Notes: generated by a model not told the origin, from the sequence alone. DNA of 64,000 nucleotides from Candidatus Oxydemutatoraceae bacterium (GCA_965220085.1 CBDCOZ010000003.1:608001-672000); one strand, 5' to 3'. Shown: positions 1 to 64,000, numbered from the stretch's first letter. A program made the numbers and translations.

Positions 1-1
1 G

Positions 2-154
2 GCGGTGGAGACACCGGTCAATCTGACGGCCAAGCAGAAGGACTTGCTCAAAGAGTTTGATACGACGCTCGTTCACGGCAAGCATGCGCATACGCCGCAT
101 ACGGAAAGTTGGACTGATAACATCCGTCGCTTTATCAAAAACATGAAGCTGTAA
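2..154 (+). CDS. dnaJ: Chaperone DnaJ, C-terminal end (partial, runs off the window start)
   Basis: Frame 2 reads AVETPVNLTAKQKDLLKEF...SWTDNIRRFIKNMKL*, a typical DnaJ C-terminus (VETPVxL); dnaJ-dapB order is conserved. Confidence 0.85.
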   Translation, partial: AVETPVNLTAKQKDLLKEFDTTLVHGKHAHTPHTESWTDNIRRFIKNMKL

Positions 155-197
155 GGGATACAGTACAATAACGATTTGAAGATTTGGGGTTTTGCCG

Positions 198-995
198 ATG
201 CAACGTGTTGCGATAAACGGCGCCGCCGGGCGGATGGGACATGCCATCGTTGAGGCAGCGCGAGATGTGTCCGAGGTTCAATTGGCGCGGCTATATGTGC
301 ATCCCGATTCTCCGGATGCGGGGCAAGACGCGCCGCATTCGTCCGGCCTGCGCTATGAATCCTCCGCAGCGATAGCCGAGCATGCCCGCAACAAAGATTT
401 TGATGTCATGATTGATTTTTCGCCGCCTGAGTCGGTTTTGCGGACGCTTGAGGCTTGCGCCGATGCGGGGTGTCCGCTGGTGAGCGGCACCACCGGGTTT
501 GACGACACGGCGCCGGAAATCATCGAACAGGCGGCGGCGAAGGTTCCGTTAGTTTTCTCGCCCAATATGAGCATCGGTATCAATTTGTGTTTCCACTTGC
601 TCGGACAGATCAGCCGCGCGATTGGCAACGAAGCCGATATTGAAATCGTTGAGATGCATCATCGTTACAAGCGCGATGCTCCGTCCGGAACCGCCCTCAG
701 AATGGGAGAAGTGATCGCCAAAGAGTTGGGAGCGGATTTGAGCCAAAAGGCGGTTTATTCGCGACACGACAGAGACAGCGAACGTTGCAAAGGCGAGATA
801 GGATTTCAGGCGCTTCGCGCCGGCGATGTGGTCGGCGAGCACACGGCGATGTTTGCATTGGACGGCGAACGGATAGAGCTGACGCACCGGGCGACGGACC
901 GCCTAATCTTTGCGCGCGGGGCGGTGCGCGCCGCTATCTGGGCGGTCGGCCGCCCGCCCGGCCTCTACGGCATGCGGGATGTGCTGGCGGTATGA
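198..995 (+). CDS. dapB: 4-hydroxy-tetrahydrodipicolinate reductase
   Basis: VAINGAAGRMG, GTTG, EMHHRYKRDAPSGTAL and GDVVGEH motifs; ATG at 198. Confidence 0.97.
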   Translation: MQRVAINGAAGRMGHAIVEAARDVSEVQLARLYVHPDSPDAGQDAPHSSGLRYESSAAIAEHARNKDFDVMIDFSPPESVLRTLEACADAGCPLVSGTTGFDDTAPEIIEQAAAKVPLVFSPNMSIGINLCFHLLGQISRAIGNEADIEIVEMHHRYKRDAPSGTALRMGEVIAKELGADLSQKAVYSRHDRDSERCKGEIGFQALRAGDVVGEHTAMFALDGERIELTHRATDRLIFARGAVRAAIWAVGRPPGLYGMRDVLAV

Positions 996-1111
996 ACCCG
1001 CTCCTGTTGCTCCTACTTGCTTGATATTTCATAAAAAAATGTTGTGCTATACTGCGAAAGCAGTTCTCTATTGACTGTATTAACTTTTTAAACATGAACG
1101 GAGGGAAAGCA

Positions 1112-2455
1112 ATGAAAGCTTTTTTAATAAATTTGGCAGCAGCTTGTACAGCAATATTTTTTGTGAGTTCTGCCAGCGCCGACGAAACCTGTATGTCGCC
1201 GTATATGGCTAAAATTACCGGTCAGGAAGACTATGTGTATGTCTGGACCTTGGGTGTCGAAGGCCTCGGTGACGAGCAGGACAAACTCGTTACCATTGAT
1301 GTCAGACCGGATTCAAAGTCCTACGGCAAGGTAATCAACACCCTGTCTGTGGGCGGGCGGAATGAAGCCCATCATTCCGGCTTAACCGACGATCGTCGGT
1401 ATCTTTGGGCGGGAGGCTTGGATACGAGTAAGATTTTTATCTTTGATATACATAGCGCCCCTTCCAAGCCCAAACTGCACAAGGTAATCAGTGATTTTCC
1501 AAGCAAGACAAGAGGCCTTATCGGCCCGCATACTTTTTATGCTCTGGAAGGACGCATGATGATTACCGCTTTGTCCAATAACAAGGATCACGGCGGTCGC
1601 ACCGGCTTGGCCGAATATACCAATGACGGCCAATTCGTGGCCACCCACTGGATACCGACCGATCAGGATTTGCGCGGCGCGCAAAAGACCGGCAAGATTG
1701 CGGACGGCTACGGCTACGATGTGCGCGCCCTGCCGAGGCGCAATGTGATGTTGACGTCTTCGTTTACCGGCTGGTCAAACTATATGATGGACTTCGGCAC
1801 GATGCTCAAGGACGCGGAAGCGATGAAGCGCTTTGGCAACACGATGGTACTTTGGGATTTGCATACGCGCAAGCCGAAGAAGGTATTTGATGTGCCGGGA
1901 GCGCCGCTTGAAATTCGTTGCGCATGGAAAGAAGAGCACAACTATTGTTTCACGACGACAGCCTTGACCTCTAAGATGTGGGTCATCTACGAGGACAGCA
2001 ACGGCGAGTGGCACGCCAAGGAGAACGGCACCATCGGCGATCCGTCTTCGGTTCCGTTGCCGGTCGATATATCCATCACCGCCGACGATAACGGCATGTG
2101 GGTACAGACATTCATGGATGGCAAAACCCGCTACTTTGATATCAGCGACCCGTTCAATGCCAAGCAAGTGTATGAGCACAGAATCGGTTCGCAAGTGAAC
2201 ATGATCTCTCAAAGTTGGGACGGCAAGCGCACATACTTCTCTTCTTCGCTTCTGGGCAACTGGGACAAAACCGGCAAAGACGATGAGCAGTGGGTGAAGT
2301 TGTTCCATTGGGACGGCAAGAAACTGGAGCACAAGTTCACGGTGGACTTTTACAAAGAGAAACTCGGCAGAGCGCACCAGATGCGTTTCGGAGCCTATTC
2401 TTTGTATGCCGCGACACCCGATAGCGAGATGGACAAAATCTCCGCGCGTGACTAA
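1112..2455 (+). CDS. mtoX: Methanethiol oxidase / selenium-binding protein SBP56 family, exported
   Basis: GGAGGG SD before ATG 1112; signal peptide ending ASA-DETCMSPY; YVWTLG, NEAHHSG, GPHT, FTGW and LLGNWD motifs (candidate TTQ tryptophans). Confidence 0.88.
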   Translation: MKAFLINLAAACTAIFFVSSASADETCMSPYMAKITGQEDYVYVWTLGVEGLGDEQDKLVTIDVRPDSKSYGKVINTLSVGGRNEAHHSGLTDDRRYLWAGGLDTSKIFIFDIHSAPSKPKLHKVISDFPSKTRGLIGPHTFYALEGRMMITALSNNKDHGGRTGLAEYTNDGQFVATHWIPTDQDLRGAQKTGKIADGYGYDVRALPRRNVMLTSSFTGWSNYMMDFGTMLKDAEAMKRFGNTMVLWDLHTRKPKKVFDVPGAPLEIRCAWKEEHNYCFTTTALTSKMWVIYEDSNGEWHAKENGTIGDPSSVPLPVDISITADDNGMWVQTFMDGKTRYFDISDPFNAKQVYEHRIGSQVNMISQSWDGKRTYFSSSLLGNWDKTGKDDEQWVKLFHWDGKKLEHKFTVDFYKEKLGRAHQMRFGAYSLYAATPDSEMDKISARD

Positions 2456-2482
2456 GCGATTAAAAGTTATTTGAGCTTTTTG

Positions 2483-2510
2483 GAAAACCCGCCTCAGCGC
2501 GGGTTTTCTT
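2483..2510. terminator. Intrinsic, probably bidirectional, terminator between convergent mtoX and ssrA
   Basis: GAAAACCCGC-loop-GCGGGTTTTC inverted repeat. Confidence 0.75.
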
Positions 2511-2534
2511 TAACCCGTCGATGGCGGGGCCGGT

Positions 2535-2886
2535 TGGTGGAGGCGGCGGGAATTGAACCCGCGTCCGCACATTCTCCGCCTTTGGCGCTACATGTTTAGT
2601 CTGTCCGTATTACTAATCGCTTCCGACAGACAGGAAGACAGATTAGGTTGCCTGTCAAAAGTTTAACAAGCTAACCACAGGCGGATTAGCTTGCGATCTT
2701 GCGAAGACGACCCCCAAGCTCTTGTCACAAGCGCCGCAAGTTGGGAGGCATGGACGGGTGTTTAGGCCGCCAGTGCGTAGTTGTCGTTGTTGGCAACTAT
2801 AATTTTGCGGCAAGTTTAACGAGATTAGCCACATGCTCGACATGCGCCTCCGGTTTCGCAATGTGTGTCGAAACCACATCGCCCCC
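2535..2886 (-). ncRNA. ssrA: tmRNA; tag peptide ANNDNYALAA*
   Basis: Minus strand starts GGGGGCG..TTCGAC and ends GGGTTCAATTCCCGCCGCCTCCACCA; tag ORF at 2794-2762 encodes ANNDNYALAA-TAA. Confidence 0.97.
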
Positions 2887-2996
2887 AAAGTTACGGGTCG
2901 CATTGTATCATAGGGCTCCTGTATCCGTATGCGCCGGCTTTCTTGCGGGGGCGGCGGCCGGAATTAAAGTATAATGCGCTTAGTTCAGTTCGCAAG

Positions 2997-4244
2997 ATGA
3001 CCGACATAACACATATCGCAAAGGTTGCCAAAAATGCCGCACGCATTATAGGGCGGGCCTCAACCCAAGAAAAAGACCAAGTTCTTTCCGACATTGCGGA
3101 TAATCTGCAATCGGCGAAAGATTATTTGCTCGAGGAAAACCGCAAGGATTTGGAAGCGGCCAAGGAGAAGGGCAGCGAAGCTGCGATGCTGGAGCGCTTG
3201 GCGCTCAACGATCAACGGATCGAAGGGATGGTCGACGGTGTCCGTCAAGTCGGTCTGTTGCCTAATCCGATCGGAGATATCAGCCATGTCGAACAGCGCC
3301 CGTCGGGTATCTTTGTCGGCAAGATGCGCGTGCCTCTGGGTGTCATCGGAATCATCTATGAATCGCGTCCGAATGTCACCGCGGATGCGGCGGCCTTGTG
3401 CCTCAAGGCGGGCAATGCGGTCATTTTACGCGGCGGTTCGGAAGCGATTTATTCAAACTGCGCGATTGCGGAATGCATTGACAGCGCGCTCGGCGAAGCG
3501 GGGCTGCCGTCGGCGTGTGTGCAACTGATACGCAAGACGGGCCATGAGGCGGTCAGCGAGTTGCTCCGGTGCGATGAGTACGTGGATGTTTTGATTCCGC
3601 GCGGCGGCAAGGGCCTGATAGAACGGGTCAGCGCGGAGACAAAAATCCCCGTTCTGAAGCATCTGGACGGGGTCTGCCATGTCTATGTGGACGATTGCGC
3701 GGATATTGACATGGCGATTGACATCGCGGTCAATTCCAAGACCCATCGCTATGGCGTGTGTAATGCGATGGAAACCTTGCTTGTTGCGGAAAGCAAAGCG
3801 CAGGAGTTTCTGCCGCGTTTTGCCGCAATCATGCGCGAGCATTCGGTCGAATTGCGCGGCTGCCCGCATACCCGCCGTTTGGCGCCGGATGCCGTTGCCG
3901 CACAGGACAGCGATTGGAGCGAGGAATACCTCGGCCCGATTCTTGCGATCAGGGTGGTGTCCGACTTGACCGAAGCGATAAACCATATCGAGCGGTATGG
4001 TTCGCGCCACACCGACTCCATCGTCACTCAGAACAAAGAACACGAACTGCGTTTCATGAGGGAGGTCGATTCCAGTTCGGTGATGGCCAATGCCTCTACC
4101 CGTTTTGCCGACGGTTATGAATACGGTCTCGGCGCGGAGATCGGCATCAGCACCAACAAACTTCATGCGCGCGGGCCGGTAGGGCTCGAAGGTTTGACTA
4201 CCTTTAAGTTCGTTGTCTTCGGCAGCGGCCAAATTCGCAAGTGA
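2997..4244 (+). CDS. proA: Gamma-glutamyl phosphate reductase
   Basis: [42 protein letters not shown] and [10 protein letters not shown] motifs. Confidence 0.97.
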
Positions 4245-4251
4245 GGAGTCG

Positions 4252-4875
4252 GTGATTGCATTGATGGGGGGCGCGTTTGATCCGGTTCATTTCGGGCACA
4301 TTCGCGCGTTGCTCAAAGTGTTGTCATACGAAGAGGTCTCAAAAGCATGCCTGATTCCTTGTGCGGCGCACTCCGACAAGGGCGAAGCCTGCGCCGGCGC
4401 CGAGGATCGGCTTGCGATGTTGCGCCTGCTCGAACGAACTGATGTGCATGTCGATAGCAGAGAGATCGATCGCGGCGGCGTTTCGCATACGGTCGATACG
4501 ATGTTAGAAATACGCCGCGAGGTCGGGCCCGATGTGGCGCTGGCGTGTATAGTCGGACAGGATGTGTCGGATACGATACACACTTGGAAACAGGCCGAGG
4601 CATTGCCGCAGTTAGCGAATTTGATCATTTTCTCTCGCACCGACCATGCAAGCCGTCCCCCGCTCTTGTGGTCGGAGGTCGATAGCATCCGAGAATTGTC
4701 GCGGTTTCCCGCCGGACGCTGCGTTTATATGAGAAACAAGCCGGTGGATATTTCGTCCACCGCAATTCGCAAGATGCTCGCGCGCCGCGAGCAGCCCCGC
4801 CATATGTTGCCCGGCGGCATCTGGAATTATATTCGCCGTCATCGTTTGTACGGATGGAAAGATGATGCGGTCTGA
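4252..4875 (+). CDS. nadD: Nicotinate-nucleotide adenylyltransferase
   Basis: GGAFDPVHFGH and ISSTAIR motifs; GAGGAG SD before GTG 4252. Confidence 0.93.
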   Translation: MIALMGGAFDPVHFGHIRALLKVLSYEEVSKACLIPCAAHSDKGEACAGAEDRLAMLRLLERTDVHVDSREIDRGGVSHTVDTMLEIRREVGPDVALACIVGQDVSDTIHTWKQAEALPQLANLIIFSRTDHASRPPLLWSEVDSIRELSRFPAGRCVYMRNKPVDISSTAIRKMLARREQPRHMLPGGIWNYIRRHRLYGWKDDAV

Positions 4876-5194
4876 GCGGCTTAAGGACATGGTGATCAAA
4901 CAACTCGATGGGCTCAAGGCGCATGATATCGCGGTATGCGATGTGCGCGGCAGAACGACGATTGCCGATTTCTTTGTGATCGCAACCGGCGCGTCAAGCC
5001 GGCATGCGCAAGCGCTGTCCGACAAAGTGGTCGCAAGCAGCAAAGCCGAAGGTTGTCATCTCATCGGCGTGGAAGGCTATGAAAGCAGCGACTGGATATT
5101 GGTCGATCTGGGCGATGTGGTGGTGCATGTGATGCGGGCATCGGCGCGTCGGTTTTATGATTTGGAAGGGTTGTGGGAAGTCAATGCCGATTAA
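4862..5194 (+). CDS. rsfS: Ribosome silencing factor (Iojap)
   Basis: WILVDLGDVVVHVM and FYDLEGLW motifs; follows nadD. Confidence 0.96.
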   Translation: MMRSERLKDMVIKQLDGLKAHDIAVCDVRGRTTIADFFVIATGASSRHAQALSDKVVASSKAEGCHLIGVEGYESSDWILVDLGDVVVHVMRASARRFYDLEGLWEVNAD

Positions 5195-5203
5195 TTCCAG
5201 CCT

Positions 5204-8200
5204 ATGAAATCAGTTCTATTATTCTTGAAACGCGTATCGTATGTAGTGGCGGCGGTCATTGTTTTAACCGCCATTCTGAGTTTGGTGTTCAGATGGGGTT
5301 TGATCCGGATTGATGACTACCGTGATGAGATCATTGCCGCGCTGGAGGATGCGACCGGTGCGCGGGTCGCAATCGGCCGCCTTGAGGCGAGTCTGCGCGG
5401 CCTTAATCTGTCGGTAAAAGCCGCCGACTTGAAGTTGGCTTCGCCCGCCGGCGAAGACGATGGCATCGCCGTGGCAGAGGCGATTATCGGGATTGACGGT
5501 TTGGCTTCTTTGTTCAACATGGAGTGGGCGCTTGAATCCGTTTATTTGTCACAGGCAAAACTAAAAGCCGCAACAGACCGTGACCGCAATCTGCTTCTGC
5601 CCGATATCGGGCTTGCAATACCGCTACAAGCGCCGCTGTATGGGCTCACAGCCCATGGCGATATGGCCCGCCGCTTGCATACGCGCATTCGCGTCGATGG
5701 TTTGGATGTCGAGTGGAGCAGTCCGCTTCATCCGCAAGCCCTGCATTTTGAAGACATCAGTCTTGTCATTGACAAAGAGAGCGCCGACGCATATATCGCA
5801 TTGGATGCGAGTTTGCCGCGGCAGTTCGGCAAGCACATTCGCATATCCGTCGGCGACGACGGGGTGTATCTGCGCGCCGAGATGCTTGAATTGGCCAATG
5901 TGCTTGCCGAGGCGGGGATGACATCGCCTCTCGACGGTCGGCTATCCGCCGAGTTGGCATGGCAGGCGGATGAAGCGGAGCACAAATTGGGGATATTTAA
6001 TTTGCGCCTGCAATCGCCGTCCCTGACCTTGGAGAACGCCAAGGCCAGTGTCATGCAACGAAAGCGCGCGGATGGAAAGTTTCAAACCGTGCTGCATTTT
6101 GATCTCGGAGAAGATGCGCGTATCGATGCGCAACGGATGCAAGCGTTGCGCGATGCGGCGGCAAAACATATCGGCGAGATAGCGACCGAAGTCGGCTTGA
6201 TTGAAACCGCCGCGGTGACGGCAAAGTTTGAACACGACACATCGTTATTTGCTCTGCCCGGGCGCGAATCATCTTGGAGCGAATCCGTATCGGACACGCT
6301 GCAATGGGAGCATCTGACCGCAGTCAAATCCGACTTGGCTCTTGAGCGGGTGATCTTGACAGAGAATAGCCGCTTGCTGGATCGTGTCGTCTTGCAAGCC
6401 GGCTTGCATCGCAGCCGGGATGATATGGTTCTGGATATCAACAAGGCGGAACTCTATGCCGGCGGGGCGGTGTTAAAAGGCAATGCGCGTATTGACGGCA
6501 AAGACATGTCACATATTACGACACAGTTTCGGCTTGAGGATATGCCGGTTACCGATGCGCTGGATTGGTTGCCCGCGGATGCGCCATTATTTCCGCAGGC
6601 GCAGTCGGGCTTGCGCGAGACATTTCAGGGCGGTGAGATAAAGCGCGCCGAAGTATATTTTGACGGCGCGCTTTCGTTGCCTGTCAAACTGTCCGAAAAC
6701 CGTTTTCGTATGCAGGCGGAAGCGGAGGGCATCAGTGTGCTGTATGCAAAAGAACAACCGCCGTTACACGATGTGGATGCCACGATCACAGCGAGCAACG
6801 AGATGTTTGAGGCGAGGGTCCGCAGCTTTCGCTCTCTCGGCGCGACCGGTCGGAATGCATCGGTAGTCATACGCGATATCACCGATCCCTATCTGGAGGC
6901 GAAGGCGACCCTGCATGCGCCGTTGCAAGATGTATTTGCCTATCTTGAAACCCTGCCGGATCTGTTTGCGACCCGCGACACCCTTGATGGCATCCAGGCC
7001 GCGGGGGATACTTGGATAGCGCTTGACTTAGGGCTGCCGCTCGCAGAGCCTGCGGAGCAACCGCTTCTTTTCAGCCTGACATTTGACTTGGACAAGAACG
7101 CTCTGACATTTGACGAATCCTTCCCGCAGATTCAAGACATAGAAGGGCGCCTTGTGATTGCGCACGACGATGCCCGCGCCGAGAATATCGGCGCGACCCT
7201 TGCCGGCCACCCGATTGTGCTTTCCGCCCATGTTAAAAACGACGACTTGGTTTTCGCCGCCGCCGCCGAATCCTTGCCCGCTTCTGTTCTTTCACAGTTG
7301 GCGTCAATCCCGCCCGACTTGCTTGACGGCGTATCCGATTGGCGCGCCGAGTTGGTCTTATCGTCCCTGTACAGTCAAACGGATACAGAAGACGAAACGA
7401 TCAGCTTTCGCGCCGCATCAAATTTGCAAGGGCTGGCGCTCCGTCTGCCCCGACCGTTTGGCAAATCTCATGCTCAGGCCGCGGACTTCCGTTTTGCCAC
7501 GGATCTAAGCGACACCGACGGCCGCACAAGCATCGCTTATGCCGAATTAGCGCGGCTTGATTTCCTGAGCGAGGCGTCGCCCCCGGTCGGGACCTTGCGA
7601 TTTTCTCCGCAACTGCCGTATCCGGCGGCGCCCATCCCGGCGGATGGTTTCGGCATACGCGGAACCATCCAAGAAGCGCATTTGAGCGAATGGCGCGAAT
7701 GGCGGGACGAGCGCCGCGCGCTGTTTCGGGACAGCAAGTCCGGCGGCAGAGGGGACGATACGAGTCATTTGTTTGACAATATCGATGTGACCGCGGAGCA
7801 AACCACCTTGGCCGATAACCGCTTCGGCGAATTAAAAGTCCGCACCGACCGCGATTCCAATAACAACCTTGTGATGGAGATTGCGTCGGAACCGATTGCC
7901 GGCAGAATCACCTTCCCGTCATCCGATGCCGCCCGCACATATGTTGATATGCAACGCCTGCATATCGATCACCCGATTGCCGACACCGCGACCGAGGATA
8001 CCCCCGACCCCAGAGAGATAGCGCCGATGGCGGTGAAGATCAATTCTTTTCGCTTTGAGAATATACGACTGGACAACTTGAAAATGTCCGTTGATTCCAA
8101 CAAAGAGGGAATCGATATCCCGCGGTTGGATTTTGAGCACATCCACAAAGACCATGTAATTTTGCGCGCGCGTCTTAAAGGAAGTTGGACAAGGGAAGGC

Positions 8201-8941
8201 GGGGCAGACCGAAGCGATTTTAAGTTTGAGGCCAAAGGCTCCGATTACGGCAGGCTGCTCAGAAATTGGGGATATAACACCAGTCTGCGCGATGGCAAAG
8301 GCCAGGCGCGCGGGCATCTCAGATGGGATGCGCCCGCTTATGCGATAGACATTGAGAAAATGAACGGCGCCGCTTCGTTTGATATCAAGGACGGGCGGGT
8401 CAAAGCGCTCGAGGTCGGCGCGGGCAAACTATTGGGCCTTTTGAATATCGGCGCGCTCGCGCGACGGTTCACATTGGATTTCAAAGACATATTTGACAAG
8501 GGTTTCAGTTTTGACGAATTCGGAGGGAACATAGAATTTAACGAAGGGAATATGCTGACCGATGACATCGTCATCAAAGGCCCCTCGCTTGACATGATTA
8601 TCAGCGGGCGCACCGGCATTGCGACCCGCGACTACGACCAAAGCATAGATGTCGTGCCCGACTTCAGTTCCAACCTTCCCTTGGCAACCGCGCTATTGGG
8701 CGGCCCGATCGCCGGCGCGCTCGTCTTCCTGGTGGACACGGTAACCGACCTCGGCGATGAGTTTGACGAAGCCATCGTGATGCGTTACACCTTGAAAGGG
8801 AGTTGGGAGGATCCGCAAGTGGATTTTGTCGAAGCGCCGACGATCAATCGCTTAAACCCCGGCGAGAGGCTGAAAGGGCTCTTTGACAGCGTGGGGGAAG
8901 GCATCAAGAAAGTCATGCCCGCCGGCGATGAGGACAACTAG
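5204..8941 (+). CDS. yhdP: YhdP / AsmA-like lipid transport protein (DUF3971 plus AsmA-like C-terminus)
   Basis: 1245 aa, N-terminal TM helix; C-terminal GAGKLLGLLN..LARRFTLDFKDIFDKGFSFD and Y.LKGSWEDPQV. Confidence 0.85.
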   Translation: MKSVLLFLKRVSYVVAAVIVLTAILSLVFRWGLIRIDDYRDEIIAALEDATGARVAIGRLEASLRGLNLSVKAADLKLASPAGEDDGIAVAEAIIGIDGLASLFNMEWALESVYLSQAKLKAATDRDRNLLLPDIGLAIPLQAPLYGLTAHGDMARRLHTRIRVDGLDVEWSSPLHPQALHFEDISLVIDKESADAYIALDASLPRQFGKHIRISVGDDGVYLRAEMLELANVLAEAGMTSPLDGRLSAELAWQADEAEHKLGIFNLRLQSPSLTLENAKASVMQRKRADGKFQTVLHFDLGEDARIDAQRMQALRDAAAKHIGEIATEVGLIETAAVTAKFEHDTSLFALPGRESSWSESVSDTLQWEHLTAVKSDLALERVILTENSRLLDRVVLQAGLHRSRDDMVLDINKAELYAGGAVLKGNARIDGKDMSHITTQFRLEDMPVTDALDWLPADAPLFPQAQSGLRETFQGGEIKRAEVYFDGALSLPVKLSENRFRMQAEAEGISVLYAKEQPPLHDVDATITASNEMFEARVRSFRSLGATGRNASVVIRDITDPYLEAKATLHAPLQDVFAYLETLPDLFATRDTLDGIQAAGDTWIALDLGLPLAEPAEQPLLFSLTFDLDKNALTFDESFPQIQDIEGRLVIAHDDARAENIGATLAGHPIVLSAHVKNDDLVFAAAAESLPASVLSQLASIPPDLLDGVSDWRAELVLSSLYSQTDTEDETISFRAASNLQGLALRLPRPFGKSHAQAADFRFATDLSDTDGRTSIAYAELARLDFLSEASPPVGTLRFSPQLPYPAAPIPADGFGIRGTIQEAHLSEWREWRDERRALFRDSKSGGRGDDTSHLFDNIDVTAEQTTLADNRFGELKVRTDRDSNNNLVMEIASEPIAGRITFPSSDAARTYVDMQRLHIDHPIADTATEDTPDPREIAPMAVKINSFRFENIRLDNLKMSVDSNKEGIDIPRLDFEHIHKDHVILRARLKGSWTREGGADRSDFKFEAKGSDYGRLLRNWGYNTSLRDGKGQARGHLRWDAPAYAIDIEKMNGAASFDIKDGRVKALEVGAGKLLGLLNIGALARRFTLDFKDIFDKGFSFDEFGGNIEFNEGNMLTDDIVIKGPSLDMIISGRTGIATRDYDQSIDVVPDFSSNLPLATALLGGPIAGALVFLVDTVTDLGDEFDEAIVMRYTLKGSWEDPQVDFVEAPTINRLNPGERLKGLFDSVGEGIKKVMPAGDEDN

Positions 8942-9170
8942 CGTGTGTGTCGGGCGGCCCGACGCAAACAGCGGATGGATAATGCCGGAAACATTGCGGA
9001 CTCCCGGCATCAACGCGGGATAAAAGCCACTATGGACGCCTGCCGCCTCAGCCGCTCCGTAGCCCCTGCGCTTGCGGCTGCGCCTTTTTCTTCAAGGCCC
9101 CCTGCAATAATGCGAGTAATCAGCGGCGGAGAAGGGGAGTATCATGGGGCGCACACAAAGGGGTGAAAAG

Positions 9171-9286
9171 GCGCTTGCAAATGATTGAACTTGTGATATA
9201 GTGCAACACTTATCGTATAACAGCCTTCGCGGGCACAAGATACAAAGGTATTTGCAAATGACTGACACTCTGTGGCATAGCGCAAC
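9171..9286 (+). promoter_or_regulatory. Two tandem sigma70-like promoter modules for FLEGPLR-family locus 1
   Basis: GCGC-TTGCAA(9175)-N16-TATAGT(9197), with TG before the -10; degenerate second copy TTGCAA(9252)...CATAGC; homologous to 18082-18250 and 42327-42358. Confidence 0.6.
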
Positions 9287-9453
9287 ATCAAACAATCCGC
9301 AAGCAACTGAGTGTTGTTTGCGTACACTAAGTAATTCACAAACAGTTAAATATTGTTTGTGCTCTCATATCGTTTGTGCTTCATTAAATGTTGCTTGTGT
9401 ACATATATCGTGCGGCTGTATTCACTAGGCATAGGCCATAAGGAGTAATAGAT

Positions 9454-12400
9454 ATGAATAGACAAGCTTTTAATACTGCCCCCCCCCTCCCCCCCCACCT
9501 AGCGTACACGCAGGCAGGGCAACGATGGCCCTGCGTAGCCTCATCTGGCTGCCAGTTGCGCTATGCGCTCAAATCTGGGCGGGCACTGATGCCGTCGCTC
9601 AGTCCAAACCGGAAGCCGGCATCGCCACCGTCATGGTGTCCATCAGGGCCACCGCCGACAGCCCATATGTATTCAAGCTGGCCGACTTCCCTTTCGAAGA
9701 TGCCGATGACGACGCATTGACCGCCGTAGAGATAAGGAGTGTGCCGGGCACTGGCACATTGCGGGTGGGGTCCGCCGCCGCCACGGTCGGCCAGACTGTG
9801 ATGCGCGCCAGCATAGTCTCAGGCTCCATCACCTATTATCCGTCGTCGGCACCTCGTGTCACCAGCTTTTTCTACCGAGTGTACGCTGGCGGCGAGTCTT
9901 CCGATAATTTGGGCACCGTCAACATCGTTTTGTTTGACCCGCCAAACTCCTCCCCCCACCGGCACCTTGGGCATAGCCGCCCGCATCGAGCCTGCCACCA
10001 CCTGGACCGAGGACTCGCGCATAACAGCCACCGTAGGCTCGGTCGCCGATGACGACGGCATAAACGCTGGCTCCACGTCCTGGAAGTGGCAGCAGGCCGC
10101 GCCGATCAACGACGCGGCACCCGCCGATGACAGCGCGAGCTGGAGCGACATACCTGGCGCGACCAACTTCTCTTTCACCCCCCTGCAAACCCATGTGGGC
10201 AACTATGTGCGCGCCTGCTACAGCTTCACCGACGAGTACCACATTCCCGCGACCTACACCATCTGCACCCTCAACAGGCTGGTGACCAATGTCAGCGATG
10301 CCCCCACCGGCAGCGATACCACCGTCAATGTGCCCCTTGGCGCCAGTTCCGCTTCCCCGCATGATTTTGACTTGAGCGACTTTCCCTTTTCCGATACCGA
10401 GGACGGCGATGCCTTCAACGGCATCCGTCTGGCCACCCTGCCATCTGCGGGCACTCTGGTGGTGACCAGCAATACCGACCTGACCATCGACCAGGGCACC
10501 AATCTCAGCTTGGCGCAACTGAGTGATCTGGCCTATTACCCCAGCGACGGCGCCACCGCCGGGACCAACCGCGACAGATTCACCTACAAAGTGACAGACA
10601 CCGGCAACGATGCCGCCACCGATGGCGCCATCGCCAACACCGCCGCCACCGCCGCCACGCTGACCATCAATCTGGTGGACGACCCGGCTACCGGCATGCC
10701 CGCGCTGGCCTACGCCAGCGGCATAACAGTCCCCACCGAGGACAGCCCCATAACCGCATCCCAAGGCACCATAGCCGATCCCAGCAACACCCCGCCCACC
10801 AGCATCGGCACCATCAACTGGCAATGGAGCCAGGCCGACAGTGACGGCGGCATCTACACCGACATATCCGCGGCCACCAATGCCGCTTTCACCCCCGGCG
10901 ATGCTCAGGTGGGCATGTTTTTGCAGGTCTGCGCATCGTTCACCGACAGCGACGGCGATAACGAGAGTCGCTGTCGGCAAATACCCACCGCCGTCGCCAA
11001 CATCAATGACCCTGCCGCCGGTGCGGTGGCCATCAGCACCGCCGACGGCGCCCTCAGCGGCGCGCCGGACGAGGATGCGGCCCTCACCGCCAGCGCGGCC
11101 GGCATAACCGACCCCGATGGCACCGCCAACATTGCCGGCAGCCTGCGATGGCATTGGCGCGAAGATGGCCGGGGCAACGGCGTATTCGCCGATATAGAGG
11201 GGGCCACCGGCGCCGCCTTCACCCCCTTGCAGGCGCAGGTGGGCAACGCCCTGCGGGTCTGCGCCAGTTTCACCGATGACAGAGGCAGCCGGGAAAATCT
11301 TTGCATCACCACCGAGCCGGTTGCCAACACCAACGATGCGCCGATGGCACAGCGCCGCAGAATCTCAGTGTCCGTCGCCGCCAATGCCAGCGCCCCCTAC
11401 GCATTCCGCCCTCAGGACTTTCCGTTCACCGATGACGATGACGACAACCTGGCCGGCATCATATTGAGAGACCTGCCCGGTGCGGGCACCATGGCTCTGG
11501 ATGGCACCGCCTTGACCGCCGTCCCCACAGAGACCATAACAGTGGCCCAACTGCAGGCTGGCACCCTCACATATTGGCCGGAGACGGGGCAGCAACCCAC
11601 CAGATTAGACACGTTGGATGCATCCTATAGCCTCTTCAGGGCCAGGGTGGTGGACGATGGCGACGGCCCGGGCGGCGATGTCGATGCCGACAAAACCAGC
11701 GACATAAGCGGTCTCCTCGCTCACATCCGCCTGGTGCAGGCGGAACAAGCCAAAGCCACTGGCGGGCCTCGGGTAAGTGTGCACAATGTTGGCGTGGCCG
11801 CCGTCTGCCCCGAGGGTAGCGAACTGCAGGTCCGCATCGATGGCATAGTTGAGCCCAACGGCATAGACGAGAGCACTGTGATGTGGCAATGGCAACAATC
11901 CGCCCGCGCCGACGGCGGCTTTGTCGACATAGCGGGCGCGACCGCCGCCACCCTCACCCTGACCCAGGCCCAGGTGGGAATGCACATACGCGCCTGCGCT
12001 ACCTTTATGGACCACCACCCCACAGCCCCGGCGCGGGAGAGTCTCTGTAGCTCCCCGGTGCGAACCAATAACGCGCCGAGGGCTCTGGACAGCGTGGCGC
12101 TCGTACCCACCGCGGCCACCGTAGCAGCGCCTTATGTGTTTAGGGCGAGCAACTTTCGCTTTGCCGATGCGGACATCGGCAGTGGTGCGGCCGGCGGCTC
12201 TCTGGCAAGTGTCACAATCACCGGCGCGCCAAACCGGGGTACCTTGCGCGCGGGGACGACGACCATCACCACAAGCAATGTGCCGCACGAGGTAAGCAAC
12301 ATCTCCACGCTCACCTACTATCAGGAGGATGGCGATGATGAGCCTATGCGAGACTATGCCCGATTCCGATTCACTGTCAGCGACGGCATAGAGAGCAGCG

Positions 12401-12480
12401 CCGCCGCCACGATGCGCATAGACTTGGGGGACAGCCTGCGCTTGCGCTTGCGCGTCTTCCTTGAGGGGCCGCTACGGTAG
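9454..12480 (+). pseudogene. FLEGPLR-family secreted modular protein, locus 1 (frameshifted, putative OFF state)
   Basis: Leader ATG 9454 is out of frame with the signal-peptide ORF at 9525; second frameshift at C6 9952-9957 into ORF 9856-12480; modules A-B-A-B-B-A-B-A; ends LRLRLRVFLEGPLR*. Confidence 0.75.
9479..9496 (+). repeat. Poly-C tract C9-T-C8 in the leader of locus 1
   Basis: Counted directly; lies between SD(9441)/ATG(9454) and the signal-peptide ATG(9525). Confidence 0.9.
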
Positions 12481-12599
12481 TGCGGGTACCCAACGACCAC
12501 ACTACGGCCTGAAACCTCAAGCGCTATGGCATAGCACAATATTTGTCTCAGGTGTCCGATATGTCATGGCCTCAAACAGTCATGGCGTCATACGGCGGA

Positions 12600-12627
12600 T
12601 TGACGCAAGCCATATTTTCCTTATAAT
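12600..12627 (+). promoter_or_regulatory. Putative sigma70 promoter of the rpsF operon
   Basis: TTGACG-N16-TATAAT, 45 nt upstream of the rpsF ATG. Confidence 0.65.
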
Positions 12628-12672
12628 GCTCCCCTTCTATGTTTACCGAAGCAAAGCGAAGCGCTCATTAAA

Positions 12673-13512
12673 ATGAGACATTATGAAATTGTATTTTTAG
12701 TGCATCCGGGGCAAACCGATCAGGTGCCGGAGATGATTAACCGCTACTGTGCGCTTGTCACAGACGGCGGCGGCAAAGTACACCGTCTGGAAAACTGGGG
12801 GTTGCGCAACTTGGCGTATCCGATCAGAAAGGAAGACAAAGCGCACTATGTCTTGATGAACATTGAATGCCTGCATGAGGCTTTGGACGAAATCAAGAAT
12901 TCCTTCCAGTTCAATGATGCGATTATCAGAGACATGATAGTCCGTTGTGACGAAGCGGTTACCGACGCGTCAACCATCATGAACGCCACGACTCGCGAAG
13001 CGGAAAAGGCGGCACAGGAAGCACAAGCCGCACAGGCAGAGCAAGCGGCACAGACAGGGCAAGCCGCACAGGCAGAACAAGCGGCACAGACAGGGCAAGC
13101 CGCACAGGCAGAGCAAGCGGCACAGGCAGAGCAAGCGGCACAGGCAGAGCAAGCGGCACAGGCAGAGCAAGCCGCACAGGCAGAGCAAGCCGCACAGGCA
13201 GAACAAGCCGCACAGGCAGAACAAGCCGCGCAGGGAACGCAAGCCGCACAGGCAGAGCAAGCCGCACAGGCAGAACAAGCCGCGCAGGCAGAGCAAGCCG
13301 CGCAGGCAGAGCAAGCGGCACAGGCAGAGCAAGCCGCACAGCCAGAACAAGCCGCGCAGGCAGAGCAAGCGGCACAGACAGAACAAGCCGCACAGGCAGA
13401 GCAAGCGGCACAGGCAGAGCAAGCGGCACAGGCAGAGCAAGCGGCACAGGCAGAACAAGCGGCACAGCCAGGGCAAGCCGCGCAGACAGAACCTACGGTA
13501 TCGGCGAAATGA
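12673..13512 (+). CDS. rpsF: 30S ribosomal protein S6 with a long C-terminal repeat tail
   Basis: [22 protein letters not shown] and AHYVLMN motifs; rpsF-rpsR-rplI order. Confidence 0.96.
13009..13494 (+). repeat. 27 x 18-bp coding tandem repeat (AAQxxQ)
   Basis: 162 aa of AAQAEQ-type units in the S6 tail. Confidence 0.95.
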
Positions 13513-13766
13513 TCAGTTCGGGCAAAAAAAGGCCGTCGCCAAACTACCGAAAGAGAGTGCAGAGACAATGCCGCTTTACGAAAGAGGGCATCACCCGCAT
13601 AGACTACAAGGACATTGATTTGCTCAAGGATTACATCACCGAAACAGGCAAGATTGTTTCCGGTCGGGTAACCGGCACCCGGGCAATTTATCAGCGTCAA
13701 TTGGCCGTCGCAATCAAACGCGCCCGTTATATCGCCTTGCTTCCGTATACCGATCGGCATCACTAA
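13509..13766 (+). CDS. rpsR: 30S ribosomal protein S18
   Basis: [14 protein letters not shown] and [19 protein letters not shown] motifs. Confidence 0.97.
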
Positions 13767-13862
13767 TCCGTATTCCCCCGCATATTCCCAAAGCGCGCGA
13801 CACACCCGCATATTCGGTTGCCGGGCGGCTGTCGGCGTTGCTGTCTCTTTGCTAGGCGAGAT

Positions 13863-14768
13863 ATGAAGAATATTGTCGTATCAATCACATCCGGCTACTC
13901 TCGCACAGTGTCGGCCATGGTTGTCTCCGCCTTTTTGTCGGGGCTGATTCCGCCGTTCGCATTGGTCAGCGGCGCGCTGCCGGCGTTGGTGACGCTGCGC
14001 TTTGGTTGGCGGCGCAGCATCAGCGTCGCAGTCGGCGCGCTGCTCGCCGTCACCCTCTTCATGCTTGCGGCAACACTGGTCGGCTGGCACATCGGATATG
14101 CGGCATTGCTGTGGATTCCTCTGACGCAATGGTTGCCGGCGATCTTCTTTGCGGAGATTCTCAGAAGGATGCGCTCGCTCGCGCACTTTATGTATGTGTT
14201 TGCGCTGGCGGGCGCGCTCTTGTTTTTTACCGTGCTCGCTTTCTTCCCCGGCATCGATGGTTATTGGCGAGAGGCATACGCCGCAATCGCTCCCATGTTG
14301 GAAAACAGCGGAGGGCTGCCGGCCGCCCAAGCGCCGCCCTACTTTTTTTCAATATTCACGGGGGTTCTCATATCTTCTTTTCTGATGATGTGGTCATTGA
14401 TGTTATTATTAGGCCGCTGGTGGCAATCATTGCTGGATTGTCCGGGCGGGTTTGGCGATGAATTCACCCGAATCTCAATAGACAAAAAATACGCTTTGGG
14501 AATCATCGCCTTGTTGACCGTCTGGCTGGCGGCAGAGACACCGATTGTGATGCAGTTATGCGTGATCATGGTCATCCCGGCATTGGTATTGCACGGAGTG
14601 GCGGTTTGGCATTTCCTGTTGGGTCGGTGTCAAAGCAGGATGGGTCACATACTGTTTTATGTTTCATTGATATTCGCTATGGTTGTCCCGTGGTTGATAT
14701 TGATATTGGTTCTGACAAGCATAGCAGAAAGTTTCGCGCGGCTACGCGAGAGGCTTTCCGAAGCATAG
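13863..14768 (+). CDS. Multi-pass membrane protein, DUF2232/YybS-like
   Basis: Highly hydrophobic; LLGRWWQSLL..PGGFGDEF motif; conserved position between rpsR and rplI. Confidence 0.75.
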   Translation: MKNIVVSITSGYSRTVSAMVVSAFLSGLIPPFALVSGALPALVTLRFGWRRSISVAVGALLAVTLFMLAATLVGWHIGYAALLWIPLTQWLPAIFFAEILRRMRSLAHFMYVFALAGALLFFTVLAFFPGIDGYWREAYAAIAPMLENSGGLPAAQAPPYFFSIFTGVLISSFLMMWSLMLLLGRWWQSLLDCPGGFGDEFTRISIDKKYALGIIALLTVWLAAETPIVMQLCVIMVIPALVLHGVAVWHFLLGRCQSRMGHILFYVSLIFAMVVPWLILILVLTSIAESFARLRERLSEA

Positions 14769-14779
14769 GAGGGAAAAAA

Positions 14780-15304
14780 ATGGAAGTCATGCTTCTGACA
14801 AAAATCGAGAATCTCGGAGAATTGGGCGATCTCGTCGACGTAAAGCCGGGCTATGCCCGCAATTACCTGTTGCCGTATGGCAAAGCGCAGGAAGCCACAC
14901 CCGAGAATATTGCCGAACTTGAGGCGCGCAAAGCCGTGCTGAGAGCGGAGTTGGAGAAGGAGAGAGAAGAGGCGCGCGCCAAAGCGGAAAAAATGGGCGG
15001 CAACGCCATAGAGTTTCTGGTCGGCAATGTCAACGAAGAAGGCGAGTTGGCCGGTTCAATCGGCACGACCGATATCGTGACAAAAGTTCGCGAAACATGC
15101 GGCATTGAAATAGAAAGAAGTCAGGTGCGCTTATCGAGCGGCGTACTGCGCAAGGTCGGCGAATACAGTGTGACCGTGCACTTACACGCGGATGTGGATG
15201 CGCAGGTCACGGTCAATATTGTTGACAAAGACGCGGACAAGAAAAAGAGGGCAGACAGCGACAAGGATAGCGACGACGGCGATGGCGGCAGTTCCCCCGA
15301 TTGA
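14780..15304 (+). CDS. rplI: 50S ribosomal protein L9
   Basis: MEVMLL..IENLG.LGDLVDVKPGYARNYLLP; AGGAGG SD. Confidence 0.96.
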   Translation: MEVMLLTKIENLGELGDLVDVKPGYARNYLLPYGKAQEATPENIAELEARKAVLRAELEKEREEARAKAEKMGGNAIEFLVGNVNEEGELAGSIGTTDIVTKVRETCGIEIERSQVRLSSGVLRKVGEYSVTVHLHADVDAQVTVNIVDKDADKKKRADSDKDSDDGDGGSSPD

Positions 15305-16724
15305 ATACGGCAATTCCGAAGTCGCCTCGCTGCGTACCCCGCCCCATTCCATAGAGGCCGAGCAGGCGGTCATCGGCGGCTTGTTGCTGGACAGCGTGGC
15401 GTGGGAAAGAATTGCCGGCATTCTGACGAAGCAAGACTTTTATGTCGCCAATCACGGCTTGCTGTTTGAGGCGATTGAGAAACTGATCGAAAACAACCGC
15501 CCCTGCGATGTGATCACGGTTGCCGAGTCGCTAAAAGGCAAGATACCCGGCGACGAAGCCCAGTTTATGCTCGATCTCGCCACCCTCGCCAAAGACACCC
15601 CGAGCGCCGCCAACATAAGCGCGTATGCGCAGATCGTGCACCGGGATTCCATGCGGCGCAAGCTGCTCGGCGTTGCGACAAAAATTATTGAGGACGCCTA
15701 TAACCCGCCCGTAGACGGCGGCGAGAATCTGGTCGATGTCGCCGAACAGCAGATTTTCAACCTGAACGAACACGGCCGCAAGACGGTTGACTTTCAAACG
15801 CTGAATGAACTTAGCCGCCTGGTGCACGAGCAAACCGTGAAACGTTCTCAGCAGGGCGGAGAAATCGTCGGGCTGGCGACGGGTTTCCCCGCGATAGACG
15901 AGCAAACCAACGGTTTGCAACAGGGAGATTTAATCATCATTGCCGGTCGGCCTTCCATGGGCAAGACCAGTTTGGCTTTGAACATCGCCGAACATGTCGC
16001 GCTCAAAGAGGAAAAGCCGGTTGCGATTTTCAGTCTGGAAATGCCCGCCAACCAGATTGTGACCCGCTTCTTTTCTTCGTACGGGAGAATCAATCAAGGG
16101 CGCATTCGCACCGGCAACTTGAACGATGACGAATGGGCGAGAATGACGCAGACGCACAAGGACTTTTGGGATAAGCCGCTGTATATTGACGACAGTTCCG
16201 CCCTGACCCCGCTGGATGTGCGAGCGCGTGTGCGGCGTTTGAAGCGCGAGGTGAATGATATGGCGCTCGTCGTAATCGACTACCTGCAACTGATGACGAC
16301 AGAAGGCAATACCGAGAACCGCGCGGTGGAGATTTCAAAGATTTCTCGCGCATTGAAAGCGCTCGCCAAGGAGGTCAATGTGCCGGTCATCGCGCTGTCC
16401 CAGCTCAACCGCAATCCGGAGACCCGCCAGAATCAGAAACCCCAGTTATCCGATCTGCGCGAATCGGGCGCGATCGAGCAAGACGCCGATTTGGTCGCGA
16501 TGATTTACCGCGAGGGCGCCGATTCTATGGCGGAGGGCAATCAGCAGAGCGACAAGGTGTCCATCGTCGATGTGGTCAAGCATCGCAACGGCCCGACCTT
16601 TGTCCGCAAACTGGTTTTTCAAGGTCAGTTCACAAGATTCAGGGAGTATGCGCCGGATGAGATGTTGTCGGAAGTGCCGCCATCGGCTGTGCACAACACT
16701 TATGTGACCGAATTTGACGATTGA
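15282..16724 (+). CDS. dnaB: Replicative DNA helicase
   Basis: PPHSIEAEQ, GRPSMGKT, IDYLQL and SDLRESGAIEQDAD motifs; no intein seen. Confidence 0.97.
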   Translation: MAAVPPIEYGNSEVASLRTPPHSIEAEQAVIGGLLLDSVAWERIAGILTKQDFYVANHGLLFEAIEKLIENNRPCDVITVAESLKGKIPGDEAQFMLDLATLAKDTPSAANISAYAQIVHRDSMRRKLLGVATKIIEDAYNPPVDGGENLVDVAEQQIFNLNEHGRKTVDFQTLNELSRLVHEQTVKRSQQGGEIVGLATGFPAIDEQTNGLQQGDLIIIAGRPSMGKTSLALNIAEHVALKEEKPVAIFSLEMPANQIVTRFFSSYGRINQGRIRTGNLNDDEWARMTQTHKDFWDKPLYIDDSSALTPLDVRARVRRLKREVNDMALVVIDYLQLMTTEGNTENRAVEISKISRALKALAKEVNVPVIALSQLNRNPETRQNQKPQLSDLRESGAIEQDADLVAMIYREGADSMAEGNQQSDKVSIVDVVKHRNGPTFVRKLVFQGQFTRFREYAPDEMLSEVPPSAVHNTYVTEFDD

Positions 16725-16825
16725 TTGTTTATATTGTTCTCCCCCCGGAACCTCTCCCCGATACCTTCGCTATGCCTTGAGCAATACTGCGGCGGGCTAA
16801 GAGACATTCTCAGCCGCCTCGTCTT

Positions 16826-17920
16826 ATGCGTCTTATGTCACGTCCTTTGATAAAAAGCATAGACCTCGACTCTCTGGTCTCTAACTGCGCCTATATGAAA
16901 AAAGTGTGCAAAGACTCTCGGCTGATGGTCGTCGTAAAGTCGGATGCGTACGGGCACGGCTTGTTGCAAGTATCCAAAGCGCTGACCGAGGCGGATGGTT
17001 TTGCGGTCGCCTGCATCAGCGAGGCGATTGCGCTGCGGCGGGCGGGCATCGCACAGAAGATACTCGTGTTACAAGGGTGCTCTGCCGAGAGCGAAGCGGA
17101 CAGCGCCCGCGAATACGGCCTCAGTGTGGTCTGTCACCACCAGGCGCAACTGGAGTGGCTCAAGCGCAGCAAAGGGGAAGGGGCAGAAGTATGGATCAAG
17201 TTTGATACGGGCATGCACCGGCTGGGATTTATGCCGCAGTCTCACGCGCAAGTGATGGCCGGCGTTGCGCAACTGTCCAAACTGCCGTCGCCGCCTGTCC
17301 TGATGTCACATTTCGCTTGTGCCGATGATTGGGACGAACCATACATGCGGTGCCAGATCGATACCTTTAACAAGATAATCTCTCATTACAAGGAACAAGA
17401 GTTTCTGATTTCCCTAGCCAATTCCGCCGCCGCATTGAAGGATCCGCAACTGCATGGCGATTGGGTGCGGTCGGGGATTGCCGTCTATGGCTGTCCGCCG
17501 ACGGGGACCGACACGGAGCACGGTGATCATCTTTCTGCGGTGATGTCTTTGACCGCCCCGGTCATCGCGACGAAGGATTTAAAGCAAGGTTCCCGCATAG
17601 GTTACGGCGGAGAGTATGTATGCGACAAAGCGACCCGCATCGGCATTTTGGCGGCAGGTTACGGAGACGGTTATCTGCGCCGCGCACAATCAGGCGCGCC
17701 GGTATGGATAAACGGCAGTCGCTACCCGTTAGTCGGTCGCGTATCCATGGACATGGCAGAAGTTGATTTGGGCGATTCCGATGTTCGGATAGGCGATATT
17801 GCCGAGTTATGGGGCAAGAATTTGCCGGTGTCCCAAGTGGCGGCTCACTGCGACACGATACCGTATGAGTTGCTGTGCGGCGTCAGCGGGACAAGCGCTT
17901 CTTGGGGGGCTGATACTTGA
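16826..17920 (+). CDS. alr: Alanine racemase
   Basis: VVKSDAYGHG, DTGMHRLG, GYGDGY and GRVSMDM motifs. Confidence 0.96.
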   Translation: MRLMSRPLIKSIDLDSLVSNCAYMKKVCKDSRLMVVVKSDAYGHGLLQVSKALTEADGFAVACISEAIALRRAGIAQKILVLQGCSAESEADSAREYGLSVVCHHQAQLEWLKRSKGEGAEVWIKFDTGMHRLGFMPQSHAQVMAGVAQLSKLPSPPVLMSHFACADDWDEPYMRCQIDTFNKIISHYKEQEFLISLANSAAALKDPQLHGDWVRSGIAVYGCPPTGTDTEHGDHLSAVMSLTAPVIATKDLKQGSRIGYGGEYVCDKATRIGILAAGYGDGYLRRAQSGAPVWINGSRYPLVGRVSMDMAEVDLGDSDVRIGDIAELWGKNLPVSQVAAHCDTIPYELLCGVSGTSASWGADT

Positions 17921-18081
17921 CTCAAACTGTTGTAAAATGGCGACATTTGATGCTATTTTCACGCATAGTAGCGGCAGGGGGCGGAGTAATACCGCTGTGC
18001 CGCCAATCCCCGCCTACATAATCGTGCGAGCAGGCGCACCGGAGAAGGGATATTATGGGGGGCGCGCAAAGGGAGTAAAAA

Positions 18082-18292
18082 GCGCTTGCAAATGACTTGT
18101 GCTATGGTATAGTGCGACAGAATCCCATACGGGAGGAGAATAACTTGCAAATGACTTGTGCTATGGTATAGTGCGATACTCGTTGTAAATTTCATTCGCT
18201 AAACGCAGGAGAAAAGGTATTTGCAAATGACTCACACTTTGTGATATAGCGCAACACTCATCGTACGACTGCATTCGCCAAACAGGAGGCAT
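18082..18292 (+). promoter_or_regulatory. Three tandem promoter+UTR+SD units for FLEGPLR-family locus 2
   Basis: TTGCAA at 18086, 18145 and 18221, each followed by TATAGT/TATAGC; each unit ends in a GGAG-type SD; the first two units share an exact run of about 33 bp. Confidence 0.65.
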
Positions 18293-18340
18293 ATGCACCA
18301 GGATAACATATTATTAATATACAAATATTTAATTATGCTA

Positions 18341-18362
18341 CCCCCCCCCCCCCCTCCCCCCC
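18341..18362 (+). repeat. Poly-C tract C14-T-C7 in the leader of locus 2
   Basis: Counted directly; between AGGAGG(18284)/ATG(18293) and ATG(18391). Confidence 0.9.
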
Positions 18363-18390
18363 GCTCCCCAGTGCGCATCAGCGGACAACG

Positions 18391-21249
18391 ATGGTCCGGC
18401 TTAGCCTCTGGCTGCCGGCCCTGCTCGCCTTGTGCCTGACATTGGGCGCAACCCGGGCCGACGCTCAAGGCAGTAGCAAAGATGCCGCAACCACGATAAG
18501 ATTGGACAGAACCGTATCAGAAGTCCATCTGCTGAGGGGAGGTGTCCATTGGTGGAAGTTTACGCTGACTTCGACCTCATTGGTCACTATTGAAGCCACA
18601 GGCGAAACTGACACTCAGGGAAAACTGGAAGACAGCGCGGGCGCAACATTGGACATTGATGATGATGGCGGCGCAGGCGCTAACTTCAAGATTGTCAGGG
18701 TTCTTGGCGCGGGCGCTTATTACGTAAGAGTCGCCGGTTACAGCTCTGCAACAACAGGAAATTACCGTCCGAGCGTCACAACGGCCGCACTCTCAACCGC
18801 TGCCGCCATAACATTGGGCACCGCCGTATCAAAGACCCTCGCCGCGGGGGGTGTTGATTACTACAGGCTTGCGCTGACTTCGCGTTCAGCGGTTACTGTT
18901 CAAACCACAGGCTCAACCGACGTCATAGGACTGTTGCAAGACAGTGCGGGCGCGCCGTTGGAAGCCAATGATGACAGCGGCGCAGGCGATAATTTCAGGA
19001 TTGACAGAACTCTTGATGCAGGCGCTTATTACGTAAGAGTCTCCGGTTTCAACCCCACAACAACGGGAAGTTACAGTTTGAGCGTCACCCGGGATGCCGC
19101 CCCCACCAACAGCAGAGGAACAGCGACTGACATAACATTGGGCAGAACCGAATCAAGAAATCTGCCGAAGGGGGGTGTCCATTGGTGGAAGTTTACGCTG
19201 CTTGCGACCTCATTGGTCACTATTAACACAAACAAAATTAACACACAGGGAAAACTGGAAGACAGCGCGGGCAACACATTGGACACCGATGCTGATAGCG
19301 CAACCGGCTTTTCCGGCGCTTTCAAGATTGTCAGAGTTCTTGGCGCCGGCGCTTATTACATAAGAGTTTCCGGTTTCAGCTCCGAAGTAACAGGAAATTA
19401 CGATCTGACCGTCACAGCGGCCGCAACCACAATCGCAACCGCAATAACACTGGGCGGCGACGCCGTATCAAAGACCCTCGCCGCGGGGGGATTTGATTAC
19501 TACAGGTTTGCGCTGACTTCGACCTTGCCGGTTGTCATTGAAACCACAGGCTCAATCGATGTCAGAGGACTGCTGCAAGACAGCGCGGGCGCGCGTATTG
19601 AAGCCAATGATGATAGCGGCGCAGGCGATAACTTCAGGATTGACAGAGTTCTTGATGCGGGCGCTTATTACGTAAGAGTCGCCGGTTTCAACCCTGTGGT
19701 AGCGGGAGATTACAGTCTGAGCGTCACACATGTCCCGAACTCCGCCCCGACCGGCGCCCCGATTGCCAATGACGGGAGTGATCCGACCGAGGACGCCACC
19801 ACCGTGGTCGAGGACACCACCGTATATGTCTTCCAGGGCACACTCAACGATGACGACGGCACAGACCTCAGAGCCGCCTCCCTGAGCTGGCAGCAGGCTG
19901 CGCCGGTCAATAACGCGGCGCCCGCCGATGACAGCGAGGGCTGGAGCGACATACCCGGCTGGAGCGACCTGTCCACCGCGGACATCATTCGTTTCATCCC
20001 TCTGCAAGCCCAGGTGGGCAAATATGTGCGCGCCTGCCTCACTTTCACCGACGAGCACTTCGTCCCCGAGACCTCCACCGTCTGCACCGCCAGCAAGTTG
20101 GTGACCAATGTCAGCGATGCGCCCGCCGGCCGCGACACCACTGTGGATGTGCCCGACACCGCCACCGCCGCCAATCCGCACGACTTTGACATAAACGACT
20201 TTCCGATTGACGACGAGGATGGCGACACCATCAACGGCATACGCCTGGTCAGCCTGCCGACGACGGGCACTCTGGCGGTGGCGGGCGAGACCCTGACCCT
20301 GACCGCCGGCGCCACCCTGACTCTGGCGCAACTGGAGGCGCTGGCCTATTACCCCGACAGCGGCTCCTCCCCCATGGACGGCCACGACAGCTTCGACTAT
20401 CGCATCATAGATGACGGTAGCGGCGCCGCCAACATATCCGAGGATGCCTACACCCTCACGATCAATCTGTTCGCCAACCCACAGATTGCCGCCACCGGGG
20501 GACCAAGCATCACCCCGGCCACCAGCGCCCAGATCCTCACCCACGCCGAAGACACCGAGTTGACCGCCAACACCGTCGGCATAATGGAGCCCAATGGAAT
20601 AGACCAGAGCACACTGCGATGGCAGTGGCAGTCCGCCCCGGCTCCGGTCAGCGGCGCTCCGACGGAAAGCGCCTACATTGATATAGCCACGGCGACCGCC
20701 GCCGCCTTCACCCCGTTGCAGGCTCATGTGGGGCTGTACATCCGCGTCTGCGTCTCTTTTATGGACGAGTACGTACCCGCCGCCGAATATGGCCCGCTGT
20801 GTTCCGCCGCCGCTCGGGTGCGCAATGTCAACGATGCGCCGGTGGCGCAAAACCGCACGATAAATGTGTCGGCGGATGCCACCATGAGCGAGCCCTACAC
20901 ATTCGCCGCCGCCGACTTTTCCTTTGCCGATGGGGACCATGACAACTTGGCCAGTGTGGAGATTGCCAGCCTGCCGAGCGCCGGCACCCTGCAAATAAAC
21001 GGCGCTGACGCCCCTGTCGGTGGGATCGTGCCCGCCGCCAACATCGGTACCATCACCTACTGGCCGGCGGCTGAGCAGGATGCCCAGACCGGTTACGCCA
21101 CCTTCGACTTCAAGGTGACCGACGATGGCAACGATGGCAACGGCAACAAAACTTCCGCCACCGCCGCCATCACCATCAATCTGGCGGAGCGCCTGCCGCA
21201 GCACCTGCGCTTGCGGCTACGCCTATTCCTTGAAGGCCCGTTGCGGTAG
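18391..21249 (+). CDS. FLEGPLR-family secreted modular protein, locus 2 (4 PPC-like domains plus B-A-B-A modules); leader from 18293 is out of frame
   Basis: Signal peptide MVRLSLWLPALLALCLTLGATRADA; four repeats of TG.TD..G.L.DSAG.....DD.GAG.NF.I.R.L.AGAYYVRV; ends LRLRLRLFLEGPLR*. Confidence 0.85.
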   Translation: MVRLSLWLPALLALCLTLGATRADAQGSSKDAATTIRLDRTVSEVHLLRGGVHWWKFTLTSTSLVTIEATGETDTQGKLEDSAGATLDIDDDGGAGANFKIVRVLGAGAYYVRVAGYSSATTGNYRPSVTTAALSTAAAITLGTAVSKTLAAGGVDYYRLALTSRSAVTVQTTGSTDVIGLLQDSAGAPLEANDDSGAGDNFRIDRTLDAGAYYVRVSGFNPTTTGSYSLSVTRDAAPTNSRGTATDITLGRTESRNLPKGGVHWWKFTLLATSLVTINTNKINTQGKLEDSAGNTLDTDADSATGFSGAFKIVRVLGAGAYYIRVSGFSSEVTGNYDLTVTAAATTIATAITLGGDAVSKTLAAGGFDYYRFALTSTLPVVIETTGSIDVRGLLQDSAGARIEANDDSGAGDNFRIDRVLDAGAYYVRVAGFNPVVAGDYSLSVTHVPNSAPTGAPIANDGSDPTEDATTVVEDTTVYVFQGTLNDDDGTDLRAASLSWQQAAPVNNAAPADDSEGWSDIPGWSDLSTADIIRFIPLQAQVGKYVRACLTFTDEHFVPETSTVCTASKLVTNVSDAPAGRDTTVDVPDTATAANPHDFDINDFPIDDEDGDTINGIRLVSLPTTGTLAVAGETLTLTAGATLTLAQLEALAYYPDSGSSPMDGHDSFDYRIIDDGSGAANISEDAYTLTINLFANPQIAATGGPSITPATSAQILTHAEDTELTANTVGIMEPNGIDQSTLRWQWQSAPAPVSGAPTESAYIDIATATAAAFTPLQAHVGLYIRVCVSFMDEYVPAAEYGPLCSAAARVRNVNDAPVAQNRTINVSADATMSEPYTFAAADFSFADGDHDNLASVEIASLPSAGTLQINGADAPVGGIVPAANIGTITYWPAAEQDAQTGYATFDFKVTDDGNDGNGNKTSATAAITINLAERLPQHLRLRLRLFLEGPLR

Positions 21250-21280
21250 CGGGCGCCACCGCAACGGGCGTTACCCCCCT

Positions 21281-21457
21281 AACTTCGCACCGGCTGCCGC
21301 ACAACTGGGCAGGTATGTGCGTGCCTGCGTTTCTTTCAAGGATCAGTTTTCCTCGTCCGCATCGGAAGGTCCGCTGTGTAGCGCCGGCATTCTGGTGACA
21401 CAGTTGCCTGAGGTGCGCTTGCGGTTGCGCATCTTCCTTGAAGGCCCGCTACGGCAG
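21281..21457 (+). pseudogene. Orphan 3' fragment of another FLEGPLR-family gene
   Basis: Reads FAPAAAQLGRYVRACVSFKDQ...EGPLCSA...VRLRLRIFLEGPLR, then CAG where the paralogs have TAG; no start codon. Confidence 0.8.
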
Positions 21458-21613
21458 CGGGCGCCGACCGGCGCTCCTTCTCGCGCTATGACACTCCCTT
21501 GCGGGGGAGTCGGGCATATCCGTCCCGCTCTTTGTCCGAATAGTCGGGCGCGTTCAATCTGTGATAGAATGCATTCCATTCTTTATTTATCGGATATTTG
21601 GGTTATTAACAGT

Positions 21614-21934
21614 ATGTTTGGTATTTTTAAAAGCAAACCGAAATCTTTCAAGGCAAAAATCGCCAATACCGGCGAAGTTTTTGATGTGAAAGGCGGAATC
21701 AATTTGCTACAGGCGGCATTGAATGCCGGCATCAAATGGCCGCATGATTGTCGCGTCGGGAGTTGCGGCAGTTGTCGTTGCATATTGAAGGAAGGCAAGG
21801 TCAAACCGCTGAACGACTTTTCTTATGTGCTCGACAAAGAGATGCTTGACAAAGGCATGGTGCTTGCCTGCCAGTCGCGCTTGAAGAGCGATGTCGTCAT
21901 AGAGGTGGATTTTGATCAAGGCGCATTGCGCTGA
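21614..21934 (+). CDS. 2Fe-2S ferredoxin
   Basis: CRVGSCGSC and VLACQ plant-type 2Fe-2S cysteine pattern; ATG 21614. Confidence 0.88.
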   Translation: MFGIFKSKPKSFKAKIANTGEVFDVKGGINLLQAALNAGIKWPHDCRVGSCGSCRCILKEGKVKPLNDFSYVLDKEMLDKGMVLACQSRLKSDVVIEVDFDQGALR

Positions 21935-21946
21935 GATTCGTATCCC

Positions 21947-22040
21947 GCATAGTCCGTTTCTGCCATCGGCTCGCGCCGATGCGACGAGCGCGGCGCAGCC
22001 GCTCGCAGCATAGTCCGTTTCTGCTATCGCTTGCGCCGAT
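21947..22040. repeat. Short direct duplication (about 34 bp, period 61) between convergent genes
   Basis: GCATAGTCCGTTTCTGCYATCG..CTYGCGCCGAT at 21947 and 22008. Confidence 0.7.
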
Positions 22041-22138
22041 AGGCGCGAAGGCTTCGCGGCCGATTCGCCTTTGTTGATTCGCCGCGCAACGGTTGCGGGC
22101 GGGGTCTTGCCGCCGCTATCGGCGGGCGGGATAGCGCC

Positions 22139-23110
22139 TTAGCGCAGTGTCGGGAACAGCATCTGCTCCAATATCGCATACTCAATATGCGCGCTGACTC
22201 TCTCCGAGAGGCGGTCGATAAAAGAAGTTTCGCTTCGGTACTCAATCACTTCTTCGGCGCCTATGATGTCTTTTGCCACATGATTGACATTGCCGATCGC
22301 ATCGATCAATCCCAGGTCTACCGAGTCTTCGCCGCCCCAAATCAAGCCGGAGAAAATATCGGGATCATTTTTTAACCGTTTGCCGCGTCCCTTTTTCACC
22401 GCGGCAATGAAAATATCGTGCATCTGGTCGAGTAACTTTTGCAGGTGCTGTTTAATTTCCGGACTCTGCGGCGAGAAGGGGTCGAGCATATTTTTATATT
22501 TTCCGGCTGTCATCAGGCGTCTTTCTATGCCGATTTTTTCTATCAAGTGCGTGAGGCCGAAGCCGTCGTAGAGCACGCCGATTGAACCGACTAAGCTGGA
22601 TTGATTGGCATAAATCGCATCGGTCGCAACGGCGGCATAGTAAGCGCCGGAGGCACAGATGTCGCTGACCACCGCATAGATGGGCTTATCCGGGTAGGCC
22701 CGCCGCAACTCGCGTATCTTTTGATTGATCTGCGCGGACTGCACCGGACTGCCGCCCGGGCTGTTGACGTGCAAAATAATCCCTTTTGCATTTTTATTCT
22801 CAAAGGCTTCTTCAAGGAGATCGATGATGTTGGCGGACTCTGCGGGAGCGCCGTCCAGTATGATGCCTTCCAGTTTGATCAAAGCGGTATGCTCGCCAGT
22901 TTGAGTCAGGCCAAGCGATGCGTCTGGCGGCGATTGCGTGGTGAATATTGCAATGATGATGGCGAGAAACGCCAGCCGGAAAAATATTTTCCATCGCCGT
23001 TGCCGCCTTTCCTCTTTCAGTTTCTCATTGAGGTAGCCGCGCAAAAAGTTGTTTTCCGCATTGCGGTCGTCATTCGGATATTTGTCGTTGTCAGGAGGTA
23101 TTGCGTCCAT
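22139..23110 (-). CDS. sppA: Signal peptide peptidase, S49 family (SppA-like)
   Basis: VNSPGGS, CASGAYY and GSIGV motifs; N-terminal TM helix. Confidence 0.92.
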   Translation of the reverse strand: MDAIPPDNDKYPNDDRNAENNFLRGYLNEKLKEERRQRRWKIFFRLAFLAIIIAIFTTQSPPDASLGLTQTGEHTALIKLEGIILDGAPAESANIIDLLEEAFENKNAKGIILHVNSPGGSPVQSAQINQKIRELRRAYPDKPIYAVVSDICASGAYYAAVATDAIYANQSSLVGSIGVLYDGFGLTHLIEKIGIERRLMTAGKYKNMLDPFSPQSPEIKQHLQKLLDQMHDIFIAAVKKGRGKRLKNDPDIFSGLIWGGEDSVDLGLIDAIGNVNHVAKDIIGAEEVIEYRSETSFIDRLSERVSAHIEYAILEQMLFPTLR

Positions 23111-23131
23111 GGAGTCAAGCCCGTAGTTCTG

Positions 23132-24082
23132 TTATCGTTCCATTTTAGCAGAGTTCAACGCCCGCAGAAGGCTTTGCAATTCATCGGGCAGGGGCGCTTC
23201 AAAACTCCGTTTCTCGCCGTGCCATTCAAAGGCGAGTTGTGAGGCGTGGAGGAATATCCGTTTGAGCCCCAATTTCTCAAGTTTGCGGTTGTCTTTGAAA
23301 TCTCCGTACTTTTTGTCGCCGGCAAGCGGATGACCGCAATGTGCGGCGTGTACCCGTATTTGGTGGGTGCGCCCGGTGGCGATGCGCACCGAGATGAGGG
23401 TGTAATCGCCGATGTGTTCTTGCGGAGCGAAGTGACTCAATGCCCGCCGGCCTCGCTCGGCGACAACCTGCTTGTGCGGAGCGCGGGCGAGTGGCAGACC
23501 GACTGCTTGCGGTTTGCGCCAATGCCCCTGCGTCAGCGCGAGGTAGGTCTTCTCTGCCGCCTGCTCGCGAAACGCTTTGTGCAATGCGAGCAGAGCGGGT
23601 CGGGTTTTGGCTATTGCGATACAGCCGCTGACACCTTTGTCCAGTCGGTGGGCGAGGGCGACATCGTTCTGCGGGCGCAGTCGCTTTAACACGTCGATCA
23701 GACCAAAACTGTTTCGGCTGCCCGAATGCGCGCTGATACCGGCCGGCTTGTTTAGGATCAGCAGCGCCTCATCCTCAAAGATAATCCGCCGCTCCGCTGC
23801 CAGAACATGACCGCGCGGGATGTTCGGCGGTTGCCGGCTTGTGACCGTTACCGGCGGTATGCGCACCGTATCGCCCGCACTCAGCTTGTTTGACGGTTTG
23901 GCGCGTCTGCTGTTGATGCGCACTTCGCCGCCGCGAATCATGCCATAGACACGGCTTTTCGGCAGGTTGCGGTAGCGCGCGAACAAAAAGTTGTCCAAGC
24001 GCTGTCCGGCGTGTGCGGCGGTAATTCGGGTATTTGTTACTGCCGCGCGATTCTCTTTCTTATCTCTTTGTGTATTGACCAT
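23132..24082 (-). CDS. rluC: 23S rRNA pseudouridine synthase
   Basis: S4 domain GQRLDNFL, HRLDK and TGRTHQIRVH motifs; divergent from rne. Confidence 0.93.
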   Translation of the reverse strand: MVNTQRDKKENRAAVTNTRITAAHAGQRLDNFLFARYRNLPKSRVYGMIRGGEVRINSRRAKPSNKLSAGDTVRIPPVTVTSRQPPNIPRGHVLAAERRIIFEDEALLILNKPAGISAHSGSRNSFGLIDVLKRLRPQNDVALAHRLDKGVSGCIAIAKTRPALLALHKAFREQAAEKTYLALTQGHWRKPQAVGLPLARAPHKQVVAERGRRALSHFAPQEHIGDYTLISVRIATGRTHQIRVHAAHCGHPLAGDKKYGDFKDNRKLEKLGLKRIFLHASQLAFEWHGEKRSFEAPLPDELQSLLRALNSAKMER

Positions 24083-24432
24083 AACGAAGGCATCGGGGCC
24101 GTTTGTTCCGTTGCCGAATATAGCGCAATAGCCCGCCTCTTGATAAAGGCGCTATAATCAGGCTATTGTATCGCTTGTCGCCCCTGCCGATGCAAACCGA
24201 ATTTAGCGGGGGAGTCGGGCGCTGCCAGTTAATGTGATACAAGCGGCAGTAATTTGTTTGCTTGTAAGTATGCGGCGATGCCGCTTTTTGAATATACAAA
24301 ACCTAATACAAATGTCCGTGGCCAAAACTTATCACTTTAAAATGAGCACAAAAGACGCGCACAGTGTTCCGCAACGCGGAAGGAATGCGTGTCTTTCTTC
24401 GCGCCATGGGATAGGAACTATACGAGGACCCA

Positions 24433-26775
24433 ATGAAAAGAATATTAGTCAATGCTACGCAGAAAGAACAACTGCGCGTAGCGTTAATAGATGGGCAGAA
24501 GCTCTGCAATTTGGATATAGAATCAACCTCTTCCATCCACAAGAAAGGGAATATATATAAAGCGGTTGTAACTTCTATCGCCAAAGGGCTGAACGCAGTA
24601 TTTGTTGAGTACGGGAATAACCGTTGCGGCTTTTTGCCTTTCCGCGACATCTCCCGCGAGTATCTTGACGACAGATCCGGAGGCCGTGCTTCGGTCAGAA
24701 ACCTGATCAGGATCGGCGACAAGCTGCCCGTTCAAATCGCGCGCGAGGCGCGCGGCGAAAAGGGCGCGCTGCTCACCACCCACATCAGTTTGGTCAGCCG
24801 TTATCTGGTATTGATGCCGGACAATCCGCGGGCGCACGGCGTGTCGCAGCGGATTGAGGGCCTGGAACGCGAGCAGGCGCGCGAGGCGCTTGAGAACATC
24901 AACCAACACGAAGACGAAGGCATTATTGTGCGCACTTCGGCCACCGGTTGCGAGGCGAGGGAATTGCAAAAAGACCTGGAATACCTGCGGCGTTTGTGGG
25001 GCAAGATACGCAAAGAGCTTGACAAGGCACCCGCGCCGACGTTGATCTATCAGGAGAATAATATCGTGATTCAGTCTTTGCGCGACTATCTGGGCGACGG
25101 TATTGAGAGTGTCACAATCGATAGCCCGACTGTGTTTGCCGAGGCGAAACAGTTTGTCGGCAAGATCATGCCGGAGCACTTGAAGAAGGTGCAACTGTAC
25201 GGAGATGTGATGCCGCTGTTCACCCGGCATCGGATCGAGCGGCAGATCGAAGATGTGTTTGAGCGCACGGTCAAACTGCCATCGGGCGGTTCGTTGGTGA
25301 TCGACCATACCGAAGCATTGACCTCCGTGGATATCAACTCGGCGGGCTCCATGCGCGGCAGCGATATTGAAGAGACGGCTTTGGAGACCAACCTTGAGGC
25401 TTGCGAAGAAATTGCCAGACAACTGCGCTTGCGCGATCTCGGCGGTTTGATCGTGATTGATTTCATCGATATGGAACCCTTTTCTCACCAGCGCAAAGTG
25501 GAGCAGATGCTGCGCAAGGCGGTGCGGGACGACCGCGCCCGTATTCAACTGGGGCGTATCTCCCGTTTTGGCCTGCTGGAAATGTCGCGACAACGCCTGC
25601 GCCCGTCGCTCGGAGATACGGACCGGGTGGTGTGCCCGCGCTGCTCCGGCAACGGATTCATTCGCACTTTGGAATCGTGCGCGCTGGCGATCATGCGCAT
25701 AGTGGAAGAGGAGGCAATCAAGGATGCGGTGTCGCGGGTGTCGGTGGAAGTGCCGGGCGACGTATGCGATTTCCTGCTCAACAAACAACGCAAAGCGATA
25801 GACGCAATTGAAAATCGTCACGATGTGCGCATTGATATCATGACCGATATTCAGATGGAGACTCCGCATTACAAAGTGACGAGCGAGTCGGAAGATAAGA
25901 CGGTGGTCCGCGAAAGAAGCGAAGAAGTCGTCTCGGATGTTCCCGCAAAAACAACGGAGGAGCGCAGCGCGCAGGCCGATTCGCAGCAAGTCGCCCCGGC
26001 GGTGACGATGCTGTCGGCTGCGGAAGAAGGTTTGTTTAAACAAATTGTCGGCAAACTGCGTTCGGCTTTTACCAAGTCAAGTTCGCGTTCCGAGCGCCGC
26101 AAGCCGCGCGCTTCGGGCAGGCGTTCCGGCACATCGCAGCGCAGATCCGGCCGCAGGCAGGGTCAGCAGAGGAGAGCGAGCGGGCGTTCTGCTTCGCGCG
26201 GGGGGCAGCGGCAGAGACAGCAGACCTCGCGCAATCCGGCCGCTCCGGCAAGGCGCGGCGCGTCGTCACAGAATCCGAATGCGCGCCGGAGACGGGGGGG
26301 CGCCGGCAGGCAAGCGACACAGCGTTCGGGCTCCGACCGGAGACGGACTTCGGCATCAGGGGAATCAAGGCGGAGGGGTTCCGGCAATCGATCTGCCGCG
26401 AGACAGCGAGGCATGCCGACAGATCGTTGGGATACGGATGTGGCACGAGGCGTTAACCCCGCTTTTCTGGCACAGGAAGATGCCGTAATCGATAATAGAA
26501 ACTCCGCCGGGTTTCCGTTTGAGCCGGAGCGGCAACAAGATCGATCAACACAGACGGACACGAGCCATCGCGATGACTTTAACCGCAGAGAACCGCCTGT
26601 CTCGGCCAAGGAGCCCGAGGACAGATCTATGCCGCCGGCGAGCGACGGCAACGAAGCGGAGGCAAAATTGCCGTTGCCATCGGTCGGCGTGGCCAAGGCG
26701 CCCAAGGATGAACGGGATATTTTTCCTTCCGAGCGTTCCAAGATGGTGCAGGTGGAAACCAAAGACAATTCGTAA
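24433..26775 (+). CDS. rne: Ribonuclease E
   Basis: MKRILVNATQ.E.LRVA, GNIYKA, IARQLRLRDLGGLIVIDFIDM and CPRC.G motifs; Arg-rich disordered C-terminal region. Confidence 0.96.
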   Translation: MKRILVNATQKEQLRVALIDGQKLCNLDIESTSSIHKKGNIYKAVVTSIAKGLNAVFVEYGNNRCGFLPFRDISREYLDDRSGGRASVRNLIRIGDKLPVQIAREARGEKGALLTTHISLVSRYLVLMPDNPRAHGVSQRIEGLEREQAREALENINQHEDEGIIVRTSATGCEARELQKDLEYLRRLWGKIRKELDKAPAPTLIYQENNIVIQSLRDYLGDGIESVTIDSPTVFAEAKQFVGKIMPEHLKKVQLYGDVMPLFTRHRIERQIEDVFERTVKLPSGGSLVIDHTEALTSVDINSAGSMRGSDIEETALETNLEACEEIARQLRLRDLGGLIVIDFIDMEPFSHQRKVEQMLRKAVRDDRARIQLGRISRFGLLEMSRQRLRPSLGDTDRVVCPRCSGNGFIRTLESCALAIMRIVEEEAIKDAVSRVSVEVPGDVCDFLLNKQRKAIDAIENRHDVRIDIMTDIQMETPHYKVTSESEDKTVVRERSEEVVSDVPAKTTEERSAQADSQQVAPAVTMLSAAEEGLFKQIVGKLRSAFTKSSSRSERRKPRASGRRSGTSQRRSGRRQGQQRRASGRSASRGGQRQRQQTSRNPAAPARRGASSQNPNARRRRGGAGRQATQRSGSDRRRTSASGESRRRGSGNRSAARQRGMPTDRWDTDVARGVNPAFLAQEDAVIDNRNSAGFPFEPERQQDRSTQTDTSHRDDFNRREPPVSAKEPEDRSMPPASDGNEAEAKLPLPSVGVAKAPKDERDIFPSERSKMVQVETKDNS

Positions 26776-26800
26776 ATGACAACTGCCTGATTGCGGAGCG

Positions 26801-28186
26801 ATGAGCGAACTCTATCTGTGGAATACGATGAACGACCGCAAGGAGGTGTTTGAGCCTCTGCGCGAGGACCGGGTGACGATGTATGTGTGCGGCCCGACCG
26901 TTTATAACCACATCCATATCGGCAATGCGCGCCCGATTGTCACTTTTGATCTGCTCTATCGCCAGTTGAAGCGACACTACCGCGAGGCGGTCTATGTGCG
27001 CAACATTACCGATGTGGACGACAAAATCATCGCCAGCGCGGCTCAGGAGAAGCGCTCTATCAACGAGATAACCGCAAAATATACCGAGTCGTTTCATGAC
27101 GATATTGCGAGGTTAAATGTGTTGCCGCCGTCGGTTGAGCCGCGCGCGACCGAGCACATTGAACAGATGATCGCGATGATACGGAAGTTGCTCGACACCG
27201 GCTTTGCGTATCGCGAAGGCGGCAATGTTCTCTTTGAGGTGGCGAAGATGCCGGAGTACGGGCGGCTGTCCAACCGCGATGTCGCCGATATGCGGGCGGG
27301 CGCGCGGCTGGAGATAGCCGACTACAAGCGTTCTCCGGCCGATTTCACATTGTGGAAGCCGGCGGCGTCCGACGAGCCCGGGTGGGACAGCCCGTGGGGA
27401 TGGGGCCGGCCCGGCTGGCATCTGGAATGTTCGGTGATGGCGGAAACGCATCTTGGCGAGACGATCGATATCCACGGCGGCGGCAAAGATTTGGTATTTC
27501 CGCATCACGAGAATGAGATTGCCCAGAGCGTTTGCGCACACGGCGGCAAGCCCTTCGCCCGCTACTGGGTGCACAACGGTTATATCACGCTCGCCGGCGA
27601 TAAGATGTCAAAATCCGAGGGCAATTTTTTCACGCTCAAAGAGGCGCTGCAAAGTTTCCCCGGCGAAGCCGTGCGCTTGGCATTGATGAGCGCGCATTAC
27701 CGCAAGCCCCTTGATTGGTCGTCCGAGGTCGCACATCTCGCTTGCCGCAGTCTGGACAAATGGTACCGCATGCTGTCGGACTTGTCGGCGGGATACGCGC
27801 CGGGCGAACCCGATGCCGCGGTGACCGACGCCTTGAACGATAACTTAAATACCCCCCTGGCGATTGCCGAGTTGCACAAAATCGCGCATCGGGCGACGAC
27901 CGCGCCGCGCGCAGAGCGCGCTTCGCACCTTGCAAACTTGCGCGCGTCCGCAGCCTGCTTGGGCATATTGCAGCAGCAGCCGCAAGAGTGGTTGCATCGC
28001 GAATCGCAGGCGGCCGATGCCGCCGCCTTATTGAGCGACGAAGAGATTGAGACGCTCATCGCGCAACGCCGTCAGGCGCGCGTCGCCGGAGATTTTGACA
28101 AGGCGGACGGCATTCGTTGCGAACTGAGCGAAGCCGGGATTATCCTTGAGGATTCTTCCGCGGGCACGCGCTGGGTCAGGCAGTGA
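26801..28186 (+). CDS. cysS: Cysteine--tRNA ligase
   Basis: YVCGPTVY, HIGN, GRPGWHLEC and KMSKS motifs. Confidence 0.97.
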   Translation: MSELYLWNTMNDRKEVFEPLREDRVTMYVCGPTVYNHIHIGNARPIVTFDLLYRQLKRHYREAVYVRNITDVDDKIIASAAQEKRSINEITAKYTESFHDDIARLNVLPPSVEPRATEHIEQMIAMIRKLLDTGFAYREGGNVLFEVAKMPEYGRLSNRDVADMRAGARLEIADYKRSPADFTLWKPAASDEPGWDSPWGWGRPGWHLECSVMAETHLGETIDIHGGGKDLVFPHHENEIAQSVCAHGGKPFARYWVHNGYITLAGDKMSKSEGNFFTLKEALQSFPGEAVRLALMSAHYRKPLDWSSEVAHLACRSLDKWYRMLSDLSAGYAPGEPDAAVTDALNDNLNTPLAIAELHKIAHRATTAPRAERASHLANLRASAACLGILQQQPQEWLHRESQAADAAALLSDEEIETLIAQRRQARVAGDFDKADGIRCELSEAGIILEDSSAGTRWVRQ

Positions 28187-28458
28187 TGCGCGGAGCCGTC
28201 GTTTTTTTGATCAAAGCGTACCGGTTTTTGCTCAGCCCCTGGCTCGGCATGCATTGTCGCTTCGCGCCGACCTGTTCGGCGTATGCGCAGGAAGCGGTGA
28301 TGACGCACGGCACGGTCAAAGGCTTGTATATGGCGATCCGACGCATATTGCGTTGCCATCCGTTTGCGCCCGGCGGTTATGACCCGGTGGCAGCGCCTCG
28401 CAATGCGCGTGATAAAATGGCCGCCGACGATCGCAAGCATAATGACATTGACAGATGA
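28183..28458 (+). CDS. yidD: Membrane protein insertion efficiency factor
   Basis: [10 protein letters not shown] and [14 protein letters not shown] motifs. Confidence 0.93.
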
Positions 28459-28946
28459 AAAAGACAGGCGAAGCGAACAAATCGGTTTTTGCGCAGCGAC
28501 AGAGCGTTGCGCAAGTGGAAGAAGGCAACGCGCTCGCTCCCAAGTTTGACCAAGACGGGCTGATAGCGGCGGTGACGACCGACTATCAAAGCGGCGAGGT
28601 TTTGATGCACGGCTACATGAATTCAGAAGCGCTGGTGCGTTCCATTGAGACCGGCGAGGCGCACTACTGGAGCCGCAGCCGCAAATGCCTTTGGCACAAA
28701 GGCGCGACCAGCGGATTGGCGCAGAAGATCAAGCAGTTATTGATAGACGATGACCAGGATGCGATATGGTTGCGGGTCGAAGTGATCGGCGGCGCGAGTT
28801 GTCACGTCGGATATCGCTCGTGTTTCTATCGCGAGGTGCCGTTGCAAAAGGTAACGGGAGACATCGGCTTGCGCTTCACCGAAGACGACAAAGTGTTTGA
28901 TCCGGCGATCGTGTATAAAGGCCGTCCCAACCCGACGCGTCTTTAG
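28455..28946 (+). CDS. hisI: Phosphoribosyl-AMP cyclohydrolase
   Basis: [20 protein letters not shown] and [10 protein letters not shown] motifs. Confidence 0.95.
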
Positions 28947-28986
28947 TCAGAAAAACTGAAACCACGCATCGGCAAGCACAAAGGCC

Positions 28987-29255
28987 GCCGCAGCCGCAAA
29001 TGCCTTTGGCACAAAGGCGCGACCAGCGGATTGGCGCAGAAGATCAAGCAGTTATTGACAGACGATGATCAGGATGCGATATGGTTGCGGGTCGAAGTGA
29101 TTGGCGGCGCGAGTTGTCACGTCGGATATCGCTCGTGTTTCTATCGCGAGGCGCCGCTGCAAAAGGTAACGGGAGACTTGCGCTTCACCGAAGACGACAA
29201 AGTGTTTGATCCTGCAATCGCATATAAAGGCTGTCCCAACCCGACGCGTCTTTAG
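28987..29255 (+). pseudogene. Tandem partial copy of the hisI 3' half
   Basis: Near-identical to 28672-28946, with about 10 substitutions and a 6-bp deletion; lacks the 5' end. Confidence 0.9.
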
Positions 29256-29300
29256 ACTTGTGTCTGCGTTGCGGCAACGGCAACCGTCATCAAGCGGCGG

Positions 29301-29741
29301 TTAGAAGCCGGCTTCTTTGTACCAATAACGCGCGAGTTCCGGGTTCTTCTCTACCAGCCGGCCTTCTTCGTAGAGTGCGGCGAGGGTCGTCTTTGACCCC
29401 GCCAGCCCCTGTTTGGCGGCCTTGCCGAGCCACTCAACGGCCTTGTCCCCGTCTTGTTCCACGCCTTCGCCTTCCATATACATAAAACCGAGACCGTGCT
29501 GGGCCAGAGCGTGATCAGACTCCGCCGCTTTTTGCATCATCGCCGCGGCTTTTTGCGGGTTGGATACGGCGCCAAGACCGTTTTGATACATGATCGCGCA
29601 ACGATAGAGCGCCTCCGGGTGGCCGCTGTCGGCCATCGGGGTCAATAGCTGTAGCGCGCGTTTGAACTGCTTGGATTCAAACGCCGATATGCCGCTGGCC
29701 AGCGCGATATCCGTATTGTCGCTTGCGTCCGTTTTTTCCAC
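29301..29741 (-). CDS. Sel1-like repeat protein
   Basis: Repeats of A...LG.MY..G.GV..D..KA..W..KAA.QG. Confidence 0.9.
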   Translation of the reverse strand: MEKTDASDNTDIALASGISAFESKQFKRALQLLTPMADSGHPEALYRCAIMYQNGLGAVSNPQKAAAMMQKAAESDHALAQHGLGFMYMEGEGVEQDGDKAVEWLGKAAKQGLAGSKTTLAALYEEGRLVEKNPELARYWYKEAGF

Positions 29742-30670
29742 TACCGCACTCCTATGTCCGCGCCTTCCTTTTTCGCGGGAATCATATGCTCGCGCTTGAC
29801 GCCGAGCATCAACAGCAGCGAACTGGCGACATAAATAGACGAATAGGTGCCGATGACAACGCCGACCATCAGCGCGATGGCAAAGTTTCTGATGACCTCG
29901 CCGCCGAAGACCAGCAGCGCGAGCAACACCAGCATCGTCGTCAGCGATGTGATCAAGGTTCTCGACAAAGTGCGGTTGATGGCCTGATTGACGACTGTCA
30001 AAGAATCGGCTTTTATCTTTGACTTCAGGTAGCTTTCGCGGATGCGGTCGTATACGACGATGGTATCGTTGAGCGAGTAACCAATCACAGCGAGGATAGC
30101 GGCGAGCACCGTCAGGTTGAATTCAATTCCGGTAATGGAGAAGAAGCCGATGGTCGCGATCACATCGTGCGCCAATGCGATGATAGCGCCGATGGCAAAG
30201 CGGAACTCAAAGCGAAAACCGACATAGATGAGGATGCCTATCAGAGCGTAGAGCATGGCCAGCCCGCCGTCTTCGCGCAGTTCTTGGCCGATTTGCGGGC
30301 CGATAAACTCGGCGCGCCGCAGTTGTGTGCCTTCCTCTTTCAGTTGCGCAAATATTTGATTGCTGATAGTGGCTTGGGAAGTATCTTCCTGCGGCGCGAC
30401 CCGAATCAGCACCTCTTTCGCAGAGCCAAAGTGCTGTGCTTGCACATTGTCAAAACCGAGCTCGGCGATCTTTTCGCGCAGCGGCGGCAGGTCGACGGTG
30501 TCGGGATAGCCGATCTCTATCAGCGTGCCGCCGGTAAAATCTATCCCCAGCGCAAGCCAACGGGTGGACAGCGATATGACCGATGCCAGAATAACGAATA
30601 CCGATATCGCGAGGGCGATGCGTCTGTGGCGCATAAAGTTAAAGTTGGCGTTGGCTGCGATCGTTAACAT
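29741..30670 (-). CDS. secF: Protein translocase subunit SecF
   Basis: GIDFTGG, GYSLNDTIVVYDRIRE and GTYSSI motifs. Confidence 0.97.
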   Translation of the reverse strand: MLTIAANANFNFMRHRRIALAISVFVILASVISLSTRWLALGIDFTGGTLIEIGYPDTVDLPPLREKIAELGFDNVQAQHFGSAKEVLIRVAPQEDTSQATISNQIFAQLKEEGTQLRRAEFIGPQIGQELREDGGLAMLYALIGILIYVGFRFEFRFAIGAIIALAHDVIATIGFFSITGIEFNLTVLAAILAVIGYSLNDTIVVYDRIRESYLKSKIKADSLTVVNQAINRTLSRTLITSLTTMLVLLALLVFGGEVIRNFAIALMVGVVIGTYSSIYVASSLLLMLGVKREHMIPAKKEGADIGVR

Positions 30671-30674
30671 GGTT

Positions 30675-32549
30675 TCAGATTGCCAGTGTCTCGACTTTGC
30701 GCCGGCCATAGATCAACTGCGCTATCGTGCGCGTTCCGGTGATGGCGGTGAACATAGAGCAGACGATGCCGATGGAGAGCGTGACCGCAAAACCTTTGAT
30801 CGGGCCGGTGCCGAAGACGAACAATACCAAGGCGGCAATCAAGGTCGTGATATTGGCGTCGGCGATCGTGGAAAATGCCTGACGGTAGCCGTTTTCTATG
30901 CTGGCGCGCACATTGCTGCCGCTGGCGAGTTCTTGGCGAATGCGTTCAAATATCAGCACATTGGCGTCTACCGCCATACCGACGGTCAAGACGATGCCGA
31001 CGATTCCCGGCAACGTCAGCGCCGCTCCCGGAATCAGCGACATGACCGCGATGATGATGATCAGGTTGCTCGTCAGGGCCAGATTGGCCAGCAACCCGAA
31101 CACGCGGTAATACACCGCCATAAATACGATCACCAAAATGAAGCCGAGAATGATGGAGTTCATCCCTTGCTCGATATTTTCTTGGCCGAGGCTCGGGCCG
31201 ATCGTTTTCTCTTCTATGATTTCAACCGGCGCCGCCAGAGAGCCGGCGCGCAACAGCAGCGCGAGTTTGCGCGCTTCGCGGGGGGAGTCGAGCCCGGTGA
31301 TCTGAAAACGTTTGCCCAACTGCTCGTTGATTCTTGCGACATTGATCACTTCTCTGATCGTGCTCGTTTTCCTTTGCAATTCGTTGTTCTCATCAACATA
31401 GGTTTCGGTCTTGTTTTCAATAAAGACGACCGCCATCAGGCGCTTGACATTCGCCGCGGTCGCGCGGCTGAAGCGCGATGCGCCCTTGCCGTCCAGTGTG
31501 ATGTGTACGGCGGGCCCGCCGCTCTGCGAGTCTATGCCGGAGGCGGCGTCGATAACCGATTCTCCGGTCAGCAGAATCTTTTTCCGCAACAGCACGGGGC
31601 CGTCCTCGCGGCTCTCAAGCAACTCGGTGCCCGGCGGCGCGCGTCTCATGCTCTGCACTCGGCGCGCATCGTACTGTTCGGCGACCATCCTGAACTCCAG
31701 CGTCGCCGTCGCCCCCAGAATCTCTTTCGCTTGCGCGGTATCCTGTATCCCCGGCAACTGCACGACGATCCGATTGGCGCCTTGGCGGGCGATGACCGGC
31801 TCGGCGACCCCGAGCTCATTGACACGTTTGCGCAAGGTGAGGATATTCTGTTGCAGCGCAAGATCTTTGGTCGCCTTTATCTCGGCGTCGGATACGTTCA
31901 AAATCAATTGGCGGACATCGCCCTCGGCGGTTTCCCGCGCCGCGAACGTAAGGGGCATTTCGCGCTGTATGATGTCCAGCAGCCTGTCGCGCTCGGCGGC
32001 GGTATCAAAGTTGAGAACCAGTCTGTTGTTTTCCTGATCGATGCGAATGCCTCTTTGCCGTATGCGCTCCTCGCGCATGCGCGTGGCGAGTTCGTCGCGG
32101 TAACTTTGCAAGGCTTTGGACAGCACCGCCTGATTGTCCACCTCCAGCAGAAAATACACCCCGCCGCGCAAGTCCAAGCCGAGATGCATCGGGCTCGCAT
32201 AGAGACTCTTCAGCCACTGCGGGGTGGCGGGCGCTAAGTTGAGGGCCGCGATATGGCGGTAATCCAGCGAGGATTTGATGATATCAACCGCTGTCAGTTG
32301 ATCTTCGGTGTTGTGAAAACGCAACAGCAACTTGCCATCGATAGCGGCCGGCGGGGATTTGACTGCGATGCCGTCAGCGGACAGCAACGCGGTTATTTTC
32401 TCGGCCGTGCCCGCCGCCACCGTACCCGACGCGTGCGATATTTGAATCGCGGGGTCTTCGGGGTAGATATTCGGCAGGGCATAGATGCCGGCGCCGATTA
32501 AAATGACCGCCAACAGAAGGCACTTCCAACGCAAATAGTTGTTCGGCAT
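30675..32549 (-). CDS. secD: Protein translocase subunit SecD
   Basis: LGLDLRGG, RVNELGVAEP, GPSLG and GMAVDANVLIFERI motifs. Confidence 0.97.
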   Translation of the reverse strand: MPNNYLRWKCLLLAVILIGAGIYALPNIYPEDPAIQISHASGTVAAGTAEKITALLSADGIAVKSPPAAIDGKLLLRFHNTEDQLTAVDIIKSSLDYRHIAALNLAPATPQWLKSLYASPMHLGLDLRGGVYFLLEVDNQAVLSKALQSYRDELATRMREERIRQRGIRIDQENNRLVLNFDTAAERDRLLDIIQREMPLTFAARETAEGDVRQLILNVSDAEIKATKDLALQQNILTLRKRVNELGVAEPVIARQGANRIVVQLPGIQDTAQAKEILGATATLEFRMVAEQYDARRVQSMRRAPPGTELLESREDGPVLLRKKILLTGESVIDAASGIDSQSGGPAVHITLDGKGASRFSRATAANVKRLMAVVFIENKTETYVDENNELQRKTSTIREVINVARINEQLGKRFQITGLDSPREARKLALLLRAGSLAAPVEIIEEKTIGPSLGQENIEQGMNSIILGFILVIVFMAVYYRVFGLLANLALTSNLIIIIAVMSLIPGAALTLPGIVGIVLTVGMAVDANVLIFERIRQELASGSNVRASIENGYRQAFSTIADANITTLIAALVLFVFGTGPIKGFAVTLSIGIVCSMFTAITGTRTIAQLIYGRRKVETLAI

Positions 32550-32569
32550 TTTCTTATCCGGCCAAGGGC

Positions 32570-32899
32570 TTACTCACCGCTCAGCGTTCCTTTCGGCATC
32601 ATCGCATTGACAGACTGCTTTTGCACTTTGATCTTCACATTGTTGTGCACTTCAATGTCGACAAAATTTTCCCCGACCGAAGCGATTCGTCCGAGTATCC
32701 CGCCGACTGTCGTCACTTCGTCGCCGACTGTCAGCGACTCGATCAATTCCTTGTGAGACTTGTTGCGTTTGTTCTGCGGTCTGATGACTACGAAGTACAT
32801 AATCAAAAAGAACACAGCAACCATGATGAGCAATTCAAAGCCGCCGCTGTTGGCGGGCGCTCCGCCCTGTGCCTGAGCCGTGTGTATAAGTGAATTCAT
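32570..32899 (-). CDS. yajC: Preprotein translocase subunit YajC
   Basis: YF..IRPQ.KR and GDEV.T.GGI.G motifs; upstream of secD. Confidence 0.95.
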   Translation of the reverse strand: MNSLIHTAQAQGGAPANSGGFELLIMVAVFFLIMYFVVIRPQNKRNKSHKELIESLTVGDEVTTVGGILGRIASVGENFVDIEVHNNVKIKVQKQSVNAMMPKGTLSGE

Positions 32900-32969
32900 G
32901 ATATATCTTGTGGTTTGTTACCTGCGAGCAAATAGTAAAGGGCTATTATCGCATAACTGCCCGCCGATT

Positions 32970-35106
<2,137 letters not shown>

Positions 35107-35210
35107 CCGGGCAGTAGCGACGCACATGAGGGAGAAATTATATAGCAAGCCGAGACAAACTGATTAGCGATATAATAAGCCTTCGTTTAATCGTATTTTC
35201 CGAGAACTTA

Positions 35211-36011
35211 ATGAACGATACATCACGCACCGTTTCGGTTGTCGTACTGAACTGGAAACGCCCCGAGTTCCTGCAACAAGTCTCGTTGCCCTTGCTGCAA
35301 AAATGCGAGAGAGTGAAGGAGATCATCATCTCCCACGGCTTGGAAGCCACTTTCTTTGACTGCCCAAGCGAACACTGCAAAGTCATCAACCGCAAGGACT
35401 GGGAGGTGAACTCCGAATACGGGCTCGCCCGTCGTTTCGTCGCCGCCCAAGATGCGACCAATGACTGCATCCTGATGATGGACGACGACGTGGTGATATT
35501 TGACAAAACCGTCAACAAACTCTACGACCTTTTTCTGCGCGACCCGGAGATTCTGCACGGGGAATACGGCCGCAACCTCGATTGTAATTTCGCCTACAGC
35601 AATCGCGATGCTTTTGGCGAAGTCTCTTTCGTTTTGACAGGTCTGGTGGCGACATCGCAACACAGGTGTAATTTGTTTTTGGAGAACATGGGTTTGGTCG
35701 AAGATCTGGTGCGCAAGAATTCCGCGCCGCTATGGAACGGCGAAGACATTTTCCATGCCGCATTATCGCTGCGGGAAAGCGGGCGCTTAAATCGCGCCTA
35801 CAAATTCCCGATGGCGGGCATCCCCGCCTACTGGCCGCCGGACCCGTTTACCGTGGCCGCTAACGAACGGCACCTGATCTGGCGGCGGGAGTTCGCGCGC
35901 CATCTGGTAGACCTATTTGACTTGCGCGACTTGGTGCGGCGGATTCCGCCGCCCAAGTACGGGAACGGTTTCCCCGCCCATCTGGGCCGCATTTTTTCGC
36001 GCGGCTTATAA
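35211..36011 (+). CDS. GT-A glycosyltransferase resembling family 64 (exostosin/EXTL2-like)
   Basis: VVVLNWKR, GLARRF, LMMDDDV (DxD), FVLTG and NGEDI resemble GT64 LNNRF/DDD/MVLTG/NCEDI motifs recalled from memory. Confidence 0.65.
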   Translation: MNDTSRTVSVVVLNWKRPEFLQQVSLPLLQKCERVKEIIISHGLEATFFDCPSEHCKVINRKDWEVNSEYGLARRFVAAQDATNDCILMMDDDVVIFDKTVNKLYDLFLRDPEILHGEYGRNLDCNFAYSNRDAFGEVSFVLTGLVATSQHRCNLFLENMGLVEDLVRKNSAPLWNGEDIFHAALSLRESGRLNRAYKFPMAGIPAYWPPDPFTVAANERHLIWRREFARHLVDLFDLRDLVRRIPPPKYGNGFPAHLGRIFSRGL

Positions 36012-36147
36012 AGGCAGTGGTGCTTGTTGCCGTCAAAGGAACGCCGCAACCCGCCGCTTTAGCCCGCTTGTGCCCGTTTTCTTGCAACATGCCGCCGCCG
36101 CCCGCAGAAACCGCCCGTTGCGCATTGCATGACGGAAGGCGGGCGCT

Positions 36148-37014
36148 GTGAACTTTCGCGCGACCGTCATTTCCTGCTTGCGCGCGCATATCGTCTTGGA
36201 AGACGGGCGGCGCAACCTGTATCGCGCCCGCCGTTCCAAGAACTCGGCGCTGGCGTGCGGCGACAAAGTGCTCTGTTCTGACGACGGCGAAGCGTGCCGA
36301 ATCATAGAGCAACTGCCGCGGCGAACACATTTGAGCAGACAGCGCCGGCAAGGGGGGCGACAGGACATCGCCGCGAATATTACCGCAGTCATCGTCGTGA
36401 CCGACTTGGCCGCCGGCATCAACACCTTCTTGACAGACAGTTATCTCGTCGCTTGTGTTGCCATCGGGGTCAAACCGATTCTGGTATTTAACAAGATCGA
36501 CATCGCGCCGGTCGCTCCCGCGCACGAGATAATATTTTCCGGTTATCGCGCCGCAGGCTGCCGCATCTTTGCCATCAGCGCAAAAACCGGCGCGCAAACG
36601 GATGTGTTGGCGCAATCGCTGTGCGACGAAACCGTCATCATGCTCGGCTTGTCGGGCGCCGGCAAAACCTCTCTGGCCAACTGCCTGATTCCCGGCCTCA
36701 ATGCCAGAGTCGCCGATGTTTCCGTCGCCGCCGGCGAAGGCAGGCATACGACCAGCGCGACCACTCTGTATCATCTGGCAAGCGGCGGGGCGCTGATAGA
36801 CTCGCCCGGAGTGCGCTCCTACGCCTGCCCCGTATCGTCGTTTCGCGAAGTGCAGGATGCATACTCCGAGTTCCGTCGTTATGCGCAAGACTGCGCCTTC
36901 GCCGATTGCCGCCACGACCGCGAGCCGCAGTGCGCGGTGCGCGCCGCGGTCAATAGCGGATTACTGGCGCCGTTTCGCTATCGGCACTATCTGGAGTTGA
37001 TTCAAAACATTTAA
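36148..37014 (+). CDS. rsgA: Ribosome small subunit-dependent GTPase A
   Basis: NKID, GLSGAGKTS, GRHTT, DSPG and C.F.DC.H..EP.C motifs; start uncertain. Confidence 0.93.
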   Translation: MNFRATVISCLRAHIVLEDGRRNLYRARRSKNSALACGDKVLCSDDGEACRIIEQLPRRTHLSRQRRQGGRQDIAANITAVIVVTDLAAGINTFLTDSYLVACVAIGVKPILVFNKIDIAPVAPAHEIIFSGYRAAGCRIFAISAKTGAQTDVLAQSLCDETVIMLGLSGAGKTSLANCLIPGLNARVADVSVAAGEGRHTTSATTLYHLASGGALIDSPGVRSYACPVSSFREVQDAYSEFRRYAQDCAFADCRHDREPQCAVRAAVNSGLLAPFRYRHYLELIQNI

Positions 37015-37057
37015 GCGGCGCTTCGCGCCGCCGCGGCGCTTCGCGCCGCCGCGGCGC
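37015..37057. repeat. Duplicated 18-bp GC hairpin between convergent genes
   Basis: GCGGCGC-TTC-GCGCCGC-C twice, plus a partial third copy. Confidence 0.75.
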
Positions 37058-37075
37058 CGCCCGCCGACGGGTTTG

Positions 37076-37909
37076 CTACTCGTCAAAGCGGTAGTTAAAG
37101 CGCTCTATCGTGCGCGGGAAGTATTGCTCAATCCGCTGTCTTGATTGCGGCGTATACAGCGGTCGGTAGTCCCTTACCGCCGCATCCCGCACCTTTGACT
37201 TGACCCTTTTCAGCGCGCCCAAATCCGGCAAGCCGATGCGTTCGCAGACCTGTTTAAACTCCGGCTCAAGGTTCTCGTAAGCGATATATTGGTCAAGAAC
37301 GGGTTCGCCCTCGTGGAAGTAAAAATCCTCCGACATTTCCAATATCATGGAATACACATCGCTCATCAGAGTCGCCTCCATCGCTTCCCGATGCCTTTCC
37401 GCCTTCGCTTTTTTGAGTATCTGAGAAACAGAGCGTCGTTCTTTCAGGAAGTGCCAGATGCGCGATGCGTAAAACACGCTCCACGGCTGGCGCAGCCACA
37501 AGCCCGCATAGTGTTTTGCGTTGTCCATGTTTTCATCGTACGGATTGACCCCTTTCATCTTGAAGAAATAGAACGACGCAAACCAATCCCACGGGTTTCT
37601 GACCACGGTGAACTTGAAATAACTATTCCATGTCTCCTCGCCGACTATGCGGATGATTTCGGAGATGGGCAGATGGCCTCTCATGGCGCAAAACACCGGA
37701 GACACCCGCTTGATCGCCGCGCCCCGATTGCGCAGCGCGGGGAAAGGCGTCTCGTCCCACGCCGGGTTATATTCCAGTTGCTTGCCGTCGTGGACGATGA
37801 GGTCATCGTCGTCGCCGAGCGCCCCGCTGAGTTTGAGCATAATGCTGGAGCCGGCGATTTTTCTTTGCCGCACAAAGATAAAGCGGTGTTTGTGGGAGAT
37901 GATAGTCAT
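37076..37909 (-). CDS. Sulfotransferase family 2 protein
   Basis: FIFVRQRKIAGSSI (5'-PSB-like), FTVVRNPWD..S.Y (3'-PB-like) and YENL motifs. Confidence 0.85.
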   Translation of the reverse strand: MTIISHKHRFIFVRQRKIAGSSIMLKLSGALGDDDDLIVHDGKQLEYNPAWDETPFPALRNRGAAIKRVSPVFCAMRGHLPISEIIRIVGEETWNSYFKFTVVRNPWDWFASFYFFKMKGVNPYDENMDNAKHYAGLWLRQPWSVFYASRIWHFLKERRSVSQILKKAKAERHREAMEATLMSDVYSMILEMSEDFYFHEGEPVLDQYIAYENLEPEFKQVCERIGLPDLGALKRVKSKVRDAAVRDYRPLYTPQSRQRIEQYFPRTIERFNYRFDE

Positions 37910-37912
37910 GTC

Positions 37913-38506
37913 TCAATAGGCTTGCCGGCTGTCAAACGCTCTGGACAGCGTGGACATATCTATGTACTCCAGTTCGCCGCCGACCGGCACCCCCTGCGCG
38001 ATCTGGCTGACCGCAACCCCGCGCTTGTGCGCCAGTTCGCGTATCACGTGGGCGGTGACATCCCCCTCGACCGTCGTGCTAGTCGCCAGAATCAACTCCG
38101 CGATCGTTTCTTGCGCGAGGATATCTTCCAACGAGTCAAGACCGATCTCTTGCGGCCCGATGTCATCCAGCGGCGACAGCTTGCCGTGCAAGACAAAGTA
38201 CAGGCCGCGATAATTGCCGATGCCCTCTATCGCCGCCAGATCGGCCGGGCTTTCCACGACGCAGCGCAACGACTTATCGCGTTCTTCGTCCGCGCAGATA
38301 GCGCACAACTCCTCTTCGGCAAACATGCGGCAACTCTTGCAGTTGCCGATTTTCTCCATCGCGGTGACAAGGTTTTCGCCGAGTTGTTCGCCGTTTTCGC
38401 GATTGCGCTCCAGCAGATAGTACGCATACCGCTGCGCGGTTTTTCTGCCGACGCCCGGCAAACAGGCAAAAGCCGCAATCAATTTTTCCAGCAAATCATC
38501 CCGCAT
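37913..38506 (-). CDS. recR: Recombination protein RecR
   Basis: LPGVG.KTAQR, C4 zinc finger, VVE.PAD and G.P.GGELEY motifs. Confidence 0.96.
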   Translation of the reverse strand: MRDDLLEKLIAAFACLPGVGRKTAQRYAYYLLERNRENGEQLGENLVTAMEKIGNCKSCRMFAEEELCAICADEERDKSLRCVVESPADLAAIEGIGNYRGLYFVLHGKLSPLDDIGPQEIGLDSLEDILAQETIAELILATSTTVEGDVTAHVIRELAHKRGVAVSQIAQGVPVGGELEYIDMSTLSRAFDSRQAY

Positions 38507-38509
38507 GGC

Positions 38510-40216
38510 CTAGTTTTCTGTCTTCGTCGGGCGCACCGAATCGGGCAGTGTGCTCGCATTAAATTCCTTTTTGATCAAGGCAACATCCGGGTCTTGGTCA
38601 AACGCGGCTTGCGCCTGATGTTGTTGTCTGGCTGCGTTCTGTTTTTGCAGTTGTGCCGGCGATGTCGTCTCGTCGGCGACCGTGAATTGCAAGTCTACCT
38701 CGGCGCCGACCGCCCGATTCAAGGCCTCGCGGATGGCTTGTCGGTTCTTGTCGGAGCAGAGTTCCGCGGTACTCTCATCCATCTGCAGTCGCGCCGCGGT
38801 CGGCGCATCGGCTATCAGCAACGCCTGATAACAGAGCCCGCGCAAGTGCCCGCTGAGCGCCATCTGTTCTATCAGTTTGCCCCAGCCTTCGGCGCCGTCG
38901 TAGTCGCGCAAGTCCGCGGCGGGTGTTGCGCCGCTTGTCGGCGCATCGGCGCTCGCCGTACCCGCTTCCGCTGCGGTTGCTTCCGCCTTCGGCGGCGTTG
39001 CTTGCGGCGCGGTTGTTTCCGCCTTCGGCGTCGTCGCTTGCGGCGCGGTTGTTTCCGCCTTCGGCGTCGTCGCTTGCCGCGGCTTGGCGGCGGGTGTGGC
39101 AGGGGCGGCGGCCTGTGCCGCCGGCGCGGATTGCAAGGGAATAAAGTTCATAATCCGCAAAAAGGTCATCTCAATGGCATTTTTATCGTCTCCGACCAAC
39201 GGCATATCTCGCTTGCCGCTCAACGCGGTTTGATAGGCGAGTTGTATGTCCTCCGCCGCCATCGCTTCGGCCAGAGCCTTGATATCGGCGGCGGCAAAAT
39301 GGGGCGACGGTTCGGCATCGGGCAAGGTCTGATGCAGCGCGATGCGGTGCAGCAGGTCGATAAAGTCCTTCAGCACGCCGCTAAAATCGGCCGCATTGCG
39401 GTAAAGTTCGTCGACGATTTGCAGCATGCCGGCGGCATCGCCTTGCGTTATGCGCTGCAATATCCGCACCGTGCTTTCGCGGTCGCTGAGTCCGAGCATC
39501 TCATACACGGCATCGGTCTTTAACGCGCCGTTGCCATAGGCGATGGCCTGATCGAGCAGGCTCAAAGCATCCCGCATACTGCCTTCGGCGGCGATGACGA
39601 TTTTGTCCGGCGCGCTGTCTTCGCAGGCGATGTCCTCGTCCTCTAGCAACTTGCGCAGATATTCCAGGATGGTCTGCTTGGGCAACCGCGTCAGGTTCAG
39701 TTGCAAGCAACGCGACAACACCGTCGCCGGTATCTTTTGCGGGTTGGTGGTTGCGAACAAGAATTTGATATGGTCGGGCGGCTCCTCAAGGGTCTTCAGC
39801 AGAGCGTTGAAACTGCTGACAGACAGCATATGCACTTCGTCGATCAGGTAGATTTTATAGCGCCCGCGGCTCGGCGCGTATTGCACATTGTCGAGTATCT
39901 CGCGCATATTCTCCACCCCGGTGCGGGAGGCGGCGTCTACTTCAATCAGATCGACGAAACGCCCGTCGTCTATCTCGCGACACGCGGCGCATTTGCCGCA
40001 CGGGTTTGCGGTCGGCCCGGTTTCGCAGTTTAAGCACCGCGCCAAGATCCGCGCGATGGTTGTTTTGCCGACGCCGCGGGTGCCGGCAAACAAGTATGCG
40101 TGATGCATGCGCGACAACTCAATGGCGTTGCTCAGGGTGCGGATCACATGTTCCTGCCCCGCCACTTCGGCAAAACTTCGCGGTCGCCATTTGCGCGCCA
40201 GTACTTTATAGCTCAC
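38510..40216 (-). CDS. dnaX: DNA polymerase III subunit gamma/tau
   Basis: YKVLARKWRP, GTRGVGKTT, IDEVHML, NALLKTLEEPP and GSMRDALS motifs. Confidence 0.97.
   Translation of the reverse strand: MSYKVLARKWRPRSFAEVAGQEHVIRTLSNAIELSRMHHAYLFAGTRGVGKTTIARILARCLNCETGPTANPCGKCAACREIDDGRFVDLIEVDAASRTGVENMREILDNVQYAPSRGRYKIYLIDEVHMLSVSSFNALLKTLEEPPDHIKFLFATTNPQKIPATVLSRCLQLNLTRLPKQTILEYLRKLLEDEDIACEDSAPDKIVIAAEGSMRDALSLLDQAIAYGNGALKTDAVYEMLGLSDRESTVRILQRITQGDAAGMLQIVDELYRNAADFSGVLKDFIDLLHRIALHQTLPDAEPSPHFAAADIKALAEAMAAEDIQLAYQTALSGKRDMPLVGDDKNAIEMTFLRIMNFIPLQSAPAAQAAAPATPAAKPRQATTPKAETTAPQATTPKAETTAPQATPPKAEATAAEAGTASADAPTSGATPAADLRDYDGAEGWGKLIEQMALSGHLRGLCYQALLIADAPTAARLQMDESTAELCSDKNRQAIREALNRAVGAEVDLQFTVADETTSPAQLQKQNAARQQHQAQAAFDQDPDVALIKKEFNASTLPDSVRPTKTEN
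38973..39077 (-). repeat. About 3 x 36-bp coding repeat (QATTPKAETTAP) in the DnaX linker
   Basis: Period-36 repeat seen in both DNA and protein. Confidence 0.85.
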
Positions 40217-40594
40217 TGTTATCGTTTCAATTTGTTTTCGGGTTTCTTGCGCTAAGCGCGCCGCATCCTCGGCGCTGCCGGCGACCTGTGCGCCAATCGG
40301 GTTTGCAACGACCGGTCGCAGAGGCGCGCCCGCAAGAATCTGTCTATTATACTCAGCCTTTTATTTGCTTGCCAAAACGCGCTTATCATCGGGCAACCGA
40401 ATCATCGGCGCCCGGTGCGACTGTCAAGGTTCTGCACTGACGCTTACTGACGCTTGGGGAATTCCATGCCGCAACGATGCAAGCGGCAAAGGCGATGTCG
40501 CATCTATCTCACGCACGGCGATAGCGGACATCCTTCGTGTGCCGACTCCCGCGAGGAGCGTGTCGGCGGGCGCGAGTCTTGCGAGGAATCGCTC

Positions 40595-40966
40595 GCGCTA
40601 TCGCAACGGGCATTCAAGAAGGAGTGTGTCGTGCGAGCGTTGCGGGTTGCTTGCGCTATCGCAACGGGCCTTCAAGAAGGAGTGTGTCGTGCGAGTGTTG
40701 CGGGTTGCTTGCGTTATCGCAACGGGCCTTCAAGAAGGAGTGTGTCGTGCGAGCGTTGCGGGTTGCTTGCGCTATCGCAACGGGCATTCAAGAAGGAGTG
40801 TCGTGCGAGCGTTGCGGGTTGCTTGCGCTATCGCAACGGGCCTTCAAGAAGGAGTGTGTCGTGCGAGCGTTGCGGGTTGCTTGCGCTATCGCAACGGGCC
40901 TTCAAGAAGGAGTGTGTCGTGCGAGCGTTGCGGGTTGCTTGCGCTATCGCAACGGGCCTTCAAGAA
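40595..40966 (-). repeat. 58-bp tandem array amplifying the LEGPLR* end of locus 3 plus about 35 nt of 3' flank
   Basis: Stop-codon position recurs at 40598, 40656, 40714, 40772, 40828, 40886 and 40944 (the real stop); one unit is 56 bp. Confidence 0.93.
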
Positions 40967-42209
40967 AGAGGCGCAAGCGCAAGCTCAGGTGCTCCACCAG
41001 ATGTATGTTCATCGTGCGGGCTTCGGTGTTGCCGGTGCCATCATAGTTCACCATGTAGGTGAAACTGGCGAAGTTGGGGGCGGCGGCGGAGTCTTCCGGG
41101 GGATAATAGATGAGCTCTCCATTTCGTATTGAGTCCCCGTTTACAGTGAGGTTGTCTGCAATGGCTACTGATCCTCCCAGGAGAAATGTGCCCCTGCCCG
41201 ATGCTATGGTGGTGATTACGGGCACGCTTTTCAGAGCGCCGGTGGGATCGTTCGGGAACATAAAGTCGGATGGCTTGAACCTGTAGGGCGCGTCTGCGTC
41301 GGCGGTAATCGGCACACTCACCGAATTGGCTCTGGCGATGATGGCGCCTGTGGTGCACAGCGTGGGGGCATCGGCGTCGCCGCCCTCTTCGGTGCCTATG
41401 CCGTCGGTGAAACGGAGACAAACGCGGATGTATTGGCCGATATGTTCCCGCCCCGGTGTGAAGGCGTCGGCGGTGGCTCCGGCGATGTTTTCGTATGTGC
41501 CAGCCTGGGTGGCGGACTGTTGCCATTGCCAACTGCGTCTGTGGGTGGGGATGCCGTTGGGCTCGGTGATGCCGGCAGTGCCGGCAATCAGTTCCGCATC
41601 CTCGTTGTAGGCGACGCCCGATGCCGCCGTGACCGTCGGTGCGCCGGTGGCCGCCGTATTTGTGGACGGCACCAGATCTACGGTGATGGTGGCGGCGGGC
41701 CCTTCGCTGTTTGCCGTCCAGGTAAAGGTGGTATAGCCCGCCATGGGCATGTCAGCGCTACGGGGAAAATACTTTACGGTGCCAATGTCAGCAAGGGGTA
41801 TATTCGCAATCGTTCGGCCTACAACAGTGACACCGCGCGTCAACTCAAACTGTCCGTCGCTTTGGAGCACCCCCAACGAAGTCGAGGTTATGCTCCCTGT
41901 GGCATTGGCGGGGGCGGTCTCAAAGTGTACGCTGGTCAAGGTATTGGCATTGCCAAACGGAAAATCACCCGCCGAGAAAGTATAACTGAGGCCCGCCGGC
42001 ACATAGATGGTGTTGTTCTGCGCCACAGGCGCGCTTTGCGCTTGGGCTTGCGCACAGGCAACAAACAGCGCTGGCAACATCAGCAATCGGAGGCTGCGCC
42101 GTATCATCGTTGCCCGCCGATAGGGGGGGGGGGGGGGGGGGGGGGCTATATAAACAGTGGCGGAAGCGCCGGGGGTGCCAGGCTGGTGACGAATTATTTT
42201 GATGTTCAT
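40944..42209 (-). CDS. FLEGPLR-family secreted modular protein, locus 3 (A-B-A modules); leader in frame, putative ON state
   Basis: GGAG SD plus ATG 42209; MNIK...YIAPPPPPPPYRRATM, then signal peptide IRRSLRLLMLPALFVACAQAQA; ends LSLRLRLFLEGPLR*. Confidence 0.85.
   Translation of the reverse strand: MNIKIIRHQPGTPGASATVYIAPPPPPPPYRRATMIRRSLRLLMLPALFVACAQAQAQSAPVAQNNTIYVPAGLSYTFSAGDFPFGNANTLTSVHFETAPANATGSITSTSLGVLQSDGQFELTRGVTVVGRTIANIPLADIGTVKYFPRSADMPMAGYTTFTWTANSEGPAATITVDLVPSTNTAATGAPTVTAASGVAYNEDAELIAGTAGITEPNGIPTHRRSWQWQQSATQAGTYENIAGATADAFTPGREHIGQYIRVCLRFTDGIGTEEGGDADAPTLCTTGAIIARANSVSVPITADADAPYRFKPSDFMFPNDPTGALKSVPVITTIASGRGTFLLGGSVAIADNLTVNGDSIRNGELIYYPPEDSAAAPNFASFTYMVNYDGTGNTEARTMNIHLVEHLSLRLRLFLEGPLR
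42123..42145 (-). repeat. Uninterrupted C23 tract (G23 on +) in the leader of locus 3
   Basis: Counted directly; encodes A-P7. Confidence 0.9.
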
Positions 42210-42330
42210 GATAAATCTCCGTTGATTAGCAGACGAAATATGCAACTATGCAACCGATTGCCTGCCCATGATAAATCTCCGTTGGTTAGCAGATGAAATA
42301 TGCGACATGCAACCGATTGCCCGCCTATGA
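42207..42330 (-). repeat. 60-bp tandem duplication of the 5' UTR/SD of locus 3
   Basis: CATGATAAATCTCCGTTG.TTAGCAGA.GAAATATGC at 42207 and 42267 (+ strand). Confidence 0.85.
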
Positions 42331-42358
42331 TACACACTACAAAATAATTTGCAAGCGC
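42327..42358 (-). promoter_or_regulatory. Sigma70-like promoter of locus 3
   Basis: GCGC-TTGCAA-N16-TATCAT on the minus strand; same GCGCTTGCAAAT 12-mer as loci 1 and 2. Confidence 0.6.
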
Positions 42359-42421
42359 CTGTATGATGCCATGACATATTGGAAACTTTGGGCAAATATT
42401 GTGAATAGAGGAGTATCGGAC

Positions 42422-43291
42422 TTAACCAAACAGCGCCGGTTTTTCTTTTTCGCCCTGGTCTGCGCGGATGCGGTATTGTCCGCTTTCCAGTCGCTCGCGG
42501 GCGAAAGCGTGATATTCGGGGACCACCTCAAATCCGACATAATCCCGCTTCGCCATTTTGCTGACCACCGCAACCTGACCCGAGCCCATGAATGGGTCCA
42601 GAACCAGATCGCCCGGGTCGCTGGCGTAGGCGAGGATTTTTTTCACCAGTTCGGCGGGCAGCTTGGTCGGGGTCTTTTTGTCGCCTGTCCAGTATTCCCG
42701 CTTGATGACCCACACATCCTCCAGGTCTGCGTAAAGCATACTGCCGCCGTTATCGCGCCGCGCGCCCGGCGCAAAGCGGCAGTGCGGATTGAATTTCCGC
42801 TTGCGGTCGTCCTTGCACAAAAACAGGCAATGGTAATGCGAAGTCACAAACCGGCGGCGGCAAAACACGCCGAATTGATACTTCCAAATGATGTGGTTCA
42901 CCGTGACGAATCCGCACTCGTCCGCGGCGACCAGAATGTCTTTCAGGTTGTTCCAGCCGGAGAAAACAAAGGCGCTGCCGGCGGGGCGCAACAGGCGAAA
43001 CGCCTCGCGCATCCAGGCGCGGGAAAAGTCCGCGTATTCCGCCGCCGGAATTTCGTTGTATCCCTCCAAGACGCGCCCGTCTGTCCGGTTGTAGTTGGTG
43101 CGCGCCGCCTTGAAGTCAATCGCAAACGGCGGGTCGGTCACAATCAGATCCACCGAATCCGGCGGCATCGCGACCATTCCCGCAACGCAGTCGCCGCAAA
43201 AAATCTCGTTGCGCGGAGCCTCGGTTGCCGCGTCCGTCTCGTTCGCTCCGGATGACCGAGCGACCGCTCCCGCATGATTCCGATCGTTCAT
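42422..43291 (-). CDS. Orphan DNA methyltransferase, N4-C/N6-A, beta class
   Basis: DLIVTDPPF catalytic motif precedes VLDPFMGSG SAM-binding motif; no adjacent endonuclease. Confidence 0.92.
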   Translation of the reverse strand: MNDRNHAGAVARSSGANETDAATEAPRNEIFCGDCVAGMVAMPPDSVDLIVTDPPFAIDFKAARTNYNRTDGRVLEGYNEIPAAEYADFSRAWMREAFRLLRPAGSAFVFSGWNNLKDILVAADECGFVTVNHIIWKYQFGVFCRRRFVTSHYHCLFLCKDDRKRKFNPHCRFAPGARRDNGGSMLYADLEDVWVIKREYWTGDKKTPTKLPAELVKKILAYASDPGDLVLDPFMGSGQVAVVSKMAKRDYVGFEVVPEYHAFARERLESGQYRIRADQGEKEKPALFG

Positions 43292-43577
43292 GCCCGCATT
43301 ATACACGGCATCATCAAAGCAGAATGACCGCCGCCGGCGCAAGTTTTCCGGAACACGGAAGGGATGGAATGGCGTCGGTCGCTTATGCCGAAGGCGGCGT
43401 ATCATAAGAGCGTCCGTCACCCGGCAAAGCAGCGGGGCTGTGGCGCGGCGCATATCTCGGGGCGGCGTCCCGCGCTTGTCCGCGCTTGACAATCTGCAAA
43501 GAGGTAGTACTCTGAGCGGATATTCCTTTGCTATGAATGGTTTTAACCTGTTCAAACACACTATTCGCTAATAACCG

Positions 43578-44771
43578 ATGGCACAGACGAGTCGCGTAGT
43601 TTCCGGCATGCGCCCGACGGGGCATATCCACCTCGGGCATTATCACGGCGTGGTTAAAAACTGGGCCGAGTTGCAACTCGCCCACGAATGTTTCTTTTTT
43701 GTCGCCGATTGGCACGCGCTGACCACCCACTACGAAGACCCGGGCGAGATAGAAGAGCGTTCGTTGGATATGGTGATCGATTGGCTCGCGTGCGGCATCA
43801 ACCCCGGCACCGCGACCTTGTTTATTCAGTCGCAGGCGCCGGAACACGCCGAGTTGAGTTTGTTGCTTGGGATGATGACGCCGCTCGGCTGGCTGGAGCG
43901 GGTTCCGAGTTATAAGGATGCGCACGAAAACGCGCGCCTGCGCACCTTCGGTTTTCTCGGCTATCCGTTGTTGCAGACCGCGGATATCCTGATCTACGGC
44001 GGCGATATGGTGCCGGTCGGCGAAGACCAGGTCGCGCATGTCGAGTTGGCGCGCGAGATTGCCCGGCGCTTTAACCATCTCTATGGTCGGGAGCATAACT
44101 TCGCCGAGCGCGCGGAGGAGATTATCGATCGGCTCGGGCGCAAGGATGCCGCGCTGTATCGCGATCTGCGCAAGCGCTATCAGGAGAAGGGCGACAGCGA
44201 GGTGCGCGATATCGCCACCGCGTTGATCGAGTCGCAGCAGAATATTACGATCAGCGATAGCGAACGCTTGCGCGGTTATCTGGACGGCTTGTCGCGGACG
44301 GTGTTGCCGGAGCCGCAGGCTTTGTTGACGAAGGCGCCGCGCATTCCCGGCGTCGACGGGCAGAAGATGTCGAAGTCTTTGCAGAATACGATCGCGCTGC
44401 GCGATACCGAGGAGGAGATAGAACACAAGTTGCGGACGATGCCGACCGACCCGGCGCGGATTCGGCGTACCGACCCGGGCGACCCCGAAAAATGCCCGGT
44501 GTGGGAGTGGCACAAGGTCTATTCCGACGCCGAGCGGCGGGCGTGGGTGACGGAGGGCTGTCGCAGCGCCGGCATCGGTTGCATTGATTGCAAGAAGCCG
44601 CTGATTGAGGCGGTGCAGGCCGAAGTCGGGCCGATTTGTCGGCGCATAACCGAATTTGAAAACGACAAGGGCACGGTGAAGAAAATTATCGCCGAGGGCA
44701 ACGAGGCCGCCCGCGATGTCGCGCGCGATACGATGGATGAGGTGCGGCGGGTGATGAAACTGGCGCACTGA
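43578..44771 (+). CDS. trpS: Tryptophan--tRNA ligase (with insertion domain)
   Basis: SGMRPTG..HLGH, YPLLQTADI, VPVGEDQ and KMSKS motifs. Confidence 0.97.
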   Translation: MAQTSRVVSGMRPTGHIHLGHYHGVVKNWAELQLAHECFFFVADWHALTTHYEDPGEIEERSLDMVIDWLACGINPGTATLFIQSQAPEHAELSLLLGMMTPLGWLERVPSYKDAHENARLRTFGFLGYPLLQTADILIYGGDMVPVGEDQVAHVELAREIARRFNHLYGREHNFAERAEEIIDRLGRKDAALYRDLRKRYQEKGDSEVRDIATALIESQQNITISDSERLRGYLDGLSRTVLPEPQALLTKAPRIPGVDGQKMSKSLQNTIALRDTEEEIEHKLRTMPTDPARIRRTDPGDPEKCPVWEWHKVYSDAERRAWVTEGCRSAGIGCIDCKKPLIEAVQAEVGPICRRITEFENDKGTVKKIIAEGNEAARDVARDTMDEVRRVMKLAH

Positions 44772-44783
44772 GGGGAGGGCACA

Positions 44784-45605
44784 TTGGAAACGATACAAGA
44801 CACGACGACAGACACTGCGACAGACAGCGGCGCGCAAGCGTCGCCGCTGGCGGTCATCGACGGCGAGGTCATTCGCGAACTGCCGCAAAACCTCTATATC
44901 CCGCCCGATGCGTTGCGCGTCTTTCTCGATGCGTTTGAAGGCCCGCTCGACCTGTTGCTGTATTTGATACGCGCGCAGAATTTGGATATTTTGCGGCTGC
45001 CTATCGCCAAGATTACCGGGCAGTACATGCGCTATATTGAAATGATGGAGGAACTCAAGATTGAGTTGGCCGTCGAGTATATGCTGATGGCCGCGATCCT
45101 CGCCGAAATCAAGTCGCGCACGCTGTTGCCGAGCGCTGCGGAGGACGAGGAGGGCGAGGATGACCCGCGCGCCGAGTTGGTGCGCCGCCTGCTGGAATAC
45201 GAGCGTTTTAAGCAAGCGGCCGAGAATCTTGATACTATAGCGCGTGTCGGACGCGAACATTGCGAGTTTGAGATGGCGTGCGGCGGATTGGAAATCGCGC
45301 GCCCGTTGCCGGAGGTGCGGCTGGAAGATTTGATACGCGCGTTGCAGGAAGTGTTCGCGCGGGTGTCGGCCAGGCAGAATCACCGTGTCGCGCGCGAGCC
45401 TTTGCCGGTGCAAGATCGTATCGCGACGATACTGAGTCTGGTGCGGAGCGGGGAGCTGGTCGAGTTCCACAAGTGCTTTGCGGCGGAGGAGGGCAGCGCC
45501 GGTGTGATCGTCAGTTTTCTGGCCGTGCTTGATTTGCTGAAGGCGGGCATGGTGACGATGGCGCAGAGCGAAGCGTATGCTCCGATTTATTTGAGGTCTG
45601 TTTGA
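44784..45605 (+). CDS. scpA: Segregation and condensation protein A
   Basis: FEGPLDLLLYLI, EYMLMAA.L.EIKSR.LLP and SFLAVLDL motifs. Confidence 0.95.
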   Translation: METIQDTTTDTATDSGAQASPLAVIDGEVIRELPQNLYIPPDALRVFLDAFEGPLDLLLYLIRAQNLDILRLPIAKITGQYMRYIEMMEELKIELAVEYMLMAAILAEIKSRTLLPSAAEDEEGEDDPRAELVRRLLEYERFKQAAENLDTIARVGREHCEFEMACGGLEIARPLPEVRLEDLIRALQEVFARVSARQNHRVAREPLPVQDRIATILSLVRSGELVEFHKCFAAEEGSAGVIVSFLAVLDLLKAGMVTMAQSEAYAPIYLRSV

Positions 45606-46606
45606 TGGAGAAAAAAGAATTGATGCGTGTGATTGAGGCTTTGTTGATGGCGAGCAGCCGTCCGCTGAGCCCGAACGAGATGGGCAAGGTGATAGGCGAC
45701 GGACAAAAGCCTGTGCCGCGCAAGGTGTTGCTTGAGGCGCTGGCGGAGTTGGCGCGCGAGTGCGAAGGCAAGGCGTACGAACTGGTCGAGGTGGCGTCCG
45801 GCTACCGTTATCAGACGCGCGCGGAGTTTTCCGATTGGCTCGCTAAGTTGTGGGAACAAAAGCCGGCGCGTTATTCGCGGGCGGCGCTGGAGACTTTGGC
45901 TTTGATCGTCTATCGCCAGCCGGTGACCCGCGCTGTGATCGAAGACATACGGGGGGTCGCCGTCAGCACGAATATCATCCGCGGCTTTGAGGACCGGGGG
46001 TGGATTGAGGTGGTTGGCCATAAGGAGGTGCCGGGTCGCCCGGCGTTGTATGCCACGACCCGGGCTTTTTTGGATGATTTCAACCTGCGTTCGCTGGATG
46101 AGTTGCCGGAGTTGCCGCAACTGCGTTCGGCGTCGGAGGTGATGGCGGCGAATGCCGAGGAGCCGCTGCCGACAGAAGGGAGTGCGCCGCCGTCGGAAGA
46201 GAGTGCGCCGCCGACAGAAGAGAGTGCGCCGCCGTCGGAAGAGAGTGCGCCGCCGCCGGAAGGGAGTGCGCCGCCGTCGGAAGAGAGTGCGCCGCCGCCG
46301 GAAGAGAGTGCGCCGCCGACAGAAGAGAGTGCGCCGCCGTCGGAAGAGAGTGCGCCGCCGTCGGAAGAGAGTGCGCCGCCGTCGGAAGAGAGTGCGCCGC
46401 CGTCGGAAGAGAGTGCGCCGCCGCCGGAAGAGAGTGCGCCGCCGCCGGAAGAGAGTGCGCCGCCGACAGAAGAGAGTGCGCCGCCGACAGAAGAGAGTGC
46501 GCCGCCGACAGAAGAGAGTGCGCCGCCGACAGAAGAGAGTGCGCCGCCGCCGGAAGAGAGTGCGCCGCCGACAGAAGAGAGTGCGCCGCCGCCGCTGGCG
46601 AGTTGA
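45605..46606 (+). CDS. scpB: Segregation and condensation protein B with an acidic Pro-rich repeat tail
   Basis: IEALL, SRAALETLA.I.YRQPVTR and PGRP.LYATT..FL motifs. Confidence 0.95.
   Translation: MEKKELMRVIEALLMASSRPLSPNEMGKVIGDGQKPVPRKVLLEALAELARECEGKAYELVEVASGYRYQTRAEFSDWLAKLWEQKPARYSRAALETLALIVYRQPVTRAVIEDIRGVAVSTNIIRGFEDRGWIEVVGHKEVPGRPALYATTRAFLDDFNLRSLDELPELPQLRSASEVMAANAEEPLPTEGSAPPSEESAPPTEESAPPSEESAPPPEGSAPPSEESAPPPEESAPPTEESAPPSEESAPPSEESAPPSEESAPPSEESAPPPEESAPPPEESAPPTEESAPPTEESAPPTEESAPPTEESAPPPEESAPPTEESAPPPLAS
46172..46591 (+). repeat. 20 x 21-bp coding tandem repeat ([STP]EESAPP)
   Basis: Period-21 repeat; 140 aa at the ScpB C-terminus. Confidence 0.95.
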
Positions 46607-46626
46607 CATGCTGATAAGATGACAAG

Positions 46627-48477
46627 ATGAGTAGGTCTCCGCTAAACGAGCAGAATGGCAACCAGCCGATACCCGGCTCGGATATCATTATCCGCGCGCT
46701 TTCGGAGCTCGGGGTGGACACGATATTCGGTTATAGCGGCGGGGCGATACTGCCGACCTATGATGCCATCTTTCGCTACAACGAGGCGCACCGCGAGGCG
46801 GCGGGACGCGACAAGATCAATCTGATCGTACCGGCGAACGAACAGGGCGCGGGTTTCATGGCGGCGGGGTATGCCCGCGCCAGCGGCCGCCCGGGTATCG
46901 CGCTGGTGACATCCGGCCCGGGCGCGACTAATTCTGTGACGCCGGTGCGCGATTCGTATGCCGATTCGGCTCCGCTGATTTTGATCTGCGGGCAGGTGCC
47001 GCTGGCGGCGATGGGCACCGACGCTTTTCAGGAAGCGCCGATCATCAATATCATGTCGCCGTGCGCCAAGCATGTGTTTCTGGTCAAGGAAGCCGACAAG
47101 TTGGAGGCGACGATTCGCACCGCTTTTGAGATCGCTTTGAGCGGTCGCCCGGGGCCGGTTGTCATAGACATACCGAAAGATGTGCAAAACGACCAGTGTG
47201 CGTACCGCGGCAAGGGGGTGTTGACGTTGCCCGGTTATCGGCGGCGGCTGGAGCGCATCGCCGATAGCCGTTTGTCGGCACCGCACTGTGCCGAGTTCTT
47301 TGCCTTGCTCAAGCGCTCCCGTCGGCCGCTGGCCTATGTCGGCGGCGGCGTCATTCATGCCAACGCCGCCGATACGGTGCGCGCGTTTCTGCAACGCTAC
47401 CGCATACCCGTCGTGACGACGTTGATGGGCATCGGCGCGGTGGACACCGAGGATGCGCTGAGTTTGCATATGCTCGGCATGCACGGCACGGCGGCGGCGA
47501 ACTATGCGGTGGAAGATTGCGACTTTTTGCTTTCTATCGGCGCGCGGTTTGACGACCGCGTCGTCGGACGGCCCGATCTGTTCGCGCCGAATGCCAAGAC
47601 GATCGCCCACATTGACATAGACAGCGCCGAGATCGGCAAGGTGATGAACACGCAGTGGTCCCATCACGGCGATGCGAAGACCGCGCTGGCGGATCTGATG
47701 GCGAATGACGACGGCTTTGCGGGCGATTTTTCGCAGTGGGGCGAGCATGTCGCGCGGCTAAAGAAAAAGTATTGCCTCAACTACGACCGCGATAGCGATG
47801 AGATTCAGCCTTATTATGTGCTGGATTTGTTGAACGAATTGATCCAGGGCGAGGCGATCATTACAACCGGCGTGGGGCAACATCAGATGTGGGCGGCGCA
47901 ATATCTGGATTACAAACACCCGCGGTCGTGGCTGACATCGGGTTCTATGGGCACGATGGGGTTCGGTTTGCCGGGCGCTATCGGCGCGCAGTTTGCGCAC
48001 CCCGACAAGATGGTTTTTGATGTGGACGGCGACGGCAGCCTGCGGATGAATATCGGCGAGTTGGAGACGGTTACGACCTACGAGTTGCCGATCAAGATTT
48101 TGTTGCTGAATAATTACGGCGACGGGATGGTGCGGCAGTGGCAGAAGACGTTTTTTAAGAATCGGTTTTCGGGCAGCGACAAATCGCTGTTTCGCAAGGA
48201 TTTCATTCTCGCCGCGCAGGCGGACGGTTTCTCTTTTGCGCGGCGGGCGGAGAAAAAAGCCGAACTCAAAGCGGCTTTGCAAGACTTTGTGCGGGCTGAG
48301 GGGCCGGCTTTTCTGGAGGTGATTATCGATCAGGAGGCCGGGGTGTATCCGATGGTGAGCCCGGGCGCCGGTTATCAGCAGATGATTACGGGCGACTACA
48401 TCGCCAGCCGCGATGCCGCCGAGGCGGGCGATGACGAAGACTCCGCCGACCCGATTCGCAGCCCGAATATGTTTTGA
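46627..48477 (+). CDS. ilvB: Acetolactate synthase large subunit
   Basis: FGYSGGA, TSGPGATN, GRPGPV.ID.PKD, GQHQMW and GDGS..MN TPP-binding motifs. Confidence 0.93.
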   Translation: MSRSPLNEQNGNQPIPGSDIIIRALSELGVDTIFGYSGGAILPTYDAIFRYNEAHREAAGRDKINLIVPANEQGAGFMAAGYARASGRPGIALVTSGPGATNSVTPVRDSYADSAPLILICGQVPLAAMGTDAFQEAPIINIMSPCAKHVFLVKEADKLEATIRTAFEIALSGRPGPVVIDIPKDVQNDQCAYRGKGVLTLPGYRRRLERIADSRLSAPHCAEFFALLKRSRRPLAYVGGGVIHANAADTVRAFLQRYRIPVVTTLMGIGAVDTEDALSLHMLGMHGTAAANYAVEDCDFLLSIGARFDDRVVGRPDLFAPNAKTIAHIDIDSAEIGKVMNTQWSHHGDAKTALADLMANDDGFAGDFSQWGEHVARLKKKYCLNYDRDSDEIQPYYVLDLLNELIQGEAIITTGVGQHQMWAAQYLDYKHPRSWLTSGSMGTMGFGLPGAIGAQFAHPDKMVFDVDGDGSLRMNIGELETVTTYELPIKILLLNNYGDGMVRQWQKTFFKNRFSGSDKSLFRKDFILAAQADGFSFARRAEKKAELKAALQDFVRAEGPAFLEVIIDQEAGVYPMVSPGAGYQQMITGDYIASRDAAEAGDDEDSADPIRSPNMF

Positions 48478-48511
48478 TGGCTTCGGCGGCGCTTAACCCG
48501 GCGGATGGATC

Positions 48512-49681
48512 ATGAGGACGGGCAAGAAACTGTGGTCGTTTGCGTTCGTAGCCGTCGCGCTGGCGCTCGCGTACGGCTATTCCCTTCTGCATAATCAAGT
48601 GAGCATCCCGTTTCGGTTGACGCACGCCGATGTTCCTGCGCGCGCGAGTTTGCGCGAGTTGCGGGTGGCGGATGACTATCGGATAGAGTTCTTTATCCCG
48701 CCGGGGGAGCAGGGGATGGACAGCCCCAGGCAGATTGCGGTCGCGGATGACGGTTGGGTGTTTATCGGCTCCTACGGGGGGAAGGTGTATGCGGCGAGAG
48801 ACCGCGACGGCGACGGGCGCGCCGATGTGATTCGCACTATCGCGGACGGTCTCACTGTGCCGCACGGTGTCGCTTTTCACGCCGGCAGGCTCTACATCGG
48901 AACGGTATCGGCGATTTATGTGGTTGACGATGTGATGGCGCAACTGCGGCGGCATAAGACGACCGTTCCGCTGACCCCTTTGATCAAGGGCTTGCCCGAC
49001 AGCGCTTGGCACGGCACGCGTCATCTCAAGGTCGGGCCGGACAATCTTTTGTATGTGTCGCTCGGCACGCCTTGCAATGTGTGTGTGCCGCCGGATGAGG
49101 AGTTTGCCGCTGTGATACGCCGTTACGATTTGGACGGCAAGGGCGGCGAGGTCTACGCGCGCGGCATCCGCAATGCGGTCGGTTTTGACTGGCATCCCGG
49201 CAGCGGTGAGATGTGGTTTGCCGACAACGGGCGCGATTGGATGGGCGATGATCTGCCGAGCGACGAGTTGAATCGTGTTACGCGTTCGGGGCAACATTTC
49301 GGCTTTCCGTATTGCCATCAGGGCGATGTGCCCGACCCGCAATTCGGCAAACAACGGAAGTGCTCCGAGTTTGCCGCGCCGGCGTGGCTGACAGGCCCCC
49401 ATGTGGCTAATTTGGGCATGGCTTTTGATGCCGCCGGCAGGTATGCCTATGTCGCTTTGCACGGTTCGTGGAACCACAGTCAAAAGGTCGGCTATGCTGT
49501 GTATCGCGCGCGGATTGACAAAAACGAGGTGCGGGATTTCACGCCGTTTGTCGAAGGTTGGTTAACCGCAAACAAGGCGGTATTGGGGCGGCCTGTGGAT
49601 GTCGCTTTTACCGCCGATGGCGGGATGCTGATAACGGATGATTTTACCGATGCGGTATATCGCATCCGCAAGCGGCGTTGA
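48512..49681 (+). CDS. PQQ-dependent sugar / sorbosone dehydrogenase family protein
   Basis: GIRNAVGFDWHP, DNGRD.MGDD.P.DELN, FGFPYCH, HGSWN and GRPVDV motifs. Confidence 0.88.
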   Translation: MRTGKKLWSFAFVAVALALAYGYSLLHNQVSIPFRLTHADVPARASLRELRVADDYRIEFFIPPGEQGMDSPRQIAVADDGWVFIGSYGGKVYAARDRDGDGRADVIRTIADGLTVPHGVAFHAGRLYIGTVSAIYVVDDVMAQLRRHKTTVPLTPLIKGLPDSAWHGTRHLKVGPDNLLYVSLGTPCNVCVPPDEEFAAVIRRYDLDGKGGEVYARGIRNAVGFDWHPGSGEMWFADNGRDWMGDDLPSDELNRVTRSGQHFGFPYCHQGDVPDPQFGKQRKCSEFAAPAWLTGPHVANLGMAFDAAGRYAYVALHGSWNHSQKVGYAVYRARIDKNEVRDFTPFVEGWLTANKAVLGRPVDVAFTADGGMLITDDFTDAVYRIRKRR

Positions 49682-49696
49682 ACTGACACCGCCCGG

Positions 49697-50524
49697 TCAG
49701 GTTTTGTGGCGGCGGTATAGCTCCCTGCGCGGTATCCGGCTCAGTTTGGCGGTGATCTTGGCGGCGGTTGTCGGCGGCAGATACGCGCCGAGCACATGCA
49801 ACAACTCGTCGGCGGTGACGGTAATAGAATCCTTGGCTGTGTTGTTGTCGCCCGCAAGCAGCAGAACGAATTCGCCTTTATAGCGCAGTGTGTCTTGGTT
49901 CAGCCAAGCGATGATCTCGGCGATAGCGCCCCGCTTGACGGTTTCGTGGATTTTGGTCAGTTCTTTGCCGAGGCACATAGCGCGATCGGCGCCGAAACTC
50001 GCTTGCATATCCGCCAAGGCGTCGGCCAAGCGATGCGGCGCTTCAAAGAAGATCAATGTTCTGTCTTCCGCGCTCAATGTGCGCAGCCGCTTCAGTCGTT
50101 CGCTGGGACGCGCGGGCAGAAACCCTTCAAATACGAAACGGTCTCCGTCAAAGCCGCAACACGATAGCGCCGCGGGTATCGCGCAGGCGCCGGGCAGCGG
50201 GCTGACGCGAATGTCGTTGCGGTGCGCTTCGTTGACGAGTATCTTGCCGGCATCGCGAATCGCCGGTGTGCCGGCATCGCATATCAGCGCGATGGCGCTT
50301 CCCTCTTGCAGTTGTTTGATGATGCCCGCGCAGCGGTTTGCTTCGTTATGGCGGTGCAGGCTTTTTACCGCGGTCGTGATCGCGTGGTGTTGCAGCAACT
50401 GTCTGCTGGCGCGCGTATCCTCGCATAGGATAAGGTCGGCATCGCGCAACGCTTTGAGGGTTCGCAGGCTGATGTCGCCCAGATTGCCAATCGGGGTGGC
50501 GGCGATATATAGGGTTCCGCTCAT
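49697..50524 (-). CDS. rsmI: 16S rRNA (cytidine1402-2'-O)-methyltransferase
   Basis: LY..ATPIGNL.D, EDTR, DAGTP, GFLP and ELTK.HE motifs. Confidence 0.95.
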   Translation of the reverse strand: MSGTLYIAATPIGNLGDISLRTLKALRDADLILCEDTRASRQLLQHHAITTAVKSLHRHNEANRCAGIIKQLQEGSAIALICDAGTPAIRDAGKILVNEAHRNDIRVSPLPGACAIPAALSCCGFDGDRFVFEGFLPARPSERLKRLRTLSAEDRTLIFFEAPHRLADALADMQASFGADRAMCLGKELTKIHETVKRGAIAEIIAWLNQDTLRYKGEFVLLLAGDNNTAKDSITVTADELLHVLGAYLPPTTAAKITAKLSRIPRRELYRRHKT

Positions 50525-50580
50525 CGTTACCGTGCTGTGTAGTAAAATAGCCCGATTATACTCCGCCGCCACAAGAATGA

Positions 50581-52434
50581 ATGATATTCGTTGATGACAA
50601 CAAACTGCGACTCTATTTTTGCCATGCCGTTTTGGGCTTGGTGTTGTCGTTTTTGACCGGGTGCGCCGAGTTCAATCCGGATGATTTGACGCCGTTGCAG
50701 AAGATACGGATGGAATGGGCGTATGCGCAGGCAGACAGCTTGCTCGATGACGCGGAGTATACGAAAGCGGCCAAGATACTGGCGGATGCCGCGTGGGATT
50801 TGCCGTCGCCGCCGCGCGACCGCATGCAGATCAAGAGCGCGCAGATATTGGCCGAAGGTAATTTTTTGCTGAAGGCGTTTCAGCAACTGAAACGCGTCGA
50901 TGAGACGGCGCTGTCGCCGTCCGAGTTGCTGGAGAAGCGCATCCTTGACGCGCGTTTTTATCGCCAAGCCAATCGCCCCGAGAAGGTGTTGCAGAGTCTG
51001 CCGCCGGCAATCATTGGCGCCGAGGACAAGGAAGCGCAAATCCTCTCGTTTGCGATGCGCGCCGACGCCGCGCTTGCGACCCGCGATTATATCGGCAGCG
51101 TTGAGGCGCGGATACGATTAGACCCGCTGTTGAGCGATGACGAAGCGGATGAAAACATCACCGCTTTGTGGCATGCGTTGGTCGCCGAGAGCCCCGAAAA
51201 GATTGAAGACCGAATCCGCCGCGACGATGCCGGGCGCGCGCTCGACGCATGGCTTGAGTTGGCGCGCTTGGCGACGCCGCGGCAAGTGCGACGGGATGTG
51301 TTGGAGCGACGCTATGCGGACTGGAAAGAGCGCAATGCGTTTCTGAACTCGCCGGCATCGTTGCTGACCTTCCTGCGGCTGCGCTGGGATTATCTCGATT
51401 TCAATCCGCGGCGGGTCTCGTTGTTGCTGCCGTTGACCGGCGATTATGTGCGCGCCGGCAAAGTCATCCGCGACGGTTTTATGCGCGCGTATGACCAGGC
51501 CGAATCGCCGCCCGAGATAAAAATCTATAACACCGATCAGGCAAAGAGCATCACCGAGCTCTATCGCCAAGCGATCGCCGAAGGCACGGACTTGGTCATC
51601 GGGCCTTTGCTGAAAGCGAAAGTGGACGAACTGATCGCCGGCACCGAATTTAGCGTCCCGACAATCGTGTTGAACTATCACTCGCAAAAACATATCAAGC
51701 CGCGCGGCGAGTTGTTTCAATTCGGCTTGTTGCCCGAAGACGACGCGGCGCAGGTGGCGCAGAAGATGATAGAAAAGGGACATGTGTTCGGCATGGTTTT
51801 GGCGCCCGATAGCGAGTGGGGCGCGCGGATGGAGCGGGCGTTTGTCGAGGAGTATCAAAAGCAGGGCGGCGAGATACGCGACATCTTCCGCTACGATCCC
51901 AATTTTTCCGATTATTCCGCGTTTGTGCAGTCGGGGTTGCGGCTTGACGAGAGCCGTCGCCGCCACCGGCGGGCGGAAGAGACCGCCGAGCGCAAGTTGC
52001 GGTTTACGCCCCGCATCCGCGATGACATCACTGCGGCTGCGATGTTTTCAAACTACGAAAACGGCGTGTTGATCTATCCCTTGCTCAAGTTTCATTATGC
52101 CCATGATCTGTCGGTGTTCTCTACTTCGCATATCTATGAGCCGCAGAAAAGCAAACTGCTGCGCGAGTTGGACGGGATGGTCTACTGCGATATTCCGGCG
52201 GTGATAGACGGCATAGAGGAGACCTTTGAAAACAACAGCCATCTGCGCCTGTTTGCGTTGGGCGCGGATGCCTATCGCCTGAGCAGGCTGATTCGCCGGA
52301 TCGCTTTGGGCAATACCAGTTTTGACGGCATGACCGGGCGGATTACGCTGCACAGCAAGCGCCGCTTGTTTAGAAACCTTTCGTGGGCGCGGTTTGAGCG
52401 CGGCCAGCCCGTGAGCCTCGGGCGCGGCTGGTGA
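50581..52434 (+). CDS. lpoA: Penicillin-binding protein activator LpoA/LppC lipoprotein
   Basis: Lipobox LTGC; LLLPLTG, IGPLLK and RLFALGADAY motifs; between rsmI and yraN. Confidence 0.88.
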   Translation: MIFVDDNKLRLYFCHAVLGLVLSFLTGCAEFNPDDLTPLQKIRMEWAYAQADSLLDDAEYTKAAKILADAAWDLPSPPRDRMQIKSAQILAEGNFLLKAFQQLKRVDETALSPSELLEKRILDARFYRQANRPEKVLQSLPPAIIGAEDKEAQILSFAMRADAALATRDYIGSVEARIRLDPLLSDDEADENITALWHALVAESPEKIEDRIRRDDAGRALDAWLELARLATPRQVRRDVLERRYADWKERNAFLNSPASLLTFLRLRWDYLDFNPRRVSLLLPLTGDYVRAGKVIRDGFMRAYDQAESPPEIKIYNTDQAKSITELYRQAIAEGTDLVIGPLLKAKVDELIAGTEFSVPTIVLNYHSQKHIKPRGELFQFGLLPEDDAAQVAQKMIEKGHVFGMVLAPDSEWGARMERAFVEEYQKQGGEIRDIFRYDPNFSDYSAFVQSGLRLDESRRRHRRAEETAERKLRFTPRIRDDITAAAMFSNYENGVLIYPLLKFHYAHDLSVFSTSHIYEPQKSKLLRELDGMVYCDIPAVIDGIEETFENNSHLRLFALGADAYRLSRLIRRIALGNTSFDGMTGRITLHSKRRLFRNLSWARFERGQPVSLGRGW

Positions 52435-52790
52435 AGGGCGCGCGCGTATCCGGTTCCGATGCGGAAGCTGTCGCCTTGCGCTACCTGCAAGGGCGCGGCC
52501 TGAAACTTATCGCGCGCAATTATGCGACCCGTTACGGCGAGATAGATTTGATCATGCGCGAGCGGGCGACGGCGGTGTTTGTCGAAGTCCGGATGCGCAA
52601 GCAGCGGGCGTTCGGCCACGCCGCGGAGACGATCGACCGGCACAAACGCAAGCGTCTGATCATGACCGCGGACAGTTGGATACAAGAGCATGAGTTCAAA
52701 GGCGATTGCCGTTTTGATGTGGTCGCGGTAGACGGCGGCGCCGCGCCGCGTTGGTTGCGCAACGCCTTTGAATACAATGGTGAGATATAA
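52431..52790 (+). CDS. yraN: YraN family endonuclease-like protein (UPF0102)
   Basis: RNY..R.GEIDLI, VFVEV and CRFDVV motifs. Confidence 0.92.
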   Translation: MKGARVSGSDAEAVALRYLQGRGLKLIARNYATRYGEIDLIMRERATAVFVEVRMRKQRAFGHAAETIDRHKRKRLIMTADSWIQEHEFKGDCRFDVVAVDGGAAPRWLRNAFEYNGEI

Positions 52791-52811
52791 TCTCCGATTA
52801 GCGGATTTTGA

Positions 52812-53414
<603 letters not shown>

Positions 53415-53418
53415 AGCG

Positions 53419-54807
53419 GTGCCGGTTGCGGATACGGTCATCGATGCGTTGCGTTCTGTTTGTGATCGCGAGCGGGTGACGGATTCGGCGGCCGAATGCT
53501 GGGTCTATGGCAATGACAATAGCCAACTTCACGCGCCGCCCGATGCGGTCGTATTTCCGCAGAGTCATGACGAGGTGTTGCAGATCGTGCGCATTTGTCG
53601 CAAGCATCGTGTGCCGATTACCCCCAGAGGACGCGGCACCGGAACGACCGGCGCGGCGACCGCGCCTCTGGGCGGCGTGATGATTTCGTTTGAGAAAATG
53701 GATCGCATTCTGGAGTTGAACAGCGCTAATCGCACCCTGCGTGTGCAGCCGGGCGTAATCAACCGCGATGCGCAGACGTATTGCGAACCGCACGGTTTGT
53801 TTTGGCCGCCGGATCCCGGCAGTTCGGCGTATTGCAGTATCGGCGGCAACCTCGCTTGTAATTCCGCCGGGCCGCACACCTTGAAGTACGGCAGCACGCG
53901 CGACAATACGCTGCAAGTGAAGGCGGTCAGCGGCGCCGGCGAGACTTTGGTCTGCGGGGCGATAACGAGCAAGAGCGTGGTCGGGCTTGATCTGGCGCGC
54001 TTGTTGGTCGGCTCCGAGGGTATTCTCGCTGTGATTACCGAAGCCGTGCTCAAACTGAGCGTGATACCCGAGAAGCGGCTGGTGATGCGGGCAGATTTTG
54101 CGTCGGTGGCGCGCGCGGCCGATGCGATATGCGCGATCATGAGCCGCTCGCAGATGGTGTGCGCGTTGGAATTGATGGACGATGTGTGTGTCGGGCTGTT
54201 GCGCAAGCATTCAAGCCAGACTTTGTCGCCGCAGACACAGGCGGTCTTGATCGTTGAGATAGACGGCGGTCGTTGCGCCGCGGATGAGGCGGCGCAAGCG
54301 GTGCGACAGATTCTTGAAGACTACGATCCGGTCGCCGTGGCGGCGGCGGACGATGCGCAAAGCGCGGATGATCTGTGGGCGGCGCGCAAAGATTTGTCGC
54401 CGACACTGAGGAATCATAAGCCGCTCAAGATCAGCGAGGATGTCGTTGTTCCGGTATCGGAACTGACCGAGTTTGTCGCGGGGATACAAAAGGTTGCGGA
54501 TAGCTATCGGGTGTGCATCGCTAATTTCGGTCACGCCGGCAATGGCAATTTGCATGTCAATGTGTTGTACGATCGCGGACAGGAGGAGGCGGCGCAGAAG
54601 GCGATTGAGGACGTCTTCGCGCTGGCCATTGCCAAGCAGGGAAGCATTTCCGGAGAGCACGGCATCGGGCTGAACAAGTTGGATTTTGTTTCTTTGGAGA
54701 TCGAGCCCGCGACCCTCGCTTTGATGCATCAGATCAAGCGGGCGTTTGATCCGGACAATATCCTCAACGGCAACAAAACATTGCCGGAGCCGGCACCCGC
54801 CAGATGA
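53419..54807 (+). CDS. FAD-linked oxidase, GlcD / D-lactate dehydrogenase family
   Basis: PRGRGTG, PPDP, IGGN, GSEG.L, GHAGNGNLH and GEHGIG motifs. Confidence 0.9.
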   Translation: MPVADTVIDALRSVCDRERVTDSAAECWVYGNDNSQLHAPPDAVVFPQSHDEVLQIVRICRKHRVPITPRGRGTGTTGAATAPLGGVMISFEKMDRILELNSANRTLRVQPGVINRDAQTYCEPHGLFWPPDPGSSAYCSIGGNLACNSAGPHTLKYGSTRDNTLQVKAVSGAGETLVCGAITSKSVVGLDLARLLVGSEGILAVITEAVLKLSVIPEKRLVMRADFASVARAADAICAIMSRSQMVCALELMDDVCVGLLRKHSSQTLSPQTQAVLIVEIDGGRCAADEAAQAVRQILEDYDPVAVAAADDAQSADDLWAARKDLSPTLRNHKPLKISEDVVVPVSELTEFVAGIQKVADSYRVCIANFGHAGNGNLHVNVLYDRGQEEAAQKAIEDVFALAIAKQGSISGEHGIGLNKLDFVSLEIEPATLALMHQIKRAFDPDNILNGNKTLPEPAPAR

Positions 54808-55126
54808 CCCGGTGGCTCAGGCACGGGAAGGAGTTGCGCAGGCGCGCTTGTTCGGTCAAATCTATGGTGGCAACGGCAACGCCAGATGACCCGGTGGCTC
54901 AGGCACGGGAAGGAGTTGCGCAGGCGCGCTTGTTCGGTCAAATCTATGGCGGCAACGGCAACGCCAGATGACCCGGTGGTTCAGGCACGGGAAGGAGTTG
55001 CGCAGACGCGTCTGTTCGGTCAAATCTATGGTGACAACGGCAAGCGCTAGATAACCCGGTGGCTCAGGCACGGGAAGGAGTTGCGCAGGCGCGCCTGTTC
55101 GGTCAAATCTATGGTGACAACGGCAA
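54799..55126. repeat. 4 x 82-bp tandem repeat of the nitrilase 3' end
   Basis: Units start near 54801, 54883, 54965 and 55048; the last is the coding copy. Confidence 0.93.
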
Positions 55127-55895
55127 CCGCTTCGTTTTGATCTTCAAGTTGTTGTATCACCGTGCCCCAAGGATCGACCGCCATGCTGTGGCCGTAGGTC
55201 TTTTTGCCGTTGGCGTGGGTTCCGTTCTGTCCGGCGCCGAGCAACCAAGTTTGATTTTCAATGGCGCGGGCGCGTAACAACACCCGCCAGTGTGCCGCGC
55301 CGGTAAGAGCCGTGAAAGCCGACGGCAGGGAGACGACCTCGGCGCCCTGTTCGCTCATCAGACGGAACAATTCGGGGAAGCGCAGGTCATAGCAAACCGC
55401 CATCCCGAGTTTTGCGAACGGCGTCTCCGCAACGACAGGTCGGTGACCGGCGGCAAAGATTTTTGACTCGTGATAGCTGGCGGCGCCGTTTGGCAACTCC
55501 ACATCAAACAGATGGATTTTGTGATAGGCCGCCCGTTGCGCGCCGTTGTCGTCAAACAATATGGACGCAGCGGATACTTTGTTGTCGCTGCGCATATCGG
55601 ACGGCGTTGTCGGTATCGTGCCGGCGACTATCCAGACGCCGAGTTGTTGCGCGACTTGCGCTATGAAATCTTGAATGCGCCCGCCGCCGGCCTGTTCCGC
55701 AATGCCAAGCTGTTTGTCATCCGACGACCCCATGCATGCGAAGGTCTCCGGCAATACGACCAACTGCGCGCCTTGTTCGGCGGCGGATGTGATCAGCGTT
55801 TTGCCGCGGTTTAGGTTTGATTGCACGTCTTCCCCGGAGTTCATCTGTATCACCGCGCATTTGAACGGGGTTCGTTTTGTTGTCGAAGTAGTCAT
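55047..55895 (-). CDS. Carbon-nitrogen hydrolase, Nit1-like (probable deaminated glutathione amidase)
   Basis: LPE, YHKIHLFDV, CYDLRFPE, HW..LLRARAIENQ and GHSM..DPWG motifs. Confidence 0.92.
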   Translation of the reverse strand: MTTSTTKRTPFKCAVIQMNSGEDVQSNLNRGKTLITSAAEQGAQLVVLPETFACMGSSDDKQLGIAEQAGGGRIQDFIAQVAQQLGVWIVAGTIPTTPSDMRSDNKVSAASILFDDNGAQRAAYHKIHLFDVELPNGAASYHESKIFAAGHRPVVAETPFAKLGMAVCYDLRFPELFRLMSEQGAEVVSLPSAFTALTGAAHWRVLLRARAIENQTWLLGAGQNGTHANGKKTYGHSMAVDPWGTVIQQLEDQNEAVAVVTIDLTEQARLRNSFPCLSHRVI

Positions 55896-55896
55896 C

Positions 55897-56724
55897 TTAT
55901 TCTCTCCATTGCATGATGCGGTTTGAAAAATGTTTGCAGAGCGCGCCTGTCTGTCCGTCGCCTATCGTCGTGTTATCGATCCGAGTCACCGGCACTATAT
56001 CCTTGGTGGAACTGGTCAGCCAAACTTCGTCCGCGGCAAAGAGCTCATCCTTTTTGACTTGGCGCTCAACACAGGCAACGTTCTCCCGCTCGGCTATCTC
56101 GATCACCGCCGCGCGGGTGATGCCGGGCAGGATGCGGCGGTTCAGAGCGGGTGTTGCAATCGCGTTGTCTTTGATAACAAACACCGTGCTCGCCGCACCC
56201 TCCGACACATATCCGTCGTTGGTGATGATGGCTTCGTAAGCGCCTTGTTCTTGCGCATCCTGTCGCATCAGGACGTTGGCGAGCAGATTGACAGATTTTA
56301 TATCGCAGCGTTGCCAGCGGGTATCTTCGGTCGTGATTGCCGCCACCCCCGACGGCGCTTGGGCTGCCGGTTCCATCCGCATCGTCATCATGAACACCGT
56401 CGGGGTCGTCGCAAGCGATGAGACGTGGTCGCGCGGAGCGACGCCGCGGGTGATTTGCAGGTAGATGGCGAGGGTGCGCAAGCCGGATTGTTCGATCAGC
56501 CGGTCGGTCAACTGCCGCCATTGTTCGGCGGTGTGCGGGTTGGCGATACGGATTTCTTGCAGGCTATAGTCGAGCCGCCGCAGGTGCGCTTCGTAACGGA
56601 ATATGCGCCCGCCGTATGCCGGCATCACTTCGTATACGCCGTCGCCAAAGAGAAACCCGCGGTCGAGCGGGTTGATATGACATTCGCTCAATTCGCAAAA
56701 TTCTCCGTTGAGGTATGCGATCAT
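55897..56724 (-). CDS. dat: D-amino acid aminotransferase (class IV)
   Basis: DRGFLFGDGVYE, YLQITRG, DIKS.NLL and ILPGITR motifs. Confidence 0.88.
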   Translation of the reverse strand: MIAYLNGEFCELSECHINPLDRGFLFGDGVYEVMPAYGGRIFRYEAHLRRLDYSLQEIRIANPHTAEQWRQLTDRLIEQSGLRTLAIYLQITRGVAPRDHVSSLATTPTVFMMTMRMEPAAQAPSGVAAITTEDTRWQRCDIKSVNLLANVLMRQDAQEQGAYEAIITNDGYVSEGAASTVFVIKDNAIATPALNRRILPGITRAAVIEIAERENVACVERQVKKDELFAADEVWLTSSTKDIVPVTRIDNTTIGDGQTGALCKHFSNRIMQWRE

Positions 56725-57851
56725 TGAAACAAGCGCAGGAAGCTGTCGCCGATGCGGGAAAATATTCCCCCCTCGGGGACATCTTGCAGGGATATCAGAG
56801 GGCGTTCGTCCAGCAGCTCGTCGGCGAGGAATACGCGCACCGTGCCGAGCGCGGTGTCTTTCTTCAGCGGCGCGTCCGCATTGCTGTCAATGGTGATTTC
56901 CGCTTTCAATTTGTTCTCGGAATTCTTCGGGAAGGCGACATAGATGTCTTCGGCGATTCCGAGTTGCGCGTGATCGGTCTCGCCGCCCCAGACGCGTATT
57001 TTTGCGAGTTCGTCTCCGGCTCTGAGCAAGCGTTTGCTGCGGTAGAAGCGGAAGCCGTAGCGCAGCAATTCCGCCGTATTGTTAAAGCGTCTCTTGTCGC
57101 TGTCGTCGCCCAGAATGACCGTGATCAGGCGCATGCCGTCTTGTTGCGCCGACGCGGCGAGACAGTAGCCGGCATTTTTGGTGTGGCCGGTTTTCAATCC
57201 GTCCACCCCGAGGTTGCGCCACAGCAGGCGGTTGCGGTTGCGTTGGGTGATGTTGTTGTAGGTATAGCCGCGCTCGGAATAGGTCCGATAGTGGCCGGGA
57301 AAATCCATAATCAGCGCCCGGCTCAGCAATGCCATATCGCGCGCGCTGGAAGCATGACCGTCCGCGGGCAAGCCGGTGGTGTTCTCAAAATGGGAATTTT
57401 TCATGCCGAGTCTTTGGGCTTGCACGTTCATCAGGTCGACAAAAGCGTCTTCGGAACCGGCGATGTGTTCGGCCAAGGCGATGCTGGCATCGTTGCCCGA
57501 TTGAATCACGATGCCGGAAATCAACACCGACAAAGGCACTTTTTTACCCGCTTCTACGAAGGTTCTGGAACCTTGCGCGCGCCATGCCTTGGCGCTGATG
57601 GTCACTTCGTCCTCTATGCCGACTATGCCTTCCGCTAACGCCTGATAGGCGACATAGGCGGTCATCAGTTTGGTCAGGCTCGCGGGTTCGTAACGGGCAT
57701 CCGCATCCTCTTCTGCCAGCGCTCGGCCGCTGTTGTAGTCCATGACGATATAGCTTTTGGCCGAGAGGTCGGGAGGGGGCGGCAGCCATTGATTGGCCGT
57801 TGCCGCCGACGGCACGAGCAAAGCCAGAACACAGAAAAGCCGTTTCATCAT
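56721..57851 (-). CDS. dacA: D-alanyl-D-alanine carboxypeptidase (PBP5/6)
   Basis: SLTK, SGN and KTG motifs; signal peptide. Confidence 0.93.
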   Translation of the reverse strand: MMKRLFCVLALLVPSAATANQWLPPPPDLSAKSYIVMDYNSGRALAEEDADARYEPASLTKLMTAYVAYQALAEGIVGIEDEVTISAKAWRAQGSRTFVEAGKKVPLSVLISGIVIQSGNDASIALAEHIAGSEDAFVDLMNVQAQRLGMKNSHFENTTGLPADGHASSARDMALLSRALIMDFPGHYRTYSERGYTYNNITQRNRNRLLWRNLGVDGLKTGHTKNAGYCLAASAQQDGMRLITVILGDDSDKRRFNNTAELLRYGFRFYRSKRLLRAGDELAKIRVWGGETDHAQLGIAEDIYVAFPKNSENKLKAEITIDSNADAPLKKDTALGTVRVFLADELLDERPLISLQDVPEGGIFSRIGDSFLRLFQ

Positions 57852-58663
57852 CGGTTCATCACCTTATAGCCGCGATAACCAAAACGGTCGAGAGCCGTCT
57901 TCGCTCGCTCCAGTTCCAGAGTGCGATGCAACGGCCCGATGCGCACCCGATGCAGGCTTTTTTGTTGGCGCGCATCGCGGGCGATAAATGCTTTCAGGTT
58001 TTTTGCTTTTAGTTTCTTTACCAGATCGTTCGCATAGGCCTTGCTGTTGTAGGCGGCGACCTGTATGTAAGCAATGTTTTGCGCGATCCGGTGTTGCTCG
58101 GCGGGGACTCTGATCACTTCCATGTTTACCGGCACGACGCCGGCGTCCACCATGTCAAGCGCTTTGGCGGCGGCGTAGGACAGATCAATGATTCGCTTGT
58201 GACGAAAAGGGCCGCGGTCGTTGACCCGCGCGATGACCTCGCGCCCGTTTTTCAGGTTGGTGACTTTGACATAAGAGGGCAACGGCAGGCTTTTGTGCGC
58301 CGCGGTCAATTTGTGCATGTCAAATGTTTCGCGGTTGGACGTCAGGCGGTTGTGGAATTTCTTTCCGTACCACGATGCCAGACCTTGTTCGCTGTGACCC
58401 ACGCGCGCCGGCTTTACTTCGTAGCGTTTGTTCTTGACGGTGTAAAACTGTTTGTTGCCGTAATCGGACAACTTTTCGGGTTTGACGACCGCCCGCTTTT
58501 TGATCGGCGGCGGGAGCGCCGACGAGGTGACGGCGGTATTGATATGAGCGATAGTGCGGTTGCTCGGAACATTGGCACAACCCGTCGCTAGCGCGGCGAG
58601 CAGGGGGGCCAGAACCCCCAAGCGCAACATCTTCAACTCTGTTTTTGACATGAGCGTTCGCAT
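57848..58663 (-). CDS. rlpA: Septal ring lytic transglycosylase RlpA
   Basis: Lipobox LATGC; ASWYG, TAAHKSLP and VNDRGPF..RIIDLS motifs; SPOR domain. Confidence 0.93.
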   Translation of the reverse strand: MRTLMSKTELKMLRLGVLAPLLAALATGCANVPSNRTIAHINTAVTSSALPPPIKKRAVVKPEKLSDYGNKQFYTVKNKRYEVKPARVGHSEQGLASWYGKKFHNRLTSNRETFDMHKLTAAHKSLPLPSYVKVTNLKNGREVIARVNDRGPFRHKRIIDLSYAAAKALDMVDAGVVPVNMEVIRVPAEQHRIAQNIAYIQVAAYNSKAYANDLVKKLKAKNLKAFIARDARQQKSLHRVRIGPLHRTLELERAKTALDRFGYRGYKVMNR

Positions 58664-58665
58664 CG

Positions 58666-59652
58666 CTAGTGACGGTTTCTTCTGATTTCGCGGCTCAACT
58701 GGTAAACCGCCATCGCGTAACGGCGGCTGTGGTTGTAGCGGCTGATGACATAGAAGTTGTGGTAGCCCGCCCATACGTCGATATGCCCCTCTTTTGCTTG
58801 CATTCCGATAAGCGAAAAAGTGTCCTCTTGCGGGCGGAAGTCGTGGCTTGTGATGCCGTAATGGCTGAGGTCTGTCAGGGATAACCACGGCGTCAGTTTT
58901 TTGTTGAGGAGTTTGTCAAGTTGCGCCCCTTCGAGGTCGACCCTTTCGGTAATCGGCGCATCGGGCGCCCAGCCGTGACGGGCGATGTAATTGGCGATGC
59001 TGCCCATGATATCGGCGGGGCTGTTCCACAGATCGCGCGCGCCGTCGTCGTCAAAGTCCACCGCATATGCGCGATAACTGCTGGAGATAAATTGTCCGAC
59101 TCCCATCGCTCCGCCGTGAGAGCCTTTGATCTTTTGACATTCAAAATTTTCCTCGCGGCACAATAGCAAGAACTGGGTCAACTCGCCGCGAAAGAAGTCG
59201 CTTCGCCGCGGATAATCAAACCCGAGTGTGACCAGCGTATCCAGTATCGGAAATTTGCCGGTAATCGTGCCGTAGAAGGTTTCCACCCCAATCAAGGAGA
59301 CGATGATTTCGGGCGGCACTTGGTAGTGTTCGGCTGCTTTTTTAATCAAGGCATCGTTTTTGTGCCAGAAGATGATGCCTTTGCTGATGCGCTCTGGGGT
59401 CAGAAAAATATCGCGATATTCGTGCCAGGGCTTGGCTTCCGCCGGTTTGTCCAGGGTTTTGATCGCCAGCGTTTGTTTGTTTGCGGCGCCGATAAGGCGT
59501 TCGATGGCGTCGCGCTCAAAGGCGTATTGCTCGACGATCTCGTCGATATAGGCGCGCACATCCGCGCGTTCCGCATAGTTGCCATCGGCGAGCGCAAACG
59601 GCGCGAAGGCGAGCGCATAGAGCAATAAGATATAAGTTTTCATGCCATTCAT
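58666..59652 (-). CDS. mltB: Lytic murein transglycosylase B
   Basis: IGVET.YG, GS..GAMG..QF..SSY...AVDFD.DG and YNHS..YA motifs. Confidence 0.93.
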   Translation of the reverse strand: MNGMKTYILLLYALAFAPFALADGNYAERADVRAYIDEIVEQYAFERDAIERLIGAANKQTLAIKTLDKPAEAKPWHEYRDIFLTPERISKGIIFWHKNDALIKKAAEHYQVPPEIIVSLIGVETFYGTITGKFPILDTLVTLGFDYPRRSDFFRGELTQFLLLCREENFECQKIKGSHGGAMGVGQFISSSYRAYAVDFDDDGARDLWNSPADIMGSIANYIARHGWAPDAPITERVDLEGAQLDKLLNKKLTPWLSLTDLSHYGITSHDFRPQEDTFSLIGMQAKEGHIDVWAGYHNFYVISRYNHSRRYAMAVYQLSREIRRNRH

Positions 59653-60779
59653 CCCATCATCGGGCGGTGTTTCGCAATGGCGGCCAAGATGCCAAATGAT
59701 GCCAGCAGGGTCGCTGTCGCAGTGCCTCCGTAACTGAACAAGGGCAGGGTTAATCCGACCACGGGCAATAGCCCGCTGACCATTGCGATATTGACTATAA
59801 AGTATACCGCAAACGAGAAGGTGATGGTACCCGCAAGCAACCAGCAAAAATTATCCGAGGCGCGCATGGTGATGATGACACAGCGCGCACAGATGAGCAC
59901 ATACAGCAAGATCAATGCGCAGACACCCGCAAACCCCGTTTGTTCGGCGAAGGTGGAGAAAATAAAATCGGTCGAGTGTTCGGGGATAAAACCGAGTTGT
60001 ACCTGAGTGCCGTTGCCCCATCCTTTGCCCCACAGTCCGCCCGAGCCGATGGCAATTTTTGATTGGATGATGTGGTAGCCGGCGCCGAGCGGATCGTTTT
60101 CCGGATTGAGAAAAGCCAATGCGCGCAGGCGTTGGTAATCGTGCAGCGTATGCCATACCCACGGCGCCGAAGCGAAGAGCGCGACGAATGCGGAGCCGAT
60201 CCAATACCACGATATGCCGGCGAGGAAGAGCGCGAATGCGCCGCCGACGGCTATCAGCAGCGCGGTGCCGAGGTCCGGTTGCAACACGACCAGCGTCACG
60301 GGCAGCGCGATCAGCGTCATCGCCGCCGCCATGCGCAGCCCGCTGTTTTTGCTTTCGTACTGACCGGCGAGGATTGAACACACCATCAGCGGCGTTGTGA
60401 TCTTCAGAATCTCGGACGGTTGAAAGCGCACCAGCCAGATGTCCAGCCAGCGTTGCGCGCCTTTGCTGATTTCTCCGGCTGCCAGCACCAGCAATAGCAA
60501 AACCACTCCGACGAAGTACAGGATAGGCGACCAACGGCGGTAGCTTGTGATCGGAATCGCCGCCAGGACAAACATCAGGCCGAAGCCGATTGCGAGCCGA
60601 TTGGCGTGGCGCGCCAGTATTGCCTCGCCGTGTGCGCTCGCGCTGTAGATCGTCAGCAATCCGGTAATCGCTAACAGCAGTATCAGCACAAACATCGTCC
60701 GATCGACCGTGAGTCGTCGGATACCGTGCGGCAACGCGCCGTCAAACCTGTTTGCTTCACGGACTAACATCGCGCTCAT
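59649..60779 (-). CDS. rodA: Rod shape-determining protein RodA
   Basis: GAQRW, QPSE, QPDLGT, QSKIAIGSGG, PE.STDFIF and SYGG motifs; start uncertain. Confidence 0.95.
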   Translation of the reverse strand: MSAMLVREANRFDGALPHGIRRLTVDRTMFVLILLLAITGLLTIYSASAHGEAILARHANRLAIGFGLMFVLAAIPITSYRRWSPILYFVGVVLLLLVLAAGEISKGAQRWLDIWLVRFQPSEILKITTPLMVCSILAGQYESKNSGLRMAAAMTLIALPVTLVVLQPDLGTALLIAVGGAFALFLAGISWYWIGSAFVALFASAPWVWHTLHDYQRLRALAFLNPENDPLGAGYHIIQSKIAIGSGGLWGKGWGNGTQVQLGFIPEHSTDFIFSTFAEQTGFAGVCALILLYVLICARCVIITMRASDNFCWLLAGTITFSFAVYFIVNIAMVSGLLPVVGLTLPLFSYGGTATATLLASFGILAAIAKHRPMMG

Positions 60780-62619
60780 CCGTCTGTGTGTTTGCCGCGA
60801 TGGGCGCTCGGGTTTCAAAGTAGGCGTCGAGTATTTCGCGGGCGATGGATGCGGCGATAGCGCCGCTGCCGGAATTTTCACTCAGCACCACCAACGCCAC
60901 TTCCGGCTCGTCTATCGGCGCAAAAGCTATAAACATGCCGTGATCGACCAAGTGTTTTTCTATCTCTTCTTGCTCCCGCTCGTCCTCCTCGTCCGCCATG
61001 GAGATCAACTGCATGGTGCCGGTTTTGCCGGCGATCGCGTAATCAAGACCCGCGTTTATCCTGTATGCGGTACCGTTCGGCTCGTGCACGACCCTGCGCA
61101 TTGCGTCTACCACATAGTCCCAATGCGCGTCGCTTGCTTGCACTTTTTCGGTGTGTCTGACGGGTTGCTCTTGCCATTCTTTGCCGTCATGGATGGCTTT
61201 GACCAGACGCGGCACCACGCCGCGCCCGCGATTGGCGATGGCGGATGTCGCAACCGCCATTTGTAGCGGGGTGGTCAGGGTATAGCCTTGTCCGATGCCG
61301 GTGATGATGGTTTCGGCGGGCAGCCACGGTTCCCCAAGCGTTTCGTTTTTCCATTCCGGTGTCGGCACCAAACCGGCCGGTTCGGAAGGCATGTCTATTC
61401 CGGTTTTTTGTCCGAGACCGAAGCGCCGCAGAGAGTGTGACAACATGTTGATGCCCATCTTGTGCGCGGTGTCGTAGAAGAATACGTCACAGGATTGGGT
61501 GATGGAATCGCTCAGGTTCACCCAGCCGTGTCCTTCTTTGCGCCAATCGCGATAATGGCGTTCGCTGCCTTCGAGGATGTAGTGGGGCCCGGCAAACATC
61601 CGGCGATTGCGGCTGACGACCTTCTGCTCCAGCGCGGCGAGCGCGATGATCGGTTTGATCGTGGAGCCCGGCGGGTACTGTCCCGATATGGCGCGATTAA
61701 AAAAGGGCTTGAGCCGATTAGAGCGCAATGCGCGATAGTCGTCGTTGGAAAAAGAGTAAGAAAACAAGTTAGGGTCAAAAGAAGGACGGCTGACCAGCGC
61801 GAGCACATCGCCGTTGCGAGAGTCCAGCATGACCACCGCGCCGCTGTATTCGCCGAGCGCATCAAACGCCGCTTGCTGTAATTCGCTGTCTGCCGCCAGC
61901 AAGAGATCATGACCGGGCAGAGCCTTGTATTCATCGACCGTGCGGATAGGGCGGCCTTTGGCATTGACTTCTATTTTGCGGAAGCCGATTTTGCCGTGCA
62001 ATGTTTCCTCGTAAGACTTTTCAATGCCGGTTTTGCCGATGTATTGTTGGGCGCGGTAGTTGCGATAGTCGATGCGCCGCATGTCTTGTTCGCTGAGCAA
62101 ACCGACATGTCCCGCCAGGTGCGAGAACAGGCCGTGATAGGGGTAGTACCGAACGACCCGTCCGGTTATTTCCACGCCGTCCAAGCGGTGCAGGCTGACC
62201 GCAAGTTTTGCCACCTCGGTATCGTTGAGATGGGCGCGGAGGACGACGCTCTGAAAATCGGCGGTTTTCTTTCGCTTGCGATGGAAGCGCTCTATGTCTT
62301 CCTCTTTGAGGCCGATGATGGAGCCAATTTGTTTGAGGGTCGCCGGCAAATCGTCGATCAGCGCGGGGGTCAGTTCCAAACTGTGCACGGTCTTGTTGAT
62401 CGCCAGCGGTTTTCCGTTGCGGTCGTATATCAGCCCGCGCGGCGCCGGCGCCGGAGCCAACTTGAAGCGGTTGCCTTCCGCCAGAGTGCGGTAGTAGTCG
62501 TGATTGACTATCTGCAGATCAAACAGATTGACAACGATCGCCGCGACGACCGCCAGCAGCACAGCGGTAACGATCGCCACACGGTTGGAGAACAAACGTT
62601 TTTGCAGGTATTTATCCAC
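60757..62619 (-). CDS. mrdA: Penicillin-binding protein 2
   Basis: RGLIYDRNG, YPPGSTIK, SCDVFFY and KTG motifs. Confidence 0.95.
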   Translation of the reverse strand: MDKYLQKRLFSNRVAIVTAVLLAVVAAIVVNLFDLQIVNHDYYRTLAEGNRFKLAPAPAPRGLIYDRNGKPLAINKTVHSLELTPALIDDLPATLKQIGSIIGLKEEDIERFHRKRKKTADFQSVVLRAHLNDTEVAKLAVSLHRLDGVEITGRVVRYYPYHGLFSHLAGHVGLLSEQDMRRIDYRNYRAQQYIGKTGIEKSYEETLHGKIGFRKIEVNAKGRPIRTVDEYKALPGHDLLLAADSELQQAAFDALGEYSGAVVMLDSRNGDVLALVSRPSFDPNLFSYSFSNDDYRALRSNRLKPFFNRAISGQYPPGSTIKPIIALAALEQKVVSRNRRMFAGPHYILEGSERHYRDWRKEGHGWVNLSDSITQSCDVFFYDTAHKMGINMLSHSLRRFGLGQKTGIDMPSEPAGLVPTPEWKNETLGEPWLPAETIITGIGQGYTLTTPLQMAVATSAIANRGRGVVPRLVKAIHDGKEWQEQPVRHTEKVQASDAHWDYVVDAMRRVVHEPNGTAYRINAGLDYAIAGKTGTMQLISMADEEDEREQEEIEKHLVDHGMFIAFAPIDEPEVALVVLSENSGSGAIAASIAREILDAYFETRAPIAANTQTDERDVSP

Positions 62620-62634
62620 GCAGTGGATTCGCGG

Positions 62635-63165
62635 CTATTGCCCCGAATAGCGGGCTATGCAATTGCGAATTTCGGCGCACGCTTTGTCTTTGCCGGTCCA
62701 ACCGACGACTTCGACCCATTTTTCCGGTTCCAGTTTTTTATAGTATTCAAAGAAGTACACAATTTGGGCGGTGAGATTCGCCGGCAGATCATCGATGGAC
62801 TCGACATCGTCATAACCGCTGTTCATTCCTTTCAGGGGCGCCGCGATCAGTTTGAGGTCGCGTCCGGACTCGTCTTTCATGTCCAACGCATCCAGCGGGC
62901 GGCAATGTATGACAGAGCCGGTCAGCAACGGAGTCGGCGTGATGACCAGAACGTCGACCGGGTCGCCGTCTTCGGACAGGGTCTTGGGTATGAAGCCGTA
63001 ATTAGCCGGATAATGCACCGGCGCATTGATAAAGCGGTCGACGAAGATCGAGTTGGTGTCTTTGTCGACCTCGTATTTGACCGGTTCCGAATGTGCCGGG
63101 ATTTCAATGATGGCGACTATTTCCGCGGGCGGATTTTTGCCGGCGCTTAGTTTGTCAATGTCCAC
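62635..63165 (-). CDS. ppa: Inorganic pyrophosphatase
   Basis: IEIP, KYE.DK, YP.NYGFIP.T and DGDPVDV motifs. Confidence 0.96.
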   Translation of the reverse strand: MDIDKLSAGKNPPAEIVAIIEIPAHSEPVKYEVDKDTNSIFVDRFINAPVHYPANYGFIPKTLSEDGDPVDVLVITPTPLLTGSVIHCRPLDALDMKDESGRDLKLIAAPLKGMNSGYDDVESIDDLPANLTAQIVYFFEYYKKLEPEKWVEVVGWTGKDKACAEIRNCIARYSGQ

Positions 63166-63201
63166 TCGGTTATCCCGTTTGTGTTAATCGTCGCACAGCG
63201 G

Positions 63202-63528
63202 TCACGCCGATTGTTCGCTCGCGGCGCCGTCCACCATTTTTTGCAATTCGCCGTTTTGCAGCAACTCCATGATGATGTCGCAGCCGCCGACCAACTCGCC
63301 GGATATATACAGTTGCGGGAAAGTCGGCCAATCTGCGTACTGCGGAAGGGTTTGAAATACTTCCGGGTCAAGCAAGACATTGACATAAGCAAATTCGCGT
63401 CCGCACTGTTGCAGCGCCTGCGAGGCGCGGCTTGAGAAACCGCACTGCGGTAACTGCGGCGTACCCTTCATGTAGATGATGACGGGATTACTCGTAACTT
63501 GTTGTTTTATTTTGTTCAAGGCGTCCAA
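63202..63528 (-). CDS. grxD: Monothiol glutaredoxin Grx4
   Basis: MKGTP..PQCGFS, WPTFPQLY and GGCDI motifs. Confidence 0.96.
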   Translation of the reverse strand: MDALNKIKQQVTSNPVIIYMKGTPQLPQCGFSSRASQALQQCGREFAYVNVLLDPEVFQTLPQYADWPTFPQLYISGELVGGCDIIMELLQNGELQKMVDGAASEQSA

Positions 63529-63626
63529 TGGTTCACCCTCCTTGTAGTAAATACAGGTTGTTTTGATTCTCTATAATTTAGCATAGTCGGCGATGCGAAC
63601 CAAATACCCCCTCTCCGCCGCAGGGC

Positions 63627-64000
63627 GCTCGCGCTGTCGTAGCGGCCTACCTCAAATGGGGTATGCTCGCTCCCTTGTGCGCACCCTGCAACGCTCCCCT
63701 CTTCGGTACGCCGACGGGGATGGCGCGAGAGGGGAGTGTGGTTTATCCCCCTCTCCAGCGAGCGAAGCTCGCTGACTCTCCCACGAGGGGAGAGTATTGC
63801 TTGCCACAAGGAAGCGTGTTGGCGCAAGTCTTGCGATGAGATTGCTCGCGCTGTCGTAGCGGCTTACCTCAAATGGGGTATGCTCGCTCCCTTGTGCGCA
63901 CCCTGCAACGCTCCCCTCTTCGGTACGCCGACGGGGATGGCGCGAGAGGGGAGTGTGGTTTATCCCCCTCTCCAGCGAGCGAAGCTCGCTGACTCTCCCA
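63627..64000. repeat. 217-bp tandem repeat (second copy runs off the window) with REP-like hairpins and a degenerate FLEGPLR-gene 3' end
   Basis: 63627-63783 matches 63844-64000 with one mismatch; hairpins CTCCCCTCT..AGAGGGGAG, GCGAGC-GAA-GCTCGC and ACTCTCCC..GGGAGAGT. Confidence 0.9.

Follow-up and report, generated by a model that had tools for sequence, protein, structure and literature searches.

The window, a stretch of 64,000 nt from contig C3 of the 2.49-Mb genome of Candidatus Oxydemutatoraceae bacterium, a marine symbiont-type organism, holds three loci of one shared design: a promoter-like module, a Shine-Dalgarno sequence and ATG, a short leader, a poly-C tract, a signal peptide behind R-[AT]-T-M, beta-sandwich-like modules and a conserved C-terminal tail. 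These elements had been listed in a sequence-only reading of this DNA, and each of them was found in its place, with all three genes ending in LRLR[VL]FLEGPLR followed by a stop codon. The features are:

9171-9202, +: locus 1 promoter-like module, GCGCTTGCAAAT ... TATAGT; TTGCAA-16-TATAGT, with TG before the second hexamer
9440-9478, +: locus 1 Shine-Dalgarno AAGGAG, ATG at 9454 and leader MNRQAFNT (sequence)
9479-9496, +: locus 1 poly-C tract C9TC8; leader out of frame with the signal peptide
9525-12480, +: locus 1 body; signal peptide from 9525, tail codons 12436-12477, stop 12478-12480
18082-18172, +: locus 2 promoter-like modules, two tandem TTGCAA-16-TATAGT (sequence and site scan)
18284-18340, +: locus 2 Shine-Dalgarno AGGAGG, ATG at 18293 and leader (sequence)
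18341-18362, +: locus 2 poly-C tract C14TC7; out of frame
18391-21249, +: locus 2 gene, 952 aa from the signal-peptide ATG; tail codons 21205-21246
21270-21457, +: relic 3' end of another family gene; tail ...VRLRLRIFLEGPLR, then CAG in place of the stop
42327-42358, -: locus 3 promoter-like module (site scan)
42146-42332, -: locus 3 5' region; start ATG 42209-42207, then leader
42123-42145, -: locus 3 poly-C tract C23; in frame, read as poly-proline
40944-42107, -: locus 3 signal peptide (from 42107), three beta-sandwich domains and tail; tail codons 40988-40947, stop 40946-40944
40591-40970, -: tandem array, 58-bp unit, 6.6 copies; starts within the final 27 nt of locus 3; the unit repeats the gene end

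The element GCGCTTGCAAAT occurs at 9171-9182 (+), 18082-18093 (+) and 42358-42347 (-), as part of promoter-like sites of the form TTGCAA-16-TATAGT or TATCAT. The gene strand carries two such sites at locus 2 and one each at loci 1 and 3; over both strands, locus 2 has three, versus 0.8 expected from shuffles. As a part of the design, the promoter module held for the three loci but not throughout the family to which they belong, where TTGCAAAT lies within -300 to +500 of the frame start in only 37 of 189 genes. In the 5' region of locus 3, a 60-bp unit with a Shine-Dalgarno sequence and ATG is repeated 2.1 times (42207-42332), and the public gene call P0001 (421 aa) begins at the ATG at 42209-42207.

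Domain matches agree with the beta-sandwich-like modules that had been proposed. Locus 1 has a Pfam match to Cadherin_3, with cadherin-like modules after a frame change; locus 2 encodes four PPC domains and then cadherin-like modules including Cadherin_4 (Pfam); and locus 3 is modelled by AlphaFold2 as three beta-sandwich domains (mean pLDDT 80.9). The frame change in locus 1 is a second frameshift, in the body of the gene between about 9856 and 10052, where a C6 run lies at 9952-9957. Given this frameshift, locus 1 may be dead, and some copies of the family probably are. One Logan contig covering 9349-10218, poly-C tract included, is identical to the assembly. At locus 2, some contigs read T>C at 18355, a difference that is not assignable to one locus because the poly-C words are common to several.

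A family of about 190 genes

The three loci belong to a much larger family: about 190 genes that encode Sec-exported, modular, adhesin-like proteins with cadherin-like, PPC and other beta-sandwich domains. In a whole-genome count, 189 frames of at least 150 aa end in the tail and sum to 19.9% of the genome. They occupy 84 loci, 43 of them singletons and the rest arrays of up to 12 genes, so the sequence-only reading was right about the shared design and mistaken in its picture of a family of three single loci; its notion of a repertoire of Sec-dependent modular adhesin-like proteins is supported. A further 29 tail-bearing fragments fall below 150 aa. Across neighbourhoods genome-wide, no recurrent non-family neighbours were found besides transposases, coiled-coil proteins and methyltransferases, and no partner of the tail came to light.

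Poly-C tracts in the leader

Nearly half of the family genes contain a poly-C run. At a threshold of at least 9 nt, the genome has 90 poly-C tracts, 9-29 nt long, of which 88 fall in family-like genes and 82 lie directly 5' of intact frames (161-979 codons) that run to the exact tail. The position of the tract in the leader is identical across these 82 genes. Recurrent leader types precede the tracts: many follow M-[NK]-x-Q-x-F-N-T, 32 follow a leader ending in TAAYAYYD, and an AT-rich TTTAAT-like hexamer lies just 5' of many. Between the tract and the hydrophobic core of the signal peptide, 65 of the 82 genes have no ATG, GTG or TTG, so the tract is coding, as had been proposed from the window; tract-less members pass directly from leader to signal peptide and lack an internal Met.

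Among the 66 genes with a nearby start codon, the reading frame across the tract is mixed, with 16 genes in frame and 50 out, and tract length is uniform modulo 3 (30/29/31). Counted directly from coordinates, locus 3 is in frame and the other two loci are not, which agrees with the original reading of the window. The consensus lengths of homopolymers of 13-29 nt may be wrong, so these in- and out-of-frame counts are approximate. The sole raw-read run has about zero depth on the organism and holds only poly-C artefact reads, and Logan contigs match the assembly. Three pairs of paralogues have flanks of 90% identity or more, and in one of these pairs the tract lengths differ (15 versus 18). The tract is so placed that its length sets the reading frame of the gene, as in contingency loci, and switching is predicted.

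Two other readings of the tracts must be weighed. The tracts may not be switches at all, the out-of-frame genes being decaying pseudogenes, or their frames errors of homopolymer assembly. The preponderance of out-of-frame genes, the extra frameshift in locus 1, the tail fragments and the relic behind locus 2 are all in keeping with this, and long homopolymers are error-prone in every sequencing chemistry. Against it, tracts are almost confined to family-like genes, occupy one fixed position in the leader, show no bias of length modulo 3, and are followed, in out-of-frame copies too, by long intact frames that keep the exact tail; we regard this reading as improbable. A shade less probable is a start at an ATG after the tract, with the tract tuning transcription or upstream-ORF coupling, or with poly-proline making expression EF-P-dependent. 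An ATG does lie just before the signal peptide at all three window loci, so that internal initiation there is possible, and 12 of the 82 tract genes have an ATG between tract and core; the TTTAAT-like hexamer would also fit. Against such a start speak the 65 genes with no start codon in that interval and the tract-less members, and the downstream ATGs of the three loci lack a good Shine-Dalgarno sequence, as judged by eye.

Descent from autotransporters

By sequence comparison, the passengers of the family descend from classical autotransporter passengers of the type found in uncultured bacteria. Residues 52-405 of locus 3 are colinear with the passenger of autotransporter P0074 (40% identity, E = 9e-57); past the aligned part, locus 3 has the tail and P0074 goes on for about 530 residues. 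A relic frame at C3:835513-836031, out of frame, shares 53-74% identity with the C-termini of 29 public proteins, P0074 among them; the autotransporter barrel PF03797 stands in the precomputed domains of 28. Of five such proteins that were read, four have the passenger modules of the family and the fifth is a barrel alone; one of the five has a short N-terminal proline run. PF03797 has no match in the whole genome, loci 1-3 included, while control genomes do match, and it was not found in five tail-carrying relatives. In this genome, the barrel of about 300 residues has given way to a 14-residue peptide, [LI]R-LRL-[RK]-[LVI]-FLEGPL-R.

Conservation of the tail as a peptide

The tail, LRLRL[LVI]FLEGPLR, is present in 218 copies in the genome, and 213 of them are followed directly by a stop codon; the pattern read backwards gave no match in the same genome, versus 214 forward. 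Only 13 near-miss tails were found, versus 218 exact. Positions -9, -10 and -11 played no part in selecting the 218-tail set, and within it R is fixed at -9 (218/218; codons CGC 175, CGT 31, CGG 12), L stands at -10 in 216 and R at -11 in 215. The stop codons are TAG (134), TAA (51) and TGA (28). Invariant residues, varied synonymous codons and the use of all three stops indicate that the tail is under strong selection as a peptide. The sequences that precede it are of at least five unrelated kinds, and at locus 3 it is modelled as a disordered extension outside the last domain (AlphaFold2, pLDDT about 47-50). Three proteins hold the motif internally, right behind the signal peptide and followed by GGS, so a free C-terminus is not strictly required. 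No NCBIfam or Pfam model matched the tail, and no published description of the motif was found in the literature; the sequence-only reading had likewise not recognised a described system.

By comparison of genomes, the tail here is the local R-ending form of a lineage-wide tag that is Q-ending in related genera. Of the 18 other same-family genomes, five carry the Q-ending variant, in 34, 12, 12, 9 and 2 copies, and in related genera the tag sits on giant adhesin-like proteins. The tail is absent from 34 genomes of the order's other three families and from 399 class-wide genomes outside the family. When 1.84 billion representative proteins were searched with a profile, there were 80 matches with 59 new identifiers, three of them foreign, and all three foreign matches end in ...FLEGPLQ.

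What the peptide does is most likely to address the proteins to a common putative export or anchoring partner. It could instead mark proteins for periplasmic quality control, retention or degradation, with a PDZ protease as its reader, given its usual place at the free C-terminus and the PDZ proteins encoded in the genome (two DegP-like, Ctp-like, and RseP). That is unlikely: about 20% of the genome would then code for proteins destined for retention or destruction, in other bacteria barrels carry homologous passengers to the surface, and the tag is kept across genera on giant adhesin-like proteins. It is very improbable indeed that the tail-coding sequence serves as a repeated DNA or RNA element (recombination site, REP-like repeat or terminator) with the peptide incidental, as might be suggested by the tandem repetition of the gene end after locus 3 (58 bp, 6.6 copies), by gene-end repeats behind other members (periods of about 58, 120, 156 and 168 nt) and by conservation that continues one or two codons past the stop, where CGC GAG is common, since variation falls at third codon positions while residues stay fixed, related genera keep the same residues in other codons, 213 copies showed no conserved RNA structure around the stop (mean z = -0.15), and the scans of loci 1 and 2 gave no terminator-like site.

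A proposed mechanism and candidate partners

The reading that we favour joins these parts. Translation would begin at the Shine-Dalgarno-preceded ATG and pass through a short conserved leader, the poly-C tract as poly-proline and then the signal-peptide core. Going by the anatomy of the genes, slipped-strand gain or loss of C's would put each gene in or out of frame independently, and independent switches would yield a coat that varies combinatorially and at random; gains or losses of 3 nt would affect the cleaved signal peptide alone. After Sec export, we infer, the flexible tail would be bound by one shared, putative partner that does the barrel's former job, passage across the outer membrane or anchoring on it. 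As a whole (an ex-autotransporter family with the tail in place of the barrel, poly-C frame switches, and one partner reading the tail), we consider this explanation somewhat more probable than not. The surface repertoire, random switching and common C-terminal signal that had been put forward from the window alone are partly supported.

The most obvious candidate route is the resident type II secretion system, with gspC, D, A-like, B, E, F, J, K and L at C3:452-465 kb. Nothing ties it to the tail: no link between the Gsp system and the tail was found, and all 18 same-family genomes have GspC, with or without the tail. A serine-protease-like protein that carries the motif has homologues in tail-less and tail-bearing genomes and is missing from the tail-bearing genome G002.

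More specifically, and with rather less than even confidence, we suggest that an autotransporter family swapped its cis barrel for an address peptide, FLEGPL[RQ]-COOH, that feeds about 190 passengers into one putative outer-membrane machine and is coupled to about 85 independent poly-C switches. If so, this would be a new protein-sorting route, so far limited to one family of symbiont-type proteobacteria, and the switches could yield an astronomically diverse surface coat.

Comparison with known systems

The family resembles type Va autotransporters in its N-terminal Sec signal with an extended leader, in homologous and colinear passenger modules (40% identity) and in the one barrel relic (53-74% identical). 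Unlike them it has no beta-domain, the 14-residue tail replacing the last domain, linker and barrel; the type was rejected because the 12-stranded beta-barrel translocator (PF03797) is absent. Type I (RTX-type) adhesins were set aside in view of the Sec-type signal peptides of loci 1-3 and of the family at large.

Sorting tags of large paralogous families include the type IX CTD, PEP-CTERM/exosortase, GlyGly-CTERM/rhombosortase and LPXTG/sortase. As with these, one short C-terminal signature is spread over tens to hundreds of Sec-exported proteins in a single genome, otherwise unrelated, and is lineage-restricted. Unlike them, the tail is a mere 14 residues long, lacks a hydrophobic helix or a folded domain of 70-100 residues, and ends at a free carboxyl; no sortase-like partner was found. 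A tripartite signal of the LPXTG, PEP-CTERM or GlyGly-CTERM kind was rejected, as the protein stops after the motif (213/218) with no hydrophobic stretch and no NCBIfam match, and type IX cargo was rejected because the tail is short, modelled as disordered and without a family match, versus a folded CTD of about 70-100 residues.

In Mycoplasma, the Vlp are variable lipoproteins with a tract in the promoter. They share with the present family a multigene, surface-type make-up, conserved 5' cassettes and homopolymer-controlled independent on/off expression, here predicted; here, by contrast, the tract lies in coding sequence, and it is a C-terminal peptide that is conserved at the end.

The closest parallels in gene layout are with Neisseria, where opa, pilC and the phase-variable autotransporters NalP and MspA have repeats or poly-G/C tracts, of 8-14 nt, in the region coding for the signal peptide. 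In both cases the start codon and the signal-peptide core are separated by a hypermutable repeat, the paralogues are numerous and dispersed, each with its own tract and some in frame, others out, and in-frame length changes leave the mature protein unaltered. The tracts here, at 9-29 nt, are longer than those of Neisseria. Phase variation in N. meningitidis is given as predicted in 115 genes of many kinds and confirmed in 26 (PMC5084427). Here, 82-88 tracts, putative switches, lie in one family of one 2.5-Mb genome.

Anatomy of the three window loci

All three tail-family genes in the window (loci 1, 2 and 3) have the anatomy that the sequence-only reading had described: a promoter-like module, a Shine-Dalgarno sequence with an ATG, a poly-C tract, a signal peptide and, at the C terminus, a 14-residue tail ending FLEGPLR. 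The tract lies between the start codon of a short coding leader and the core of the signal peptide. Read from the sequence, the features are as follows.

Features of the three loci (window coordinates, strand, feature)
9171-9202, +, locus 1 promoter-like module
ATG at 9454, +, locus 1 start codon, preceded by AAGGAG
Between the ATG at 9454 and the tract, +, locus 1 leader MNRQAFNT
9479-9496, +, locus 1 tract, C9TC8
From 9525, +, locus 1 signal peptide
12436-12477, +, locus 1 tail codons
18082-18172, +, two locus 2 promoter-like modules
ATG at 18293, +, locus 2 start codon, preceded by AGGAGG
18341-18362, +, locus 2 tract, C14TC7
From 18391, +, locus 2 signal peptide
21205-21246, +, locus 2 tail
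42358-42327, -, locus 3 promoter-like module
42209, -, locus 3 start ATG
42145-42123, -, locus 3 tract, C23
From 42107, -, locus 3 signal peptide
40988-40947, -, locus 3 tail

The frame calls of that reading also held: across the tract, locus 3 is in frame, with loci 1 and 2 both out of frame. Locus 1 has an additional frame change within the gene body. Within the stretch where the frame changes lies a C6 run (window 9952-9957), which could be a second slippage site; alternatively, the gene may be dead or the consensus wrong there.

Pfam recognizes Cadherin_3 in locus 1 and, in locus 2, four PPC domains and a Cadherin_4 domain. For locus 3, AlphaFold2 (run with locus 3 and 29 paralogues) predicted three beta-sandwich domains (mean pLDDT 80.9) followed by 14 unstructured final residues (pLDDT about 47-50), and a Foldseek search with this model matched nothing more specific than generic Ig, FN3 and cadherin arrays. 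The surrounding genes are housekeeping genes of proteobacterial type, namely rpsF, dnaB, alr, sppA, rluC, rne, cysS and secD.

Several other features were noted near these loci. Upstream of locus 3 is a duplicated 60-bp unit containing an ATG and a Shine-Dalgarno sequence (window 42207-42332), and repeated promoter-like units occur upstream of loci 1 and 2 too. Adjoining locus 3 is a DNA methyltransferase-like gene (window 42422-43561, minus strand), one of a group of three, all of which adjoin family genes. In ribosomal protein S6 (window 12673-13512), whose domain spans residues 1-93, the C terminus is extended by about 165 residues of (AAQAEQ)n, encoded by 26.6 copies of an 18-bp repeat (window 13012-13490).

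Size and layout of the family

The window occupies C3:608001-672000 of a genome of 2.49 Mb in 3 contigs, with 55.8% G+C. A six-frame scan of this genome identified 218 FLEGPLR tails, 213 of them directly followed by a stop codon. The stop-to-stop frames of this family total 165,606 amino acids, or 19.9% of the genome; 189 frames are at least 150 amino acids long, and the longest has 15,193. The genes had been described as dispersed singly, which is true within the window but not across the family, whose 84 loci comprise 43 singletons as well as arrays of up to 12 genes.

Repeats also occur at gene ends. A 58-bp unit is present in 6.6 copies at window 40591-40970, beginning within the final 27 nucleotides of locus 3, such that the gene end including its stop codon has been copied head to tail; judged by their tail positions, other family genes have similar repeats with periods of about 58, 120, 156 and 168 nucleotides. 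Behind locus 2 lies the relic 3' end of a family gene (window 21270-21457), in which CAG replaces the stop codon after the tail and the open frame continues into a 2Fe-2S ferredoxin-like gene.

Conservation of the tail

Conservation was scored at tail positions outside those used to select the set. Arginine at position -9 is present in 218 of 218 copies, encoded by CGC, CGT or CGG; leucine at -10 is found in 216 and arginine at -11 in 215, and all three stop codons are in use after the tail. Because the residues are fixed while codons and stop codons vary, the tail, judged by its coding pattern, is a peptide under selection rather than a DNA element. Only 13 copies differ from the exact motif, and the sequences preceding it differ widely among members. 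The possibility that the stop codon lies within an RNA or DNA element was rejected, there being no enriched RNA fold around it (mean z = -0.15, 213 copies).

In three proteins of the same genome the motif is internal.

Proteins with an internal tail motif (contig and coordinates)
C1:23868-25292
C1:36358-38001
C3:1171425-1173515

The three have nearly identical N-terminal modules: a signal peptide, a stretch of about 20 residues, the tail motif and then GGS. Two continue as PPC repeats, and the third has a serine-protease-like motif, recognized by eye, in a domain without a sequence match in Pfam or the PDB. Homologues of this domain are common in the taxonomic family, some of them inside giant proteins. 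A second protease-like copy (C3:1160953-1162380) is 73% identical from residue 69 on, a match that leaves out the N-terminal tail-motif module.

Poly-C tracts and reading frame

The genome contains 90 C tracts of 9-29 nucleotides. A frame running to the tail follows 82 of them, and six of the remaining eight are in family-like genes that are broken elsewhere or have a variant tail. Between tract and hydrophobic core, 65 of the 82 tract genes have no ATG, GTG or TTG, using our own heuristic for the core and inspecting up to 21 codons past the tract. In members lacking a tract, the leader reads into the signal peptide without an internal methionine. Taken together, these two observations imply that initiation upstream of the tract is required family-wide. 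Some frames seem to start, directly after a stop, with IDKFLILPPP or YPPPP; these starts come from reading the leader MNRQIFNT-P(n) in its +1 and +2 frames. The tract is coding sequence and a candidate switch.

When the nearest ATG within 35 nucleotides was taken as the start, 16 genes were in frame, 50 were out of frame and 16 had no qualifying ATG; these counts, like the tract lengths, are approximate, as homopolymer lengths in the consensus may be wrong. Tract lengths modulo 3 are distributed 30/29/31. Out-of-frame copies retain intact frames hundreds of codons long, which argues for reversible silencing rather than decay. Hi-C raw reads had a depth of about zero away from the tracts, and at the tracts consisted only of reads with long C runs, which we took as instrument artefacts; the Logan contigs probably derive from the assembly's own sample. 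Loss of mismatch repair as the cause of the tracts was ruled out, as both MutS and MutL are encoded.

Distribution of the tail

Our first scans required a final arginine codon and were thus blind to any other ending. They found 214 copies in this genome, none in 40 relatives, four single matches species-wide (about the number expected by chance, estimated by hand) and six single matches in JGI metagenomes. A word-limited sequence search with the tail region returned only proteins of this genome among 10 candidates, and a first search for related loci with locus 3 gave no match. A profile built from 40 tails was then compared with 1.84 billion representative proteins. Among its 80 matches were 59 new identifiers: 54 from this genome, two of low complexity and three foreign, the last ending in FLEGPLQ.

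This Q form is present in four of the five genomes of one sister genus (34, 12, 12 and 9 copies) and twice in a single genome of a second genus; none was found in the 34 genomes of the order's other three families. Of the 19 genomes of this taxonomic family, 6 thus carry the tail, counting the present one, and 13 lack it. In 400 other genomes sampled across the class (399 of them outside this taxonomic family), no tail was found, whatever its last residue. In 10 Q-form loci that we read, the tail has the sequence [IV]R[LVI]R[VI]KVFLEGPLQ, and in eight it closes frames longer than the 507 residues fetched. These relatives have only one or two C tracts of at least 12 nucleotides, and the leader-plus-tract pattern is absent from them.

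Relation to autotransporters

One frame in the genome matches the C-termini of 29 public proteins at 53-74% identity; 28 of the 29 carry the autotransporter barrel PF03797. Pfam does not recognize this barrel relic itself, and its identity rests on that comparison. We read five of the matching proteins: four share the family's passenger modules, the fifth consists of a barrel only, and one of the five carries a short run of prolines in the leader. One autotransporter aligns colinearly with locus 3 through the final domain of locus 3 (40% identity, E = 9e-57); beyond that point locus 3 has the tail, and the autotransporter runs about 530 residues further. PF03797 was not found in this genome or in five tail-bearing relatives. 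We infer that passengers of autotransporter type, with poly-C leaders, were put behind the lineage's own tail, and that the family then expanded.

A proposed shared export or anchoring partner

The mechanism we consider most likely begins with slipped-strand frame switching in the leader; in a second step, after Sec export, a shared partner for export or anchoring would recognize the flexible tail. The genome encodes a complete type II secretion system, whose GspC has a weak PDZ-like end. GspC is present in 18 of 18 genomes of the same taxonomic family, with or without the tail, and a complex prediction pairing GspC residues 60-283 with the final domain and tail of locus 3 scored 0.00, which speaks neither for nor against binding. 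The PDZ proteins are an ordinary set, and there is a single Omp85 protein. Searches for TpsB and Slam gave no match, but control genomes were unmatched too, making these searches uninformative. Clustering of neighbours around all family genes revealed only coiled-coil proteins, transposases and methyltransferases as recurrent, with no specific partner. As a candidate partner, the protease-like protein bearing the motif does not co-occur with the tail.

Comparison with known systems

The strings FLEGPLR, FLEGPLQ, VFLEGPL and FLEGPL were absent from the papers searched, and nothing relevant emerged from searches on phase variation and sponge symbionts. Should the tail prove to be a sorting signal, it would represent an undescribed route by which large folded proteins reach the surface or the outside of the Gram-negative cell, with about 190 natural cargoes already listed. 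Having 14 residues in place of a 300-residue barrel would likewise serve as a natural experiment on the need for the autotransporter barrel. Both tail and tract are open to experiment by peptide, reporter fusion and deep sequencing.

Poly-C or poly-G leaders on genes for secreted proteins are of a known kind. The present set would rank among the largest known sets of contingency loci within one family, and it occurs in a host-associated symbiont, not a pathogen, where such loci bear on coping with host recognition or phage pressure. What is new here is the scale of the family, selection at the peptide level, the occurrence of the Q form in relatives and the tail's replacement of the barrel.
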